Positions 1 through 64,000 of a DNA stretch of 64,000 bases are shown here, piece after piece. Position 1 is the first letter of the stretch. Each line of letters opens with the position of its first letter. A program made the position numbers and the translations under genes. The notes beneath the pieces are model-generated. The model was not told the DNA's origin and made no database searches. It worked only from the letters and a program-made list of their open reading frames with translations. Source of the stretch: Polyangiaceae bacterium. GTDB lineage: Bacteria > Myxococcota_A > Polyangia > Polyangiales > Polyangiaceae. The stretch is from positions 75,908 through 139,907 of the forward strand of contig JAWKRE010000002.1 in assembly GCA_041389765.1 (NCBI GenBank), read 5' to 3'.

Positions 1-875
1 AGTTGACGAGCGGGGTGACCTGCGTGAACCGGGGAGAGACCGCCGCAGCATACTGGCTGTGCCGGAGCGCGAAAGGCCCGCTGACGACGAGACGACAGTC
101 GAGCTCGGCGATCATCTGAGACTCCACGAAGAGCTCCTTCGCCTTGCTCCCGTCTCGGATGTAGTCCAGTCCGTCCATCACGAGCAGCACCGGTCTGGCG
201 TGCTGTTGCACGAGGCCGATCAGCGTGTTGACACACTGGAGAACCGTGCGAGCGGCGGTGTCCGAGTCGCGGAGAGCGCGCGGCCTTCTCCCGAGAGAGA
301 TGGACCATCGCCCTGCATCTGCGACGGCACCCAGGAGCTGAAGCCCCGCTCCGACAGGGCCACCCACGGCCCCCGAGACCATCACGGCCATCTGCTTTGC
401 GAGCTTCATCACGTCCACCTCCGGGACGTCCTCGGCTCCGGCCGCGCGAACGGCCTTCGTGAACGCCTGGGCGAGGTCGCGCTCGTGCTGCTTGGGCATC
501 TGGAAACCGATGCTCTCTGCCACCCTCAGAATGGCCAGCCCCGCCAGAAAGCACACTTCCCAGGCAGCAATGGCGTTGAGCGCCGCCCTGTCTCCCATCG
601 TGTCTTCGAAGTGCTTGTCGAGGCGGAGAAAGACCACCAGCTCGCGCCCCTCGCGCTCCTCGGCCACCCGAAAGAGCTCGGTTGTCTTGCCGGTGCCGAC
701 CGTGCCAGTGAGGAGGAGACGGGGAGAACCGAACGGAAGCTCCAGCAGCTTCATCATCTGGCCGGCGGGGCTCTCCTCCCGATCCATGCGAATGGCGCGC
801 GACACCGCAGGCTCGACAGGATCGAAGCGCTGATAGATCTGCTGCCACAGGTCCCGGGTCGCCATCGGGCGGAGC
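1..875 (-). CDS. P-loop NTPase (AAA/STAND-like), 5'-complete but truncated at window edge
   Basis: Reverse-strand translation from ATG at ~875 gives MATRDLWQQIYQRFDP...LLLTGTVGTGKTTEL (Walker A) then LLVMDGLDY (Walker B-like). No stop before position 1. Absent from the ORF track only because it runs off the window. Confidence 0.5.
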
Positions 876-1036
876 CTACCACACATGCCGCGACGCGACG
901 TTCAAGGTCGCGCATCGGCAGGGACGAGCCTGCACCGTCTCCTCAGCGGCGCCCCAGGTCGCCGGCGTTCGGCGCGTCACCCGCGCAGGGTCTGCGTCGC
1001 CGCGGCGGCCGCCTTTCTGTTACGCCTTGGAGCGCC

Positions 1037-1315
1037 ATGGATTGGAAGCTCTTCGGGTCGACGTTCCTCGCCATCTTCCTCGCCGAGATGGGCGACAAGA
1101 CACAGCTCGCGACGCTGTCGTTCGCGTCGAGCGGGTCGTCACGCTGGACGGTGTTCGCGGCGAGCGCGGCGGCGCTCGTGGCGACCTCGGCGATCGCTGT
1201 CATGGCGGGGGAGGCGGTCGCGCGGCACGTCCCGCCGGTGTGGATCCGTCGCGCCGCGGGGGCGCTGTTCGTCGTGCTGGGGGTCTGGACCCTCGTGAAG
1301 GCCAATGCGAGCTGA
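1037..1315 (+). CDS. UPF0016/GDT1 (TMEM165) family small membrane protein
   Basis: MDWKLFGSTFLAIFLAEMGDKTQLATL contains the E-x-G-D-(K/R)-(T/S) signature in a hydrophobic context. It is a single-motif half-size protein. Confidence 0.55.
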   Translation: MDWKLFGSTFLAIFLAEMGDKTQLATLSFASSGSSRWTVFAASAAALVATSAIAVMAGEAVARHVPPVWIRRAAGALFVVLGVWTLVKANAS

Positions 1316-1385
1316 CCTGTCAGGGGCGCCGAGAGGCGCTGCGGCGTCGGTGCGCACGGACCTGTCGCCCCCAAAAAAGAGGGGA

Positions 1386-2039
1386 ATGGACAATGGCGCG
1401 CTGCCAATCGTGGTGGCGGCGCTGTTCGTGTTGGGGGTGGTCGGGTTTGCGGCGGGGGTGCTGCTGGATGTGCGCGCGTTGCGGCTTGTCGCGAAGCCGA
1501 TTCCGGTGCTCGCGCTGGCGGCGCTGGCGGGGGCGAGCGAGGGGCGGTATGCGCGTATTCTGGCGGCGGGGCTTGCGCTGGGGGCCGTGGGAGATGTGCT
1601 GTTGGAGATTGGACCTCGGCTGTTCGTGGCGGGGCTGGGGGCCTTTCTGATAGGGCATGTCGCGTATGTCGTGGCGTTCGTCGTCGAGGAGCGACGGGCG
1701 CGGATTTTGCGTGCGATCCCGCCATTTCTGCTCGGGGTGGGGGTGCTCTCGCAGCTCTGGGCGGGGCTCGGGGCGATGGCGATCCCGGTGACGGTGTACA
1801 TGCTTGTCATCTGCGCGATGGGGTATCGGGCGGGGGCGATGGTGGAGCCGGGGCGAAAGGGGGCGTGGCTGGCGCTGGGGGGAGCGCTGCTGTTCCTCGT
1901 GAGTGACACTCTCCTTGGAATACACCGATTCCATACCCCCCTCCCGGCAGGGCGCGTGCTCATCCTCGCGACGTACTGGCTCGCTCAGCTCCTCATCGCC
2001 CTCTCGGCGCGCGCGCTCGTCCCGCGCAAGGCTGCCTGA
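1386..2039 (+). CDS. YhhN-family (lysoplasmalogenase/TMEM86-like) membrane protein
   Basis: Polytopic hydrophobic ORF with an AFLIGHVAYVVAF-type motif. In-frame ATG (MDNGALPIVVAALF) follows a poor N-terminal extension. Confidence 0.55.
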   Translation: MDNGALPIVVAALFVLGVVGFAAGVLLDVRALRLVAKPIPVLALAALAGASEGRYARILAAGLALGAVGDVLLEIGPRLFVAGLGAFLIGHVAYVVAFVVEERRARILRAIPPFLLGVGVLSQLWAGLGAMAIPVTVYMLVICAMGYRAGAMVEPGRKGAWLALGGALLFLVSDTLLGIHRFHTPLPAGRVLILATYWLAQLLIALSARALVPRKAA

Positions 2040-2051
2040 CTCGTCCTGTCT

Positions 2052-5000
2052 CTATTTCGAGGCGGCGGTGCGGTCCACCAGGGACTTGAGGCGGGCGTTG
2101 TCGGGGACGGCGGTGAGGAAGCGCTCGCGGTTCGGCTCGGGGATGCGGGCAGTGCGCGCGTCGAGCCATGTGCGGGCTTCGGCGGCGGCGGCGCGGGCGT
2201 CTTCGGTGCGGCCGTTGGCGAGGAGAGCGTCGATGTGGGCGGCGCGGACGAGGGCCTCTCCCTGCACCATCTGGCCGCCTTCGGCGAGGTAGCGATAAGC
2301 CTCCTCGGCGGCGGACAATGCCTCTTCGGGGCGGGCGCCGGCGCGGAGGAGATCGGCGAGGGTGGCGCGGCAATAGGCCTGTATCGGGGGGAGGTTCGCG
2401 GCGAGATCGATGGCGCGCCTGGCTTCGGCCTCGGCCGCCACGAGATCCGGTTTCGCGGCGAGGACCTCGGCGAGGGCGCGGCGAGCGACGGCTTCCATGC
2501 GGTGGTTTTCGCCGGCCTCGAAGCGATCGACGGCCTCGCGGACGAGGGGCTCGGCCTCGGCGAGATCGCCGCGGCGGGCGAGGAGGAGGGCGAGGTAGAT
2601 GCGGGCGTTCCAGCCGACGTGGGCGAGGCCCAGCGTCTTCGCGCGATCGAGGCCCTCGCGGAGGGCGCGTTCGGCGCGCTCCACGTCGCCGACATCGAGG
2701 CTCGTCCAGCCGATGTTGGCGGACTGGGCGCAGGCGCCGCGCACGTCGCCGGCCTCCTCGAACTTGTCGGCGGCCTCGATCATGTGGGTGAGGGCGCCGT
2801 CGGGATCGCCGGACTCGGAGGCGAGGGTGGCGCGCGCGAGGTGGATCCAGGCGGCGACTCCGGGGTCGCTCCAGGCGATGGAGTCGCCGTGGGACTGCAC
2901 GTGCGCGAGGAGGCCCTCGGCGGGCTCGCGGAGGCCGGCGAGGAGCAACGGGATGGAGGCGCGGGCAGCGGCGAGGACGACGCGGCCCGAGGTGCGGCCC
3001 TCGCGGCCCAGCTCGATGAGCTCCTTGGCGACGGACTCCATGCGAGCGCGATCGCCGAGCTTTCCGCTCGCGATGGCGGCCTGTCCGGCGGCGATGCACC
3101 AGCGCGTGTCGCCGCGGGGCAAGAGGACCATCGCCTCGATCGCGGCGGTCTGCTCGCGGGAGGGCTCGCCCCTGTAGCGGTAGGCTTCGGCGGCGATCAG
3201 GTGGAGGAGACCGCGCGACTCGCCGGCGGCGCCGCACGCGAGGCCGCGCTCCACGCAGGAGAGGGCGGCTTCGAGATCGTTGCCTTCGAGCGCTTGCTCG
3301 GCGGCGCGCAGGTAGCAAGTGGCGGCGCGCGGGAGATCCTCGCCGAGCTCGAAGTGGCGGGCGAGCGTGGCGGCGTCGCGCTCGCCCGCGGAGGAGAGCC
3401 AGTCTCCTGCGAGCTTGTGGCCGAGGGCGCGGTCCTCGTCGGTGAGCATGGCATAGGCGGCCTCGCGGACGAGCGCGTGGCGGAAGGCGTATTCACCGCC
3501 GCCCGCAAAGTGGCCTCGCTCGCGCGGCAGGAGGAGCTCGCGCTCCACGAGCTCGGCGAGCCAGGAGGTCACGTCGGGGGAGCTCGGGGCGGCGCCGAGG
3601 AGGGCCTCCACGCCGCCGCGCCAGAAGGAGGCGCCGAAGACGCTCGCCGCGCGGAGGAGGCGGCGCGCGTCGTTCTCCATGTTTTCAAGGCGCGTTCGCA
3701 CCATCGCGAGCACCGTGCCGGGGACCTCGGCGCCGCGGCCCTGGGCCTCTGCGCGGATCAGCTCCTCCAGGAAGAAGGCGTTTCCGCCCGCGTGCTCGGC
3801 GATCCGCGCGATGGCCTGCGGGTCGGCCCCGCTGCCGAGGACGTCGCGGGCGAGGCGCTCGCTCGCGCGCCGTGACAGCTCCGGGAGCGTGACCTCCATC
3901 ACGTGGCTCGGCTTGAGGAGGCCGGGGAAGGAGGCGAGCACGCCGGGGCGCGCCACGGCGAGCACGAAGAGCGGGCGATCGCGCTGGCGGAGGAGGGCGT
4001 CCACGAGCTTCACGGTCGGCACGTCGCCCCAGTGCAGATCCTCCAGCACGAGCAGGACGGGCTGCTTGTCGCACTCGGCGAGGACGAAGTCCTCCCACGC
4101 GCGCCGCATCTGATCGCCCATGAGCATCGTGTCGTTGCGGGCGGCGCGGAGCTTGGGGCTCGCCTCCTCGGGGAAGGGGACGCCGACGATCTCGCCAAGG
4201 AACTCGGCGACGCGGCGCACCTCCGCGGGCTCCACCTCCGCGCGCTGCACGCGGGCGACCAGCTTCTCGGCCTGCGCGGCGGGCGGATCGTCCTCGCGCA
4301 AGTCCGCGATACGCCTCAGGATCTGGCCGAGCATGCCAAAAGGCGACTTGTGCCGCATCGGGTCGCCGCGCGCGATCCAAACGGCCGTGTCGGGAGGGAC
4401 GCGCGCGAGAAGCTCTTGCAGCAGGCGCGACTTGCCGCCGCCCGGCGGGGCGGTCACCAGCACCGCGCGCGTCACGGGCTCCTCGGCGCACTCCTCCAGC
4501 GTCGACAGCAAGAGGGAGAGCTCGCGCTCGCGGCCCACGAACGGCGTGGGCTTGCCGAGCAGCATGCGCGCGACCGGCTCCTCGACGCGAAGGCCCTCGA
4601 TGCGGGCGCCGTGCTCGTCTTTCTCGACGACGGCTCTCCCGCCGAGGAGGGCCGCCGTCACCTCGTCGATGCGGACCCACCGGCCTGCGCCCTTCGCGCC
4701 CGCGGCGATGCGGCGCTCCTCGGTGCGCACGAGGGCCGCCGCGCGCTCCAGCGCCTCGCCCACCCACTGCCCGCCCGACACCTCGCTGCTCCCGGTGACG
4801 AGGCTCATCGCGCCCACGCTCAGCTCCGACCGCAGCGCCAGCGCGCACTGCGCCGCCACGAGCGCCTGATCCTGCGCCGCTGTCTTGCCTGCGACGATCG
4901 CGAACACCGTCCCGTCGGCGAGCCGCTCCACGCGCGCGCTGTCCGGCCCGAAGAGCCGCGTGAGCCGCGACACCTCCGACTGCACGGCCGTCTTCGACGT

Positions 5001-5957
5001 GGTGATGTCCTCCGGTCCCGCGACGCGCGCCGCCGGCCGCACCACCACGATGCTGGAGACGCGCCGCTCGCCCCCCGTGAGCACCGGCACGCGCATGCTC
5101 GGCGGCGGGTGATCCGTGCTCGTCTCGCCGGACATCGTGCGCTCCGTGAGCCCGTCGAGCGCCTTCGCCACCTCCGCCGACTGCGGCCGATCGGCCGCCT
5201 CCTTCGAAAGCATCTGCGAAAGCAGCCGATCCAGCGCGCGCGGCACGTTCAGGTTCACCTCGCGCGCGCGCGGCAGCTCTGTCACGAGCACCTTCGCGAG
5301 CACCGCCATCGCGTCGTCGCCCGAGAACGCGCGCTTGCCGGTCGCGCACTCGAACAGCACGCACCCCAGCGAGAACACGTCGGCCAGGGCGCTCACCTCG
5401 CGCGCGCCCCGCGCCTGCTCCGGCGCCATGTACGCGATCGTCCCGATGACAGCGCCGTAGCTCGTCGCGTCGCGCGCTGGCTCCGGGACGCGCGCCACGC
5501 CGAAATCGATGATCTTCACCTGCGCCACCTGTCCGCCCACGAGGAACAGGTTCGACGGCTTGATGTCGCGGTGAACGATCCCCGCGGCGTGCGCGTGCGA
5601 GAGCGCCTCGGCCACGCGGAACCCGAGCGCCACCGTCTCGCCCATCCGCAGCGAGCGCCGCTTGAGGCATTGCCGCAGGTCCTCGCCTTCCAGCCACTCC
5701 ATCGCGAGGTACGGCCGCTCGTCGTCGAGCGCCCCGTGCGTCACGTACCGCACGATCCCCGGGTGCCGCACCTTCATCAGCGCGTGCGCCTCGCGCAGCA
5801 TGCGCGACGCCTCCGTCAGCGCGTACGGGTGCAGCACCTTCAGCGCCACCGGCTGACCGGTCGCCAGATCGAGCGCGCGGAACACCGCCCCCATCCCGCC
5901 CTTCTCGGCGAGGCGCTCGATCTCGAACCGACCAGCCAGCACGTCCCCCGTCCGCAT
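2052..5957 (-). CDS. Ser/Thr protein kinase fused to AAA/NB-ARC-like ATPase and TPR repeats (PknK-like)
   Basis: N-terminus has GxGxxG...VALK...HRDIKPSNLFL...DFG...APE. It is followed by a P-loop GGGKS-like region and a long TPR/helical-repeat C-terminus. 1301 aa. Confidence 0.85.
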   Translation of the reverse strand: MRTGDVLAGRFEIERLAEKGGMGAVFRALDLATGQPVALKVLHPYALTEASRMLREAHALMKVRHPGIVRYVTHGALDDERPYLAMEWLEGEDLRQCLKRRSLRMGETVALGFRVAEALSHAHAAGIVHRDIKPSNLFLVGGQVAQVKIIDFGVARVPEPARDATSYGAVIGTIAYMAPEQARGAREVSALADVFSLGCVLFECATGKRAFSGDDAMAVLAKVLVTELPRAREVNLNVPRALDRLLSQMLSKEAADRPQSAEVAKALDGLTERTMSGETSTDHPPPSMRVPVLTGGERRVSSIVVVRPAARVAGPEDITTSKTAVQSEVSRLTRLFGPDSARVERLADGTVFAIVAGKTAAQDQALVAAQCALALRSELSVGAMSLVTGSSEVSGGQWVGEALERAAALVRTEERRIAAGAKGAGRWVRIDEVTAALLGGRAVVEKDEHGARIEGLRVEEPVARMLLGKPTPFVGRERELSLLLSTLEECAEEPVTRAVLVTAPPGGGKSRLLQELLARVPPDTAVWIARGDPMRHKSPFGMLGQILRRIADLREDDPPAAQAEKLVARVQRAEVEPAEVRRVAEFLGEIVGVPFPEEASPKLRAARNDTMLMGDQMRRAWEDFVLAECDKQPVLLVLEDLHWGDVPTVKLVDALLRQRDRPLFVLAVARPGVLASFPGLLKPSHVMEVTLPELSRRASERLARDVLGSGADPQAIARIAEHAGGNAFFLEELIRAEAQGRGAEVPGTVLAMVRTRLENMENDARRLLRAASVFGASFWRGGVEALLGAAPSSPDVTSWLAELVERELLLPRERGHFAGGGEYAFRHALVREAAYAMLTDEDRALGHKLAGDWLSSAGERDAATLARHFELGEDLPRAATCYLRAAEQALEGNDLEAALSCVERGLACGAAGESRGLLHLIAAEAYRYRGEPSREQTAAIEAMVLLPRGDTRWCIAAGQAAIASGKLGDRARMESVAKELIELGREGRTSGRVVLAAARASIPLLLAGLREPAEGLLAHVQSHGDSIAWSDPGVAAWIHLARATLASESGDPDGALTHMIEAADKFEEAGDVRGACAQSANIGWTSLDVGDVERAERALREGLDRAKTLGLAHVGWNARIYLALLLARRGDLAEAEPLVREAVDRFEAGENHRMEAVARRALAEVLAAKPDLVAAEAEARRAIDLAANLPPIQAYCRATLADLLRAGARPEEALSAAEEAYRYLAEGGQMVQGEALVRAAHIDALLANGRTEDARAAAAEARTWLDARTARIPEPNRERFLTAVPDNARLKSLVDRTAASK

Positions 5958-6024
5958 GGGCGGGCCTCCTTGCGCTACATCAAATCATGGGCTCGCCGCC
6001 GCGCGGAGCGCCGTCATCGTCCCG

Positions 6025-7785
6025 TCACTTTGCCCCCAGCTCTGCCAGCACCCGATCGCGGATGAGCGGCACCGCCGGCGACCCGTGCGACAGCAGCGCG
6101 TCGTGGAACTTCTTCAGCGAGAACTTCTCCCCGAGCCGCTCCTTCGCCTCCGCGCGCAGCTCCAGGATCTGGATCTTCCCCAGCGTGTAGGCGAAGTACC
6201 CCGGATCGAACGTCCCGCGCACTGCCTGCTCGCGCGCCGTCGCCTTGTCCTGGAAGCAGTCTTTCTGGAAGCGCTTCGCCACCTGATCGAGCGACAGCCC
6301 CTCCGTGTGAATGCCGATCGACGCCGCGAACCGGCAGTTGCGCAGCAGCGCATCCGAGAGCTGCCCCAGCTTGTTCTGCGGGTCTTCCGCGCCGAACCCC
6401 TCTTCCAGCATCATCTCCTCGGCGTAGTGCGCCCACCCCTCGACGAACGAGTAGCTCCCGAACATCGCCTGCACGCGCGTCGGCGCCTTCCGCTCCCACT
6501 GCCCTTGAAGGAAGTGTCCAGGATACACCTCGTGTACAGTCGTCGACAGCAGGGTGCCCCACGGCATGATGTACTCTTCCTGCTCCTTCTTCGGCCATGT
6601 CGGGTCGGGCAGCGTGATGTAATAAAACGCCGTTGTAGCGACCTTCTCGAACGGCCCCGGCGGGTTCAGAAAGGCCGAGTTCCACCGCATGAAGGGCGGA
6701 GTCTCCTTGAGCACCGCCTTGTCCTCCGTCGGGATGGTCACGAGGTCTTTCTTGATCACGAACTGCCGCGCATCCTCGGTGAGCTTCGTCGCCCCGGAGA
6801 GCAGCTCTGTCGCCTTGGGCCGGCTCACCTTCGCCTTGTTGCGCAGCTTCTCGTACGCCTTCTTGTTCTCGCGAAGGTTCTTCTCCCCCATCGCCTTGAA
6901 CTCCGCGAGCGGGATGCTGAGCCCCTCCTGCACGAACAGCAGCTTCTTGTACTTCTCGGTCCCCAGCACGTGCGAGCTGTCGGCCCGCGGGAGCTCGTTC
7001 TTCGTCAGGTGATCCGCGATCTTCTGCGCCTCTGCCGCGAGCTTCCCGTTCGTCTCCGCGAGCTCCTTCTGGAACGCCGCGTCCCCGACCCCTGCGAGCT
7101 GCTTCGGCACGTCGTTCTTCAGGTAATCGACGTACCCCTTGTAGACCTTGAGCGCCGTCTCCACGACCGCCTTCGACATCGGCCCTTGCAGGTTCGCCGT
7201 CACGTTCGCGACCTGCCCCAGCGCCGCCTTTTCGTGCGCGAGCAGCCTCTGCCCCCGCTCCGCCGCCGGCGCATAGTCCCTGTCGAGGTACGCGTTCACC
7301 CCGAAGAGCTCCTCGTAAAATCGAGGGTTCTTCTTCCAGTCCTCCATCTCGACAGCCCGGAACAGGAACCCGTCGATCTGGTGCATCAGGATCGCCCGAT
7401 CCAGCACCTCATCCGCCGACAGCGCCCCTTCATCGATCGCGGCCAGCTCCTCGCGCTGCTTCTTCAGCCGCTCGATCCGCCCTTCGATCGCCGCCTTCGA
7501 GCAGTCCGCCACCTTCCCGTCGTGCTCGTGCAGCCCCAGCTCGCGCCCCTTCTGCGGCTCGTCCGCGAGCCAGTCCGCCACGACCTTCTCCGACAGCGCC
7601 GCGAGCTTCTCCCCCGGCGTCTTCGGCGCGCTCGGCTTCTTCGCCTTCTTCTCGCGAGGCGGCGCCGCCATCGGCATCCCCGGTGCAGGCGTGGGAGGTG
7701 CCCACTCCGCGCACCCGGCCCCCAGCACCATCGAAAGCGCCACCCCGGCGCAGGCCGCCCCCAGCCTCACGTTCACGGATCGCAT
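6025..7785 (-). CDS. DUF885-family putative metallopeptidase lipoprotein
   Basis: Signal peptide plus lipobox (LGAGC). HEVYPGHFLQ (HExxH-like) and the overall DUF885 layout. Lysine-rich periplasmic protein. Confidence 0.7.
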   Translation of the reverse strand: MRSVNVRLGAACAGVALSMVLGAGCAEWAPPTPAPGMPMAAPPREKKAKKPSAPKTPGEKLAALSEKVVADWLADEPQKGRELGLHEHDGKVADCSKAAIEGRIERLKKQREELAAIDEGALSADEVLDRAILMHQIDGFLFRAVEMEDWKKNPRFYEELFGVNAYLDRDYAPAAERGQRLLAHEKAALGQVANVTANLQGPMSKAVVETALKVYKGYVDYLKNDVPKQLAGVGDAAFQKELAETNGKLAAEAQKIADHLTKNELPRADSSHVLGTEKYKKLLFVQEGLSIPLAEFKAMGEKNLRENKKAYEKLRNKAKVSRPKATELLSGATKLTEDARQFVIKKDLVTIPTEDKAVLKETPPFMRWNSAFLNPPGPFEKVATTAFYYITLPDPTWPKKEQEEYIMPWGTLLSTTVHEVYPGHFLQGQWERKAPTRVQAMFGSYSFVEGWAHYAEEMMLEEGFGAEDPQNKLGQLSDALLRNCRFAASIGIHTEGLSLDQVAKRFQKDCFQDKATAREQAVRGTFDPGYFAYTLGKIQILELRAEAKERLGEKFSLKKFHDALLSHGSPAVPLIRDRVLAELGAK

Positions 7786-8038
7786 CGCGCCGAATCCTTC
7801 CGCCCCCCCGACCCCCGGTCAACGCTTCTTTGCGGGATGCGCGAGCCCTCACCTCGATCCGCCTCCTGCCCCGCTCCGTTCAAGCCGCATGGATGCCCCC
7901 CTTCGGCGTCGCGCGCGCGCTCCGCCCGCACCCCCCAAGCCCGTGCTCGCCGCTCCGCGCCTGCGCGCGGTCGGGGGGTGCCCCCGTCCGTGGTTCGGAG
8001 GATGGCCCATGGCCGGGTCCCCGACATGCCGCGAAGCC

Positions 8039-8250
8039 CCGTCTCTGTCTTGGAAGCACGCTCCACGTGGCGCGGCACGCCGCCGAGAGGAATGGCGAAG
8101 AGCGTGGCGTTGCAGGCCCGGATTCAAGGTGCTCTGTGGCGCGAGCCGCCGGACGAAGACGCGAGTTCGGCGAGACCGTCGCGATGCCCGCCATGCGGGG
8201 AAGCGCCGCGGGACGTCCGCGCGCGGCCGGGCCTGCACCACCTGCGCATC
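8039..8250 (+). repeat. Copy 1 of ~220-nt dispersed intergenic repeat (candidate ncRNA/regulatory element), ends ~50 nt before STPK start
   Basis: Aligns at ~80% identity over >200 nt with 28436-28672 (+) and the reverse complement of 46141-46363. Shared blocks include CTTGGAAGCAC..CACGTGGCGCGGC..CGCCGCC..GCGAAGAGCGTGGCG.. and GACGAAGACGCGAGTTCGGCGAGACCGTCGCG..GCCCGCC.TGCGGGGAAGCGCCGC. Confidence 0.7.
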
Positions 8251-8299
8251 GAAATGTTCGCTGGCCTCGCACGTGAATCCACGCTGGACTGCGCGCGCG

Positions 8300-9833
8300 A
8301 TGTGGAACGACCCCGAGGTGTTCGGCGGCTTCCTTCTGATCCAGCGGCTCGCCGAGAGCGCGATGGCGAGCGTGCATCTCGCCGTCCGTCTCGGCGACAC
8401 GTCCGGTCGCGTCGTCGTGCTCAAGCGCCCGCCCCTCGGAGAGCGCCCGTCGGGTCGCGCCGCGCAGGCGATCCTGCGCGAGGCCGAGGTCCTCGCCGCC
8501 GTGCGCGGCGCCGGCGTCCCCGCGCTCGAAGCCGCCGGTGACATCGCGGGCCTGCCGTACGTCGCCCTCGAACGCCTGCGCGGCGCGAGCCTCGCGAAGG
8601 TGCTCGCCGCAGGAGGCCCGCTCCCGTACGCCTCTGTCCGCGCCATCGGGAGAGACATCGCCCGCGCGCTCGCCCGGCTCCACGAGGCCGGCTGGGTCCA
8701 CCGCGACGTGACCCCCTCCAACATCTTCGTCGACGACTCCGGCGAGGCCTACCTGCTCGACTTCGGCCTTTGCGCGCACGACGGCGACGAGCGCGGCGCC
8801 GACGTCGCCGGCACGCGGGGCTACGCCGCCCCCGAGGCGGTGGTCCCCGGCGCCGCCCGCCCCGCGCGCGACGTGTACGGACTGGCAGTCTGCCTCGCCG
8901 AAGCCACCCTGGGACGCAGGCTCTTCGACGAGAGCAGCCTTGTCGAAGCAGGCAGTCGCGGCGACGCCCCCCCGCGCGTCGCCGATCTCGCGCCCCACCT
9001 CCCGCGCATCGTCTCGGCCCTCCGCCGCGACCCGACAGCCCGCCCCTCCGCCGCCGACTTCGCGGATTCGTTCGCCGATCCGCTCGATCGCGACACCCTC
9101 GCTGCCCGCGCGCTCCCCGCTGCCACTGCCGGATCGGAGCGGCCGAGCAGCGCCGCCCCCGCCCCGACCGGAGGCATCGAGTCGCACGAAGATGCCTTTG
9201 GCCCCACCCGGCGCGGCTCGACGCCGACCCCGATCGCCGCCCCCCGATGCGGCGGATCCGGCCGCTCGCAGGGGCTCGCCTTCGCGCACCGTGCTCGCCG
9301 GCCCGCCCCCCGCGCGCGAGCTCTCGGCGAGCCCCGCTCCCGCGCTCACCCCGACCGCGGAGATGCCCCCTGTCGCGCAGAAGGAGTCGGGGGTCGTGCC
9401 CACGTTGCGCGAGGCGCCCATCGTGCCGATCCCGCGCGGGACAGGCATCTCTGCGCCTGCGAGCGCGCGCGAGTCGAAGCCTCCGCCCACGCTGCGCATG
9501 CGGACGGTGCGCACGACCGCGCTCATCGCGATCGCCGTCGTGCTGTTCGCGATCGGTCTCGGGTTCGTGGGGGGGCGGTTCGTGATGAGGCCGCGAGGGG
9601 CGCAGTTCGCGATCTCGGGCGCGCTCCCCAAGCGGACCGAGGTCCTCCTCGACGGCAAGAAGCTCACCTTCGCCGACAGCACGCCGATGCCCGTCCCGCC
9701 GGGCAATCACACGCTCAGCCTCCACTCGCCCAAGAGCAAGCGCGAGATCCCCTTCTTCGTGCGGCCGGGAGAGACCGTCGTGATCGTCGCGCCGCAGCGC
9801 GGATCGTCCTCGCCCGACGACGATTTCCCCTGA
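8300..9833 (+). CDS. Ser/Thr protein kinase, membrane-anchored with C-terminal PEGA-like domain; apparent +1 frameshift near 9200-9260
   Basis: Kinase motifs HRDVTPSNIF, DFG, GYAAPE in frame 2 from ATG 8300. The C-terminal TM helix (ALIAIAVVLFAIGLGFVGG) and PPGNHTLSL beta-domain are in the frame of ORF 8940..9833. The switch lies in a P/A-rich linker near a C-run. Confidence 0.65.
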
Positions 9834-9897
9834 CGGCCGCGCCCGCTGCGCACGAGGCTCGCGCGAACGAGGCAGGATCGCGTAGTCTGCGCGCCGC

Positions 9898-19798: not shown

Positions 19799-20347
19799 AT
19801 GACGTTCCGCTCGTTCGTTCGCCCTCTGTTCGTCGCTCTCACGCTCGCGTTCGCCACCACGGCCGCTGTCCCCGCCTTCGCGGACAACGCCGGTGACAAG
19901 GCGGCGGAGCACGGGAAAGGGAAGGAGAAGGGCAAAGACAAGGGGGAGAAAGGCAAGGACAAGGGCGAGAGGGGCAAGGCGCGCGGCCACAAGGGCAAGG
20001 CCAAGGGCAAGGACCGGATCATGGAGTCCTTCCCCCTGCCCGCAGACAAGTTCACCAAGGTGGTGGAGACGCGGCTGACCCACGCGAAGGAGCGGATCTC
20101 GACCCGGCTGTCGAAGAGCTCGCTCTCCGAGGCCGAGCAGGCGAAGATCCTCAAGGACTTCGACACCGGCGCAGAGGCCATCCGCACGGCCGCGAAGGCC
20201 GCGGGCAAGGACGGCACGGTGACCAAGGACGAGGCGAAGAGCGTCCGCGAGCTCGTGAAGAACCTGCGCAAGACCGTCAGCGCCAAGCTGCCGAAGAAGG
20301 CCGACAAGGCCGACAAAGCCGACAAGGCCGTCCCCAAGGACGTTTGA
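19799..20347 (+). CDS. Secreted lysine-rich protein with KGK repeats
   Basis: Signal peptide MTFRSFVRPLFVALTLAFATTAAVPAFA, then KGKEKGKDKGEKGKDKGERGK repeats and a helical K/E-rich tail. Confidence 0.5.
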   Translation: MTFRSFVRPLFVALTLAFATTAAVPAFADNAGDKAAEHGKGKEKGKDKGEKGKDKGERGKARGHKGKAKGKDRIMESFPLPADKFTKVVETRLTHAKERISTRLSKSSLSEAEQAKILKDFDTGAEAIRTAAKAAGKDGTVTKDEAKSVRELVKNLRKTVSAKLPKKADKADKADKAVPKDV

Positions 20348-20481
20348 GCCCGCCCACGAGACTGCCAGTCTGACCGATTCGAGACTGGCAGTCTTCCCGC
20401 CGCCTGCGCCCCTCTCCCGCCCACGAGACTGCCAGTCTGACCGCGCCCGACTGGCGGGCTGTCAGACTGGCAGTCGACCCC
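20347..20481. terminator. Array of four 13-bp perfect palindromes (AGACTGSCAGTCT) forming two long hairpins between convergent genes
   Basis: CCCGCCCACGAGACTGCCAGTCTGACCG occurs twice as a direct repeat, each followed by its inverted partner. Likely a bidirectional terminator, a REP-like element or an operator array. Confidence 0.5.
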
Positions 20482-21316
20482 CCACAAGCCTCGCCGACTC
20501 TCGCTCTCTCTCGCCGGCACGGCGCGCGGGGAGGGCTCGACGAACGGCGGCCCTCGCCAGCAGAAAAGCCACCGTGCCGACGTGCCAGACACGCACTCCG
20601 CTCGCCTCGCCGCGGTAGACGGGGCGCACGGGGACCTCGCCGATCGAGAGGCCGGCGCGCGCGATGGCGCCGAGGAGATCGTTCGGGTAGCCGTAGCGGG
20701 GCCACATCGCGGAGAGATCGAGGGCTTCGAGGGCGGAGGTGGAGATGGCGGTGAAGCCGCACTGGCTGTCGGTGAGGCCGGGGCGGCCGATGGCGACGCC
20801 GGTGAGCCAGCCGAGGACGTGGCCGGCGGCGAGTCGGCCGAGAGGCATGGTGTGGAGGACCGCGGGGTGGCCGAGGCGGTTGCCCTTCACGTAGTCGTGC
20901 TGCCTCCGCACCACGGGGAGGGCGACGGCGAGGAGATCGTCGGGGTGCATCTGGCCGTCGCCCGCCATCACGGCGACGACGTGGGCGCCGAGGGCGCGGG
21001 CCTCGCGGTAGCCGGTGGCGATCGCGGCGCCGACACCGCGGTTCTCGGGGTGCCGGACGACGGTGACGCGCGGGTCGCCGAGAGAGCTCGCGACACCGGC
21101 GGTGTCGTCGGCGGAGGCGTCGTCGATGATGAGAATGTCGTCGACGTAGGCGGGCATCGTCGAGACTGTCTCGCCGATCCACCTCGCTTCGTTGTAGGAG
21201 GGGACGACGACCGCGATCCTGGAACCTTCGAGCACGCCGGCTCCGTAGCATCTTTCGCGGCCCCGGTGCGACCCGTGTTGGCGAAGGATCTCCGGTCGGG
21301 TCAGACCGCGCTCTGC
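20462..21316 (-). CDS. Family 2 glycosyltransferase (dolichyl-phosphate mannosyltransferase-like)
   Basis: RIAVVVPSYNEARWI...IIDDASADDT...DGQ. Start codon uncertain (ATG ~21316 or an internal GTG). Confidence 0.75.
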   Translation of the reverse strand, partial: AERGLTRPEILRQHGSHRGRERCYGAGVLEGSRIAVVVPSYNEARWIGETVSTMPAYVDDILIIDDASADDTAGVASSLGDPRVTVVRHPENRGVGAAIATGYREARALGAHVVAVMAGDGQMHPDDLLAVALPVVRRQHDYVKGNRLGHPAVLHTMPLGRLAAGHVLGWLTGVAIGRPGLTDSQCGFTAISTSALEALDLSAMWPRYGYPNDLLGAIARAGLSIGEVPVRPVYRGEASGVRVWHVGTVAFLLARAAVRRALPARRAGERERESARLVGGRLPV

Positions 21317-21317
21317 C

Positions 21318-21980
21318 ATGACGACCCCCGGAACCCCGCCCGAAACGAACGAAACCGGCCCCGAGACGCCGGAGATCGAGCGCCCGCGCGGCGGGATGCG
21401 GCGGCGGGCGGCGATCGTCGGGGCGCTCGGCGCCGCGGCGGCGGGCGTGCTCGCGTGGTTCGCGTTCTTCAAGTTTCCTCCCGACACGACGCCCGAGGGG
21501 GCGTACATGCGCATCGCCGCGTACCTCGGGGACGGGGACAGCCGAGGGTGCTTCTCGTACCTGGAGGACGCCGCGCAGCACGCCGCGTACACGATCCGCG
21601 ACTACCGCAAGAAGGCGAGCGATCGCATCGCCGCCGCGTATCCGGAGCCGGAGCGGGACAAGCTGCTCGAACAGTATCGCCCCTTCGCCACGGCGCCGGA
21701 CGGCGCGGATGTGTGGGTGCTCCTCGCGTCACAGCGCGGGTGGATCGGGCGCCTTCGACGCGATCTCACGGGGGTCGCCAAGGTCGAGGTGAACGGCGAT
21801 CGCGCGACCGTCGAGACCACGGGGGGGACGCGCTACCCCTTCCGGCGCCGCGCGAACGCGATCTGGGGGCTCGCGATGTTCACCGCCGAGCTCGTCGCGG
21901 AGGCCGAGCGGGCGGCGCGCGACTTCGATGTCGTGGACAAGGCCGCTGCGGACTACGAGCGTGCCAGAGGAGGCCGCTGA
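21318..21980 (+). CDS. Hypothetical membrane-anchored protein
   Basis: N-terminal TM (AAIVGALGAAAAGVLAWFAFF) then a soluble domain. Divergent from the GT2 gene. No known family. Confidence 0.45.
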   Translation: MTTPGTPPETNETGPETPEIERPRGGMRRRAAIVGALGAAAAGVLAWFAFFKFPPDTTPEGAYMRIAAYLGDGDSRGCFSYLEDAAQHAAYTIRDYRKKASDRIAAAYPEPERDKLLEQYRPFATAPDGADVWVLLASQRGWIGRLRRDLTGVAKVEVNGDRATVETTGGTRYPFRRRANAIWGLAMFTAELVAEAERAARDFDVVDKAAADYERARGGR

Positions 21981-21996
21981 GGTGATCGGGAGAGAG

Positions 21997-24051
21997 ATGC
22001 GCGCTGTTCTTCGGAGAGGCCTCGTCCCTGCGCTCGCGCTCGCGATGCAGGCGTGCACGCCGGCCCCGCCCTCCAAGCTGCCGGAGACGCCGGCGGCCGC
22101 TGCAAAGCCCGCCCCGCCACACCCCTTGGATCCGCTGTCGCAGGCCGAGCTGGCGAATGCGGTGCGCTTGCTGCGCGAGGCAGGCAAGCTCTCTTCGGGG
22201 ACGCGGTTCGCGCTGCTCGCGCTGAACGAGCCGCCGAAGGACGAGGTGCTCGCGTGGAAGGCGGGGGCGCCGTTCCGGCGGGAGGCGTTCGCCATCGCGC
22301 TCGATCGGGCGAAGAACCAGGCGTTCGAGGCGGTGGTCGATCTCGCGGGGGGGAAGGTCGTCTCGACCACGGAGATCGTGGGGGCGCAGCCGCCGATCCT
22401 CGTCGAGGAGTTCACGCGGGGGCAGGAGATCGTGCGGGCGGACGCGCGCTGGCAAGAGGCGATGAAGAAGCGCGGGATCACCCGCTTCGAGGACGTGCAG
22501 CTCGACGTGTGGGCGCCGGGGCACGTGGGGCTCGGAGGGGCGCTGTCGTTGCCGCCGGGCGGGCCGAGGCTCCTCCGCGTGCTGTCGCACCTGCGCGGGA
22601 CTGCCATCAATCCGTATTCAAGGCCCATCGAGGGGGTGATCGCGGTCGTGGACGCGGGGACGGAGCGGGTCATCGAGCTCATCGACACGGGGGTGGTGCC
22701 GATCCCGGGGCCCGAGGGGGACTTCTTCGATCCGAAGCGGGTGGGCAAGCTGCGGCCTGCGCCGAAGAGGCTCGTCACCTCGCAGCCGGACGGGTCGGGG
22801 ATCGAGGTGACGGGCAATCTGGTGCGCTGGCAAGGGTGGGAGATGCGCGTGTCGATGCACCCGCGCGAGGGGCTGGTGCTGCACCAGGTGGCCATTCGAG
22901 ACGGGGACAGGATGCGGCCTGTGGCGTACCGGCTGTCCCTCTCCGAGATGGTGGTTCCCTACGGGGATCCGGCGGCGACGTGGGCGTTTCGCAACGCGTT
23001 CGATGAAGGGGAGTACGGGCTCGGGCGGCTCGCAAACACGCTGTCGGTGGGGCGGGAGGTGCCGTCCAACGCGCTCGTTCGAGATGCGGTGTTCGCGGAC
23101 GACGCGGGGGAGGCGTACGTGCAGCCGGGGGTGCTCTCGCTCTACGAGAAGGACGCGGGCGTGTTGTGGACGCACACGGACTTCGACGCGCAGCGCACGG
23201 AGACGCGGCGGGCGCGCGAGCTGCACGTGGGGTTCCTCACGACGATTGGCAATTACGACTACGCGATTCACTGGATCTTCTCGCAGGACGCGTCGATCCG
23301 CGTGGAGGTGGCGCTCACGGGGGCGGTGCTCGCGAAGGGGGTGAGCGCCGAGGTGTGCGCGGCGTGCAGCAGGCCAGGGGGGCCGGGCTCGAAGCCCGCG
23401 GACGACGCGCCGGATCGGTTCGGCGCGGTGGTGGCGCCGGGGGTGGTGGCGCCCAATCACCAGCATTTCTTCAACTTCCGGCTCGATCTCGACGTGGACG
23501 GGGCGGACAACAGCGTGGTCGAGCAGACGTGGCGGAGCCTGCCCGCGGGGCCGGACAACCCGTTCGGGAACGCGTTCGCGATCGACGAGGCGCTCCTCGC
23601 GACAGAGCTGGACGCGCGCCGCGATCACGACGCCGCGCGCAGCCGCATGTGGGAGGTGCTCAATCCGGCGACGCGCACGGCGCTGGGGCACTATCCGGGG
23701 TACGTGCTCGAACCGGGGGCCACGCCGCTGCCGCTCGTGTCCGAGACTTCGCTGCTCCGCGAGCGGGCGCCGTTCATCCGTCATCCGGTGTGGGTCACGC
23801 GGCGGCGCGACTCCGAGCGACACGCGGCCGGGCCGTATCCCAACCAGTCGCGCGGGGGCGGCGGGGTGTGGGCGTGGACAGCGGACGGCGAGGCCATCGC
23901 GCGGACCGACGTGGTGCTCTGGTACACCTTCGGCGTCACGCACATGCCGCGTCCCGAGGAGTTCCCGGTGATGAGCGTCACGACCGCCGGCTTTCGCCTT
24001 GTCCCCAAGGGCTTCTTCACGCGGAATCCGTCGCTCGATCTGCCGCCGTGA
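21997..24051 (+). CDS. Copper amine oxidase (topaquinone enzyme), lipoprotein
   Basis: TPQ consensus NYDY (TTIGNYDYAIHWIF), conserved His ligands, lipobox LAMQAC. ~685 aa. Confidence 0.85.
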   Translation: MRAVLRRGLVPALALAMQACTPAPPSKLPETPAAAAKPAPPHPLDPLSQAELANAVRLLREAGKLSSGTRFALLALNEPPKDEVLAWKAGAPFRREAFAIALDRAKNQAFEAVVDLAGGKVVSTTEIVGAQPPILVEEFTRGQEIVRADARWQEAMKKRGITRFEDVQLDVWAPGHVGLGGALSLPPGGPRLLRVLSHLRGTAINPYSRPIEGVIAVVDAGTERVIELIDTGVVPIPGPEGDFFDPKRVGKLRPAPKRLVTSQPDGSGIEVTGNLVRWQGWEMRVSMHPREGLVLHQVAIRDGDRMRPVAYRLSLSEMVVPYGDPAATWAFRNAFDEGEYGLGRLANTLSVGREVPSNALVRDAVFADDAGEAYVQPGVLSLYEKDAGVLWTHTDFDAQRTETRRARELHVGFLTTIGNYDYAIHWIFSQDASIRVEVALTGAVLAKGVSAEVCAACSRPGGPGSKPADDAPDRFGAVVAPGVVAPNHQHFFNFRLDLDVDGADNSVVEQTWRSLPAGPDNPFGNAFAIDEALLATELDARRDHDAARSRMWEVLNPATRTALGHYPGYVLEPGATPLPLVSETSLLRERAPFIRHPVWVTRRRDSERHAAGPYPNQSRGGGGVWAWTADGEAIARTDVVLWYTFGVTHMPRPEEFPVMSVTTAGFRLVPKGFFTRNPSLDLPP

Positions 24052-24122
24052 AATGCGCCCGCGTTTTTCGCCGCGGCGCGGGGAGGCGTCGTGATATCTG
24101 AGAGAGCGCAGGAGCGGGATCG

Positions 24123-24527
24123 ATGGCGGAGACGATGAGCCCCCAGGAAGAAGCGCGTCAGGCGGCGATCCGAGCGGCTCTCGCCGAGCTCCAGGCCGAA
24201 TATGCGGAGGGGCTGCCGGCCCTCGTGGCGGACCTCTCCGCCGCTGTCGACGCCGCGTGCGGGTCGTGCGCGCAGCCCGAGGTTCGGCACCTGCTCACGC
24301 TCGTGCACCGCATGCACGGCGCCGCGGGCTCGTACGGGTTCAAGGGGGTGAGCGCCGCCGCCGGTGAGCTGGAGGTCTTCATGACCGCTCACGAGCAGAG
24401 CAAGAAGCCCTTCGACGAAGCCGCCGTCGCCCAGGTGCGCACGTCGCTCGCGAAGGTGAAGGAGGTCGCGGAGCGGGAGCTCGCGGAGCTCGCGCCGTCC
24501 ACCTCCGCCGGCGACGAAGCCGTCTAG
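24123..24527 (+). CDS. Hpt (histidine phosphotransfer) domain protein
   Basis: LVHRMHGAAGSYGF matches the Hpt HxxKGxxxxxG motif in a 134-aa helical protein. Confidence 0.55.
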   Translation: MAETMSPQEEARQAAIRAALAELQAEYAEGLPALVADLSAAVDAACGSCAQPEVRHLLTLVHRMHGAAGSYGFKGVSAAAGELEVFMTAHEQSKKPFDEAAVAQVRTSLAKVKEVAERELAELAPSTSAGDEAV

Positions 24528-24578
24528 CCCCACCGGGCGTTGCGGGCGGCGCGCAGGCAGAATAGGACTCACGAGCGA

Positions 24579-25619
24579 ATGTCTGCGCGCGCACATCGAC
24601 CAGGGAGGCACAGCACACCTCTCCTGGGGGCTGCGCTGCTCGCGGGGACTGCGCTGCTCGCGGCTCTCGTGTGCGGGTGTGACGGCGCTCCGCCGGCCTC
24701 GGGCGCGCAGCCAACCACGTCGGCCGCGACGGCCTCTGCGCCCTCTGCGAGCGCCCCTGTGACGGTCCCGGAGGACGCGGGCAGCGACGCGGCGGAGGAC
24801 GCCGATGCAGACGCGGGGGACGCGGGGGACGCCGGCGCGGGGGATGCGGGCGCGGACGGGTGGGTCGAGCCCACGTGCCCGGACGACATGATCCGCCCGG
24901 GCCGGTTCTTCTGCACGGATCGCTACGAGGGGCACCTGGTCACGGTCGGGCCGGACGGGACGATCACGCCGCACGCGTATTTCGAGGTGCCGGAGTCGGG
25001 GGTGACGTACTGGGCGCGCAGCGAGAAAGACGTGTTTCCGCAGGCGTACATCAGCCGGACTTCGGCGCAGGCGGCGTGCAAGGCGGTGGGGAAGAGGCTC
25101 TGTTCGCGCGAGGAGTGGATGCGCGCGTGCCGCGGGCCGAAGGGGTGGACATTCCCGTACGGGAACCGCCGCAAGCAGGGGGCGTGCAACTCGTCGAAGC
25201 TTCACCTGCTCCAGGAGATGTTCGGGCCGGATCCGCGGAAATGGGGGTACGACGAGGCGTTCAACAACCCGAAGCTGGCGAAGGAGCCGGGCTATCTGGC
25301 GCACACTGGCTTCTTCCCCGAGTGCATGAGCGCGGACGGCGCGTTCGACATGGTGGGGAACCTGCACGAGTGGGTGAGCGACACCGTCGGCGAGGACATC
25401 CAGGAGGTGCTCGCGAAGGACAAGGTGGAGCGAAACACGCAGCCCTGGCGCACGGGGAATGGCATGTTCATGGGCGGCTTCTTCAGCACGACAGACCAGC
25501 ACGGCCCCGGCTGCAAGTTCACCACGATCGCCCACGAGCCGCGGTATCACGACTATTCCACGGGCTTCCGCTGCTGCAAGAGCCTGCCCCGCCCCCCCAA
25601 GAAAAAGAAGAAAAAATGA
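24579..25619 (+). CDS. FGE-sulfatase/SUMF1-like domain lipoprotein
   Basis: Lipobox LVCGC. GNLHEWVSD, GFRCC and RLCSREEWMRAC motifs are typical of formylglycine-generating-enzyme-fold proteins. Poly-K tail. Confidence 0.7.
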   Translation: MSARAHRPGRHSTPLLGAALLAGTALLAALVCGCDGAPPASGAQPTTSAATASAPSASAPVTVPEDAGSDAAEDADADAGDAGDAGAGDAGADGWVEPTCPDDMIRPGRFFCTDRYEGHLVTVGPDGTITPHAYFEVPESGVTYWARSEKDVFPQAYISRTSAQAACKAVGKRLCSREEWMRACRGPKGWTFPYGNRRKQGACNSSKLHLLQEMFGPDPRKWGYDEAFNNPKLAKEPGYLAHTGFFPECMSADGAFDMVGNLHEWVSDTVGEDIQEVLAKDKVERNTQPWRTGNGMFMGGFFSTTDQHGPGCKFTTIAHEPRYHDYSTGFRCCKSLPRPPKKKKKK

Positions 25620-25753
25620 GCGGGCAGAGGGGGCCAGCCGTGCGGGAGGTGCCGAGTCGAGGCGGGCGGAGGAGGTCAGTCGAGCGGGCGGAGGAGGTCA
25701 GTCGAGCGGGCGGAGGAGGTCAGTCGAGCGGGCTGTATTCAATGGGCTTGATG

Positions 25754-26149
25754 CTACGACTTGGCGTCTTCCGGAGGCTTGGGGCCGAACAGGCTGGCGA
25801 TGACGATCCCCACCGGGAGGGCCATGTAGCCGATGACCAGCGCGAGGCCCGACACCACGCCGCTCTTGAGGATGAGCCACACGCCGCCGAGCAGGAACAC
25901 GAGCTTGAGGACGGCGATGATCGCCCAAGGAGCGGTGTTGCCGCTCTTCGTGAGGAACGCCTGCACGATGCGCGCGAGCACGATGAGGTTCGCCACCGCG
26001 ATGGCGCCGCCCGCGAGCACGCCCAGGCCGAAGCGCACGCCCTCGAACCCCATCGCGCCGAGCGAGAGGACGACGCCGGTGACCGCCACGTAGATGACCG
26101 CCGCGCGGAGCGTGCCGTCCTGTCCCTCGTCGTCCTTCTTGTCAGCCAT
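25754..26149 (-). CDS. AtpI-like small membrane protein
   Basis: 131 aa, 4 TM, follows an AtpZ-like gene with a 4-nt overlap. Confidence 0.5.
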   Translation of the reverse strand: MADKKDDEGQDGTLRAAVIYVAVTGVVLSLGAMGFEGVRFGLGVLAGGAIAVANLIVLARIVQAFLTKSGNTAPWAIIAVLKLVFLLGGVWLILKSGVVSGLALVIGYMALPVGIVIASLFGPKPPEDAKS

Positions 26150-26597
26150 CGTGCTTCTCCGGCGAGCTGTCGCTCTCGTCCTCGCTGTCCTTCCCCGGCG
26201 CGCCTTCGACGGGCACGCGGTCCGGCGCCTCTTCAGCGGCGCTGTCTTCTTCGCCCTCGGGGCGCTCGGACGCCTCGGAGTCTAGCCGGCGCTTTCGCTC
26301 GCGCTCCTCCTCGCGCTTCCAGGCGAGCGATTTCTCGTCGGGGAAGGCGGGGGTGGGGTTGCCCTGCTCGGCCTCCTCGCGCTTCGCGGCGGCCTGCATG
26401 TCCTTCCACGTGCGGTGGACGGCGCGGCCGGCGGCCACGCAGCCGAAGCCGAACCAGAGGACCGCCATCCAGGGGGAGGTGCCGAGCCAGTCGTCGAGCT
26501 TCGACCCGATCCACAGGCCGAGCAGGATCGACAGCACGATCTCCATGCCGACGGTGCCGAAACGGCCGGCCTGGGACAGGTCCTTTGCGTTCTTCAT
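26142..26597 (-). CDS. AtpZ/ATPase_gene1-like small membrane protein with acidic tail
   Basis: FGTVGMEIVLSILLGLWIGSKLD matches the AtpZ family motif. C-terminus is E/D-rich. Confidence 0.5.
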   Translation of the reverse strand: MKNAKDLSQAGRFGTVGMEIVLSILLGLWIGSKLDDWLGTSPWMAVLWFGFGCVAAGRAVHRTWKDMQAAAKREEAEQGNPTPAFPDEKSLAWKREEERERKRRLDSEASERPEGEEDSAAEEAPDRVPVEGAPGKDSEDESDSSPEKHDG

Positions 26598-27307
26598 GCG
26601 CCGGGAACAGGGCTGTTCGCGCCCTTCTTCTCGGGGTCAGACTGGCCGGCGGAGGGCGCGGAGGCCAGCAGATCGGCGGCGGCGCGCGCGCGCTCCTGGG
26701 CGAGCGCGATCAGGAAAGGGCGCATGATCTGGGCGGCGCGGGCGCGGTGGCTGATCTCGTTCTTCCGCTCCTCGGACAGCTCCGCCATCGTCTTTTCCTC
26801 GCCTTGCACGGCGAAGAGCGGGTCGTACCCGAACCCGCCGGCTCCCTGCGGCTCGCGCGCGATCGAGCCCTCGCAGCGGCCCTCGGCGACGAAGGGCTCG
26901 GCGGTGCTCCACGGATCGACGAGCACCATCACGCAGCGGAAGCGGGCGGTGCGCTGATCGTCGTCGACCTCTTCGAGCTGGGAGAGGAGGAGCGCGTTGT
27001 TCTCGGCGTCGGTGGCGCCCTCGTGCGCGAAGCGGGCAGAGCGGACTCCGGGCCTCCCGCCGAGGGCGTCGACCTCGAGGCCCGAGTCCTCGGCGAGGGT
27101 GAGCATGCCAGTCGCGCGGGCGCCGGCGTGGGCCTTGAGGAGCGCGTTGTCGAGGAAGGTGGCGCCGTCCTCGACGACAGGCGTGTGCGGGCCGGGGAGG
27201 CTGCCGAGCGGCACGAGGCGCACGCCCGCGTCCGCGAAGAGGGCCGTCAGCTCGGCGACCTTGCCCCGGTTCGTGGTGGCGAGGAGGAGAGTGACGGGGG
27301 CTGTCAA
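26594..27307 (-). CDS. rdgB: dITP/XTP pyrophosphatase (Ham1/RdgB)
   Basis: TTNRGKVAE...FGYDPLF motifs. Overlaps rph by 4 nt in the classic rph-rdgB arrangement. Confidence 0.85.
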   Translation of the reverse strand: MTAPVTLLLATTNRGKVAELTALFADAGVRLVPLGSLPGPHTPVVEDGATFLDNALLKAHAGARATGMLTLAEDSGLEVDALGGRPGVRSARFAHEGATDAENNALLLSQLEEVDDDQRTARFRCVMVLVDPWSTAEPFVAEGRCEGSIAREPQGAGGFGYDPLFAVQGEEKTMAELSEERKNEISHRARAAQIMRPFLIALAQERARAAADLLASAPSAGQSDPEKKGANSPVPGA

Positions 27308-28068
27308 GAGGCCTTCTTTCCCACGGTGAGCGCGGACAGCTCCACGCCCTCTCCCGAGAGCACCGAGCGCTGCATCTGCGTCAGGGAGCGGATGCCGGCG
27401 AGCGACAGGTCGATGAGGCTGTCGAGCTCGGCGCGCGACATGGGCTGTCCCTCGGCGGTGCCCTGCACCTCGATGACGGCGCCGGACGCGGTCGCGACGA
27501 CGTTCAGGTCCACGTCGGCGTCGCGATCCTCCTCGTACACGAGGTCGAGGAAGAGGTCGGAGCCGAGCTTGCCTGCGGAGATCGCCGCCACCGGCTCGCG
27601 GAGGAAGCGCTGGACGTCGCCGCGCTTCGCGAGCCTCGCGGCGGCGAGCGCGACGGCGAGGAAGCCGCCCGTGATCGACGCGGTGCGGGTGCCGCCGTCG
27701 GCTTCGAGCACATCGCAGTCGATGGTGAGGGTGCGCTCTCCGAGGGCGTTCAGATCGACGGCGGCACGGAGGGCGCGGCCGATGAGGCGCTGGATCTCCT
27801 GCGTGCGCCCGCTCGGGGCCTTGCCGCGGCCGTCGCGCGACTCGCGGCGATCGCGGCTCGCGCGCGGGTGCATCTGGTATTCGGCGGTGAGCCAGCCGCG
27901 GCCCTGTCCGACCATCCAGCCGGGGACGCCGTTGTCGACAGAGGCGGTGCAGAGCACCACCGTGTTGCCCGCCCGATACAGCACCGATCCCTCGGCGTTC
28001 CTCTGGAATCCGGGGTCGACCTCGATGCGGCGGTGGTCCTCGGGGCTCCTTCCGTCCTTGCGTGCCAT
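27304..28068 (-). CDS. rph: Ribonuclease PH
   Basis: RSPEDHRRIEVDPGF...GSVLYRAGNTVVLCTAS...TIDCDVLEADGGTRTASITGGFLAVALA. Start placed at MARKDG. The upstream extension in the track is non-coding. Confidence 0.85.
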   Translation of the reverse strand: MARKDGRSPEDHRRIEVDPGFQRNAEGSVLYRAGNTVVLCTASVDNGVPGWMVGQGRGWLTAEYQMHPRASRDRRESRDGRGKAPSGRTQEIQRLIGRALRAAVDLNALGERTLTIDCDVLEADGGTRTASITGGFLAVALAAARLAKRGDVQRFLREPVAAISAGKLGSDLFLDLVYEEDRDADVDLNVVATASGAVIEVQGTAEGQPMSRAELDSLIDLSLAGIRSLTQMQRSVLSGEGVELSALTVGKKAS

Positions 28069-28181
28069 GGCGCCCCGCTTACCTCCGTTTCGGCCTCGCC
28101 GCCGAAAAAAAGTGGGGCCCCATGCCGGCGCCTTGACCGGACGCCGTTTGCTCGCTCTCATTCCCTCGCAAGGAGGCGACC

Positions 28182-28288
28182 ATGGCCAAAGGTCAAGAGA
28201 AGCCCGCAAAGTCCAACAAGCCCAAGCTCAGCACCAAGGAAAAGCAGGCGAAGAAGAAGGAGAAGAAGGCAACGAAAGAAGGCAAGTA
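28182..28288 (+). CDS. 35-aa lysine-rich small basic protein
   Basis: Perfect AGGAGG SD 6 nt upstream of the ATG. MAKGQEKPAKSNKPKLSTKEKQAKKKEKKATKEGK. Codon usage is locally atypical (AAG-rich). Confidence 0.45.
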
Positions 28289-28435
28289 GCGCGTTCTTTC
28301 GCCCGGGGGGGCCTTTTCTCTTGCTCGCTTCGTGAGGGGTGGAGATCGCTCGATCGGGGGATTCGGGGAGAGCAGCGAGTCGCTCTGGGAGAGCAGCGAG
28401 TCGGGTGAAGCACGGGGCGGCGCATCCGGCATCGT

Positions 28436-28672
28436 CTGGATCCATCCACCACGCTCTGCAAAGGACCGTTCCGGTCTTGGAAGAGCGGCTCCGGTGGCGC
28501 GGCCCGCCGCCTGTCGGAAAAGCGAAGAGCGTGGCGCATCCGCCTTGGATCCAACGTGTTCTGTGGCGCTTTTTCGGCCAGACGAAAATGAGAGCTCGGC
28601 GAGCCCGTCGCGGCGCCCGCCGTGCGGGGAAGCGCCGCCAGGCGCCCGCCGAGCACACGCCTGCACAGTCTG
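28436..28672 (+). repeat. Copy 2 of ~220-nt dispersed intergenic repeat; abuts stop codon of STPK-WD40 gene
   Basis: See copy 1. Collinear alignment from CTGGATCC...CTTGGAAG through GACGAAAATGAGAGCTCGGCGAGCCCGTCGCGGCGCCCGCCGTGCGGGGAAGCGCCGCC to CCTGCAC. Confidence 0.7.
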
Positions 28673-31600
28673 CTAGTTGCGCTCGATCCGATCCGGCGTG
28701 GTCCTGTCGATGAAGGCGCGAAGCTCGGGCACGGTCTCGGGCAGATCATCGGGCCAGAGCCGGAGCTTGCCGTCCTCGCCGAAGGTCAGGACCTTGGAGT
28801 CGTGGTCGGCGAAGCGCGCCATCGCCTTCCCGGGGTGGCCCTGAATGATGCGGCCCTTGCCGCTGTCGAGGTCGATGAGGCTCGCCCAGCCGTCCTGTCC
28901 AGCGGTCAGAATACGGCGGCCGTCCGCGGACAGCTCGGCATCCGAGATGGGCCCGCGATGGCCGCTCACGACGGGAGCGATGTGCTCGAAGGTCTCCATC
29001 GAGAGGCTGCGGAGCTGCGTCTCGCCCGTGCTCAGGATGTAGAGGATCTTCTCGTCTTTCGAGAGGACGAGGCGGCGCACGCCCCAGCCGCTCTCGTCGA
29101 AGGAGCGGAAGGAGCCGGCGGCGAGATCCCAGATCCGCACCGTGTGATCGAGGCCCCCTGTCGCGACGGTCTTCTCCCCGGGGCCGAACGCGACGGCGAG
29201 GACCGCGCCGGTGTGGCGCCCGAGCTCGCGCCGCTCCCCGGTGCGCAGGTCCACGATGCGCAGCGCACCCGAGGTCGTCCCGAGGGCGATCCGCGAGCTG
29301 TCCTTGCTGAGCGCGAACGCCGACACGTTCCCTTCGAACCTGTCAATCTCGGTGAGCTTGCCGTCCGCCTCGACGCGCCGGAGGGAGCCGTCGCCCACCG
29401 CCACGAGCAGCGCGCCCGTGTCAGGCAGGTAGTGCAGGCCCCGCGACGTGCTGCCGAGAGGGATCCTCGTGAGCTCCGGCGAGCCGAAGGTGCCAGTCGA
29501 GAGCACGGCCTCCTCCGCGGTGGGGGCCTCGCTGAGCCTGTCGTCGGCGAGCTTCCACGCGAGAGACGACACGGCGAACGAGCGCTCGTCCGGGGAGATC
29601 ACCACCGAATACGAGAGCGCCGGAGGCACGGAGTAGCGCCCGAGGGCCTCGCCGCTCATCGACGTGACGTGGGGATCGCCTGTGCGGTCCACGCTCAGGA
29701 TCTTGCCCGAGGGCGACACTGCCATCGTCGCGCCCTCGCCTTCGTGCGCTGTCAGGATCTTCCCCGCGGGGCTCGGCCGGAAGAGGCGGATCTCGCCGTT
29801 CCCCGACGTGGCGAGGATGTCCTTCGTGCCGGGGAGCACGCGCACGTCCGTGACGCGGCCCTGTGTTCCGGCGTATACACGGCGCTCGCCTGTCACGAGA
29901 TCCCATGTGCGGACGGTGCGATCGAACGAGCCAGTCGCCACGAGCTGCTCGTCGTCGGAGAAGGCGATGGCGGTGATGTTTCCTTCGTGCCCTCGCAGGC
30001 GGTGGAGCTCCTTGCCCGTGGCCGCGTCGATGATCCGCACGTCGTGATGGTCCACGAGGCCCGCGAGCCGCTTGCTCGCCGTGAACGCGTCGGCGGGGTC
30101 CTTCCCCTGGAAGACGAGCCTCGCCCGTTCGCCGGAGAGGTCCCACAGCTCGCTCGACCCCACGGCCAGCAGGAGGGCCCAGTCGCCCGACCCGCCGAGC
30201 GCGCAGAGATCGGCCGTGAAGCTCGCGCGGAACGTCCGCTGCTTCGCGGTCGCGAGGTCTTCGAGCACAATGTCTCCGCCGCTCTTCGCGACGAGGACGC
30301 GCTCTCCGCCGCGCGAGAACGCGCTGCACGTGGGGGTGGCGATCGCCGGGACGAGCCTCTCCACGGCGGAGGCGCCGGGCTTGTAGCGCCACGGCTCCCC
30401 GCGGAATCCGGGCGTGCCGAGGACGGTCCCGTCGCCGAGCGCCATCAGCGCGCGCCCGGGGGCGGGGAGCTTCAGAGTGGCAGTCGTGGCCCCGGTGCTC
30501 AGATCCCAGATCCGGAGTGTGCTGTCCTTCGACACCGAGGCGGCGGCCTTTCCACCGGGGAAGAGCGCGACGTTCCACACCTCGTCGGTGTGCCCCGCGA
30601 GCGCGCGCGAGGTGCCCGTGGCCATGTCCCAGATGCGCGAGGTCTTGTCGTCGCTGGCGGTGGCGAACAGCGTCGCTCCGGGCAGCACGTCGACGTGGTT
30701 GATGTAGCCCGTGTGTCCGCGGAAGCTGCGCGAGACCCCGCGCGTGACGGCCTCGGAGGCGATGCGGCGGATCTCGCCCGCGTCGCTCATGTCGGGGGAC
30801 AGCGTCTTCAGCCAGGCGAGCGCGAGGTTCGGGTCTCTCTGGAGGGCGGCGCGCGCCTGGAGGAGCGTCATCTCGTCGGCGCGCGCGGTGGCCTGCTTCT
30901 CGGAGAGCTGCGCGGCCGCGCGGGCGCGGGTCTCGGCGACCTGCGCGGCCTCGGCCTCGTGCTGCTTGGCCTCGGCGAAGCGGCGCTGCTTGTCGGTCCA
31001 GAGGAAGGCGAGCGCGATGACGAGCGTGACGAGCGCGAGCGCCGCGGCCCCCACGCTCAGGATCGTGCGGTTTCGCTTCCAGTAGCGCCGCAGCACCTGA
31101 CGGGCTGAATACGTGTGCGCGGCGACGACCTGGCCCGTCTGGAAGCGCTCCAGATCGGCCGCGAGCTCCTTCGCGGTGCGGTACCGGCGCTCCGGCTCGC
31201 GGGCCATGGCCTTGTTCACGATGGTCGCGAGCTCGTCCGAGATCTGCGGCGCGAGCTTCTCGATGGCGCGCGGCGCTCGCTCGGTGATCGTGGCGAGCAG
31301 CTTCTCCCACGGGACATCGTGGTACGGCGGGACGGCGGCGAGCACGTGATAGAGCATCGCCCCCAGCGCATACACGTCCGCGCGCTCGTCGACGGTGCGC
31401 CCGGAGGCTTGCTCCGGCGGCATGTACGCGGGAGTCCCCACGACGGCGCCGTCGATCGTGAGCCCGTCTTTCGAGCTGACGGCGGGGCCGCCGTCGTCGG
31501 GCGTGTCGGTCTCGGCGAGGTCCTTCGCGAGCCCCCAGTCGATGACGACGGTCTCGCCGAGCTCGCCCACGAGCACGTTTGCGGGCTTGAGATCGCGGTG

Positions 31601-32254
31601 GATGATCCGCTTGCTGTGCGCGAACGCCACCGCCTGCGCCGCCGCGATGACGTGAGGCAGCAGCGAAAGCCGCTCTGCCAGCGTCTTCTGCTCGCCCACG
31701 AGATCCGCCAGCGAGCGCCCCGAGACGAGCTTCATCGCATAGAACGGCTCGCCGTCGGGCCAGCGCCCTGCCTCGTAGATCGGCACGATCGCCGGGTGCT
31801 GGAGCCGCGCCGTGAGCAGCGCCTCGCGCACGAAGCGCTGCTCTTGCTTCTCGTTCCAGGTGAGCAGCTCCTTGATCGCGACGGGCCTGTCGAGCCGCTG
31901 ATCCCGCGCGTACATCACGCGCCCGATCCCGCCCTTCGCCACCTCGTGCCCGAGCTGGTAAGCGTCGCGCGGCACCGCCGGGAGGCTCGCCGCCAGCATC
32001 GCCAGCCGCTCCGGCGACGTGGGCGGCGTGTTCGACGGCCCGGTGGGCTCTGCGAGGACGGTGGGATCGCTGCTGCCGACCCGTTCACGCGCCCCGGGCG
32101 TGTCCGCGACGAGCGTATTCGCGATCCCTCGCGGCGGCGGCGCGCTTGCCCCGGCGGCGGGCGCAGGGCTCTCCGGCGCGTGAAGGCGAGCCCGTCCCGC
32201 GCTTGACGAAAGATGCGTGTGATCGAACGCCCCGACCTCGCTCTGCTGCGCCAT
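28673..32254 (-). CDS. Ser/Thr protein kinase with TM segment and C-terminal WD40 beta-propeller repeats
   Basis: HRDLKPANVLV, DWGLAK, GTPAYMPPE. A TM helix (ILSVGAAALALVTLVIALAFLW) is followed by many WD-like repeats (GHTGYINHV...IWD). Confidence 0.85.
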   Translation of the reverse strand: MAQQSEVGAFDHTHLSSSAGRARLHAPESPAPAAGASAPPPRGIANTLVADTPGARERVGSSDPTVLAEPTGPSNTPPTSPERLAMLAASLPAVPRDAYQLGHEVAKGGIGRVMYARDQRLDRPVAIKELLTWNEKQEQRFVREALLTARLQHPAIVPIYEAGRWPDGEPFYAMKLVSGRSLADLVGEQKTLAERLSLLPHVIAAAQAVAFAHSKRIIHRDLKPANVLVGELGETVVIDWGLAKDLAETDTPDDGGPAVSSKDGLTIDGAVVGTPAYMPPEQASGRTVDERADVYALGAMLYHVLAAVPPYHDVPWEKLLATITERAPRAIEKLAPQISDELATIVNKAMAREPERRYRTAKELAADLERFQTGQVVAAHTYSARQVLRRYWKRNRTILSVGAAALALVTLVIALAFLWTDKQRRFAEAKQHEAEAAQVAETRARAAAQLSEKQATARADEMTLLQARAALQRDPNLALAWLKTLSPDMSDAGEIRRIASEAVTRGVSRSFRGHTGYINHVDVLPGATLFATASDDKTSRIWDMATGTSRALAGHTDEVWNVALFPGGKAAASVSKDSTLRIWDLSTGATTATLKLPAPGRALMALGDGTVLGTPGFRGEPWRYKPGASAVERLVPAIATPTCSAFSRGGERVLVAKSGGDIVLEDLATAKQRTFRASFTADLCALGGSGDWALLLAVGSSELWDLSGERARLVFQGKDPADAFTASKRLAGLVDHHDVRIIDAATGKELHRLRGHEGNITAIAFSDDEQLVATGSFDRTVRTWDLVTGERRVYAGTQGRVTDVRVLPGTKDILATSGNGEIRLFRPSPAGKILTAHEGEGATMAVSPSGKILSVDRTGDPHVTSMSGEALGRYSVPPALSYSVVISPDERSFAVSSLAWKLADDRLSEAPTAEEAVLSTGTFGSPELTRIPLGSTSRGLHYLPDTGALLVAVGDGSLRRVEADGKLTEIDRFEGNVSAFALSKDSSRIALGTTSGALRIVDLRTGERRELGRHTGAVLAVAFGPGEKTVATGGLDHTVRIWDLAAGSFRSFDESGWGVRRLVLSKDEKILYILSTGETQLRSLSMETFEHIAPVVSGHRGPISDAELSADGRRILTAGQDGWASLIDLDSGKGRIIQGHPGKAMARFADHDSKVLTFGEDGKLRLWPDDLPETVPELRAFIDRTTPDRIERN

Positions 32255-32347
32255 GAATACCTCGCCGGCGCGCTCCCGCCGGTACACGAAGCAAGGTTGC
32301 GGCCCCCATGCTAGCCGCCAGAGCACACAGAGTCACACGGAGGTTTT

Positions 32348-33478
32348 CTACTTCTGCGCCTTCGCCGCGCTCTTCGCCCGGTGAACCCGCTTCTGCGTCC
32401 ATTCCACCGCCGCGCGCGGCCGCACCAGCCCCGCGCCTTGAAGTGCCTTTTCGACTTTTTGTAGAGGCCGCGCCGTGTGCGTCAGCCCCTCGCGGATGTC
32501 TTCGGGCGTGAGCGTGGGATCGACCTCCAGCATCTGCGCCGCCACCGAGGCGGTGATCGGCGAGGCGAACGAGGTCCCGTCCACGTGCTGGTAGTCCGGC
32601 GAGATGTACTTGCACCGCGCGATGCGCGCGTACACCGCGTCGAGCAAGGCATTGACGCTCGCGCGCTCCTCCGGCGTCGCGATCTGCCTCGTGTCCGAGA
32701 ACCCGTATTCCGTCGACAGCTCCTCCAGCACCGACACGAGCTGGAACAGCGGCGCTGCCTCCCGCGCGGTGAGCGTCCCCGGCAGCATCGGCGCGGGCAC
32801 CCAGATCGCAGGGGCGATGAGGTCGGGCTTGTGGACGCCCGGCTTCGGCGAGCCGTGGCTCGAAGGCCAGAGCGTGTCGTCCTCGAACCCTGGAGTGTTG
32901 TTGTCGTTGCCGCCGCCGACGGTGATCGCGCTCTTCGCCGCGCCGGGCCCGGAAGGCGGCCGACCGGGCATGTTCCCCGCCGCCGCGAACACGGTGATCC
33001 CCTCTGCCACCACCTCTTCGACCGCGGCCTCCACGTCCTTGATGTCGGGATCCCCCGGCGACACCCCGAGCGACACGTTCAAGATCCGGATGCCGAGGTG
33101 TGGATATCGCAGCGGAAAGCGGATCGCGTGCGCGACGTTCTTGCCGAGGATCCTCCCGTCCTCGACGCCGGCCTTGATGAGCACCACCTCGGCGTCGCTC
33201 GCGAGCCCGCGGTAGCGCCCGCCCGAGAGCCAGCCGTTCCCTGCGGCGCAGCACGCCGTCATCGTGCCGTGCCAGCTCCACACCTGTGGGTTGAAGAAGT
33301 CGCTCGCGACGGGGGTGTCGCGCGTCGCGTCGGCATAGGCCTTCACGCGGCGGCGCGGTCTCACGAGGTCGGCGTGCGGGAAGAACCCGCTGTCCACGAA
33401 GCCGATGCACACCCCTCGACCCGTGTGCTTGAACGACGCGTCGAGCCGCTCGAAGAGCGAATAGACGATCGGCCGCAC
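32348..33478 (-). CDS. Subtilisin-like serine protease (S8), no signal peptide
   Basis: Catalytic triad contexts VDSGF (Asp), HGT (His), GTSFASP (Ser). GTG start overlaps the upstream stop (TAGTG). Confidence 0.85.
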   Translation of the reverse strand: MRPIVYSLFERLDASFKHTGRGVCIGFVDSGFFPHADLVRPRRRVKAYADATRDTPVASDFFNPQVWSWHGTMTACCAAGNGWLSGGRYRGLASDAEVVLIKAGVEDGRILGKNVAHAIRFPLRYPHLGIRILNVSLGVSPGDPDIKDVEAAVEEVVAEGITVFAAAGNMPGRPPSGPGAAKSAITVGGGNDNNTPGFEDDTLWPSSHGSPKPGVHKPDLIAPAIWVPAPMLPGTLTAREAAPLFQLVSVLEELSTEYGFSDTRQIATPEERASVNALLDAVYARIARCKYISPDYQHVDGTSFASPITASVAAQMLEVDPTLTPEDIREGLTHTARPLQKVEKALQGAGLVRPRAAVEWTQKRVHRAKSAAKAQK

Positions 33479-33795
33479 TACGAGCCTTCCTCGGAGTCAC
33501 GCCACTCGACGTCGATCCCGTCGCCCTCCTGCGCGTCGTCCTCCTGGACGGTCGGCTCCGGGGTGGCGGGATCGCGGTACGCGGAGCGCCTGTCCGTGAG
33601 CGCTTTTCGCAGCGCCTTCACGAGCTGCATGTCCGCTCCGCTCTCCTCCATGTGGTCGAGGGTCGTCTCGTCGATGTAGTAGTCCCGATCCGTGGTGCTC
33701 TCTTCCTGGAGCGTGCGCTGGAGGTCCTGGAGCTGTTGCTCCGTCATGCGCAGGATCAGCTTGCCCGAGCCCTTGAGGTGGAGAGTCTTCGCCAT
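33478..33795 (-). CDS. Small acidic hypothetical protein translationally coupled to S8 protease
   Basis: 105 aa (MAKTLHLKGSGKLILRMTEQQLQDLQ...), D/E-rich C-terminus. Its stop overlaps the protease GTG start by 1 nt. Confidence 0.45.
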   Translation of the reverse strand: MAKTLHLKGSGKLILRMTEQQLQDLQRTLQEESTTDRDYYIDETTLDHMEESGADMQLVKALRKALTDRRSAYRDPATPEPTVQEDDAQEGDGIDVEWRDSEEGS

Positions 33796-33837
33796 GGCGC
33801 GCGGAGCCTACCACGAGAGTCGCAGGACGCCGGGCCG

Positions 33838-36225
33838 CTACTTGAGCTTGAGCAGCGTCGCGAGCTTCTCGCACCCGCGGTCGATGCCTTCGAGCGGCCA
33901 CGTCCCGCGCACGCGCACGACCCCCTCTTCCGCCGTCACCTTCGCCGACGACAGCGCCGTCTTCTCCCCCATCTGATCCGGCAGCGCCACCAGCACGAGC
34001 CGCGTGAGCGCGAACAGTTGCTCCACGTCCTTCGCCAGCGCCTCCGCCTGCTCGCCGCTCTTCGGCACGATCGCCAGATCGAGCGCCGGCTCCTCCCCGA
34101 GCGCCAGCGACCCGTGCACGAGCCGGATCCGCCGCAGCGACCCCCCCGGATCCACCGCCGCCGTCTCGCGCGAAAGCTCCTCGAACGCCTCGCGTGTCAT
34201 CGCGAACGCGACCGCCCCTTCGGCCGGCAGCTCCAGCCGCTTGTATTCATCGGTCGCGGGCATCGCCGCTTCCACGATCTCCGCCTCCGTCCCGAGGACG
34301 ATCGTCCCGTCCTCGGCTTGCCCGAAGGTCACCCCGCCGGGCCCCACGAGCAGCTCCCCGCTCCGTCTCCACTCCCCGAGCCCTTCCTCTGCGAGCACCT
34401 TCTCCATCCCCGGCACGAACTTCCCCGCGTCGAAGCTCCCCCCCACGAGCGCCACCCAGCTCCGCGCGTCCACCGAGGCCACGACCAGCTCGCGCACATC
34501 GAGCGTCGGATCGATCCCTGTCGCCTGTCCGATGCGCTGCGCCAGCGTCTTCCCCGGCACCTTGGTGGATTGCCGCTCGAACAGCACCGGCCAGAAGTGC
34601 TTTCGCACCGGCGCGAACGTGCCAATCTGCCGCACGTCCGCCCGCACAGCCACGTTCGAAGCCGCCGGCACATGCCGGATGGCGACAGGCGTATACCGAA
34701 AGAACAGCAGATAAGCGACCGTCACCCCCGCGATCGCCAGCACCCCCAGCGTGGCGAACACCACCGCCACCACCGCCCGAGCGCGCGATTTCTTCCCAGC
34801 ATTCGGGGCGCCCTCGGTGGGCGGGCTGCCTTGTTCCGGTGTGGCCTTTGTCCCGCCGGCCTCTCCCCCGCCAGCCCCCGGAGCCGCGTCGCCTCCGCCG
34901 CCGGGATCCCCTGCGTTCTGCGCGCCCGCCGCCCCTGCTGCCCCTGCCCCCGGATTGGATACGCCCTGTGCGACAGCCGCTGTCGAGGGCACCGTGAGGT
35001 CGAGCGGGTTGGGCGCGCTCGTCTGCCCCGGCGGAGTGAACGTCGTCGCCCCCTCGCGCCCCTGAGAGGCGCTCTCCCCCGCCTGATGGACAGCCATCGA
35101 CGGCGCGTGCTGCGGCGCCACCCCGACGAGCGTCCGCGCCCCCGGCGCCGGCCTCGCAGGCGCGGGGCTCGGTAGATGCTCGACGAGCACCGGCGCCGCC
35201 ATCGGCATCGCCGGCGCCGCCACCGGCGCTGATGGCGGGACCTCCGGCGAAGCGGCGACAGGCGGAGGGGCGAGGATCGCCTCCCGCGCGGGCGTGGGGT
35301 GCGGGCCTGACTGGACAGGCTGAGGGCCGTCCGTGTGAGAGCTGTCTGCGCCGCGTGCGGGTTGTGCGGCGGGTGCGGGGTGCGCCCCGGGGGCGGGGTG
35401 TGCGGCGGGTGCGGGCTGTGCGGCGGGTGCGGGGTGTGCGGCGGGGGCGGGCTGTGCTGCGGGTGCGGGCTGCGCGCCGGCCTGGGCGGCGTTGGCGAAG
35501 GGCGCGGCGCGCTGTGCGGGCATCGCCGGGAGATGGGCCAGGAGGCCGCCGGGTTGAGCCCGCGGCGGGCCGGGGAAGGGCATCGGCGGTTCCGGCGCCG
35601 GAACGGACTTCGCGGACTCCTGGGTCGATGCGAATTCCTTGGGGGCGCGCGCGGATACGGAGGACGGGACTTCGGACTGCGGCATCGCTGCGGTGGCGGC
35701 GGGCGATGCGGCGGGGGGGGTCTGGCCGGGCATGGGAGCCGTGGGGGCGAGAAAGGCTTGTGCGGGTGCAGCGGGCGCGCCGGCCATCGGGTGGGCGCCG
35801 TGAGGCGCTGCCGCCACCTGCGCATGGGAACGGTTTGCCCCCCCTGAAGAATGCGGAGAGGAAAGGTCGGAATGGAAGCGGGCGGCGTCGGGCGCAGGGG
35901 TGATAGGCGGACCGGCGGTGGCGGGGGAAGGCGTGGGGGCGATGCGCGTGCCGGCGTGGGGCGGGCTGAGCTGCATCGGGGAGGCGTAGAGAGGGGCCGC
36001 AGGAGGGGTCGGCGGGGGGATGGCGACGGAGTCGGGGAGCGTGGGGGAGGCGCGGCGCGGAGGGGCGTCGGCGAGCGTGGGGGAAGGGGCGCGGCGCGCG
36101 GGCTCGGGGATGTCGTCGAGCGTGGGGCGGTTCGCGGCGGGGAGGTCGTCCATGGTCGCGCGATCGCCTGCCGGCGGCTCGCTCAGCGTGGGAGGGACGG
36201 GCTCGTCGACCAAGGTGTTGCCCAT
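33838..36225 (-). CDS. Membrane protein with long Pro/Ala-rich N-terminal low-complexity region and C-terminal periplasmic domain
   Basis: 795 aa. N-terminal 500 aa are P/A-rich with AQPAPAAHPAPA repeats. A single TM helix (AVVAVVFATLGVLAIAGVTVAYLLFF) is followed by a globular C-terminal domain. Confidence 0.5.
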   Translation of the reverse strand: MGNTLVDEPVPPTLSEPPAGDRATMDDLPAANRPTLDDIPEPARRAPSPTLADAPPRRASPTLPDSVAIPPPTPPAAPLYASPMQLSPPHAGTRIAPTPSPATAGPPITPAPDAARFHSDLSSPHSSGGANRSHAQVAAAPHGAHPMAGAPAAPAQAFLAPTAPMPGQTPPAASPAATAAMPQSEVPSSVSARAPKEFASTQESAKSVPAPEPPMPFPGPPRAQPGGLLAHLPAMPAQRAAPFANAAQAGAQPAPAAQPAPAAHPAPAAQPAPAAHPAPGAHPAPAAQPARGADSSHTDGPQPVQSGPHPTPAREAILAPPPVAASPEVPPSAPVAAPAMPMAAPVLVEHLPSPAPARPAPGARTLVGVAPQHAPSMAVHQAGESASQGREGATTFTPPGQTSAPNPLDLTVPSTAAVAQGVSNPGAGAAGAAGAQNAGDPGGGGDAAPGAGGGEAGGTKATPEQGSPPTEGAPNAGKKSRARAVVAVVFATLGVLAIAGVTVAYLLFFRYTPVAIRHVPAASNVAVRADVRQIGTFAPVRKHFWPVLFERQSTKVPGKTLAQRIGQATGIDPTLDVRELVVASVDARSWVALVGGSFDAGKFVPGMEKVLAEEGLGEWRRSGELLVGPGGVTFGQAEDGTIVLGTEAEIVEAAMPATDEYKRLELPAEGAVAFAMTREAFEELSRETAAVDPGGSLRRIRLVHGSLALGEEPALDLAIVPKSGEQAEALAKDVEQLFALTRLVLVALPDQMGEKTALSSAKVTAEEGVVRVRGTWPLEGIDRGCEKLATLLKLK

Positions 36226-36349
36226 GGTGGAGGGCTACCACAGCCGAGAGCGGGTGGCTTGACCGGGAGATGACCCCGATCGTGCCAAGGCTTGCTCAGG
36301 TGTATTCGATCGCGCATGATTGGCGCGGGGGCGAGATCGTATTCAGGCG

Positions 36350-36540
36350 TTCTTGAGAGGGCGGATCAGCCGTACTGGAGATGGGCGGGTCAGCCGCACG
36401 TGGGGTTGGCCAGACAGAATCAGAGTGTGAATGCCGAGCGTGTCTTGAGATGGGTTGTTTCGAGCACCAGAATCGGACGAAGACCGCCGTGTCTCGGCGC
36501 CCCGCAGTGCGATGGGGCGACGTGACAGCCTCAGTCAGGG
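36350..36540 (+). repeat. Degenerate (AT-shifted) copy of the ~220-nt dispersed repeat
   Basis: Shares ordered blocks CACGTGG..GAATGCCGAGCGTG..TTGAG..GGACGAAGACC..TCTCGGCG..GCGATGGGG with copies 1-3, but with deletions and lower GC. Confidence 0.4.
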
Positions 36541-36566
36541 ATTCATTCGCCGTACACAGCGATACG

Positions 36567-36968
36567 TCAGCGAGGTCTTCGCGGCGGGGTGATTTCGCCG
36601 GTTCCGATGGGCCGCAGGCGCTGAGCGAACAAGGCGCGAAGCTCTTGCCACTCAATGGCCTGGCGGACAACGCGCAAGCGGTCGAGCGCGAGCTCCGCGT
36701 CATCACGAAACAAGTCGAGGCCGATCGAAAATGCGGCTGCATGAGCAGCGGCGGGGACAGCCGCCCTCGCGATCGGACCGAGCGAGCGGGATCGACGCGC
36801 GAGCGCCAGGAAAAGCGCGGCGGGCTCGTCTTCGGGGCGCCCCTGGGTGAGTCCCTCCGCCTCGTCGTACGCGGCGTCTACGGCAGCGGGATCCGGCTGG
36901 ACGGCAGGGCGCTGCCGTTTGACGAGGTGATCGAACAGCGCGCCGAGCTCTTCCCGCGAAAGGCGCAT
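36567..36968 (-). CDS. Hypothetical protein (133 aa), downstream partner of TAATG-coupled pair
   Basis: The ATG overlaps the TAA of the upstream 91-aa ORF (TAATG). MRLSREELGALFDHLVKRQRPAV... High GC3. Confidence 0.4.
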   Translation of the reverse strand: MRLSREELGALFDHLVKRQRPAVQPDPAAVDAAYDEAEGLTQGRPEDEPAALFLALARRSRSLGPIARAAVPAAAHAAAFSIGLDLFRDDAELALDRLRVVRQAIEWQELRALFAQRLRPIGTGEITPPRRPR

Positions 36969-37243
36969 TACCGCCGTACAGTGGGGATCCGCGCCGCCTG
37001 TTGCTTGGAGGCTGCCAAGGCGTCCTCGGGGAGACGCCGCTGGCACGGGTGCGTGCCCGCGACCAGCGCCGCGAGCTCATCGTCGTCATCATCGCCGTAC
37101 AGCTCCGCCGAAATGCGAGCGCCATCGAGATCGGTTCGCTGCAGGGCGTGCAGGATCGCGCCGTCGGGGATGAGCCGCACGTCGGACGCGGGTGCAGGGG
37201 ACGGCGTCGGGTCCTTCTCGGCGTTGGCGGGGGCGCTTCCCAT
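36968..37243 (-). CDS. Hypothetical small acidic protein (91 aa), upstream partner of TAATG-coupled pair
   Basis: MGSAPANAEKDPTPSPAPASDVRLIPDGAILHALQRTDLDGARISAELYGDDDDDELAALVAG... High GC3. Confidence 0.4.
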   Translation of the reverse strand: MGSAPANAEKDPTPSPAPASDVRLIPDGAILHALQRTDLDGARISAELYGDDDDDELAALVAGTHPCQRRLPEDALAASKQQAARIPTVRR

Positions 37244-37319
37244 GCAACGAACGCTACCACGCCGACGACGGCGCCGTCATCGCCCGGGGTCGCGGAGGCA
37301 CCCTGCCGACGAGCTGCTC

Positions 37320-37603
37320 CGGGGAGGAGCTACTGCCTGTTTCGGGGGTTCGAGGCCGGCACGGCGCCGGGAGCGCTGGCCCTGGAGGGGCGTCGTGTCG
37401 TCGTGGAGCTGCGCCAGGACGGGGATGCGGATCTGGGGGGGCGCTACACGCTCAAACGTTGGAAGGTCGTGAAGGGGGACGGGGACGGCGGGGCGCTGGA
37501 GGTCGCGCTCGTGCCGGACAATCCAGGCTTCCCGCCTTTGCGGTTGCGGACGGAGGACGGGGAGGTCCGGGTGGTCGCGGAGCTCCTGGAGGTGCTGGGG
37601 TAG
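37320..37603 (+). pseudogene. S24 (LexA/UmuD-like) peptidase C-terminal domain remnant
   Basis: GRRVVVELRQDGDADLGGRYTLKRWKVVKGDGDGGALEVALVPDNPGFPPLRLRTEDGEVRVVAELLEVLG aligns with the LexA C-terminus (VVVARIDDEVTVKRLKK...ELLPENSEFKPIVV...GVIR). There is no upstream GxSM nucleophile segment or start codon in frame. Confidence 0.3.
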
Positions 37604-37628
37604 GGGGTGGCGAAAACAGATCGGCGGG

Positions 37629-39746
37629 TCAGCCGCACTGGCCGTTGGGGAGGCAGCGCTCGCCGGCGGCGCACTGGGTGACGTTGCAGAGGCAAAGGCC
37701 GGAGGGGACATCGCAGGAGATGGGCTGGGCAGAGCCGCCGTCGCAGTCGGCGCTGTTGTCGCAACGGCAGCTCCCGGCGGTGCAGATGAAGCCGGGGGCG
37801 CAGGAACGGCCGCAGGCGCCGCAGGCGGCAGGGTCGGTCTGGAGGTTCTTGCAGCCGGCAGGGAGGACACAGCAGGTCTCGCCGGCGCCGCAGGCAGCGC
37901 CGCCGGGGGCGGTCTCGCAGGAACAGGCGCTCTGGGCGCCGGCAGCGATGCAGCTCTCGCCAGGGTGACAGGTGACGCCGCTGCAGACGCAGAGGCCCTC
38001 TCCGGCGGCGTTCTGGCAAGAGACAGTGCCTGTGTCGACTCCGGCGTTGGCGCACTCGGCGACGGCCTGGGCAGGGTTGGCGTTGAAGCAACCACAATAT
38101 TGCTGGGCGGCGTTGCCGGCGTCGCACTCGAAGTCGTTGGTGCCGCCCTGGGCAGAGCAGCTATTGCCGCAGCCGCCGCAGCTCGTGTCGCTGGCGGTGA
38201 CGTTGGTCTCACAGCCGTTGTCGTTCATCGGGGCGGCGGGCATGGTGCAGTTGCCGAAGCCGAGATCACAGGTGGAGTCGCAGACACCGCCCGAGCAGCT
38301 CCGGGCAGCGACGTTGTTGCCGGAGCAGGTCCGGCCGCAGGCGCCGCAGTTGGTGACGCTGGTGGCGATGTTGGTCTCGCAGCCGTTCGCCATGTTGCCG
38401 TCGCAGTTGGCGAAGCCGGCGTCGCAGGCGAGGCTGCATGTGCCGTTGTTGCAGGTGGCGACAGAGCCGGGGGCGGTGGGGCAGACGTTGCCGCACGAGC
38501 CGCAGTCGGTGGGGCTCTGGGCTGTATTCACCTCGCATCCGTCGGCGGCGGCGTTGTTGCAGTTGGCGAAGCCCTGGGCGCAGGCGCCCATCGTGCAAGT
38601 GCCGTTGTTGCAGGTGGCGGCGGCGTTGGGGAAAGAGCAGGCCTGTCCACACATGCCGCAGCTCTGGAGGCTTACGGCGGTGTTGGTCTCGCAGCCGTTC
38701 GCCGCGTTGTTGTCGCAGTCCTTGAAGGAGCCGTTGCAGGTCTGGATCTGGCACGCACCGCCGGTGCAGGCGCCGGTGCCGTTCTGGGGATTGCAGGGCT
38801 GGCCGCAGGCGCCGCAGCTCGTGTTGCTGGTGGCGAGATCGGCCTCGCAGCCGTTCTGGAGGTTGTTGTCGCAGTTGCCAAAGCCGGCGTTGCAGTTGAC
38901 GGCGCACTGGCCCGAATTGCAGACGGAGGTGCCGTTGGCAGCGTTGGGGCAGGCGTTGCCGCAGCTCCCACAGGTGAGCGCGGAGGTCTGGAGGTTGGCC
39001 TCGCAGCCGTCGGCGTCGTTGGCGTTGCAGTCGTCGAAGCCGTTGTTGCAGGTGTCAATGACGCAGGCGCCGGCGGCGCAGGTGGCGCTGGCGTTGGCCA
39101 GATCGCAGGCGTCGCCGCAGAAGCCGCAGTTGTCAGGGTCGGTGTCGAGGTTGGTCTCGCAGCCGTTGGCAGGGTTGTTGTCGCAGTCGCCGGTGCCGTC
39201 AGGGCAGACGAGGACACACTTGCCGGCCTGGCAGCTCTGCGAGCCGGGGCAGGCTGTGCCGCAGTCGCCGCAGTTGTCGGGATCGGCGTCGAGGTTGGCC
39301 TCGCAGCCGTTCTGGACCTCGCCGTCGCAGTCCTCCCAGCCGGGGTCGCACGTGCCGACGGTGCACTGGCCAGACTGGCAGGCTGCCTGGGCGTGGGGGA
39401 CGACACAGGCGTTGCCGCAGGCGCCGCACTGGGCAGGATCGGCGGAGACGTCGGCCTCACAGCCGTTGTCCTGGGCGCTGTCGCAGTTGCTGAAGTTGCC
39501 GTTGCAGGTGGCGATGGCGCAGGCGCCGGCGAGGCACGTGGCGTCGGCGTTGGCGAGATCGCAGGGGGCGCAACTGTCCGCCGCGCACCCGAGCTCGGGA
39601 TCATTGGTGCCGACGCAGTCGCCGCCGCAGAGCTTGGTGCCCAGAGGACATGCCTTGAATACGTCGAAGTCCTGGACGCAGCCGGCCCCGAGGAGATAGG
39701 CGCAGAGCGCGGTGAGGGCGAGCGACAGGAGGTGGCGAGCTTTCAT
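37629..39746 (-). CDS. Cysteine-rich repeat lipoprotein (myxobacterial Cys-rich repeat family), ~13 tandem ~40-aa repeats
   Basis: Lipobox LLGAGC. Repeated NGCExNLxTDPxNCGxCGxxC units along 705 aa. Confidence 0.8.
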   Translation of the reverse strand: MKARHLLSLALTALCAYLLGAGCVQDFDVFKACPLGTKLCGGDCVGTNDPELGCAADSCAPCDLANADATCLAGACAIATCNGNFSNCDSAQDNGCEADVSADPAQCGACGNACVVPHAQAACQSGQCTVGTCDPGWEDCDGEVQNGCEANLDADPDNCGDCGTACPGSQSCQAGKCVLVCPDGTGDCDNNPANGCETNLDTDPDNCGFCGDACDLANASATCAAGACVIDTCNNGFDDCNANDADGCEANLQTSALTCGSCGNACPNAANGTSVCNSGQCAVNCNAGFGNCDNNLQNGCEADLATSNTSCGACGQPCNPQNGTGACTGGACQIQTCNGSFKDCDNNAANGCETNTAVSLQSCGMCGQACSFPNAAATCNNGTCTMGACAQGFANCNNAAADGCEVNTAQSPTDCGSCGNVCPTAPGSVATCNNGTCSLACDAGFANCDGNMANGCETNIATSVTNCGACGRTCSGNNVAARSCSGGVCDSTCDLGFGNCTMPAAPMNDNGCETNVTASDTSCGGCGNSCSAQGGTNDFECDAGNAAQQYCGCFNANPAQAVAECANAGVDTGTVSCQNAAGEGLCVCSGVTCHPGESCIAAGAQSACSCETAPGGAACGAGETCCVLPAGCKNLQTDPAACGACGRSCAPGFICTAGSCRCDNSADCDGGSAQPISCDVPSGLCLCNVTQCAAGERCLPNGQCG

Positions 39747-39755
39747 CGGGGGACC

Positions 39756-40448
39756 TCAAGGAGCCAGTTTGTAACCGTAACCGTACACCGTGAGGATGTG
39801 CTCGGGGCGATCGGGGGATTTTTCGATCTTCTTGCGCAGCTTCACGATGAAGTTGTCGACCGTGCGGTTGGAGGGGCCGCCCTCGACTCCCCAGATCTTC
39901 TGGAGGATCTCCTCGCGGCTCACGGGCTGGCCGATGCGCTCGTTGAGGAGGCGGAGGAGCTCGACCTCGTAGAAGGAGAGCTGGGCGGACTTGCCGTTGC
40001 GAGCGAGGGTGTGCGTCGTGAGGTTGACGGTGGCGAGGCCGACGGTGAAGACCTCGGGGGCTGTCTCGGCAGGGCGGGCGGCGCGGCGGAAGATGGCGCG
40101 GATGCGGGCGATGAGCTCGCCGACGCTGAAAGGCTTGGTGACGTAGTCGTCGGCGCCGGAGTCGAGGCCGCGGATCTTGTCGACCTCCTGGCTGCGGGCT
40201 GTGAGCATGAGGATGGGGACGAAGGCGTCCCAGCGGCGGAGCTCCTCGCAGACCTTGAAGCCGTTGGTGTCGGGGAGCATCAGGTCGAGGAGGATGGCGT
40301 CAGGCTTGTGCTGGCGGGCGAGCTGGACGCCGTCCTTGCCCTTGCCGGCGGAGACGACCGAGAAACCCTCGAACTCGAGGGCGTCGGTGAGGCCGAGCAC
40401 GATGTGCGGCTCGTCCTCGATGATGAGGATCTTCTTTCTGGCCGTCAC
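39756..40448 (-). CDS. OmpR-family response regulator
   Basis: Receiver domain (ILIIEDEP...[11 protein letters not shown]...KPF) and winged-helix output ([11 protein letters not shown]). Confidence 0.9.
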
Positions 40449-40499
40449 GCGCCCCCTTTTACACCGAGCGCGCGCCGGGAGCGAAGAGGTGTGCGCGGC

Positions 40500-43088
40500 T
40501 CACCCGGGGCGTTGCTCGGGGCGGCGAGGGAGGCGGACGACGAAGGTGGTGGTGTCGCTCGCGGCGTCGGGCTCGGCGGTGATGGCGCCGCGGTGGGCGA
40601 GGACGATCTGCTGGGTGATGTAGAGGCCGAGGCCGAGGCCGCGGCTGCCCGCCCTGCGGCGCGTGGCGGTGCGGAAGGGCTCGAACAGGACCGGCAGGAT
40701 CTCGGGGACGATGGCGCGGTCGTTGGTGATGCGCAGGACGACGTCGTCGTGATCGGTGCCGTCGAGGAGGACGCGCGGGACGGAGGCGGGGGCGCTGTGG
40801 TGGATGGCGTTGCCGGCGAGGTTGGAGACGACCTGGGCGAGGCGATCCGGATCCCACACGCCGCGGGCGTCGCCGGCGATCTCGAAGGCGATCGCGCGGC
40901 CGGGGTGGGCGTCCTCGATCTCGCCGAGCACGCGGCGGCAGAGCTCGGCGAGGTCCATGTCCTGGGGATCGACGGGGAAGCGGGTGCCGGAGCGAGAGCG
41001 CGTGAAGTCGAGGAGCTGCTCGATCATGCGGGTCATGCGCTCGCCGGCCGAGACGACGCGCGTCAGGGGGCGGCGGAGGCGATCGCCCTCGTCGCGGCGG
41101 AGGGCGACCTGCGCGGTGCTCATGATGGCGGCGAGGGGGTTGCGCAGATCGTGGCCGACGACGGCGGCGAACAGCTCGTTGAGGCGCACCGTCTGGCTGA
41201 GCTCCTGGATGAGGCGCTCCTTCTCGGCCTGCGCGAGCTTCTTGCCGGCGCCGGCGGCGATCTGATCGGCGATGCTGCGGGCGACGCTCCTGCCGCGATC
41301 CGACAGCGTGCGAGCCTCGGACCAGTAGAGCGTGAGCTTGCCGAGGAGGTGGCCCTCGTACGTGAGGGGCACGGAGGCGAGGGCGGCGATCGGCTCGCGG
41401 GCGACGAGATCGGCGTAGGGGGAGACCCGCGGGGAGCTGGCGGCGTCGTTGATGAACACGGGCTCGGGGTCGCGCTCGCCGAGGCTCCACGGCGCGCCGG
41501 AGGTGACGGCGGCGATGTATTCGGCGGAGAGGCCGCGGGAGGCTTCGACGCGGGGATCGCCCTCGGGATCGAAGAAGACGATCGACGCGCGCGGGGCGCC
41601 GAGCGAGCCCTGGATCGCGTCGAGCGAGGCGTCGTAGACGGCCTGCACGGAGCTCGCGCGGTTGACGGCGTCGGTGAGGCGGTAGAGGAGGCTCGTCTCC
41701 TGGTAGGCGAGCTCGGCCTCGCGGAGGAGGCGCGCCCGTTCGAGGGCCTGCGCGGAGTGGCGGGCGACGACGACGAGCGTGGAGCGGTCGTCCTCGATGA
41801 AGGTGCTGGGGCCGGCGAAGGAGAAGGCGAGGGCGCCGATGCGGCGGTCCTCCACGGCGAGAGGGAGGGCGGCGATGGCGCGGACCTGCGACGTGGAGCG
41901 CGGGCCGGTGGAGAGGAGGGCGGGCGCCCACACAGGCATGCCCGTGGCGAGGGCGCGCGCGACGGGGGTGGAGCCGGAGCCGTCGAGGCGGATGCTGTCG
42001 ACGTCGATGCGCTCGCCGGCGGCGGAGGAGCTGCGCACGACGTTGGCGGTGCGGCCGTCCTCGTCGACGAGCCAGAGGGCGGCGGCGCGTGTCTGGAGGG
42101 ACTCGCCGGCGCGATCGACGACGGCTTCGAGCACCTCGTCGGGGGTGACGGCGTCGGCGAGCGCGGCCGTGATGCGCAGGAGCTGCTCGGTGCGCTCGGA
42201 CCAGCGCGCGCGCTCCTGCTCCATGCGCTTCTGATCCGAGATGTCCGTCACCAGCGCGACGAGGCCGAGGACGGAGCGATCCGGGCCGAGGTGAGGGACA
42301 TACGTGGCGTCGACGTGGCGCACGCCCCCGAGGCGGTAGGGCAGCGGCGCGGTGTAGTGTCCCGTGTCGCCGTCGAGCGCGCGCTGGAGGTGCGGGCGGA
42401 GCAGCTCGAAGGCGGCGTCGCCGAGGACGGCGCGGAGGGGGCGACCCTCGATGTCCGCGCGGGGGAGGCCGAACCACCGCTCGTACGAGAGGTTCACGAA
42501 GCGATAGCGGAGCTGGGGATCGATGTAGGCGATGAGCGCGGGCACCGAGTCGGTGATGATGTGGAGGCGCTCCTCGACGTGCTTGAGCTCGGTGATGTCG
42601 GCGAAGACGCCGAGCGCGCCCTCGATCTCCCCGCGCTTGTTGACGATGGGGGCGCAGCTCCCGAGGAGGATGCCGTGCGTGCCGTCGAAGCGCTGGAAGT
42701 GGACCTCCTCGGCCTCGACGACCTCGCGGTTGGTGAGGCACCGCGCCATGGACCAGTCCCCCGGGCCGTAGGGGCGGCCGTCGGGGTGAAACGCGCGGTA
42801 GACGCCCCAGCCATCGACGCTGTCGATGGTCGCGCTGCCGGCCCAGATGCGCTCCGCCGCGCGGTTTTGCAGGACGAAGCCGCCGCGCACGTCGCTGACG
42901 ATGATGCCGTGTGGGCTGTGGTGGAGGAGAGCCTCCAGAAGGGCCATGTCGCCGCCCGCGAGGGCGCGCCATCGCTCGATGTCACGGCGCAGCGACTGGA
43001 TCTCGCGCTGCATCCGGGCCACGGAGGTCTCCGTCTCGGCGGCGCTCTCCCCGTCGGGAACGAGGCTCGGTAGCTCGGCCTTGTCCAT
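40500..43088 (-). CDS. Sensor histidine kinase with PAS and GAF domains (cytoplasmic)
   Basis: Multiple PAS/GAF-like segments, HisKA H-box (VVGHDLRNPLAAI) and HATPase_c (NLAGNAIHHS...GLGLGLYI). Start assumed at MDKAEL. The track ORF extends to 43163. Confidence 0.85.
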   Translation of the reverse strand: MDKAELPSLVPDGESAAETETSVARMQREIQSLRRDIERWRALAGGDMALLEALLHHSPHGIIVSDVRGGFVLQNRAAERIWAGSATIDSVDGWGVYRAFHPDGRPYGPGDWSMARCLTNREVVEAEEVHFQRFDGTHGILLGSCAPIVNKRGEIEGALGVFADITELKHVEERLHIITDSVPALIAYIDPQLRYRFVNLSYERWFGLPRADIEGRPLRAVLGDAAFELLRPHLQRALDGDTGHYTAPLPYRLGGVRHVDATYVPHLGPDRSVLGLVALVTDISDQKRMEQERARWSERTEQLLRITAALADAVTPDEVLEAVVDRAGESLQTRAAALWLVDEDGRTANVVRSSSAAGERIDVDSIRLDGSGSTPVARALATGMPVWAPALLSTGPRSTSQVRAIAALPLAVEDRRIGALAFSFAGPSTFIEDDRSTLVVVARHSAQALERARLLREAELAYQETSLLYRLTDAVNRASSVQAVYDASLDAIQGSLGAPRASIVFFDPEGDPRVEASRGLSAEYIAAVTSGAPWSLGERDPEPVFINDAASSPRVSPYADLVAREPIAALASVPLTYEGHLLGKLTLYWSEARTLSDRGRSVARSIADQIAAGAGKKLAQAEKERLIQELSQTVRLNELFAAVVGHDLRNPLAAIMSTAQVALRRDEGDRLRRPLTRVVSAGERMTRMIEQLLDFTRSRSGTRFPVDPQDMDLAELCRRVLGEIEDAHPGRAIAFEIAGDARGVWDPDRLAQVVSNLAGNAIHHSAPASVPRVLLDGTDHDDVVLRITNDRAIVPEILPVLFEPFRTATRRRAGSRGLGLGLYITQQIVLAHRGAITAEPDAASDTTTFVVRLPRRPEQRPG

Positions 43089-43383
43089 TGGTGTTTCCCC
43101 GCTTCCCACGACCCTCGCCGGTGAAAACTGAGCCCGTCTCGGCGATGGTTCACGATCGGTCAAACGGTCATGGAACGCAATCGCTCAGACCATCGATTTT
43201 GCGCGATGGAGCACGCAAGAGCGTTGTCTAGAAGCCGGCGGACTTGCGGTGCTCGTGAATGCACGCAATGACGTTGAGGGTGCGCACAGGCTGTTTCCTG
43301 AAACGAATTTCGTGCGTTGCGAGAAGCGGAATCGGAGCGGAACTGGCATTGTCAAGTCGGCTGTTCCCGTTACTTCTGCAAGA

Positions 43384-44298
43384 ATGAAATCTTCCACTCT
43401 CGATGTTCTGGTCACGGGCGCCACCGGGAAGCAGGGCGGGGCTGTCGTTCGGCATCTTCTGGCGAGGGGGCACCGCGTGCGCGCTCTCTGCCGGCGCCCC
43501 AGCTCGCCGCGCGCAGAGGCGCTGTCTGCGGCGGGGGTGCGCGTCTTTCAGGGGGATCTCGACGATCGCTCGTCGATCGATCGGGCCATCTCGGGGGCCT
43601 ACGGGGTGTTCAGCGTTCAGGACTACTGGGATGGCGCGCCCGAGAAGACGCTGGGCCCGGTGGGGGAGGAGCGACAGGGGCGCAACGTGCTCGACGCGGC
43701 GCGGATCGCGGGGGTGCGGCACGTGGTGCAGGCCTCGGGCGCGGGCGTGACGACGGCGCCGTACCTGGCGGCGAACCGGGGAAAGGCGGCCATCGAGCGG
43801 TACGGGCGGTCGCTCGGGATCCCGTTCACGGTGATCCGCGGGGCGTATTTCATGGAGAACTTCGACGACCCCAAGATGCCGATGCTGGCGGGGCTGCTTC
43901 AGGGGCAGCTCTGCTTGCCGTTCGACGCGGACACGCGGCTGCAGATGGTCGCGTGCGATGACGTGGGGGCGCTCGCGACGCTGGCGTTCGAGCGGACGGA
44001 GGAGCTCGGGACGTCCACGTTCGACGCGGCGGGGGACGAGCTGTCGATGGTGCAGATCGCGGAGACGTTCTCGCGGGTGATGGGGCGCGAGGTGCGGTTC
44101 GCCGGCGGGTCGGACGGGCTCGTGGAGGTGCGGAAGAGCGATCCCGACATGGCGGATCTCTTCGCGAGCGTGAACGAGCTGGGGTTCCTCGCGTTCATCC
44201 CGGCGCTGCGCGCGCTGCTGCCGGAGCTGACGACGCTGGAGACGTACCTGCGGCGCGCGGGCTGGGGCGAGCGGGGGACCTCCGGGCTCGCGGCGTGA
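43384..44298 (+). CDS. NmrA-family NAD(P)-binding protein
   Basis: VLVTGATGKQGGAVVRHLLARGHRVRAL Rossmann motif and overall NmrA-like layout. Confidence 0.8.
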   Translation: MKSSTLDVLVTGATGKQGGAVVRHLLARGHRVRALCRRPSSPRAEALSAAGVRVFQGDLDDRSSIDRAISGAYGVFSVQDYWDGAPEKTLGPVGEERQGRNVLDAARIAGVRHVVQASGAGVTTAPYLAANRGKAAIERYGRSLGIPFTVIRGAYFMENFDDPKMPMLAGLLQGQLCLPFDADTRLQMVACDDVGALATLAFERTEELGTSTFDAAGDELSMVQIAETFSRVMGREVRFAGGSDGLVEVRKSDPDMADLFASVNELGFLAFIPALRALLPELTTLETYLRRAGWGERGTSGLAA

Positions 44299-44371
44299 CG
44301 GGCGGCTGCGAAGAGGAGCGGGCGCGGGGATGGCGCGGCGGCCGGGGGCGCGCGTTGCTTCCGGCAGGTCG

Positions 44372-46117
44372 CTACTTGCGGAACGCGTCGCGCACGAGGT
44401 GGATGAGCGTGGTGAGGACGCCCGCGACGAGGAGGACGGCGGCGAGCGTCTCCTGCGCGTGCGCCGCGAGGAGGAGCGCGCCGCTCACGAGGAACGCGAA
44501 CGAGAGGAGGCCCGCCAGCACGCGCGCGCCGAGGCGATCCACGGCGGGCTTGAGGTGCGGCTCGTTGATGACGAGCGAGAGGCGGCCGAGGCGGAGGTCG
44601 TCGAGGATCTCGCGGGTGAGGGGCGGCAGCTCGTAGGCGGCGCTGCTGAGGCGCTCGACGCCGCGGTAGAGGTCCATCGTGAGGCGCTCGGGCGAGTAGC
44701 GCTTCTTGAGGAGATCGAGGAAGTAGGGGCGGGCCTCGCCGTACACGTCGAGGTCGGGGTCGATCTCCTTTCCGACGCCCTCGACGGTCATCAACGCCTT
44801 GCCCACGAGGAGGAAGTCGGGCGGGATCTCCAGGCCGTATTTGGTGGCGCCGTACACGAGGTCGCCGATCATCGCGGAGAGGTTGATCTCCTTGAGCGGC
44901 TTGCCGAGGTACTTCTCGCTCAGCATGGCGACCTCGGCGCGGTACGCGCGCATGTCGACCTTCTTGGTCGGCGTGGCGATGGCGTAGAGCGCGTCGGCGA
45001 TGCCCACGTAGTCCTGGCGGACGGCGGCGACCATGAGATCCACCGTCTTCTCGCGCATCTCGGGGGAGAGGCGGCCGACCATGCCGAGGTCGATGAAGCC
45101 GATGGAGGGCTTCGCCGGCGTGCCCATGATGAAGAGGTTGCCGGGGTGCGGATCGGCGTGAAAAAAGCCGTCCTCGAAGATCATCTTGATGATGATCCCC
45201 ACGCTCACCTTCGCGATCTCGGGGCCGGCGAAGCCTCGATCGCGGACGGCGTCGTAGATCTTGTAGCCGTCGAAGAACTCGAGCGTGAGGACGCGGTTGG
45301 TGGTGGCCTGCTTGTAGACGGTGGGGAAGCGGGCGACCTCCTTGCCTGCGAAGTTCTTGGAGAATCGCTCGGAGTGCTCGGCCTCCAGCTTGAAGTCGAG
45401 CTCGCTCGTGATCGCGCGCTCGAACTGATCCACGAGGGCGACGGGGGAGTAGATCTTCGACTCGGGGATGGCGCGCTCGATGAGGCCCGCGAGCATGTGG
45501 AGCAGCTCCAGATCGCGCGCGACGGTCTCGCGGACGGCGGGGCGCTGGATCTTGACGACGACCTCTTTGGGGCCCGTCTCGTGGCGGAGGACCGCGCGGT
45601 GCACCTGGCCGATCGACGCGGCGGCGAGGGGCTTCTCGTCGAAGCGATCGAACACGTCGGCGATGGGGGCGCCGAGCGAGGACTCGACGGCGGCCTTGAT
45701 GTCCTCGAAGGGGAGGGGAGGGACCTCGTCTTGCAGCTTCTTCAGCTCGCGGATCCACTCGGCGGGGAGGATGTCGGGGCGGGTCGAGGCGATCTGGCCG
45801 AGCTTCACGAACGAGGGGCCGAGATCGATGAGGACGAGGCGGCCGCGCTCGGGGAGCGAGATGGTGCGGCGCTCCTTCTCGCCGCGCTCGGCCTCGTCAT
45901 CGGGGACGGTGAGGGCGGCGGCCTCGTCGCCGAGGAGCGCGCTGCCGGCGGCGGGGAGCTTGGCGGGCTCGTCGGGGCCCTCGACCTGCGCGGCCTTCTT
46001 GCGGGCGCCGCCGAAGCCGAGGCGCTGGGCGATCTCGCCGAACCCGTGGCGAACGAGCACGAGGTAGATCTGGCGGAGGCGGTTGAGGTCGCGGACGGCT
46101 CCGAGGATCGACGGCAT
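44372..46117 (-). CDS. ubiB: UbiB/ABC1 (AarF-domain) atypical kinase
   Basis: ASIGQVHRA...VVKIQRP...FHADPHPGNL...IDLG motifs. C-terminal TM helices. Confidence 0.85.
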   Translation of the reverse strand: MPSILGAVRDLNRLRQIYLVLVRHGFGEIAQRLGFGGARKKAAQVEGPDEPAKLPAAGSALLGDEAAALTVPDDEAERGEKERRTISLPERGRLVLIDLGPSFVKLGQIASTRPDILPAEWIRELKKLQDEVPPLPFEDIKAAVESSLGAPIADVFDRFDEKPLAAASIGQVHRAVLRHETGPKEVVVKIQRPAVRETVARDLELLHMLAGLIERAIPESKIYSPVALVDQFERAITSELDFKLEAEHSERFSKNFAGKEVARFPTVYKQATTNRVLTLEFFDGYKIYDAVRDRGFAGPEIAKVSVGIIIKMIFEDGFFHADPHPGNLFIMGTPAKPSIGFIDLGMVGRLSPEMREKTVDLMVAAVRQDYVGIADALYAIATPTKKVDMRAYRAEVAMLSEKYLGKPLKEINLSAMIGDLVYGATKYGLEIPPDFLLVGKALMTVEGVGKEIDPDLDVYGEARPYFLDLLKKRYSPERLTMDLYRGVERLSSAAYELPPLTREILDDLRLGRLSLVINEPHLKPAVDRLGARVLAGLLSFAFLVSGALLLAAHAQETLAAVLLVAGVLTTLIHLVRDAFRK

Positions 46118-46140
46118 GGGGTCAGGGGGTTAGCACCGAT

Positions 46141-46363
46141 GCTGGTCAGATTGCGAGGCGCTGGGCGGACGCCGCGCGGCGCTGCCATGCAAGGCGGGCG
46201 TCCCGACGGTCTCGCCGAGCTCTCGTTTTCGCCTGGCTGCGCTCGCCACGGAACACCTTGGATCGAAGCCGGATGCGCCACGCCTTTCGCGTTTCCGCTT
46301 GGCGGCGGGCCGCGCCACGTGGGAGGTGCTTCCAAGGCTGGAACGGTGCTTCGCAGCACGCGG
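46141..46363 (-). repeat. Copy 3 of ~220-nt dispersed repeat, sense to and ~25 nt upstream of ubiB start
   Basis: The reverse complement aligns collinearly with copies 1 and 2 (CTGGATCTACC...CTTGGAAGCACC...GGCGAAAACGAGAGCTCGGCGAGACCGTCGGGACGCCCGCCTTGCATGGCAGCGCCGCGCGGCGTCC). Confidence 0.7.
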
Positions 46364-46404
46364 TAGATCCAGCCGCGGGCTCCTATCGGGTCCGCGCAGG
46401 CCGA

Positions 46405-47748
46405 TCAGCGCACGCGGATGACGGTGCCGGGCTCGTGCGGCATCGGGAGCGACGCGGTCCATCCGGCGGGGAGGCGCGGGCCGGTCCACCAGAAGAGGCG
46501 CTGCGCGTCGAGCGGGGCGAGGTTCACGCAGCCGTGGCTGCGCACGTTGCCGAAGGAGCGGTGCCAGTACGCGCCGTGAAGGCCGACGCCCTTCGAGAAG
46601 AACTGCGGGTACGGGACGCTCTCCATGCGGTAGTAGCGCGAGGCGTTCTCGTCTTCGAGGTTGTCCATGTCGGTGGCGAGCAGCTTGATCCAGATGCGGT
46701 GCGTGCCGATGGGCGTGGCGTTGGCGCTGCCCTGCTTGCCCTTGCCCGTGGAGACGAGCGTCGCGAACACGGGTTTGTTGCCCTCGTAGGCGACGAGGGT
46801 CTGCGTGGCGAGCTCCACGTCGATCCACTTCTCGCCGGCCTCGGCGTCGATCTCGGGGGGCGGCTCCGCGACCGAGGGGCGGCGCACGTCCTTCGCCGAG
46901 AGCCACTGCGAGGGGCCGATGCGGAGGTGGCGCGCGCCCTTCGACTCCTCCAGCACGGGCACGATCTCGAAGCGGGTGCGGCTCTCCGATGTGTACACAC
47001 CGCCGGGGGTCTTGTGTACACGTGCGCGCTCGGGGAGCACCCAGGCGAAGGGCATCCCGCCGGCCTTCGGGAGCGCGTGCGCGCCGGGGAGGACCTCGCC
47101 CTGGAAGGCGGACGGGCGCGAGGCGCCGAGGTCGCGCATGGGGACCCACAGGTTGTGCGAGGTGCGCGCGTAGAGGCCGCCGTCGAAGGTCTTCTCCTCG
47201 ATGACGGCGACGGCGAACCCGGGGTCGAGCTGCATGACGGGCTCGCCGATGTCGACGGACTCCAGGCGGCGGTACGCGGACGAGCCGTCGGGGCCGACGA
47301 AGTAGTAGCGGTAGGGCAGGCCGTTCTTGGGGTCCGCGAAGGTGTGGAGGCCGGCGGCGACGGGGTCGTTGCCGGACAGCTCCAGCGCGCCGTCGCAGAT
47401 CCACGCGAAGGCGCCGACGTTGATCCAGCGGCCGTCGCACCCCTGGCCGTACCGCGCCGCGAACACGGGGAGGCGCGCCTCGCGGCCGGCGGCCCCGCGC
47501 TTCTTCCCCGACTTCGACGGCGTCGCGAAGATGGGCTCATCGGCGCGGAGCACGCGCGCGCTCTTCACCCACGAGGGCAGGGGGACATCGCCCTTCACGA
47601 CCCACGGCGCGCCCAGCTTTCGAGGCGAGTCTGCGGGTGCGGGCGTGGTGAGCGGCTCGGGCGCGCCGAGCGCAGCGGTGGTCGTCGCGAGGAGCGCGAG
47701 CGCGGAGAGCGCTAGCCTAGAGAGCCTGCTGTACACCACGAAATGCAC
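46405..47748 (-). CDS. L,D-transpeptidase (YkuD domain) with signal peptide
   Basis: HGAYWHRSFGNVRSHGCVNL catalytic His/Cys motif. N-terminal signal peptide. Confidence 0.8.
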   Translation of the reverse strand: MHFVVYSRLSRLALSALALLATTTAALGAPEPLTTPAPADSPRKLGAPWVVKGDVPLPSWVKSARVLRADEPIFATPSKSGKKRGAAGREARLPVFAARYGQGCDGRWINVGAFAWICDGALELSGNDPVAAGLHTFADPKNGLPYRYYFVGPDGSSAYRRLESVDIGEPVMQLDPGFAVAVIEEKTFDGGLYARTSHNLWVPMRDLGASRPSAFQGEVLPGAHALPKAGGMPFAWVLPERARVHKTPGGVYTSESRTRFEIVPVLEESKGARHLRIGPSQWLSAKDVRRPSVAEPPPEIDAEAGEKWIDVELATQTLVAYEGNKPVFATLVSTGKGKQGSANATPIGTHRIWIKLLATDMDNLEDENASRYYRMESVPYPQFFSKGVGLHGAYWHRSFGNVRSHGCVNLAPLDAQRLFWWTGPRLPAGWTASLPMPHEPGTVIRVR

Positions 47749-47876
47749 CGGAGCTCGCGGAGGTGCCCGCGTGGGGTGGGGACCCCGACGGGTCCCCCGG
47801 CGGGGCGGGGCGGCGCGTGCCGCCCCGAGATGGGCAAGACTGAAAGGCTGGGGTTTTTGAAGAAAACCCCAGCCTT

Positions 47877-49228
47877 TCAGGGGCGGTACGAGAAGCGGAC
47901 TTCATGGTCGCAGATGCGGAACATGTCGCCCTCGGCAATGGCCTTTCGCGCGATGCGCTGGCCGTTGTACTCGACGCCGTTCGTCGAGCCCATGTCGACC
48001 ATGTAGAACTGGCCGTTCAGGAACTCGACCATCGCGTGCTGGCGCGACACGTTCGGGTCCTTGATGGTCAGATCGCTCGACTGCTTGCCGCGGCCGATGA
48101 TGAAGCGGTCCTTGTTGACCGGGAATTTCTGTCCGCCGTAGAACGCCTGGAGCGGCGGCATTCCTCCGCCCATCGCCTGCGGGGGAGGCGGTTGCTGCAC
48201 GCCGAACGGAGGCGGCGCCTGCATCGGCGGCGGGCCCTGGAGGGGCGGCGGCTGCATGGGCGGCGGGCCCGACTGGATCGGCGGCGGGGCCGGCGGCATC
48301 GGGGGCGGGGCCGGCGGCATCGGCGGGCCGCCCATTCCGGGCGGCGGCGGCACCATCGGCGGCGGGCCACCCATGCTCATGGGAGGCGGACCGCTCATGC
48401 TGGGGGGACCCATGCCCGGCGGCTGCATCGGAGGCGGACCCATGGGGGCGGACCCATCGGCGGCCCGGGCGGAGGCGGCGGAGCAGGCGCGTAGGCGCCC
48501 GTCGGTGCGCCGGGAGGCGGCGGCGGGGGCGGTGCGGAGCCGGGGCGCGCGGCGCCATCGGTCGCACGGTGCCGCCGGGGGAGGCGGGGGCGGGGGGCCA
48601 TGCGCCCGCTCGGGGAGGGGGCGGGGGCGCACGCCGCTCGGCGCGGGAGGAGGCGCGGGCACGCTCGGACGCTTCGTCGCCATCGGGGGCGGGGGCGGGG
48701 GCGCGCCGCCGGGTCGCTGGCCGGGGAGCGGACCGAGGCCCGGATCGGCGGGGGCGTGTAGGCGCCGGGCTGGCCGGGAGCGGGCGGAGGCGGCGGTGGG
48801 GGTGCGCCGCCGAAGCTGACCGGCGGGGGCGGGGGCGGACCGCCCATCGGAGGCGGCGGCGGCGCGACACCCGGGTAGCCGCCCGACATGCCCGTGGGGG
48901 CCGGCGGCGGGGGAGGCATGCCGGGCCCGGGGGGGGGCGGCGGCTGCTGGAAGCCGTGGGGCGAGGGCGGGGGCGCTGGAACGCCAGGATTTCCGGGCGG
49001 TTGCGGGATCGCGTGCGGTCCCGAGCCGGGCGCCTGTCCGTCGCGCGTGTTGCCGGGGAACGGGGTGCGCGGGCTGTAGCTTCGCTGCCGCGCGTACTGC
49101 TTCATCGACTCGTTGATCAGATAGTCAATCGAGCACTCGAGCTCGCGCGCCATCTGCTCGAACGTCTCCCACAGGACGTCGCGGCACTGAAAAGTCCGTG
49201 CGCTCTTCTTGTTGGGATCCGCGCTCAT
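47877..49228 (-). CDS. FHA-domain protein with N-terminal helical domain and long poly-Pro linker; apparent frameshift inside the linker
   Basis: C-terminal FHA (FIIGRGKQSSDLTIKDPNVSRQHAMVEF...GSTNGVEYNG) sits in frame 47877..48683. The N-terminus (MSADPNKKSARTFQCRDVLWETFEQMARELECSIDYLINESMKQYARQ) plus PPPP repeats sit in frame 48395..49228. Confidence 0.55.
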
Positions 49229-51027
49229 TTCTTCTCGTCCTTCTTGGGCTCGTCTTTCTTGGGCTCGTCCTTCTTGGCCTCGTCCTTCTTGGCCTCCGGA
49301 GCCCGATCCAGCATCGCCGGCTCGACGCAGTACTTCACGAAGTCGCCCACCGTCCTGATCTCTTTCTGCTCGCGTTCCTTCGGGTCCTTCGGATCCTTCG
49401 CGCCTTCCTTCGGCACCTCGCAGGCCCAGCGGCAGTCGTAGTCGAGGTCGCAGCTCGGCGCGGACGTGGAGTCGGATTCGAGGGGCCGCACCTCCTCGAT
49501 CTGCGTCTTGTTGCCGAGCGTCAGGTAGTAGGACAGCGCGGTCGTTCGCACGACGCCGGGGCCCGAGGTGAGGTGCTTCTTCAGCACCTCAGGGACGTTG
49601 CCTTCCTTCAGCTCGCCGATGATGGCACCGTACGTGATCGCCTCTGCCATGGCGAAGTTCTTGCCGTCGGCGGGGAGCTTGCTCATGAACTCGTCGAGGT
49701 GCTTGACGGTGCTCATCTTCAGCACCGTCGCCGCGGCCACGCGACGGATCTTCCACTTGTCCCCCTTGAACATCTCGTAGAGCTTGTCGACGACCTGATC
49801 GCGGGGCATCTCGCCGGCGCGGCGGAACGCGAGGTCGAGGACCGAGTCGGGCGCGTCCGACTTGGCGATGTCGAGGACGCGCTTGATGTCGTCGGCGTTG
49901 CTGCGCTCGAGCTTGCCTTCGAGGGCGGCGAGCGCGGCGGTGCGGCGCTTCTCGATCTGCTCCTTCCGCAGGTCCCACAGCGCCTGCGCGATCGCGGCCT
50001 TGTCCTTGGCCTCCTTGTCGGCCTTGGCGTCGGCGGCCTCGGGGCGCTTGCCGAGGTCGGGGCCCTTGTCGCCCGCGAAGTCGAGGCAGAAATCGATCGC
50101 AGGGCGCCCGCCGACCTTCTTGATCGAGCCGAACGTGCGCATGAGCTCCTCGCCCTGGTAGGTGAGGAGCTGCATCTGGAACTGGTCCGGCGTGGGCTGG
50201 AGCTTCGACGCGGCGTTGGCGGTCTCCAGCTCCGGCTTCTTCACCTTCATCCACTCGTCGGAGGCGATGTATTTCGCGATGCCGACGAGCGCGGCGGACG
50301 CGGCCTCCTTCGTCTTCGCGTCGCCCAGCTCGGCGACGAGGCTGGCCATCTGATCGAGGCGGCGCGTGTCGCGCGTCATGAGCTTGGGCAGGCCCACGAC
50401 AGCCGTCGGTCCGATCATCCGCAGGAGCTGCTCCATCCCGTAGAGCTGGCTGCGGTTGTCGAGCCGGTGCTCGAAGTCGGCCATGGCCCACTCCACGAGC
50501 GCGTCCTTCAAGTTCTGCTTGAGGGTCTCGTCCGTGATGACCGTGCGCTCCGAGACGAGCATCGCGTGCGCGGCGTCCTTGTAAGGGAACGACGCGTCCG
50601 GCGGCGATTGCCCCGCCTGCGCGGTGGGCGGCGGCTTCTTCAGCTCGTCGATGATCTGCGGCACGAGGCCGGCGACGATCTGCTGGCGCGTGTCGGAGGA
50701 GACCGAGGCCAGCGCCTCGACGAACGTGCGCTTGCACGCCTCCCCCTCGCCTTCCTGGTCGATGTTGGAGAACGCTGGCCGGCGCCCCGAGCGGGGCTTC
50801 ATCCGGATGAGCGCCAGCGTCGCCTCGACGCGCAGCCCCACGTCGTACTTGTCGTGGACAAGCACGGCGCACAGCTTCCGTGGGCCCTGGCTGGTGGTCT
50901 CCCAGCGGTGGATGTCGTTTTGATCGACGCGGCACCCCCCGAGGAGCGGCGCCACACCCACCGCGATCAAGAGCGAAAGCCGCGGTGCGAAGCGAGATCG
51001 CGAGCGGGGAGCAGGCGAGCTTTTCAC
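49225..51027 (-). CDS. Lipoprotein, hypothetical (HEAT/helical, K/E-rich)
   Basis: Lipobox LLGGC after a GTG (VKSSPAPRSRSRFAPRLSLLIAVGVAPLLGGC). KKDEPKKDEPKKDEKK tail. 4-nt overlap with the downstream FHA gene. Confidence 0.5.
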   Translation of the reverse strand: MKSSPAPRSRSRFAPRLSLLIAVGVAPLLGGCRVDQNDIHRWETTSQGPRKLCAVLVHDKYDVGLRVEATLALIRMKPRSGRRPAFSNIDQEGEGEACKRTFVEALASVSSDTRQQIVAGLVPQIIDELKKPPPTAQAGQSPPDASFPYKDAAHAMLVSERTVITDETLKQNLKDALVEWAMADFEHRLDNRSQLYGMEQLLRMIGPTAVVGLPKLMTRDTRRLDQMASLVAELGDAKTKEAASAALVGIAKYIASDEWMKVKKPELETANAASKLQPTPDQFQMQLLTYQGEELMRTFGSIKKVGGRPAIDFCLDFAGDKGPDLGKRPEAADAKADKEAKDKAAIAQALWDLRKEQIEKRRTAALAALEGKLERSNADDIKRVLDIAKSDAPDSVLDLAFRRAGEMPRDQVVDKLYEMFKGDKWKIRRVAAATVLKMSTVKHLDEFMSKLPADGKNFAMAEAITYGAIIGELKEGNVPEVLKKHLTSGPGVVRTTALSYYLTLGNKTQIEEVRPLESDSTSAPSCDLDYDCRWACEVPKEGAKDPKDPKEREQKEIRTVGDFVKYCVEPAMLDRAPEAKKDEAKKDEPKKDEPKKDEKK

Positions 51028-51337
51028 CTGATCCACCCCGGACACGCGACCTCCCCTGGTTCGTTCGACGATTGCCATTCGAGTCCTGGACCTGGGGCGG
51101 GATGGTACCTTCTGTGCAATGGACCCTCCAAGAAGTTTCCCTTTGCGTTCGGCGGGATCGAACAAAACCGCGCGCGCTGCGAGGCGACTTCGATGGAGGC
51201 TCCGCCGCCGAGCGCGGCCCCGCTCCTGACGCGTTGCGCGCCCTACCCACCCTCGTTTTCACAAGGGCTTCGGGCCCTTCCGGTCAACATTTTGGCCCGC
51301 CCCCGGACGACGCCGTACACCCGTACCTCTCGTCCTC

Positions 51338-54300
51338 ATGGGTGTCTCTCTCTTCGCTCCGCGTCGCTCCCTCGCTTCGGACGGTGACGGCTCCGATGTC
51401 GTCGCCGCCGAGGCCGAGGCGAAGCCTGCCCGCCGTCGCTCCTCGGCCACCGGCGCCGCGCGCAGCAAGGCCGGCGCGCCCGACAAGCCCTCGGGCGACG
51501 CGACCACGCCGCCCCCCAGGGCCGCCCGCGCTCGATCCGCCGGCCCCAAGGCCGCCCCGACAGCGTCTCCCAAGACCTCGTCTTCCGCGGTGACCTCCCC
51601 CGGCGCCCCCGCGACAGGCTCCGGCGCCGGCAAGCTGGTCCACGGCTACGCGCGCGAGGCCTCCGCGCTCCTCCTTCTCGCGTCGGCCCTGTATGTGACC
51701 CTCGCCCTCGCCTCCTTCGCGGGCGATCCCATGCGCCCCGAGGTGTCGGGCGCCGACTGGGTCGGCCCTGTCGGCGCCGCCTTCGCGGGCGCGCTCGTGC
51801 AGGCCGTCGGCGCGTGCGCGTGGCTCGTCCCCCTGGATCTCGCGCTCTTCGCGGCCCCGCTCCTCAAGGCTCGCCGCAGCAAGGTCACCTTCGTCCGCGT
51901 GTCGGGCGATCTCGTCGTCCTCGTCGTCGCCTCGGCGCTGCTGCACGTCGCCTTCCCTGCGAGCACCGCCTTTGGCGCGATGCCTCTCGGCGGCGGCGCG
52001 GGCGAGCTCTTCGGCGAGGTGATGCGCGCCCTCTTCTCGACGCTCGGCTCGTACATCGTCGGCCTCACCGTCGTCTCGCTCATCCTCATCGGCCGCGCCG
52101 CCTTCTCGATCATCGACTGGGCGCAGCGCGCCGAGCGCCGCGCGAAGCTCCTCCGCGAGCGCGGCGAGGGCGGCATCCGTGCGCTCGTCGGAGCGTGGGA
52201 TCAGGCCCGCGCCCTCGACGAGCAGCTCCGCGAGGAGGAGCGCAAGGCCAGCGAGCCCCTCATCACCGAAGCCTGCGACGAGGCCATCGTCGCGGCCCTC
52301 GGCGACGACTCGCCCTCCACCTTCCCCCGCGTGAAGCCGCTCCTCGCGACCGGCGGCTCCGGCCTCTCCACCTCGATCGGCGCCCTCGTCACCGAGCCTG
52401 CCCTCGGCTCGCTCGCCACCCCGAGCCTCGCCCGCGGCGCCCGCGCCGAAGCCCCCACACCTCTCCCCGCCGCCCGCTCCGCCCTCGCCGACGCCCGCTC
52501 CGCCCTCGCCGACGCGCGCGCCGAAGCCCCCACCCCGACCCCCGCCGCCCTCGCCTCCGAGAAGAAGCGAGGTCGCCGAAAAACATCGAACGATCCGGCA
52601 CTTGCAGCCGCCGCCCTCGCCGGAGCCGCCGCCGGCACCGCTGCCGGCAGCGCCTCTGCCGGAGCCTCTGCCGGAGCCTCCCCCGACCCCGCCGCCCTCG
52701 CCGCGAGGGAAGCCGCCCAGGACGCGCCCCCCGCCTCCGAAGGCCCGCGCGTCATCTTCCACATCGATCCCGGCGCCGCGCCCGACCCCGCCGGCCCGAC
52801 GGAAGCCGCCGACTTCGACACGGCGAGCCCCGCCGCAGGCGATGCGTTCGACATGGAGGCCACGCAGGACGAGCCGCCGCGCGCGATGCGGCCGCCCCCC
52901 CCTCTGCCGAACACCGCCGCAACGACGAACGCCGCCGCCACCACGAGCGCCGCCCCCGCGCGCCGCGCCGAGCCGCCGCCCGAGCCCGAGCCCGAGCCTG
53001 TCATCGTCGACACGAGCGCCGCCCTCGAAGCGCAGAGGCCTTCGGAGCTCGTGAAGATCGTCCCCGCCATCGGCGAAGGCTTCCGCCTGCCCAGGCCGGA
53101 CATGCTCGAAGAGGCCCCCGGCGGTCGCGTCCACGTCGACGGCGATCAGCTCAAGCAGACCGCGCAGCAGCTCGAAAAGGTCCTCTCCGACTACGGCGTG
53201 AACGGCAAGGTCGAGGAGATCCACCCCGGCCCCACGGTGACCACGTTCGAGGTCTCGCCCGCCGCCGGCACCAAGGTCTCGAAGGTCGCGAGCCTCGCCG
53301 ACGATCTCGCCCTCGGCCTCTCGCGCAAGGTCCGCATCGTCGCGCCGATCCCCGGCAAGAACCGCGTCGGCTTCGAGGTCCCCAACGAGCGCCGCATGCC
53401 CGTCGTGATGCGCGAGCTCGTCGAGGACAAGCGCTTCCTGGAGATGAAGGCCCCGCTCCCCTGCGTGCTTGGCCGCGACATCATCGGCGCCCCCTTCTTC
53501 GCCGATCTCGCCAGCATGCCGCACGTGATCGTCGCGGGCGCGACCGGCGCCGGCAAGAGCGTCGGCCTCAACGTGATGCTCGTGAGCCTCCTCTACCGCC
53601 GCACGCCCGCCGAGCTGCGCCTCCTCATGATCGATCCCAAGGTCGTCGAGCTCGCTCCCTTCGACGGCATCCCGCACATGTTGCTCCCCGTCGTCACCGA
53701 CATGAAGCAGGCGTCGAACGCGCTCAAGTGGGCCGTCGACGAGATGGAGCGCCGCTACCAGCTCTTCGCGAACGCTGGCACCCGCAACATCACCTCGTAC
53801 AACGCGTGGGCCGAGCGCGTGCAGAAGGGCGAGATCCGCGCGCCCAAGAAGGCCCTCCCGCGCACCGTCTCCGCCATCGCCCCCGACGGCACCGACGTCG
53901 AGGTCCCCGCCGCCGCCGACGGCTCCGACTTCGATCTCCCCGAGACGCTCCCCTTCATCGTGATCGTCGTCGACGAGTTCGCCGATCTCATGATGCAGCA
54001 GGGCAAGGACGTGGAGGCCAGCGTCGCCCGCCTCGCGCAGAAGGCTCGCGCCGCCGGCATGCACGTCATCCTCGCGACGCAGCGCCCGAGCGTCGACGTC
54101 ATCACCGGCATGATCAAGGCGAACTTCCCCACGCGCATCGCCTTCCGAGTCGCGCAGAAGGTCGACAGCCGCACCATCCTCGACGAGCAGGGTGCCGAGC
54201 ATCTCCTTGGCAAGGGCGACATGCTCGTGAAGATGAACGGCTCGAACGAGACGCGCCGCGTGCAGTGCCCGTTCTGCTCCGAGGAAGAGGTGCAGCGCGT

Positions 54301-54595
54301 GACCGACTTCCTCCGCCTGCAAGGCACCCCTGTCTACGACGAGAGCATCCTCAAGCCGCGCGACGAGGACGACGAAGGCGGAGGCGACGCCGAGAGCGAC
54401 GAGCTCGACGCCATGTACGACGCCGCCGTCCGCGTGGTCGCCGACACCCGCCGCTGCTCCACCTCCTGGATCCAGCGCAAGCTCGGCATCGGCTACAACC
54501 GCGCGGCCAAGATCGTCGAGGCGATGGAGAAGCGCGGCGTCGTCGGCCCCGCGAACGGCGCCAAGGATCGCGAGGTCCTCATCAGCGCCCTCTAG
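51338..54595 (+). CDS. ftsK: DNA translocase FtsK/SpoIIIE
   Basis: N-terminal 4 TM, long P/A-rich linker, motor domain GATGAGKSVGLN (Walker A), IVVDEFADLM (Walker B), and a winged-helix gamma domain (RKLGIGYNRAAKIVEAMEKRGVVGP). Confidence 0.9.
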   Translation: MGVSLFAPRRSLASDGDGSDVVAAEAEAKPARRRSSATGAARSKAGAPDKPSGDATTPPPRAARARSAGPKAAPTASPKTSSSAVTSPGAPATGSGAGKLVHGYAREASALLLLASALYVTLALASFAGDPMRPEVSGADWVGPVGAAFAGALVQAVGACAWLVPLDLALFAAPLLKARRSKVTFVRVSGDLVVLVVASALLHVAFPASTAFGAMPLGGGAGELFGEVMRALFSTLGSYIVGLTVVSLILIGRAAFSIIDWAQRAERRAKLLRERGEGGIRALVGAWDQARALDEQLREEERKASEPLITEACDEAIVAALGDDSPSTFPRVKPLLATGGSGLSTSIGALVTEPALGSLATPSLARGARAEAPTPLPAARSALADARSALADARAEAPTPTPAALASEKKRGRRKTSNDPALAAAALAGAAAGTAAGSASAGASAGASPDPAALAAREAAQDAPPASEGPRVIFHIDPGAAPDPAGPTEAADFDTASPAAGDAFDMEATQDEPPRAMRPPPPLPNTAATTNAAATTSAAPARRAEPPPEPEPEPVIVDTSAALEAQRPSELVKIVPAIGEGFRLPRPDMLEEAPGGRVHVDGDQLKQTAQQLEKVLSDYGVNGKVEEIHPGPTVTTFEVSPAAGTKVSKVASLADDLALGLSRKVRIVAPIPGKNRVGFEVPNERRMPVVMRELVEDKRFLEMKAPLPCVLGRDIIGAPFFADLASMPHVIVAGATGAGKSVGLNVMLVSLLYRRTPAELRLLMIDPKVVELAPFDGIPHMLLPVVTDMKQASNALKWAVDEMERRYQLFANAGTRNITSYNAWAERVQKGEIRAPKKALPRTVSAIAPDGTDVEVPAAADGSDFDLPETLPFIVIVVDEFADLMMQQGKDVEASVARLAQKARAAGMHVILATQRPSVDVITGMIKANFPTRIAFRVAQKVDSRTILDEQGAEHLLGKGDMLVKMNGSNETRRVQCPFCSEEEVQRVTDFLRLQGTPVYDESILKPRDEDDEGGGDAESDELDAMYDAAVRVVADTRRCSTSWIQRKLGIGYNRAAKIVEAMEKRGVVGPANGAKDREVLISAL

Positions 54596-54754
54596 CCCGC
54601 GCGATCCACGAGGGCTCGGCGCGCCGCGTCCAGGCACCTTGTTGCGGCCCGATCATGCCTGTCCCGACCGCTCTGCCCGGTCACGAGGAGGCCAGTCTGC
54701 GTTCGCACACTCTTCGTATTCTATTTGGGCGCGAGCGTCCCACTTGTCCCGAGC

Positions 54755-54822
54755 CCGGGCCTCGGCGAAACCGACCGGTCCCCCCGCCTCGAACCTCCGT
54801 GCGCGCGCACATCGAACCTGCC
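54755..54822 (+). repeat. Partial degenerate copy of 3' module of the dispersed repeat
   Basis: CTCGGCGAAACCGACCGGTCCCCCGCCTCG...GCGCGCGCACATCGAACCTG resembles GTTCGGCGAGACCGTCGCGATGCCCGCCATG...GCGCGG..CTGCGCATCGAAATG of copy 1. Confidence 0.3.
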
Positions 54823-54982
54823 CCCCGCGCAGCACATCCGTCTCGGGCGCGCTCGTTGCTTGTCGTGGTGTGCCGACCCCTGCGGCGCCGCTCGCATGGA
54901 ACGTGCTTGCCGTCGGTTGTAAAGCGAAATCGTCACAAGGGCTTTGACTTTCGCAGGCCGATGCTTCAAACACGAGCCCGTG

Positions 54983-55192
54983 ATGCTTGCGGAAGAGCAC
55001 CGCACGCGGCTTATTGGCGAGATCGCCAAGGTGCTTCGAGAAGAATGTCTCCCGGACGAGGCGCGAGCGGCGGGGCTCGTGCTGATCGGTTGGCTGGCTC
55101 GTCGCATGCCGGGCGAGAGCCCTCACGCCCTCGGCGTCGAGGAGATGCGCGCCGCCTGCGCCCTCCGCAAGAACGCCCGCTCCGAGCCGTAG
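54983..55192 (+). CDS. Small hypothetical protein (69 aa)
   Basis: MLAEEHRTRLIGEIAKVLREECLPDEARAAGLVLIGWLARRMPGESPHALGVEEMRAACALRKNARSEP. Locally lower GC. TTGACT -35-like hexamer upstream. Confidence 0.3.
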   Translation: MLAEEHRTRLIGEIAKVLREECLPDEARAAGLVLIGWLARRMPGESPHALGVEEMRAACALRKNARSEP

Positions 55193-55273
55193 CCTCCGCG
55201 TGGAGCGAGGGCGTCGGGGGTTCGTCGCTCAGAATGTCGAGCCGCTGTCGCGCTTGTGATACCAAGGAGCACC

Positions 55274-58200
55274 ATGGCACAGCGGGCGGTCGACCTCCCG
55301 AAGCCGCAGCCCGACGACGCCGAGGACGTCGTGGACTGGCTGACCACCGCCCGCGCCCTCTGGGGCAGCGGCGAGCGCGCCGATGCGCTCGTCTGGCTCC
55401 GTCGCGCCGCCGAGGCCGCCGCGCAGGCGGGCCAGCCTTTCCGCGCCTCCGAGATCGGCATGTACGTCACCGCCATCGAGGAGTCGATCGGCGACGCCCC
55501 CGCGGACCCCCCCGCTCGCCCCGCGGATCGCCCCTCCCAGGACACGCTGGTCGATCCGTCCGAGGCGTTCGGCGCCCTCGCCGGCGAGGTCCTCCGCAGC
55601 AAGCTCACCTCGATCGAGGTCGACATCGACGACGACACGCTCACCGAGACGACCCCCCCCGGTCTCCTCGCAGAGGGCGCCGCCCTCGGCCCCGCGATGG
55701 TCGCCCGCGTCGCCCCCCCCGACCCGAAGCCGAAGGCTCCGCCCCCGCCGGTGCAGCCCCCTCCGCCCCCGAAGGTCGTGGTCCAGGTCGGCAGCGCCCC
55801 CCCGCTCTCCGCACCCCCGCCTCCGCCGGCCCCCGGCTCTCCCCCGCCGGCGATCCCTCCCGCGAAGGCCCTCCTCCCCCCGCCCCCCGGCTTCATCCCG
55901 CAGCTCTATCCCCCCGCGGAGACGACGGTGAGGAGACGACGCTCGTCTCCGGCACCCTCCGCGCGGCGGCTCTCAAGGGTGGTCCCGGCGCCACCGTATC
56001 GTTCGGCGCCTCCCCGCGCGCCTCCACCCCCGCCGCCCCCGTGCGCGCGCCCGGCAGCGTGGCCCCGCCCCCGCCCCCTCGGCGCAGGCCAGCGGCGCCC
56101 CCCGCCCCCGCAGAAGACCTGTTCTCCACCTCCCCCGACGCTCGCCCCCCGCCCGCCGAACCCGGCTTCCGCCCCGCCGCCGCCTCCGTCATCGAGCAGC
56201 AGCCGTCCGGCCGCGTCGTCGGCGGGCTCGTCGAGCCCCCGGGCAGGCTCCCCCTCCCGTCGGTCACCGGCTTCGGCACCCCCGCGCGCTCCTCCGCCCG
56301 TCGTGCGGCCCGCGCCCCCGCGTCCCCATCCTCGATCCCTGGGCCGAGGACGACGGCACGGCCGCTCGCCCGCCGAAGCCGATCCCCCCGCCCCAAGTCC
56401 GGCTCCGAAGAGGTCGTCGTCGTCCGCGCCCGCTTCCCCTCCATGCACGAGGAGGACGACGTGTTCACCTCCGCCGCCCCGCTCCCTGCGGCGATGCGGC
56501 GCAACCCCCGCCCGCGCCGCCGCCGGCCCCTGCCGCCGCGCCGCCGGCTCCCTCGGCCCCGCCGGCTCCCTCGGCCCCGCGCTCGGCCCCGCCCTCCGCG
56601 CGCGCTGCCTCCCCGCGCGCTCCACCTCTGCGGTCACGACCAGGCTCGGCCGGCTCACCAATCCTGTTGATATCGCTCCGAAATCGGTCCCCCGCCGCGC
56701 CCGGCCCCCGCCCCGAGGCGGACCGCACGGCCTCCACCGATCGCACGGGCGTCGCTCGCGCCGCCGCGAAGCCCGCCGCCGGCGCTCCCCCCGCGCCGGA
56801 CGGGTCCGGCGTCGATCTCGCCTCCACCGACGCTGACGCCGCCGCCGACGCCGCGGCCGCGGCTGTCCCGCCTGCTCCTCGTCTCGCCGCCGGCAGCGCC
56901 TCGCCGACGCCCCCGCCGTCTCGCCCCCGGCCCGGACGTGCCGACTCTCCCTTCCGCGAAGTCACCGCTCGCCCACCTGCGCCCTGGCGGCTCTGCGCAC
57001 CCGCCTTCCGCGAAGACCGCCGCGAGGCCCTCGTCCCGCGCCGCCGCGAGCGCGCCGCCGGCGAAGCCGTCCGTGCCTTCGGTGCCCGCGGCGCCTGCCG
57101 CCGCCGTCTCGGCCCCCCCACCGGCGAAGGCGCCCGCCGTTCGCGTGCCCACCGTCCCGCCGGCCCCTGCGTCCTCGCAGCTCGCCGCCGCGTCGCCTGA
57201 CTCTGCCCCCTCCGCGACCGGCAAGACACCTTCGGTGTTCCCCCCGCCGGCTCCCAGGTCCGTGAAGGCGGCTTCCGTGGTGCCGCCCGCGGCTCCGTCA
57301 GCGAGGCAGGCCTCCGTGGCGCCTCCCGCGGCTCCGTCAGCGAAGCAGGCCTCCGTGGCGCCTCCCGCGGCTCCGTCGGCGAGGCAACCGTCGGCGGCGG
57401 CGGCTTCTGCCAGGTCTGCGAGGGTTGCTTCGGTGGCGCCGCCCGCGGCCCCGTCCGTCAAGTCCACGCCTTCGAGCGGCGCGCTGGTGGCGAAGAAGTC
57501 TATCTCGGTGGCGCCGCCTCCCGGCGCAAGCCCCGCCCGTCCGTCCTCCGCCTCGTCGCCGGCCTCTTCGCCTGCTGCGCCGTCCGCCTCGCCCGCCCCG
57601 TCCGCCCGCGCCTCGTCGGCGAAACCTGCGCCGGGCAGCCCTTCGCCGTCCGCCTCCGCGCCGCCCGCTTCCGCCGCCGCGAAATCCGCCTCCGCGCCGC
57701 CGGCCTCCGCCGCCGCGAAATCCGCGTCCGCGCCGCCCGCTTCCGCCGCCGCGAAATCCGCCTCCGCGCCGCCGGCCTCCGCCGCCAAGTCCGCCTCCGC
57801 GCCCGCGAGCCCCGCTGCGCCTGCGGTCGCAGGGAAGCCTTCGTCCGCCGGCCCCGCGGCCCGCAAGGCCGTCGCGCCCGCCGCCGCGCCCTCTTCCGCG
57901 CCCGCCGCCCGCAAGCCTGCCTCCGTGGTTCCGGCCGCGCCTTCCGCCTCGCGGTTGAAGCCGTCGGCGCGCCCGCCGAGGCCGGCGACCGTGCCGCCGC
58001 CTCCCCAGCCCGCGCAGGCTCCGCTCGACGCGGACGAGGTGCTCTCGTCGTTCGATCCGGCGCGCGCCACGCTCCCGCTCATGCTCGAGATCGAGCCGCG
58101 CCCCGTGGACGTTCCGTCGATGCGCGCGACCCTGCCGATGCCGATCGAGGTTCCCCGCCAGATCGAGGCCTTCTTCGAGGCGCAGGAGGCCGCCGCCGAG

Positions 58201-58956
58201 CCGCCCGTCGAGCTCGAAGGGGTGCCCCTCGCGGGCGTCGACATCTTCGAAGGTCTCCCGCGGAAGGTGCTGGAGCGCCTGGCCGCCGGGGCTGGCGTCC
58301 TCCAGCTCGCGCAGGACGAGGAAGTATCGAGCTTCGGCGCGGCGCTCGTCCTCTCGGGCGCCGCCGTCGTCTGCGCCACCATCGTCGACGCCGCGGCGCA
58401 CTGGCCTTCCCCCGCCGAGCTCCTCGTCGCGAACGGCACGCTCTCCGATGGCATCGCCCTGCGCGTCGTCGGTGCGGAGGGTGGCGCCACCGTCGCCGTG
58501 TGGAGCCGCGACTTCCTCGACGAGCTCCTCTCGCGCCACGCCGCCAACCAGAACAAGGCTCGCGCGCGCGGCGATCACCTCCAGGCCCTCTCCGGCGCGA
58601 CGATGGGCCCCTTCGGCGAGCTCGACGACGACGATCGCAACGCCCTCGCGGTCGAGCTCACCGTGCGCTGCCTGATGCCCGGCGAGATCTGGATCGAAGA
58701 CGGCGCGCCCGCCCCCGCGATCGTCCTCGTCGGCGCCGGCAGCGTCGAGCTCTACGGCCCCATCTCGGAGGAGACCAACGAGACGGTCGACCCTGGCATG
58801 CTCGTCTTCCCGGACCTCGTCGGCCTCGGCGGTGACGCCAGCTCTTCGGTCCGCGCCGGCCCCGGCGGAGCGCTCCTCCTCCTCGCCGACCGCGCCACCT
58901 CCGACCGCATGTGCGCCCGCGTCCCCGACCTCGCCGAGCGCCTCCGCGACGTATGA
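55274..58956 (+). CDS. Large P/A/S-rich low-complexity protein with N-terminal helical domain and C-terminal cNMP-binding-like domains; at least one frameshift in the repeat region (or two genes)
   Basis: Frame 55256..56836 starts MAQRAVDLPKPQPDDAEDVVDWLTTARALWGSGERADALVWLRRAAEAAAQAG. Frame 56938..58956 ends with two beta-barrel cNMP-like segments (FEGLPRKVLERLAAGAGV...; ...LMPGEIWIEDGAPAPAIVLVGAGSVELY). Between them lie >2 kb of PAxSAxPPA repeats. Confidence 0.45.
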
Positions 58957-59048
58957 GACGTATGACCCCCCCTCGTGCGGCGCCCCCCCTCGCGCGCCGC
59001 GCCGACTCCGCTCCTCCGATCGCCCCGGCTGCCTGACGCCCCGGCTGC

Positions 59049-64000: not shown

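Follow-up and report, generated by a model that had tools for sequence, protein, structure and literature searches.

Three segments of the 64,000-nt stretch of Polyangiaceae DNA that we analysed (the window) are very probably copies of a non-coding, non-autonomous interspersed element of about 260 nt, which is mobile now or was so recently in this lineage. Among strains that differ by about 1%, some have it and others lack it as a discrete unit, and at least two related genomes carry several copies. The copies are intergenic, face either way and frequently lie right beside the end of a gene. Internal blocks of about 100 nt are conserved, while the remainder has drifted to the GC content of each host.

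A preliminary description of this DNA had proposed three collinear copies, and all three were recovered by nhmmer with E-values of 1e-70 to 1e-73 and with a pairwise identity of 73-78% between the full elements (Table 1). The degenerate copies that it had placed at 36350-36540, 43250-43370 and 54755-54822 did not hold up, as the family profile gave three matches only in the window and the local alignment scores of the candidates at 36.3, 43.2 and 54.7 kb were within the range of shuffled sequences. The flanks around the different copies are unrelated to one another.

Table 1. Copies of the element, their central modules and adjoining features in the window
Feature	Position	Strand	Size	Remarks
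Copy 1 (c1)	7983..8243	+	261 nt	Complete element; boundaries fixed by the empty site in sister strain L047
Central module of c1	8077..8178	+		Hairpin 8078-8084 / 8102-8109; alignment A5 columns 71-180
Strain-specific segment	28349..28409	+	61 nt	Adjoins the 5' end of c2; putative association with the element
Copy 2 (c2)	28410..28671	+	~262 nt	3' end from c1 homology and the junction common with the sister strain; 5' end approximate, placed by homology
Central module of c2	28504..28607	+		Hairpin 28505-28511 / 28529-28536
WD40 kinase	28673-32326	-		TAG stop codon 1 nt from the 3' end of c2
Copy 3 (c3)	46148..~46404	-	~257 nt	Both ends from homology to c1
Central module of c3	46207..46308	-		Hairpin 46301-46307 / 46276-46283

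Comparison of the window with a sister strain, 97-99% identical to it over 19 kb (about 99%), showed c1 to be a clean indel of 261 nt. In its place, the sister strain (L047) has GCGC between identical flanks, and the right end of the indel is the exact point where the homology between c1 and c2 stops. The filled site reads ...GGGGGGTGCC/element/GCGCATCG and the empty site ...GGGGGGTGCC-GCGC-GCGCATCGG, and the event is either an insertion in the window strain or a precise loss in the sister strain. At the c2 site, the sister strain carries an allele that is only 80.0% identical, set between flanks that are 99.5% and 99.2% identical. This allele is a mosaic, which indicates that copies of the element exchange sequence among themselves; DGR-like hypermutation at this site was ruled out, since every type of substitution occurs and the allele is mosaic. 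The strain-specific segment that adjoins c2, in which GGGAGAGCAGCGAGTCG occurs twice in tandem, is missing in the sister strain, and the common flank restarts at ...GAGGGGTGGAG.

The other comparisons gave the same picture of insertion polymorphism between related genomes. Copy c2 is absent from four relatives together with the WD40 kinase gene, while c3 is present with an identical score in the sister strain (L004) and its site is empty in the syntenic relative L005 (88% identity), where the gap between YkuD and UbiB is 56 nt instead of the 287 nt found in the window. Within about 1% of sequence divergence, one copy has been gained or lost and another overwritten.

Restriction of the similarity to the window had been named as evidence against a repeat family, but the similarity extends beyond it. 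JADJRH01, the metagenome-assembled genome of a related member of the Polyangiaceae, holds at least 13 full copies plus fragments; it shares synteny with the window (68-79% nucleotide identity) and has a GC content of 57.8%, compared with 70% in the window. The genome scan gave at least 34 loci among the matches listed, 21 of which were chance matches, and the true family members belonged to two lineages. A metagenome scan with the block GATYCAASGTGYTCYGTGGCG returned three chance matches only, and the viral, phage and plasmid collections gave no true match to the family. The sampled sequence contained roughly one copy every 20-40 kb. We found no paper in the literature on myxobacterial MITEs or interspersed repeats.

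The build of the element is modular, with a common module of about 105-130 nt and variable flanking modules. The consensus of the central module is 75-90% identical between the 70%-GC and 57%-GC subfamilies in three internal blocks, and the columns that differ between the two subfamilies have a GC content of 76% in one and 42% in the other. In c1, the central module holds the loop block GGAA..GCGAA and the block GACGAA..CGGCGAGACCG in addition to its hairpin. The A-rich blocks GGAAAAGCGAAGAGCG and GACGAAAACGAGAG are unchanged in all copies of the 70%-GC genome, and the conserved blocks carry short tandem direct repeats (GAAAAGC and GAGACCGG, each present twice).

No terminal inverted repeats (TIRs) are common to c1, c2 and c3, as had been observed at the outset. 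The first 30 nt of c1 are unrelated to the reverse complement of its last 30 nt, and the TIR motif of JADJRH01 gave no match in the window at up to three mismatches. When the empty c1 site of the sister strain was examined for the target-site duplication that the preliminary description had suggested looking for, no direct repeat was found at the junctions. The TIR and duplication candidates at the window copies were rejected as short and inconsistent matches, and two imperfect direct repeats (18 nt near c1, 13 nt around c2) lie off the verified boundaries. Both defined left flanks contain GGGGTG (n = 2), and with three high-GC copies plus one, any rules for ends and targets are drawn from a very small number of examples.

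One subfamily of JADJRH01, with elements of 307-335 nt rather than the 257-262 nt of the window elements, has TIRs of about 20 nt and (C/T)TA...TAG flanks. The TIRs computed for five complete elements gave 21/29 to 33/48 matches (e.g., 28/37) with a core of 16/16. They are found solely at element ends, with the end sequence G(A/T)CCTAAATCAAGCGATAACAG, and about half of the JADJRH01 copies are without them. The flanks of this subfamily, (C/T)TA...TA(G), would fit a TA duplication, as read from the flanks only, some of which are themselves palindromic. Duplication of TA in a CTAG-like target is typical of IS630-type transposition. In approximately 0.3 Mb of relevant genomes, neither the window nor the neighbourhood of any copy yielded a transposase or recombinase, and no parent IS with matching ends was found.

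The c1 copy lies in the divergent gap between a DUF885 gene (minus strand) and an STPK gene (plus strand) and ends 56 nt from the ATG of the latter at 8300, while c3 is sense-oriented between the YkuD stop codon and ubiB, 30 nt from the ATG at 46117; both copies thus end close before these two genes, as had been reported. The reported position of c2 was correct in part: it does adjoin the stop codon of the WD40 kinase, but it is downstream of this gene and not upstream of any gene. The long ORF at 24860-28408 on the plus strand lacks a Pfam match and lies over the genuine RNase PH gene of the minus strand; since the kinase, too, is encoded on the minus strand, c2 is antisense to both of its neighbours and downstream of the kinase.

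Position and orientation relative to the gene, which would be fixed in a regulatory RNA, vary across c1 to c3 and two further copies, L010a and L010b. The c1 and c3 copies lie upstream in sense orientation, c2 and L010a follow a stop codon in antisense orientation, and L010b is antisense and upstream; c2, c3 and L010a abut stop codons. The neighbours of the JADJRH01 copies are unrelated housekeeping genes in either orientation (FGE-sulfatase, Bax1-I, NUDIX and lipocalin), and the link with kinases that had been pointed out in the window is absent from this second genome. The ORFs of JADJRH01 are fragmented.

These results favour the MITE/REP-like reading that had been put forward as one of two, the family being multi-copy in two genomes, non-coding and strain-polymorphic, with one TIR subfamily that has TA/CTAG flanks. 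We propose that an enzyme encoded elsewhere in the genome would move the element in trans, and that the blocks conserved across hosts may be the cis-acting part needed by this machinery. Candidate cis-acting parts are a hairpin, CGYYGCC-N17-GCGTGGCG, and its GGAAAAGCGAAAAG loop, together with the block GACGAAAACG..GAGACCGGCGAGACCGG. The TIRs of the JADJRH01 subfamily and their (C/T)TA...TAG flanks would be the signature of an IS630/Tc1-mariner DDE transposase. In the lineage of the window, because the copies are without TIRs and without target duplication, movement might be TIR-independent (e.g., by an HUH-type transposase acting on single strands, or by a site-specific recombinase), or spread and turnover might be driven by recombination. 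Any effect on neighbouring genes would be a by-product of the landing site. A non-autonomous transposon of an undescribed type, in which the conserved interior of about 100 nt, and not the ends, would be the substrate (an ssDNA or RNA hairpin module) of a putative recombinase, with insertion without TIR or duplication and with the same module captured between IS630-type inverted repeats in the sister lineage, seems to us distinctly unlikely.

The other reading of the preliminary description, in which the repeats are structured cis-regulatory 5' leaders or a family of sRNA genes, transcribed in sense and acting on the downstream kinases or in trans, was not supported and is in our view highly improbable. 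The sense orientation of c1 and c3 upstream of STPK and ubiB agrees with it, and of the two stems that had been noted, CGCCGCC-N17-GCGTGGCG is present and is the one helix retained in every family member (97.5% paired across all members), while CCCGC-N3-GCGGG is not retained in JADJRH01 (helix 8, 49% paired). The fold derived from the 13 low-GC copies was 88.4% paired family-wide, compared with 84.6% in shuffles, and had 12 doubly changed pairs, compared with 5.7 in shuffles; its many G-U pairs would favour the sense strand. However, in the independent high-GC copies 26 changed cells break pairing and 19 keep it, and a slid control was equal to the true register in double changes. The fold derived from the window was 66.8% paired across the family and 65.4% in shuffles, and the consensus folds reached only -14 to -21 kcal/mol over about 230 nt, equally on both strands. 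Support for an RNA fold is weak, the short local hairpins alone being robust. Rfam 15 gave no match anywhere in the window at the gathering threshold, and even at E <= 10 nothing but noise at c2 and c3, and no sigma-54 promoter (checked by eye), sigma-70 promoter or terminator signal was consistent among the copies. The antisense and downstream placing of c2 and L010a, the dispensability of c1 in the sister strain and the neighbours of the JADJRH01 copies also argue against this reading.

That the copies stem from ordinary segmental duplications, or are pieces of a duplicated gene or pseudogene, is effectively refuted. Open frames of considerable length run through the copies, and a DENESSARPS-like peptide turns up in them repeatedly, but this is expected by chance at 70% GC. 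Codon-position periodicity is absent from both GC content and substitutions (24/32/35 by codon position, p = 0.34), in agreement with the original view that the repeat is not coding. The indels are of 1-2 nt and no frame has a conserved start; the micropeptide that had been considered earlier was rejected. The unrelated flanks, the sharp boundaries of c1 as a unit and the dozens of JADJRH01 copies that adjoin unrelated genes likewise speak against a gene fragment.

ERIC, BOX and Correia elements are repeats of mobile origin that have modules used by the host in other bacteria. The conservation of the internal blocks in every copy could, alternatively, reflect a host function: the family would have spread as mobile DNA and its blocks would have been kept for host use, for instance to bind a nucleoid or regulatory protein, to stabilise mRNA ends or to act as a terminator. 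We hold this to be conceivable, if on the whole unlikely. The A-rich blocks have stayed unchanged in surroundings that drifted to the host GC content, which would suit such a function, as would the tandem direct repeats in the blocks, the stop codons abutted by c2, c3 and L010a, and the antisense hairpin with a T-run downstream of the kinase at c2. The same pattern would nevertheless be expected if transposition were confined to master copies whose cis-sites are intact, in which case selection would act on the element and not on the host; moreover, the terminator-like match is found in one of the three copies, and c1 is absent from the sister strain, where no compensation was seen. Regulatory side-effects of such elements are documented (PMC10969869).

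Read as a non-autonomous mobile element, the family adds an undescribed and apparently abundant repeat to the very large genomes of uncultured Polyangiaceae. It is of use in annotation, where it accounts for long 'empty' intergenic stretches and for spurious ORFs, and can also serve to type strains and to mark recent changes in the genome. A family that is conserved in its interior, with a mobility free of TIRs and duplication in one lineage, is a modest mechanistic puzzle that lies outside the standard MITE model. The findings do not support a new regulatory RNA controlling kinases.

Comparison with known systems showed likenesses to several of them. The Correia elements (CREE/NEMIS) of Neisseria are small, non-coding, intergenic, multi-copy repeats (PMC10969869). 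Like these and the IS630/Tc1-mariner MITEs, the members of the present family fall within 100-350 nt, encode no protein and occur between genes in multiple copies of either orientation that differ from strain to strain. Its small size, lack of coding capacity and dispersed copies (three per 64 kb in the window) are those of MITEs, and the JADJRH01 subfamily resembles them further in its TIRs and flanks. It differs from MITEs in that TIRs are lacking from the window copies and from about half of those in JADJRH01, in that c1 has no target duplication at a verified empty site, and in that the family is conserved across hosts in its interior and not at its termini, which is the reverse of a typical MITE.

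The family also resembles ERIC/IRU, BOX and REP/REPIN sequences, which are intergenic and modular, have a conserved core in related lineages, occur in both orientations and often at gene ends, and spread by an unknown or indirect mode. It has no sequence relation to ERIC, BOX or REP, exceeds REP in length and, unlike ERIC, does not form an overall palindrome, and no RAYT-type transposase or other partner was found for it, unlike for REP/REPIN sequences. From PATEs, which derive from IS200/IS605, it differs in that no fixed target tetra- or pentanucleotide was established (n = 2 left flanks) and no matching subterminal end hairpins were shown, and in that no TnpA/TnpB and no Rfam match to IS605-associated or omega-type RNAs were seen. 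With PATEs it has in common the lack of TIR and target duplication and the presence of hairpins inside the element, and its strand-specific G-T/G-U pairs suggest a single-stranded form. The relation to PATEs is a lead and not a membership. The element is an undescribed repeat family of a known general kind in uncultured Polyangiaceae.

A profile built from c1, c2 and c3, the three window copies of the repeat, which are collinear in alignment, recovered each of them in a search of the window (70.5% GC) with E values of 1e-70 to 1e-73, and no further match was better than E = 0.04. When the profile was iterated with 13 further family members, the window matches were c1, c2 and c3 only. This confirms the three clear collinear copies of the preliminary description; the degenerate copies that it placed at 36350-36540, 54755-54822 and 43250-43370 gave local alignment scores within the range of shuffled sequence, so the copy number is three and not up to six. 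By homology to c1, the window units are 257-262 nt long; a stop codon lies 1 nt from the end of c2, and the start of c3 is at or beside one. An all-against-all comparison of the window and the related MAG JADJRH01 (GCA_016712345.1) showed a basic unit of ~215-225 nt inside each genome and a central module of ~105-130 nt, with 71-83% identity, common to both.

Limits and gene surroundings of the three repeat copies in the window
Copy	Position	Strand	Limits from	Gene surroundings	Orientation
c1	7983-8243	+	sister-strain indel	divergent gap, DUF885 (minus) / Ser/Thr kinase (plus, ATG 8300)	sense to kinase
c2	~28410-28671	+	homology to c1	between stop of minus-strand WD40 Ser/Thr kinase (28673-32326) and minus-strand RNase PH	antisense to both
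c3	46148-~46404	-	homology to c1	between minus-strand YkuD and minus-strand UbiB	sense

Codon-position GC plots placed all three copies in DNA without coding periodicity, and the gene layout around them was taken from the Pfam assignments of the flanking genes. Placement immediately 5' of genes, as first reported, holds for two of the three copies (c1 and c3) and fails for c2, since c2 is antisense to both its neighbours and the plus-strand "WD40 kinase" ORF previously read at 24860-28408 is a spurious frame that lies opposite real genes and is without Pfam match. A kinase-linked regulatory RNA does not agree with JADJRH01, where the neighbours of the copies are FGE-sulfatase, Bax1-I, NUDIX and lipocalin genes, in both orientations. 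All ubiB orthologues have a conserved GTGCTA(N)CC motif ~12-15 nt before the ATG (window 46118-46147, downstream of c3; loci L005, L006 and L007 of other relatives), possibly the -10 element of a promoter belonging to ubiB itself or a signal for a leaderless start.

Other repeats were observed in the window. A CRISPR-like array at 62920-63775 has at least 9 repeats of the unit CTCCATCGAGATCCCCGCCGACAAGGGGACTGCAAC at a spacing of ~71-78 nt or double; it matches no Rfam CRISPR-DR family at threshold, and the adjoining ORFs (61278-62517) have no Pfam match. At 38100-39600, units with a 156-nt period and 60-76% mutual identity form a tandem array within a long minus-strand ORF (37629-39746, 705 aa) without Pfam match, probably a repeat protein. 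Short in-frame tandem repeats at 35329-35498 and 57000-58000, one with an 18-nt period (TGCGGCGGGTGCGGGGTG-like) and the others with 36-39-nt periods rich in Pro/Ala-type codons, look like low-complexity protein regions.

Comparison with the sister assembly GCA_041389705.1, ~99% identical across shared loci, showed that the family is polymorphic between strains. Its contig at the c1 locus (L047) matches window 2-19125 at 97-99% and is without c1: the 261 nt of the copy are replaced by GCGC between identical flanks. The right edge of this indel is the exact end of the c1/c2 homology and the left edge lies ~17 nt beyond the first clear c1/c3 homology, so this is an element-defined event, either insertion or precise loss. 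Neither inverted nor direct repeats were found at the c1 junctions when the filled and empty sites were compared. Two further differences were seen on this side of the window: ~166 extra nt (L047 8543-8708, window ~9252-9259) in the region of the kinase gene downstream of c1, which is annotated as two shorter ORFs in the sister strain and may be disrupted there, and 1.4 kb between the EamA and sigma-54 activator genes (window 12304-13720), in place of which the sister strain has ~160 unrelated nt; the ORFs of this segment have no Pfam match and its sequence is not repeated in any DNA compared.

At the c2 site, the sister strain carries an element at the same 3' junction (...CACAGTCT/GCTAG), between flanks of 1.5 kb and 1.1 kb that are 99.5% and 99.2% identical, and this allele is only 80.0% identical to c2 (180/225), with substitutions of all types. 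It is a mosaic with c2-specific variants at both ends, a middle closer to c3/c1 and 18 private sites. The simplest reading is that another family member acted as donor in ectopic gene conversion, accompanied by a 5' truncation and, in the window, by a strain-specific segment of 61 nt (28349-28409). Within ~1% divergence, one copy was thus gained or lost and another largely rewritten. The copy c3 is present in the sister strain; in a more distant relative (L005, UbiB 88% identical), YkuD and UbiB are adjacent without a copy, with a gap of 56 nt instead of 287 nt. In four relatives the S8 peptidase gene is followed directly by RNase PH. They lack window ~28314-32356, the segment that contains c2 and the WD40 kinase gene, a lineage-specific gene insertion bordered by the repeat. 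One 12.8-Mb relative (GCA_964268215.1, L043 1-3449) has a group II intron reverse transcriptase and a DDE_Tnp_1 transposase ~7 kb upstream of its RNase PH locus, both unrelated to the repeat family.

Species-representative genomes were scanned with a 21-nt conserved block, which gave at least 34 loci; 13 came from JADJRH01 and the rest of the matches listed were due to chance. The iterated profile search found at least 13 full copies plus fragments in the JADJRH01 loci, and the family is dense in this genome, since some copies had not been picked by the scan pattern. JADJRH01 is a true relative: its contig JADJRH010000002.1 (L048) shows synteny with window 1-25 kb, gene order is conserved, nucleotide identity over window 1000-25600 is 68-79%, and the DUF885 proteins are 79% identical. 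The GC contents are ~12 points apart (57.8% vs 70%), an unusually large shift between relatives. The profile search found no copy in ~110 kb of sequence of three or four further relatives with ~70% GC, and no true match was obtained in metagenome, viral and plasmid collections.

The consensuses of the high-GC and low-GC subfamilies were compared in the family alignment (A5): columns ~1-45, 71-110 and 121-180 are 75-90% identical and columns 46-70 and 181-240 only 26-50%. At the 80 differing columns, the window copies have 76% GC and those of JADJRH01 42%, so each subfamily has drifted to the composition of its host, a sign of long residence there. Five complete JADJRH01 elements of 307-335 nt bear terminal inverted repeats (TIRs; G(A/T)CCTAAATCAAGCGATAACAG...) matching at 21/29 to 33/48 positions, the core in L032 being perfect (16/16); the motif is also seen at the 5' end of two more copies (L011a and L021). 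It occurs at element ends only, and was found neither in the window, including all its copies, nor in the other JADJRH01 copies. IS630/Tc1-mariner transposition is marked by the duplication of TA in a CTAG-like target; the flanks of the TIR subfamily read (C/T)TA...TA(G), some of them palindromic, and would be compatible with such a duplication. Two JADJRH01 copies (L011 7150-7560 and L024 2280-2680) have ~110 nt of extra 3' sequence in common and a AACTCCGTG / CACGGAGTT motif at both ends, which suggests a third architecture or nesting inside another repeat.

The best-supported explanation for these discrete, multi-copy units, with their strain polymorphism, inter-copy conversion and TIR-bearing subfamily, is a non-autonomous, selfish interspersed element, and we consider it highly probable. 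The units are non-coding: among c1, c2, c3 and the sister allele, the variable columns per phase were 24/32/35 (p = 0.34), indels were of 1-2 nt and no frame had a conserved start, and the micropeptide considered earlier is rejected on these grounds. Of the two alternatives in the preliminary description, the MITE/REP-like mobile repeat is supported and the cis-regulatory leader/ncRNA is not; that the copies form a leader or sRNA family seems very unlikely. Rfam 15 gave 0 matches at gathering threshold in the window, with noise only at E <= 10 on the copies, and the copies have no promoter-like or terminator-like signal in common. The consensus folds from RNAalifold were weak, at -14 to -21 kcal/mol, with no difference between the strands. 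The fold derived from the three window copies was 66.8% paired over 17 family members vs 65.4% in shuffles. Among the proposed stems, CGYYGCC/GCGTGGCG was kept (97.5% paired, its 3' half being part of the scan pattern), as was a short segment, and the rest of that fold was not; in copies outside pattern selection, this stem was kept with one or two changes. The structure obtained from the 13 low-GC copies did better, with 88.4% pairing family-wide vs 84.6% in shuffles and 12 doubly changed pairs vs 5.7, neither 88.4% nor 12 being reached in 500 shuffles. On the four high-GC copies, independent of its derivation, it was 81% paired, with 19 changed cells keeping and 26 breaking pairing (12 and 24 on the antisense strand), and the double changes in one slid control equalled those in the true register in number. 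A few local hairpins thus appear to be retained, possibly on the sense strand, and the alignments argue against a strongly constrained RNA fold in the family.

A host function of the conserved blocks, which would be compatible with mobility, is a lesser but appreciable possibility: the internal blocks, including the A-rich runs GGAAAAGCGAAGAGCG and GACGAAAACGAGAG, are constant despite the 70%-GC genome. As parts of a selfish element, these blocks would be cis-sites and the element would be mobilised in trans. Neither the window ORFs tested, nor the sister-strain annotations, nor the surroundings of the JADJRH01 copies yielded a transposase or recombinase domain; the mobilising enzyme must be encoded elsewhere. 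The TIR subfamily may be moved by an IS630-type enzyme, and the window lineage would use a different mechanism, without inverted repeats or target duplication.

No description of the family was found in Rfam or the searchable literature. Its interest lies mainly in the rapid turnover between strains and its way of moving in the window lineage. The window copies lack both structural features of a classical MITE, TIRs and a target-site duplication (TSD), and are therefore not filed as such, whereas the JADJRH01 TIR subfamily has the TIRs and a putative TA duplication. IS200/IS605-derived elements are similar in having neither TIR nor TSD, but none of their specific features was found in the family. 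The family is real and new, belongs to a general kind of repeat already known, works like bacterial MITEs, ERIC, BOX and REPIN-type repeats (review PMC10969869) and is not a kinase-linked regulatory RNA.
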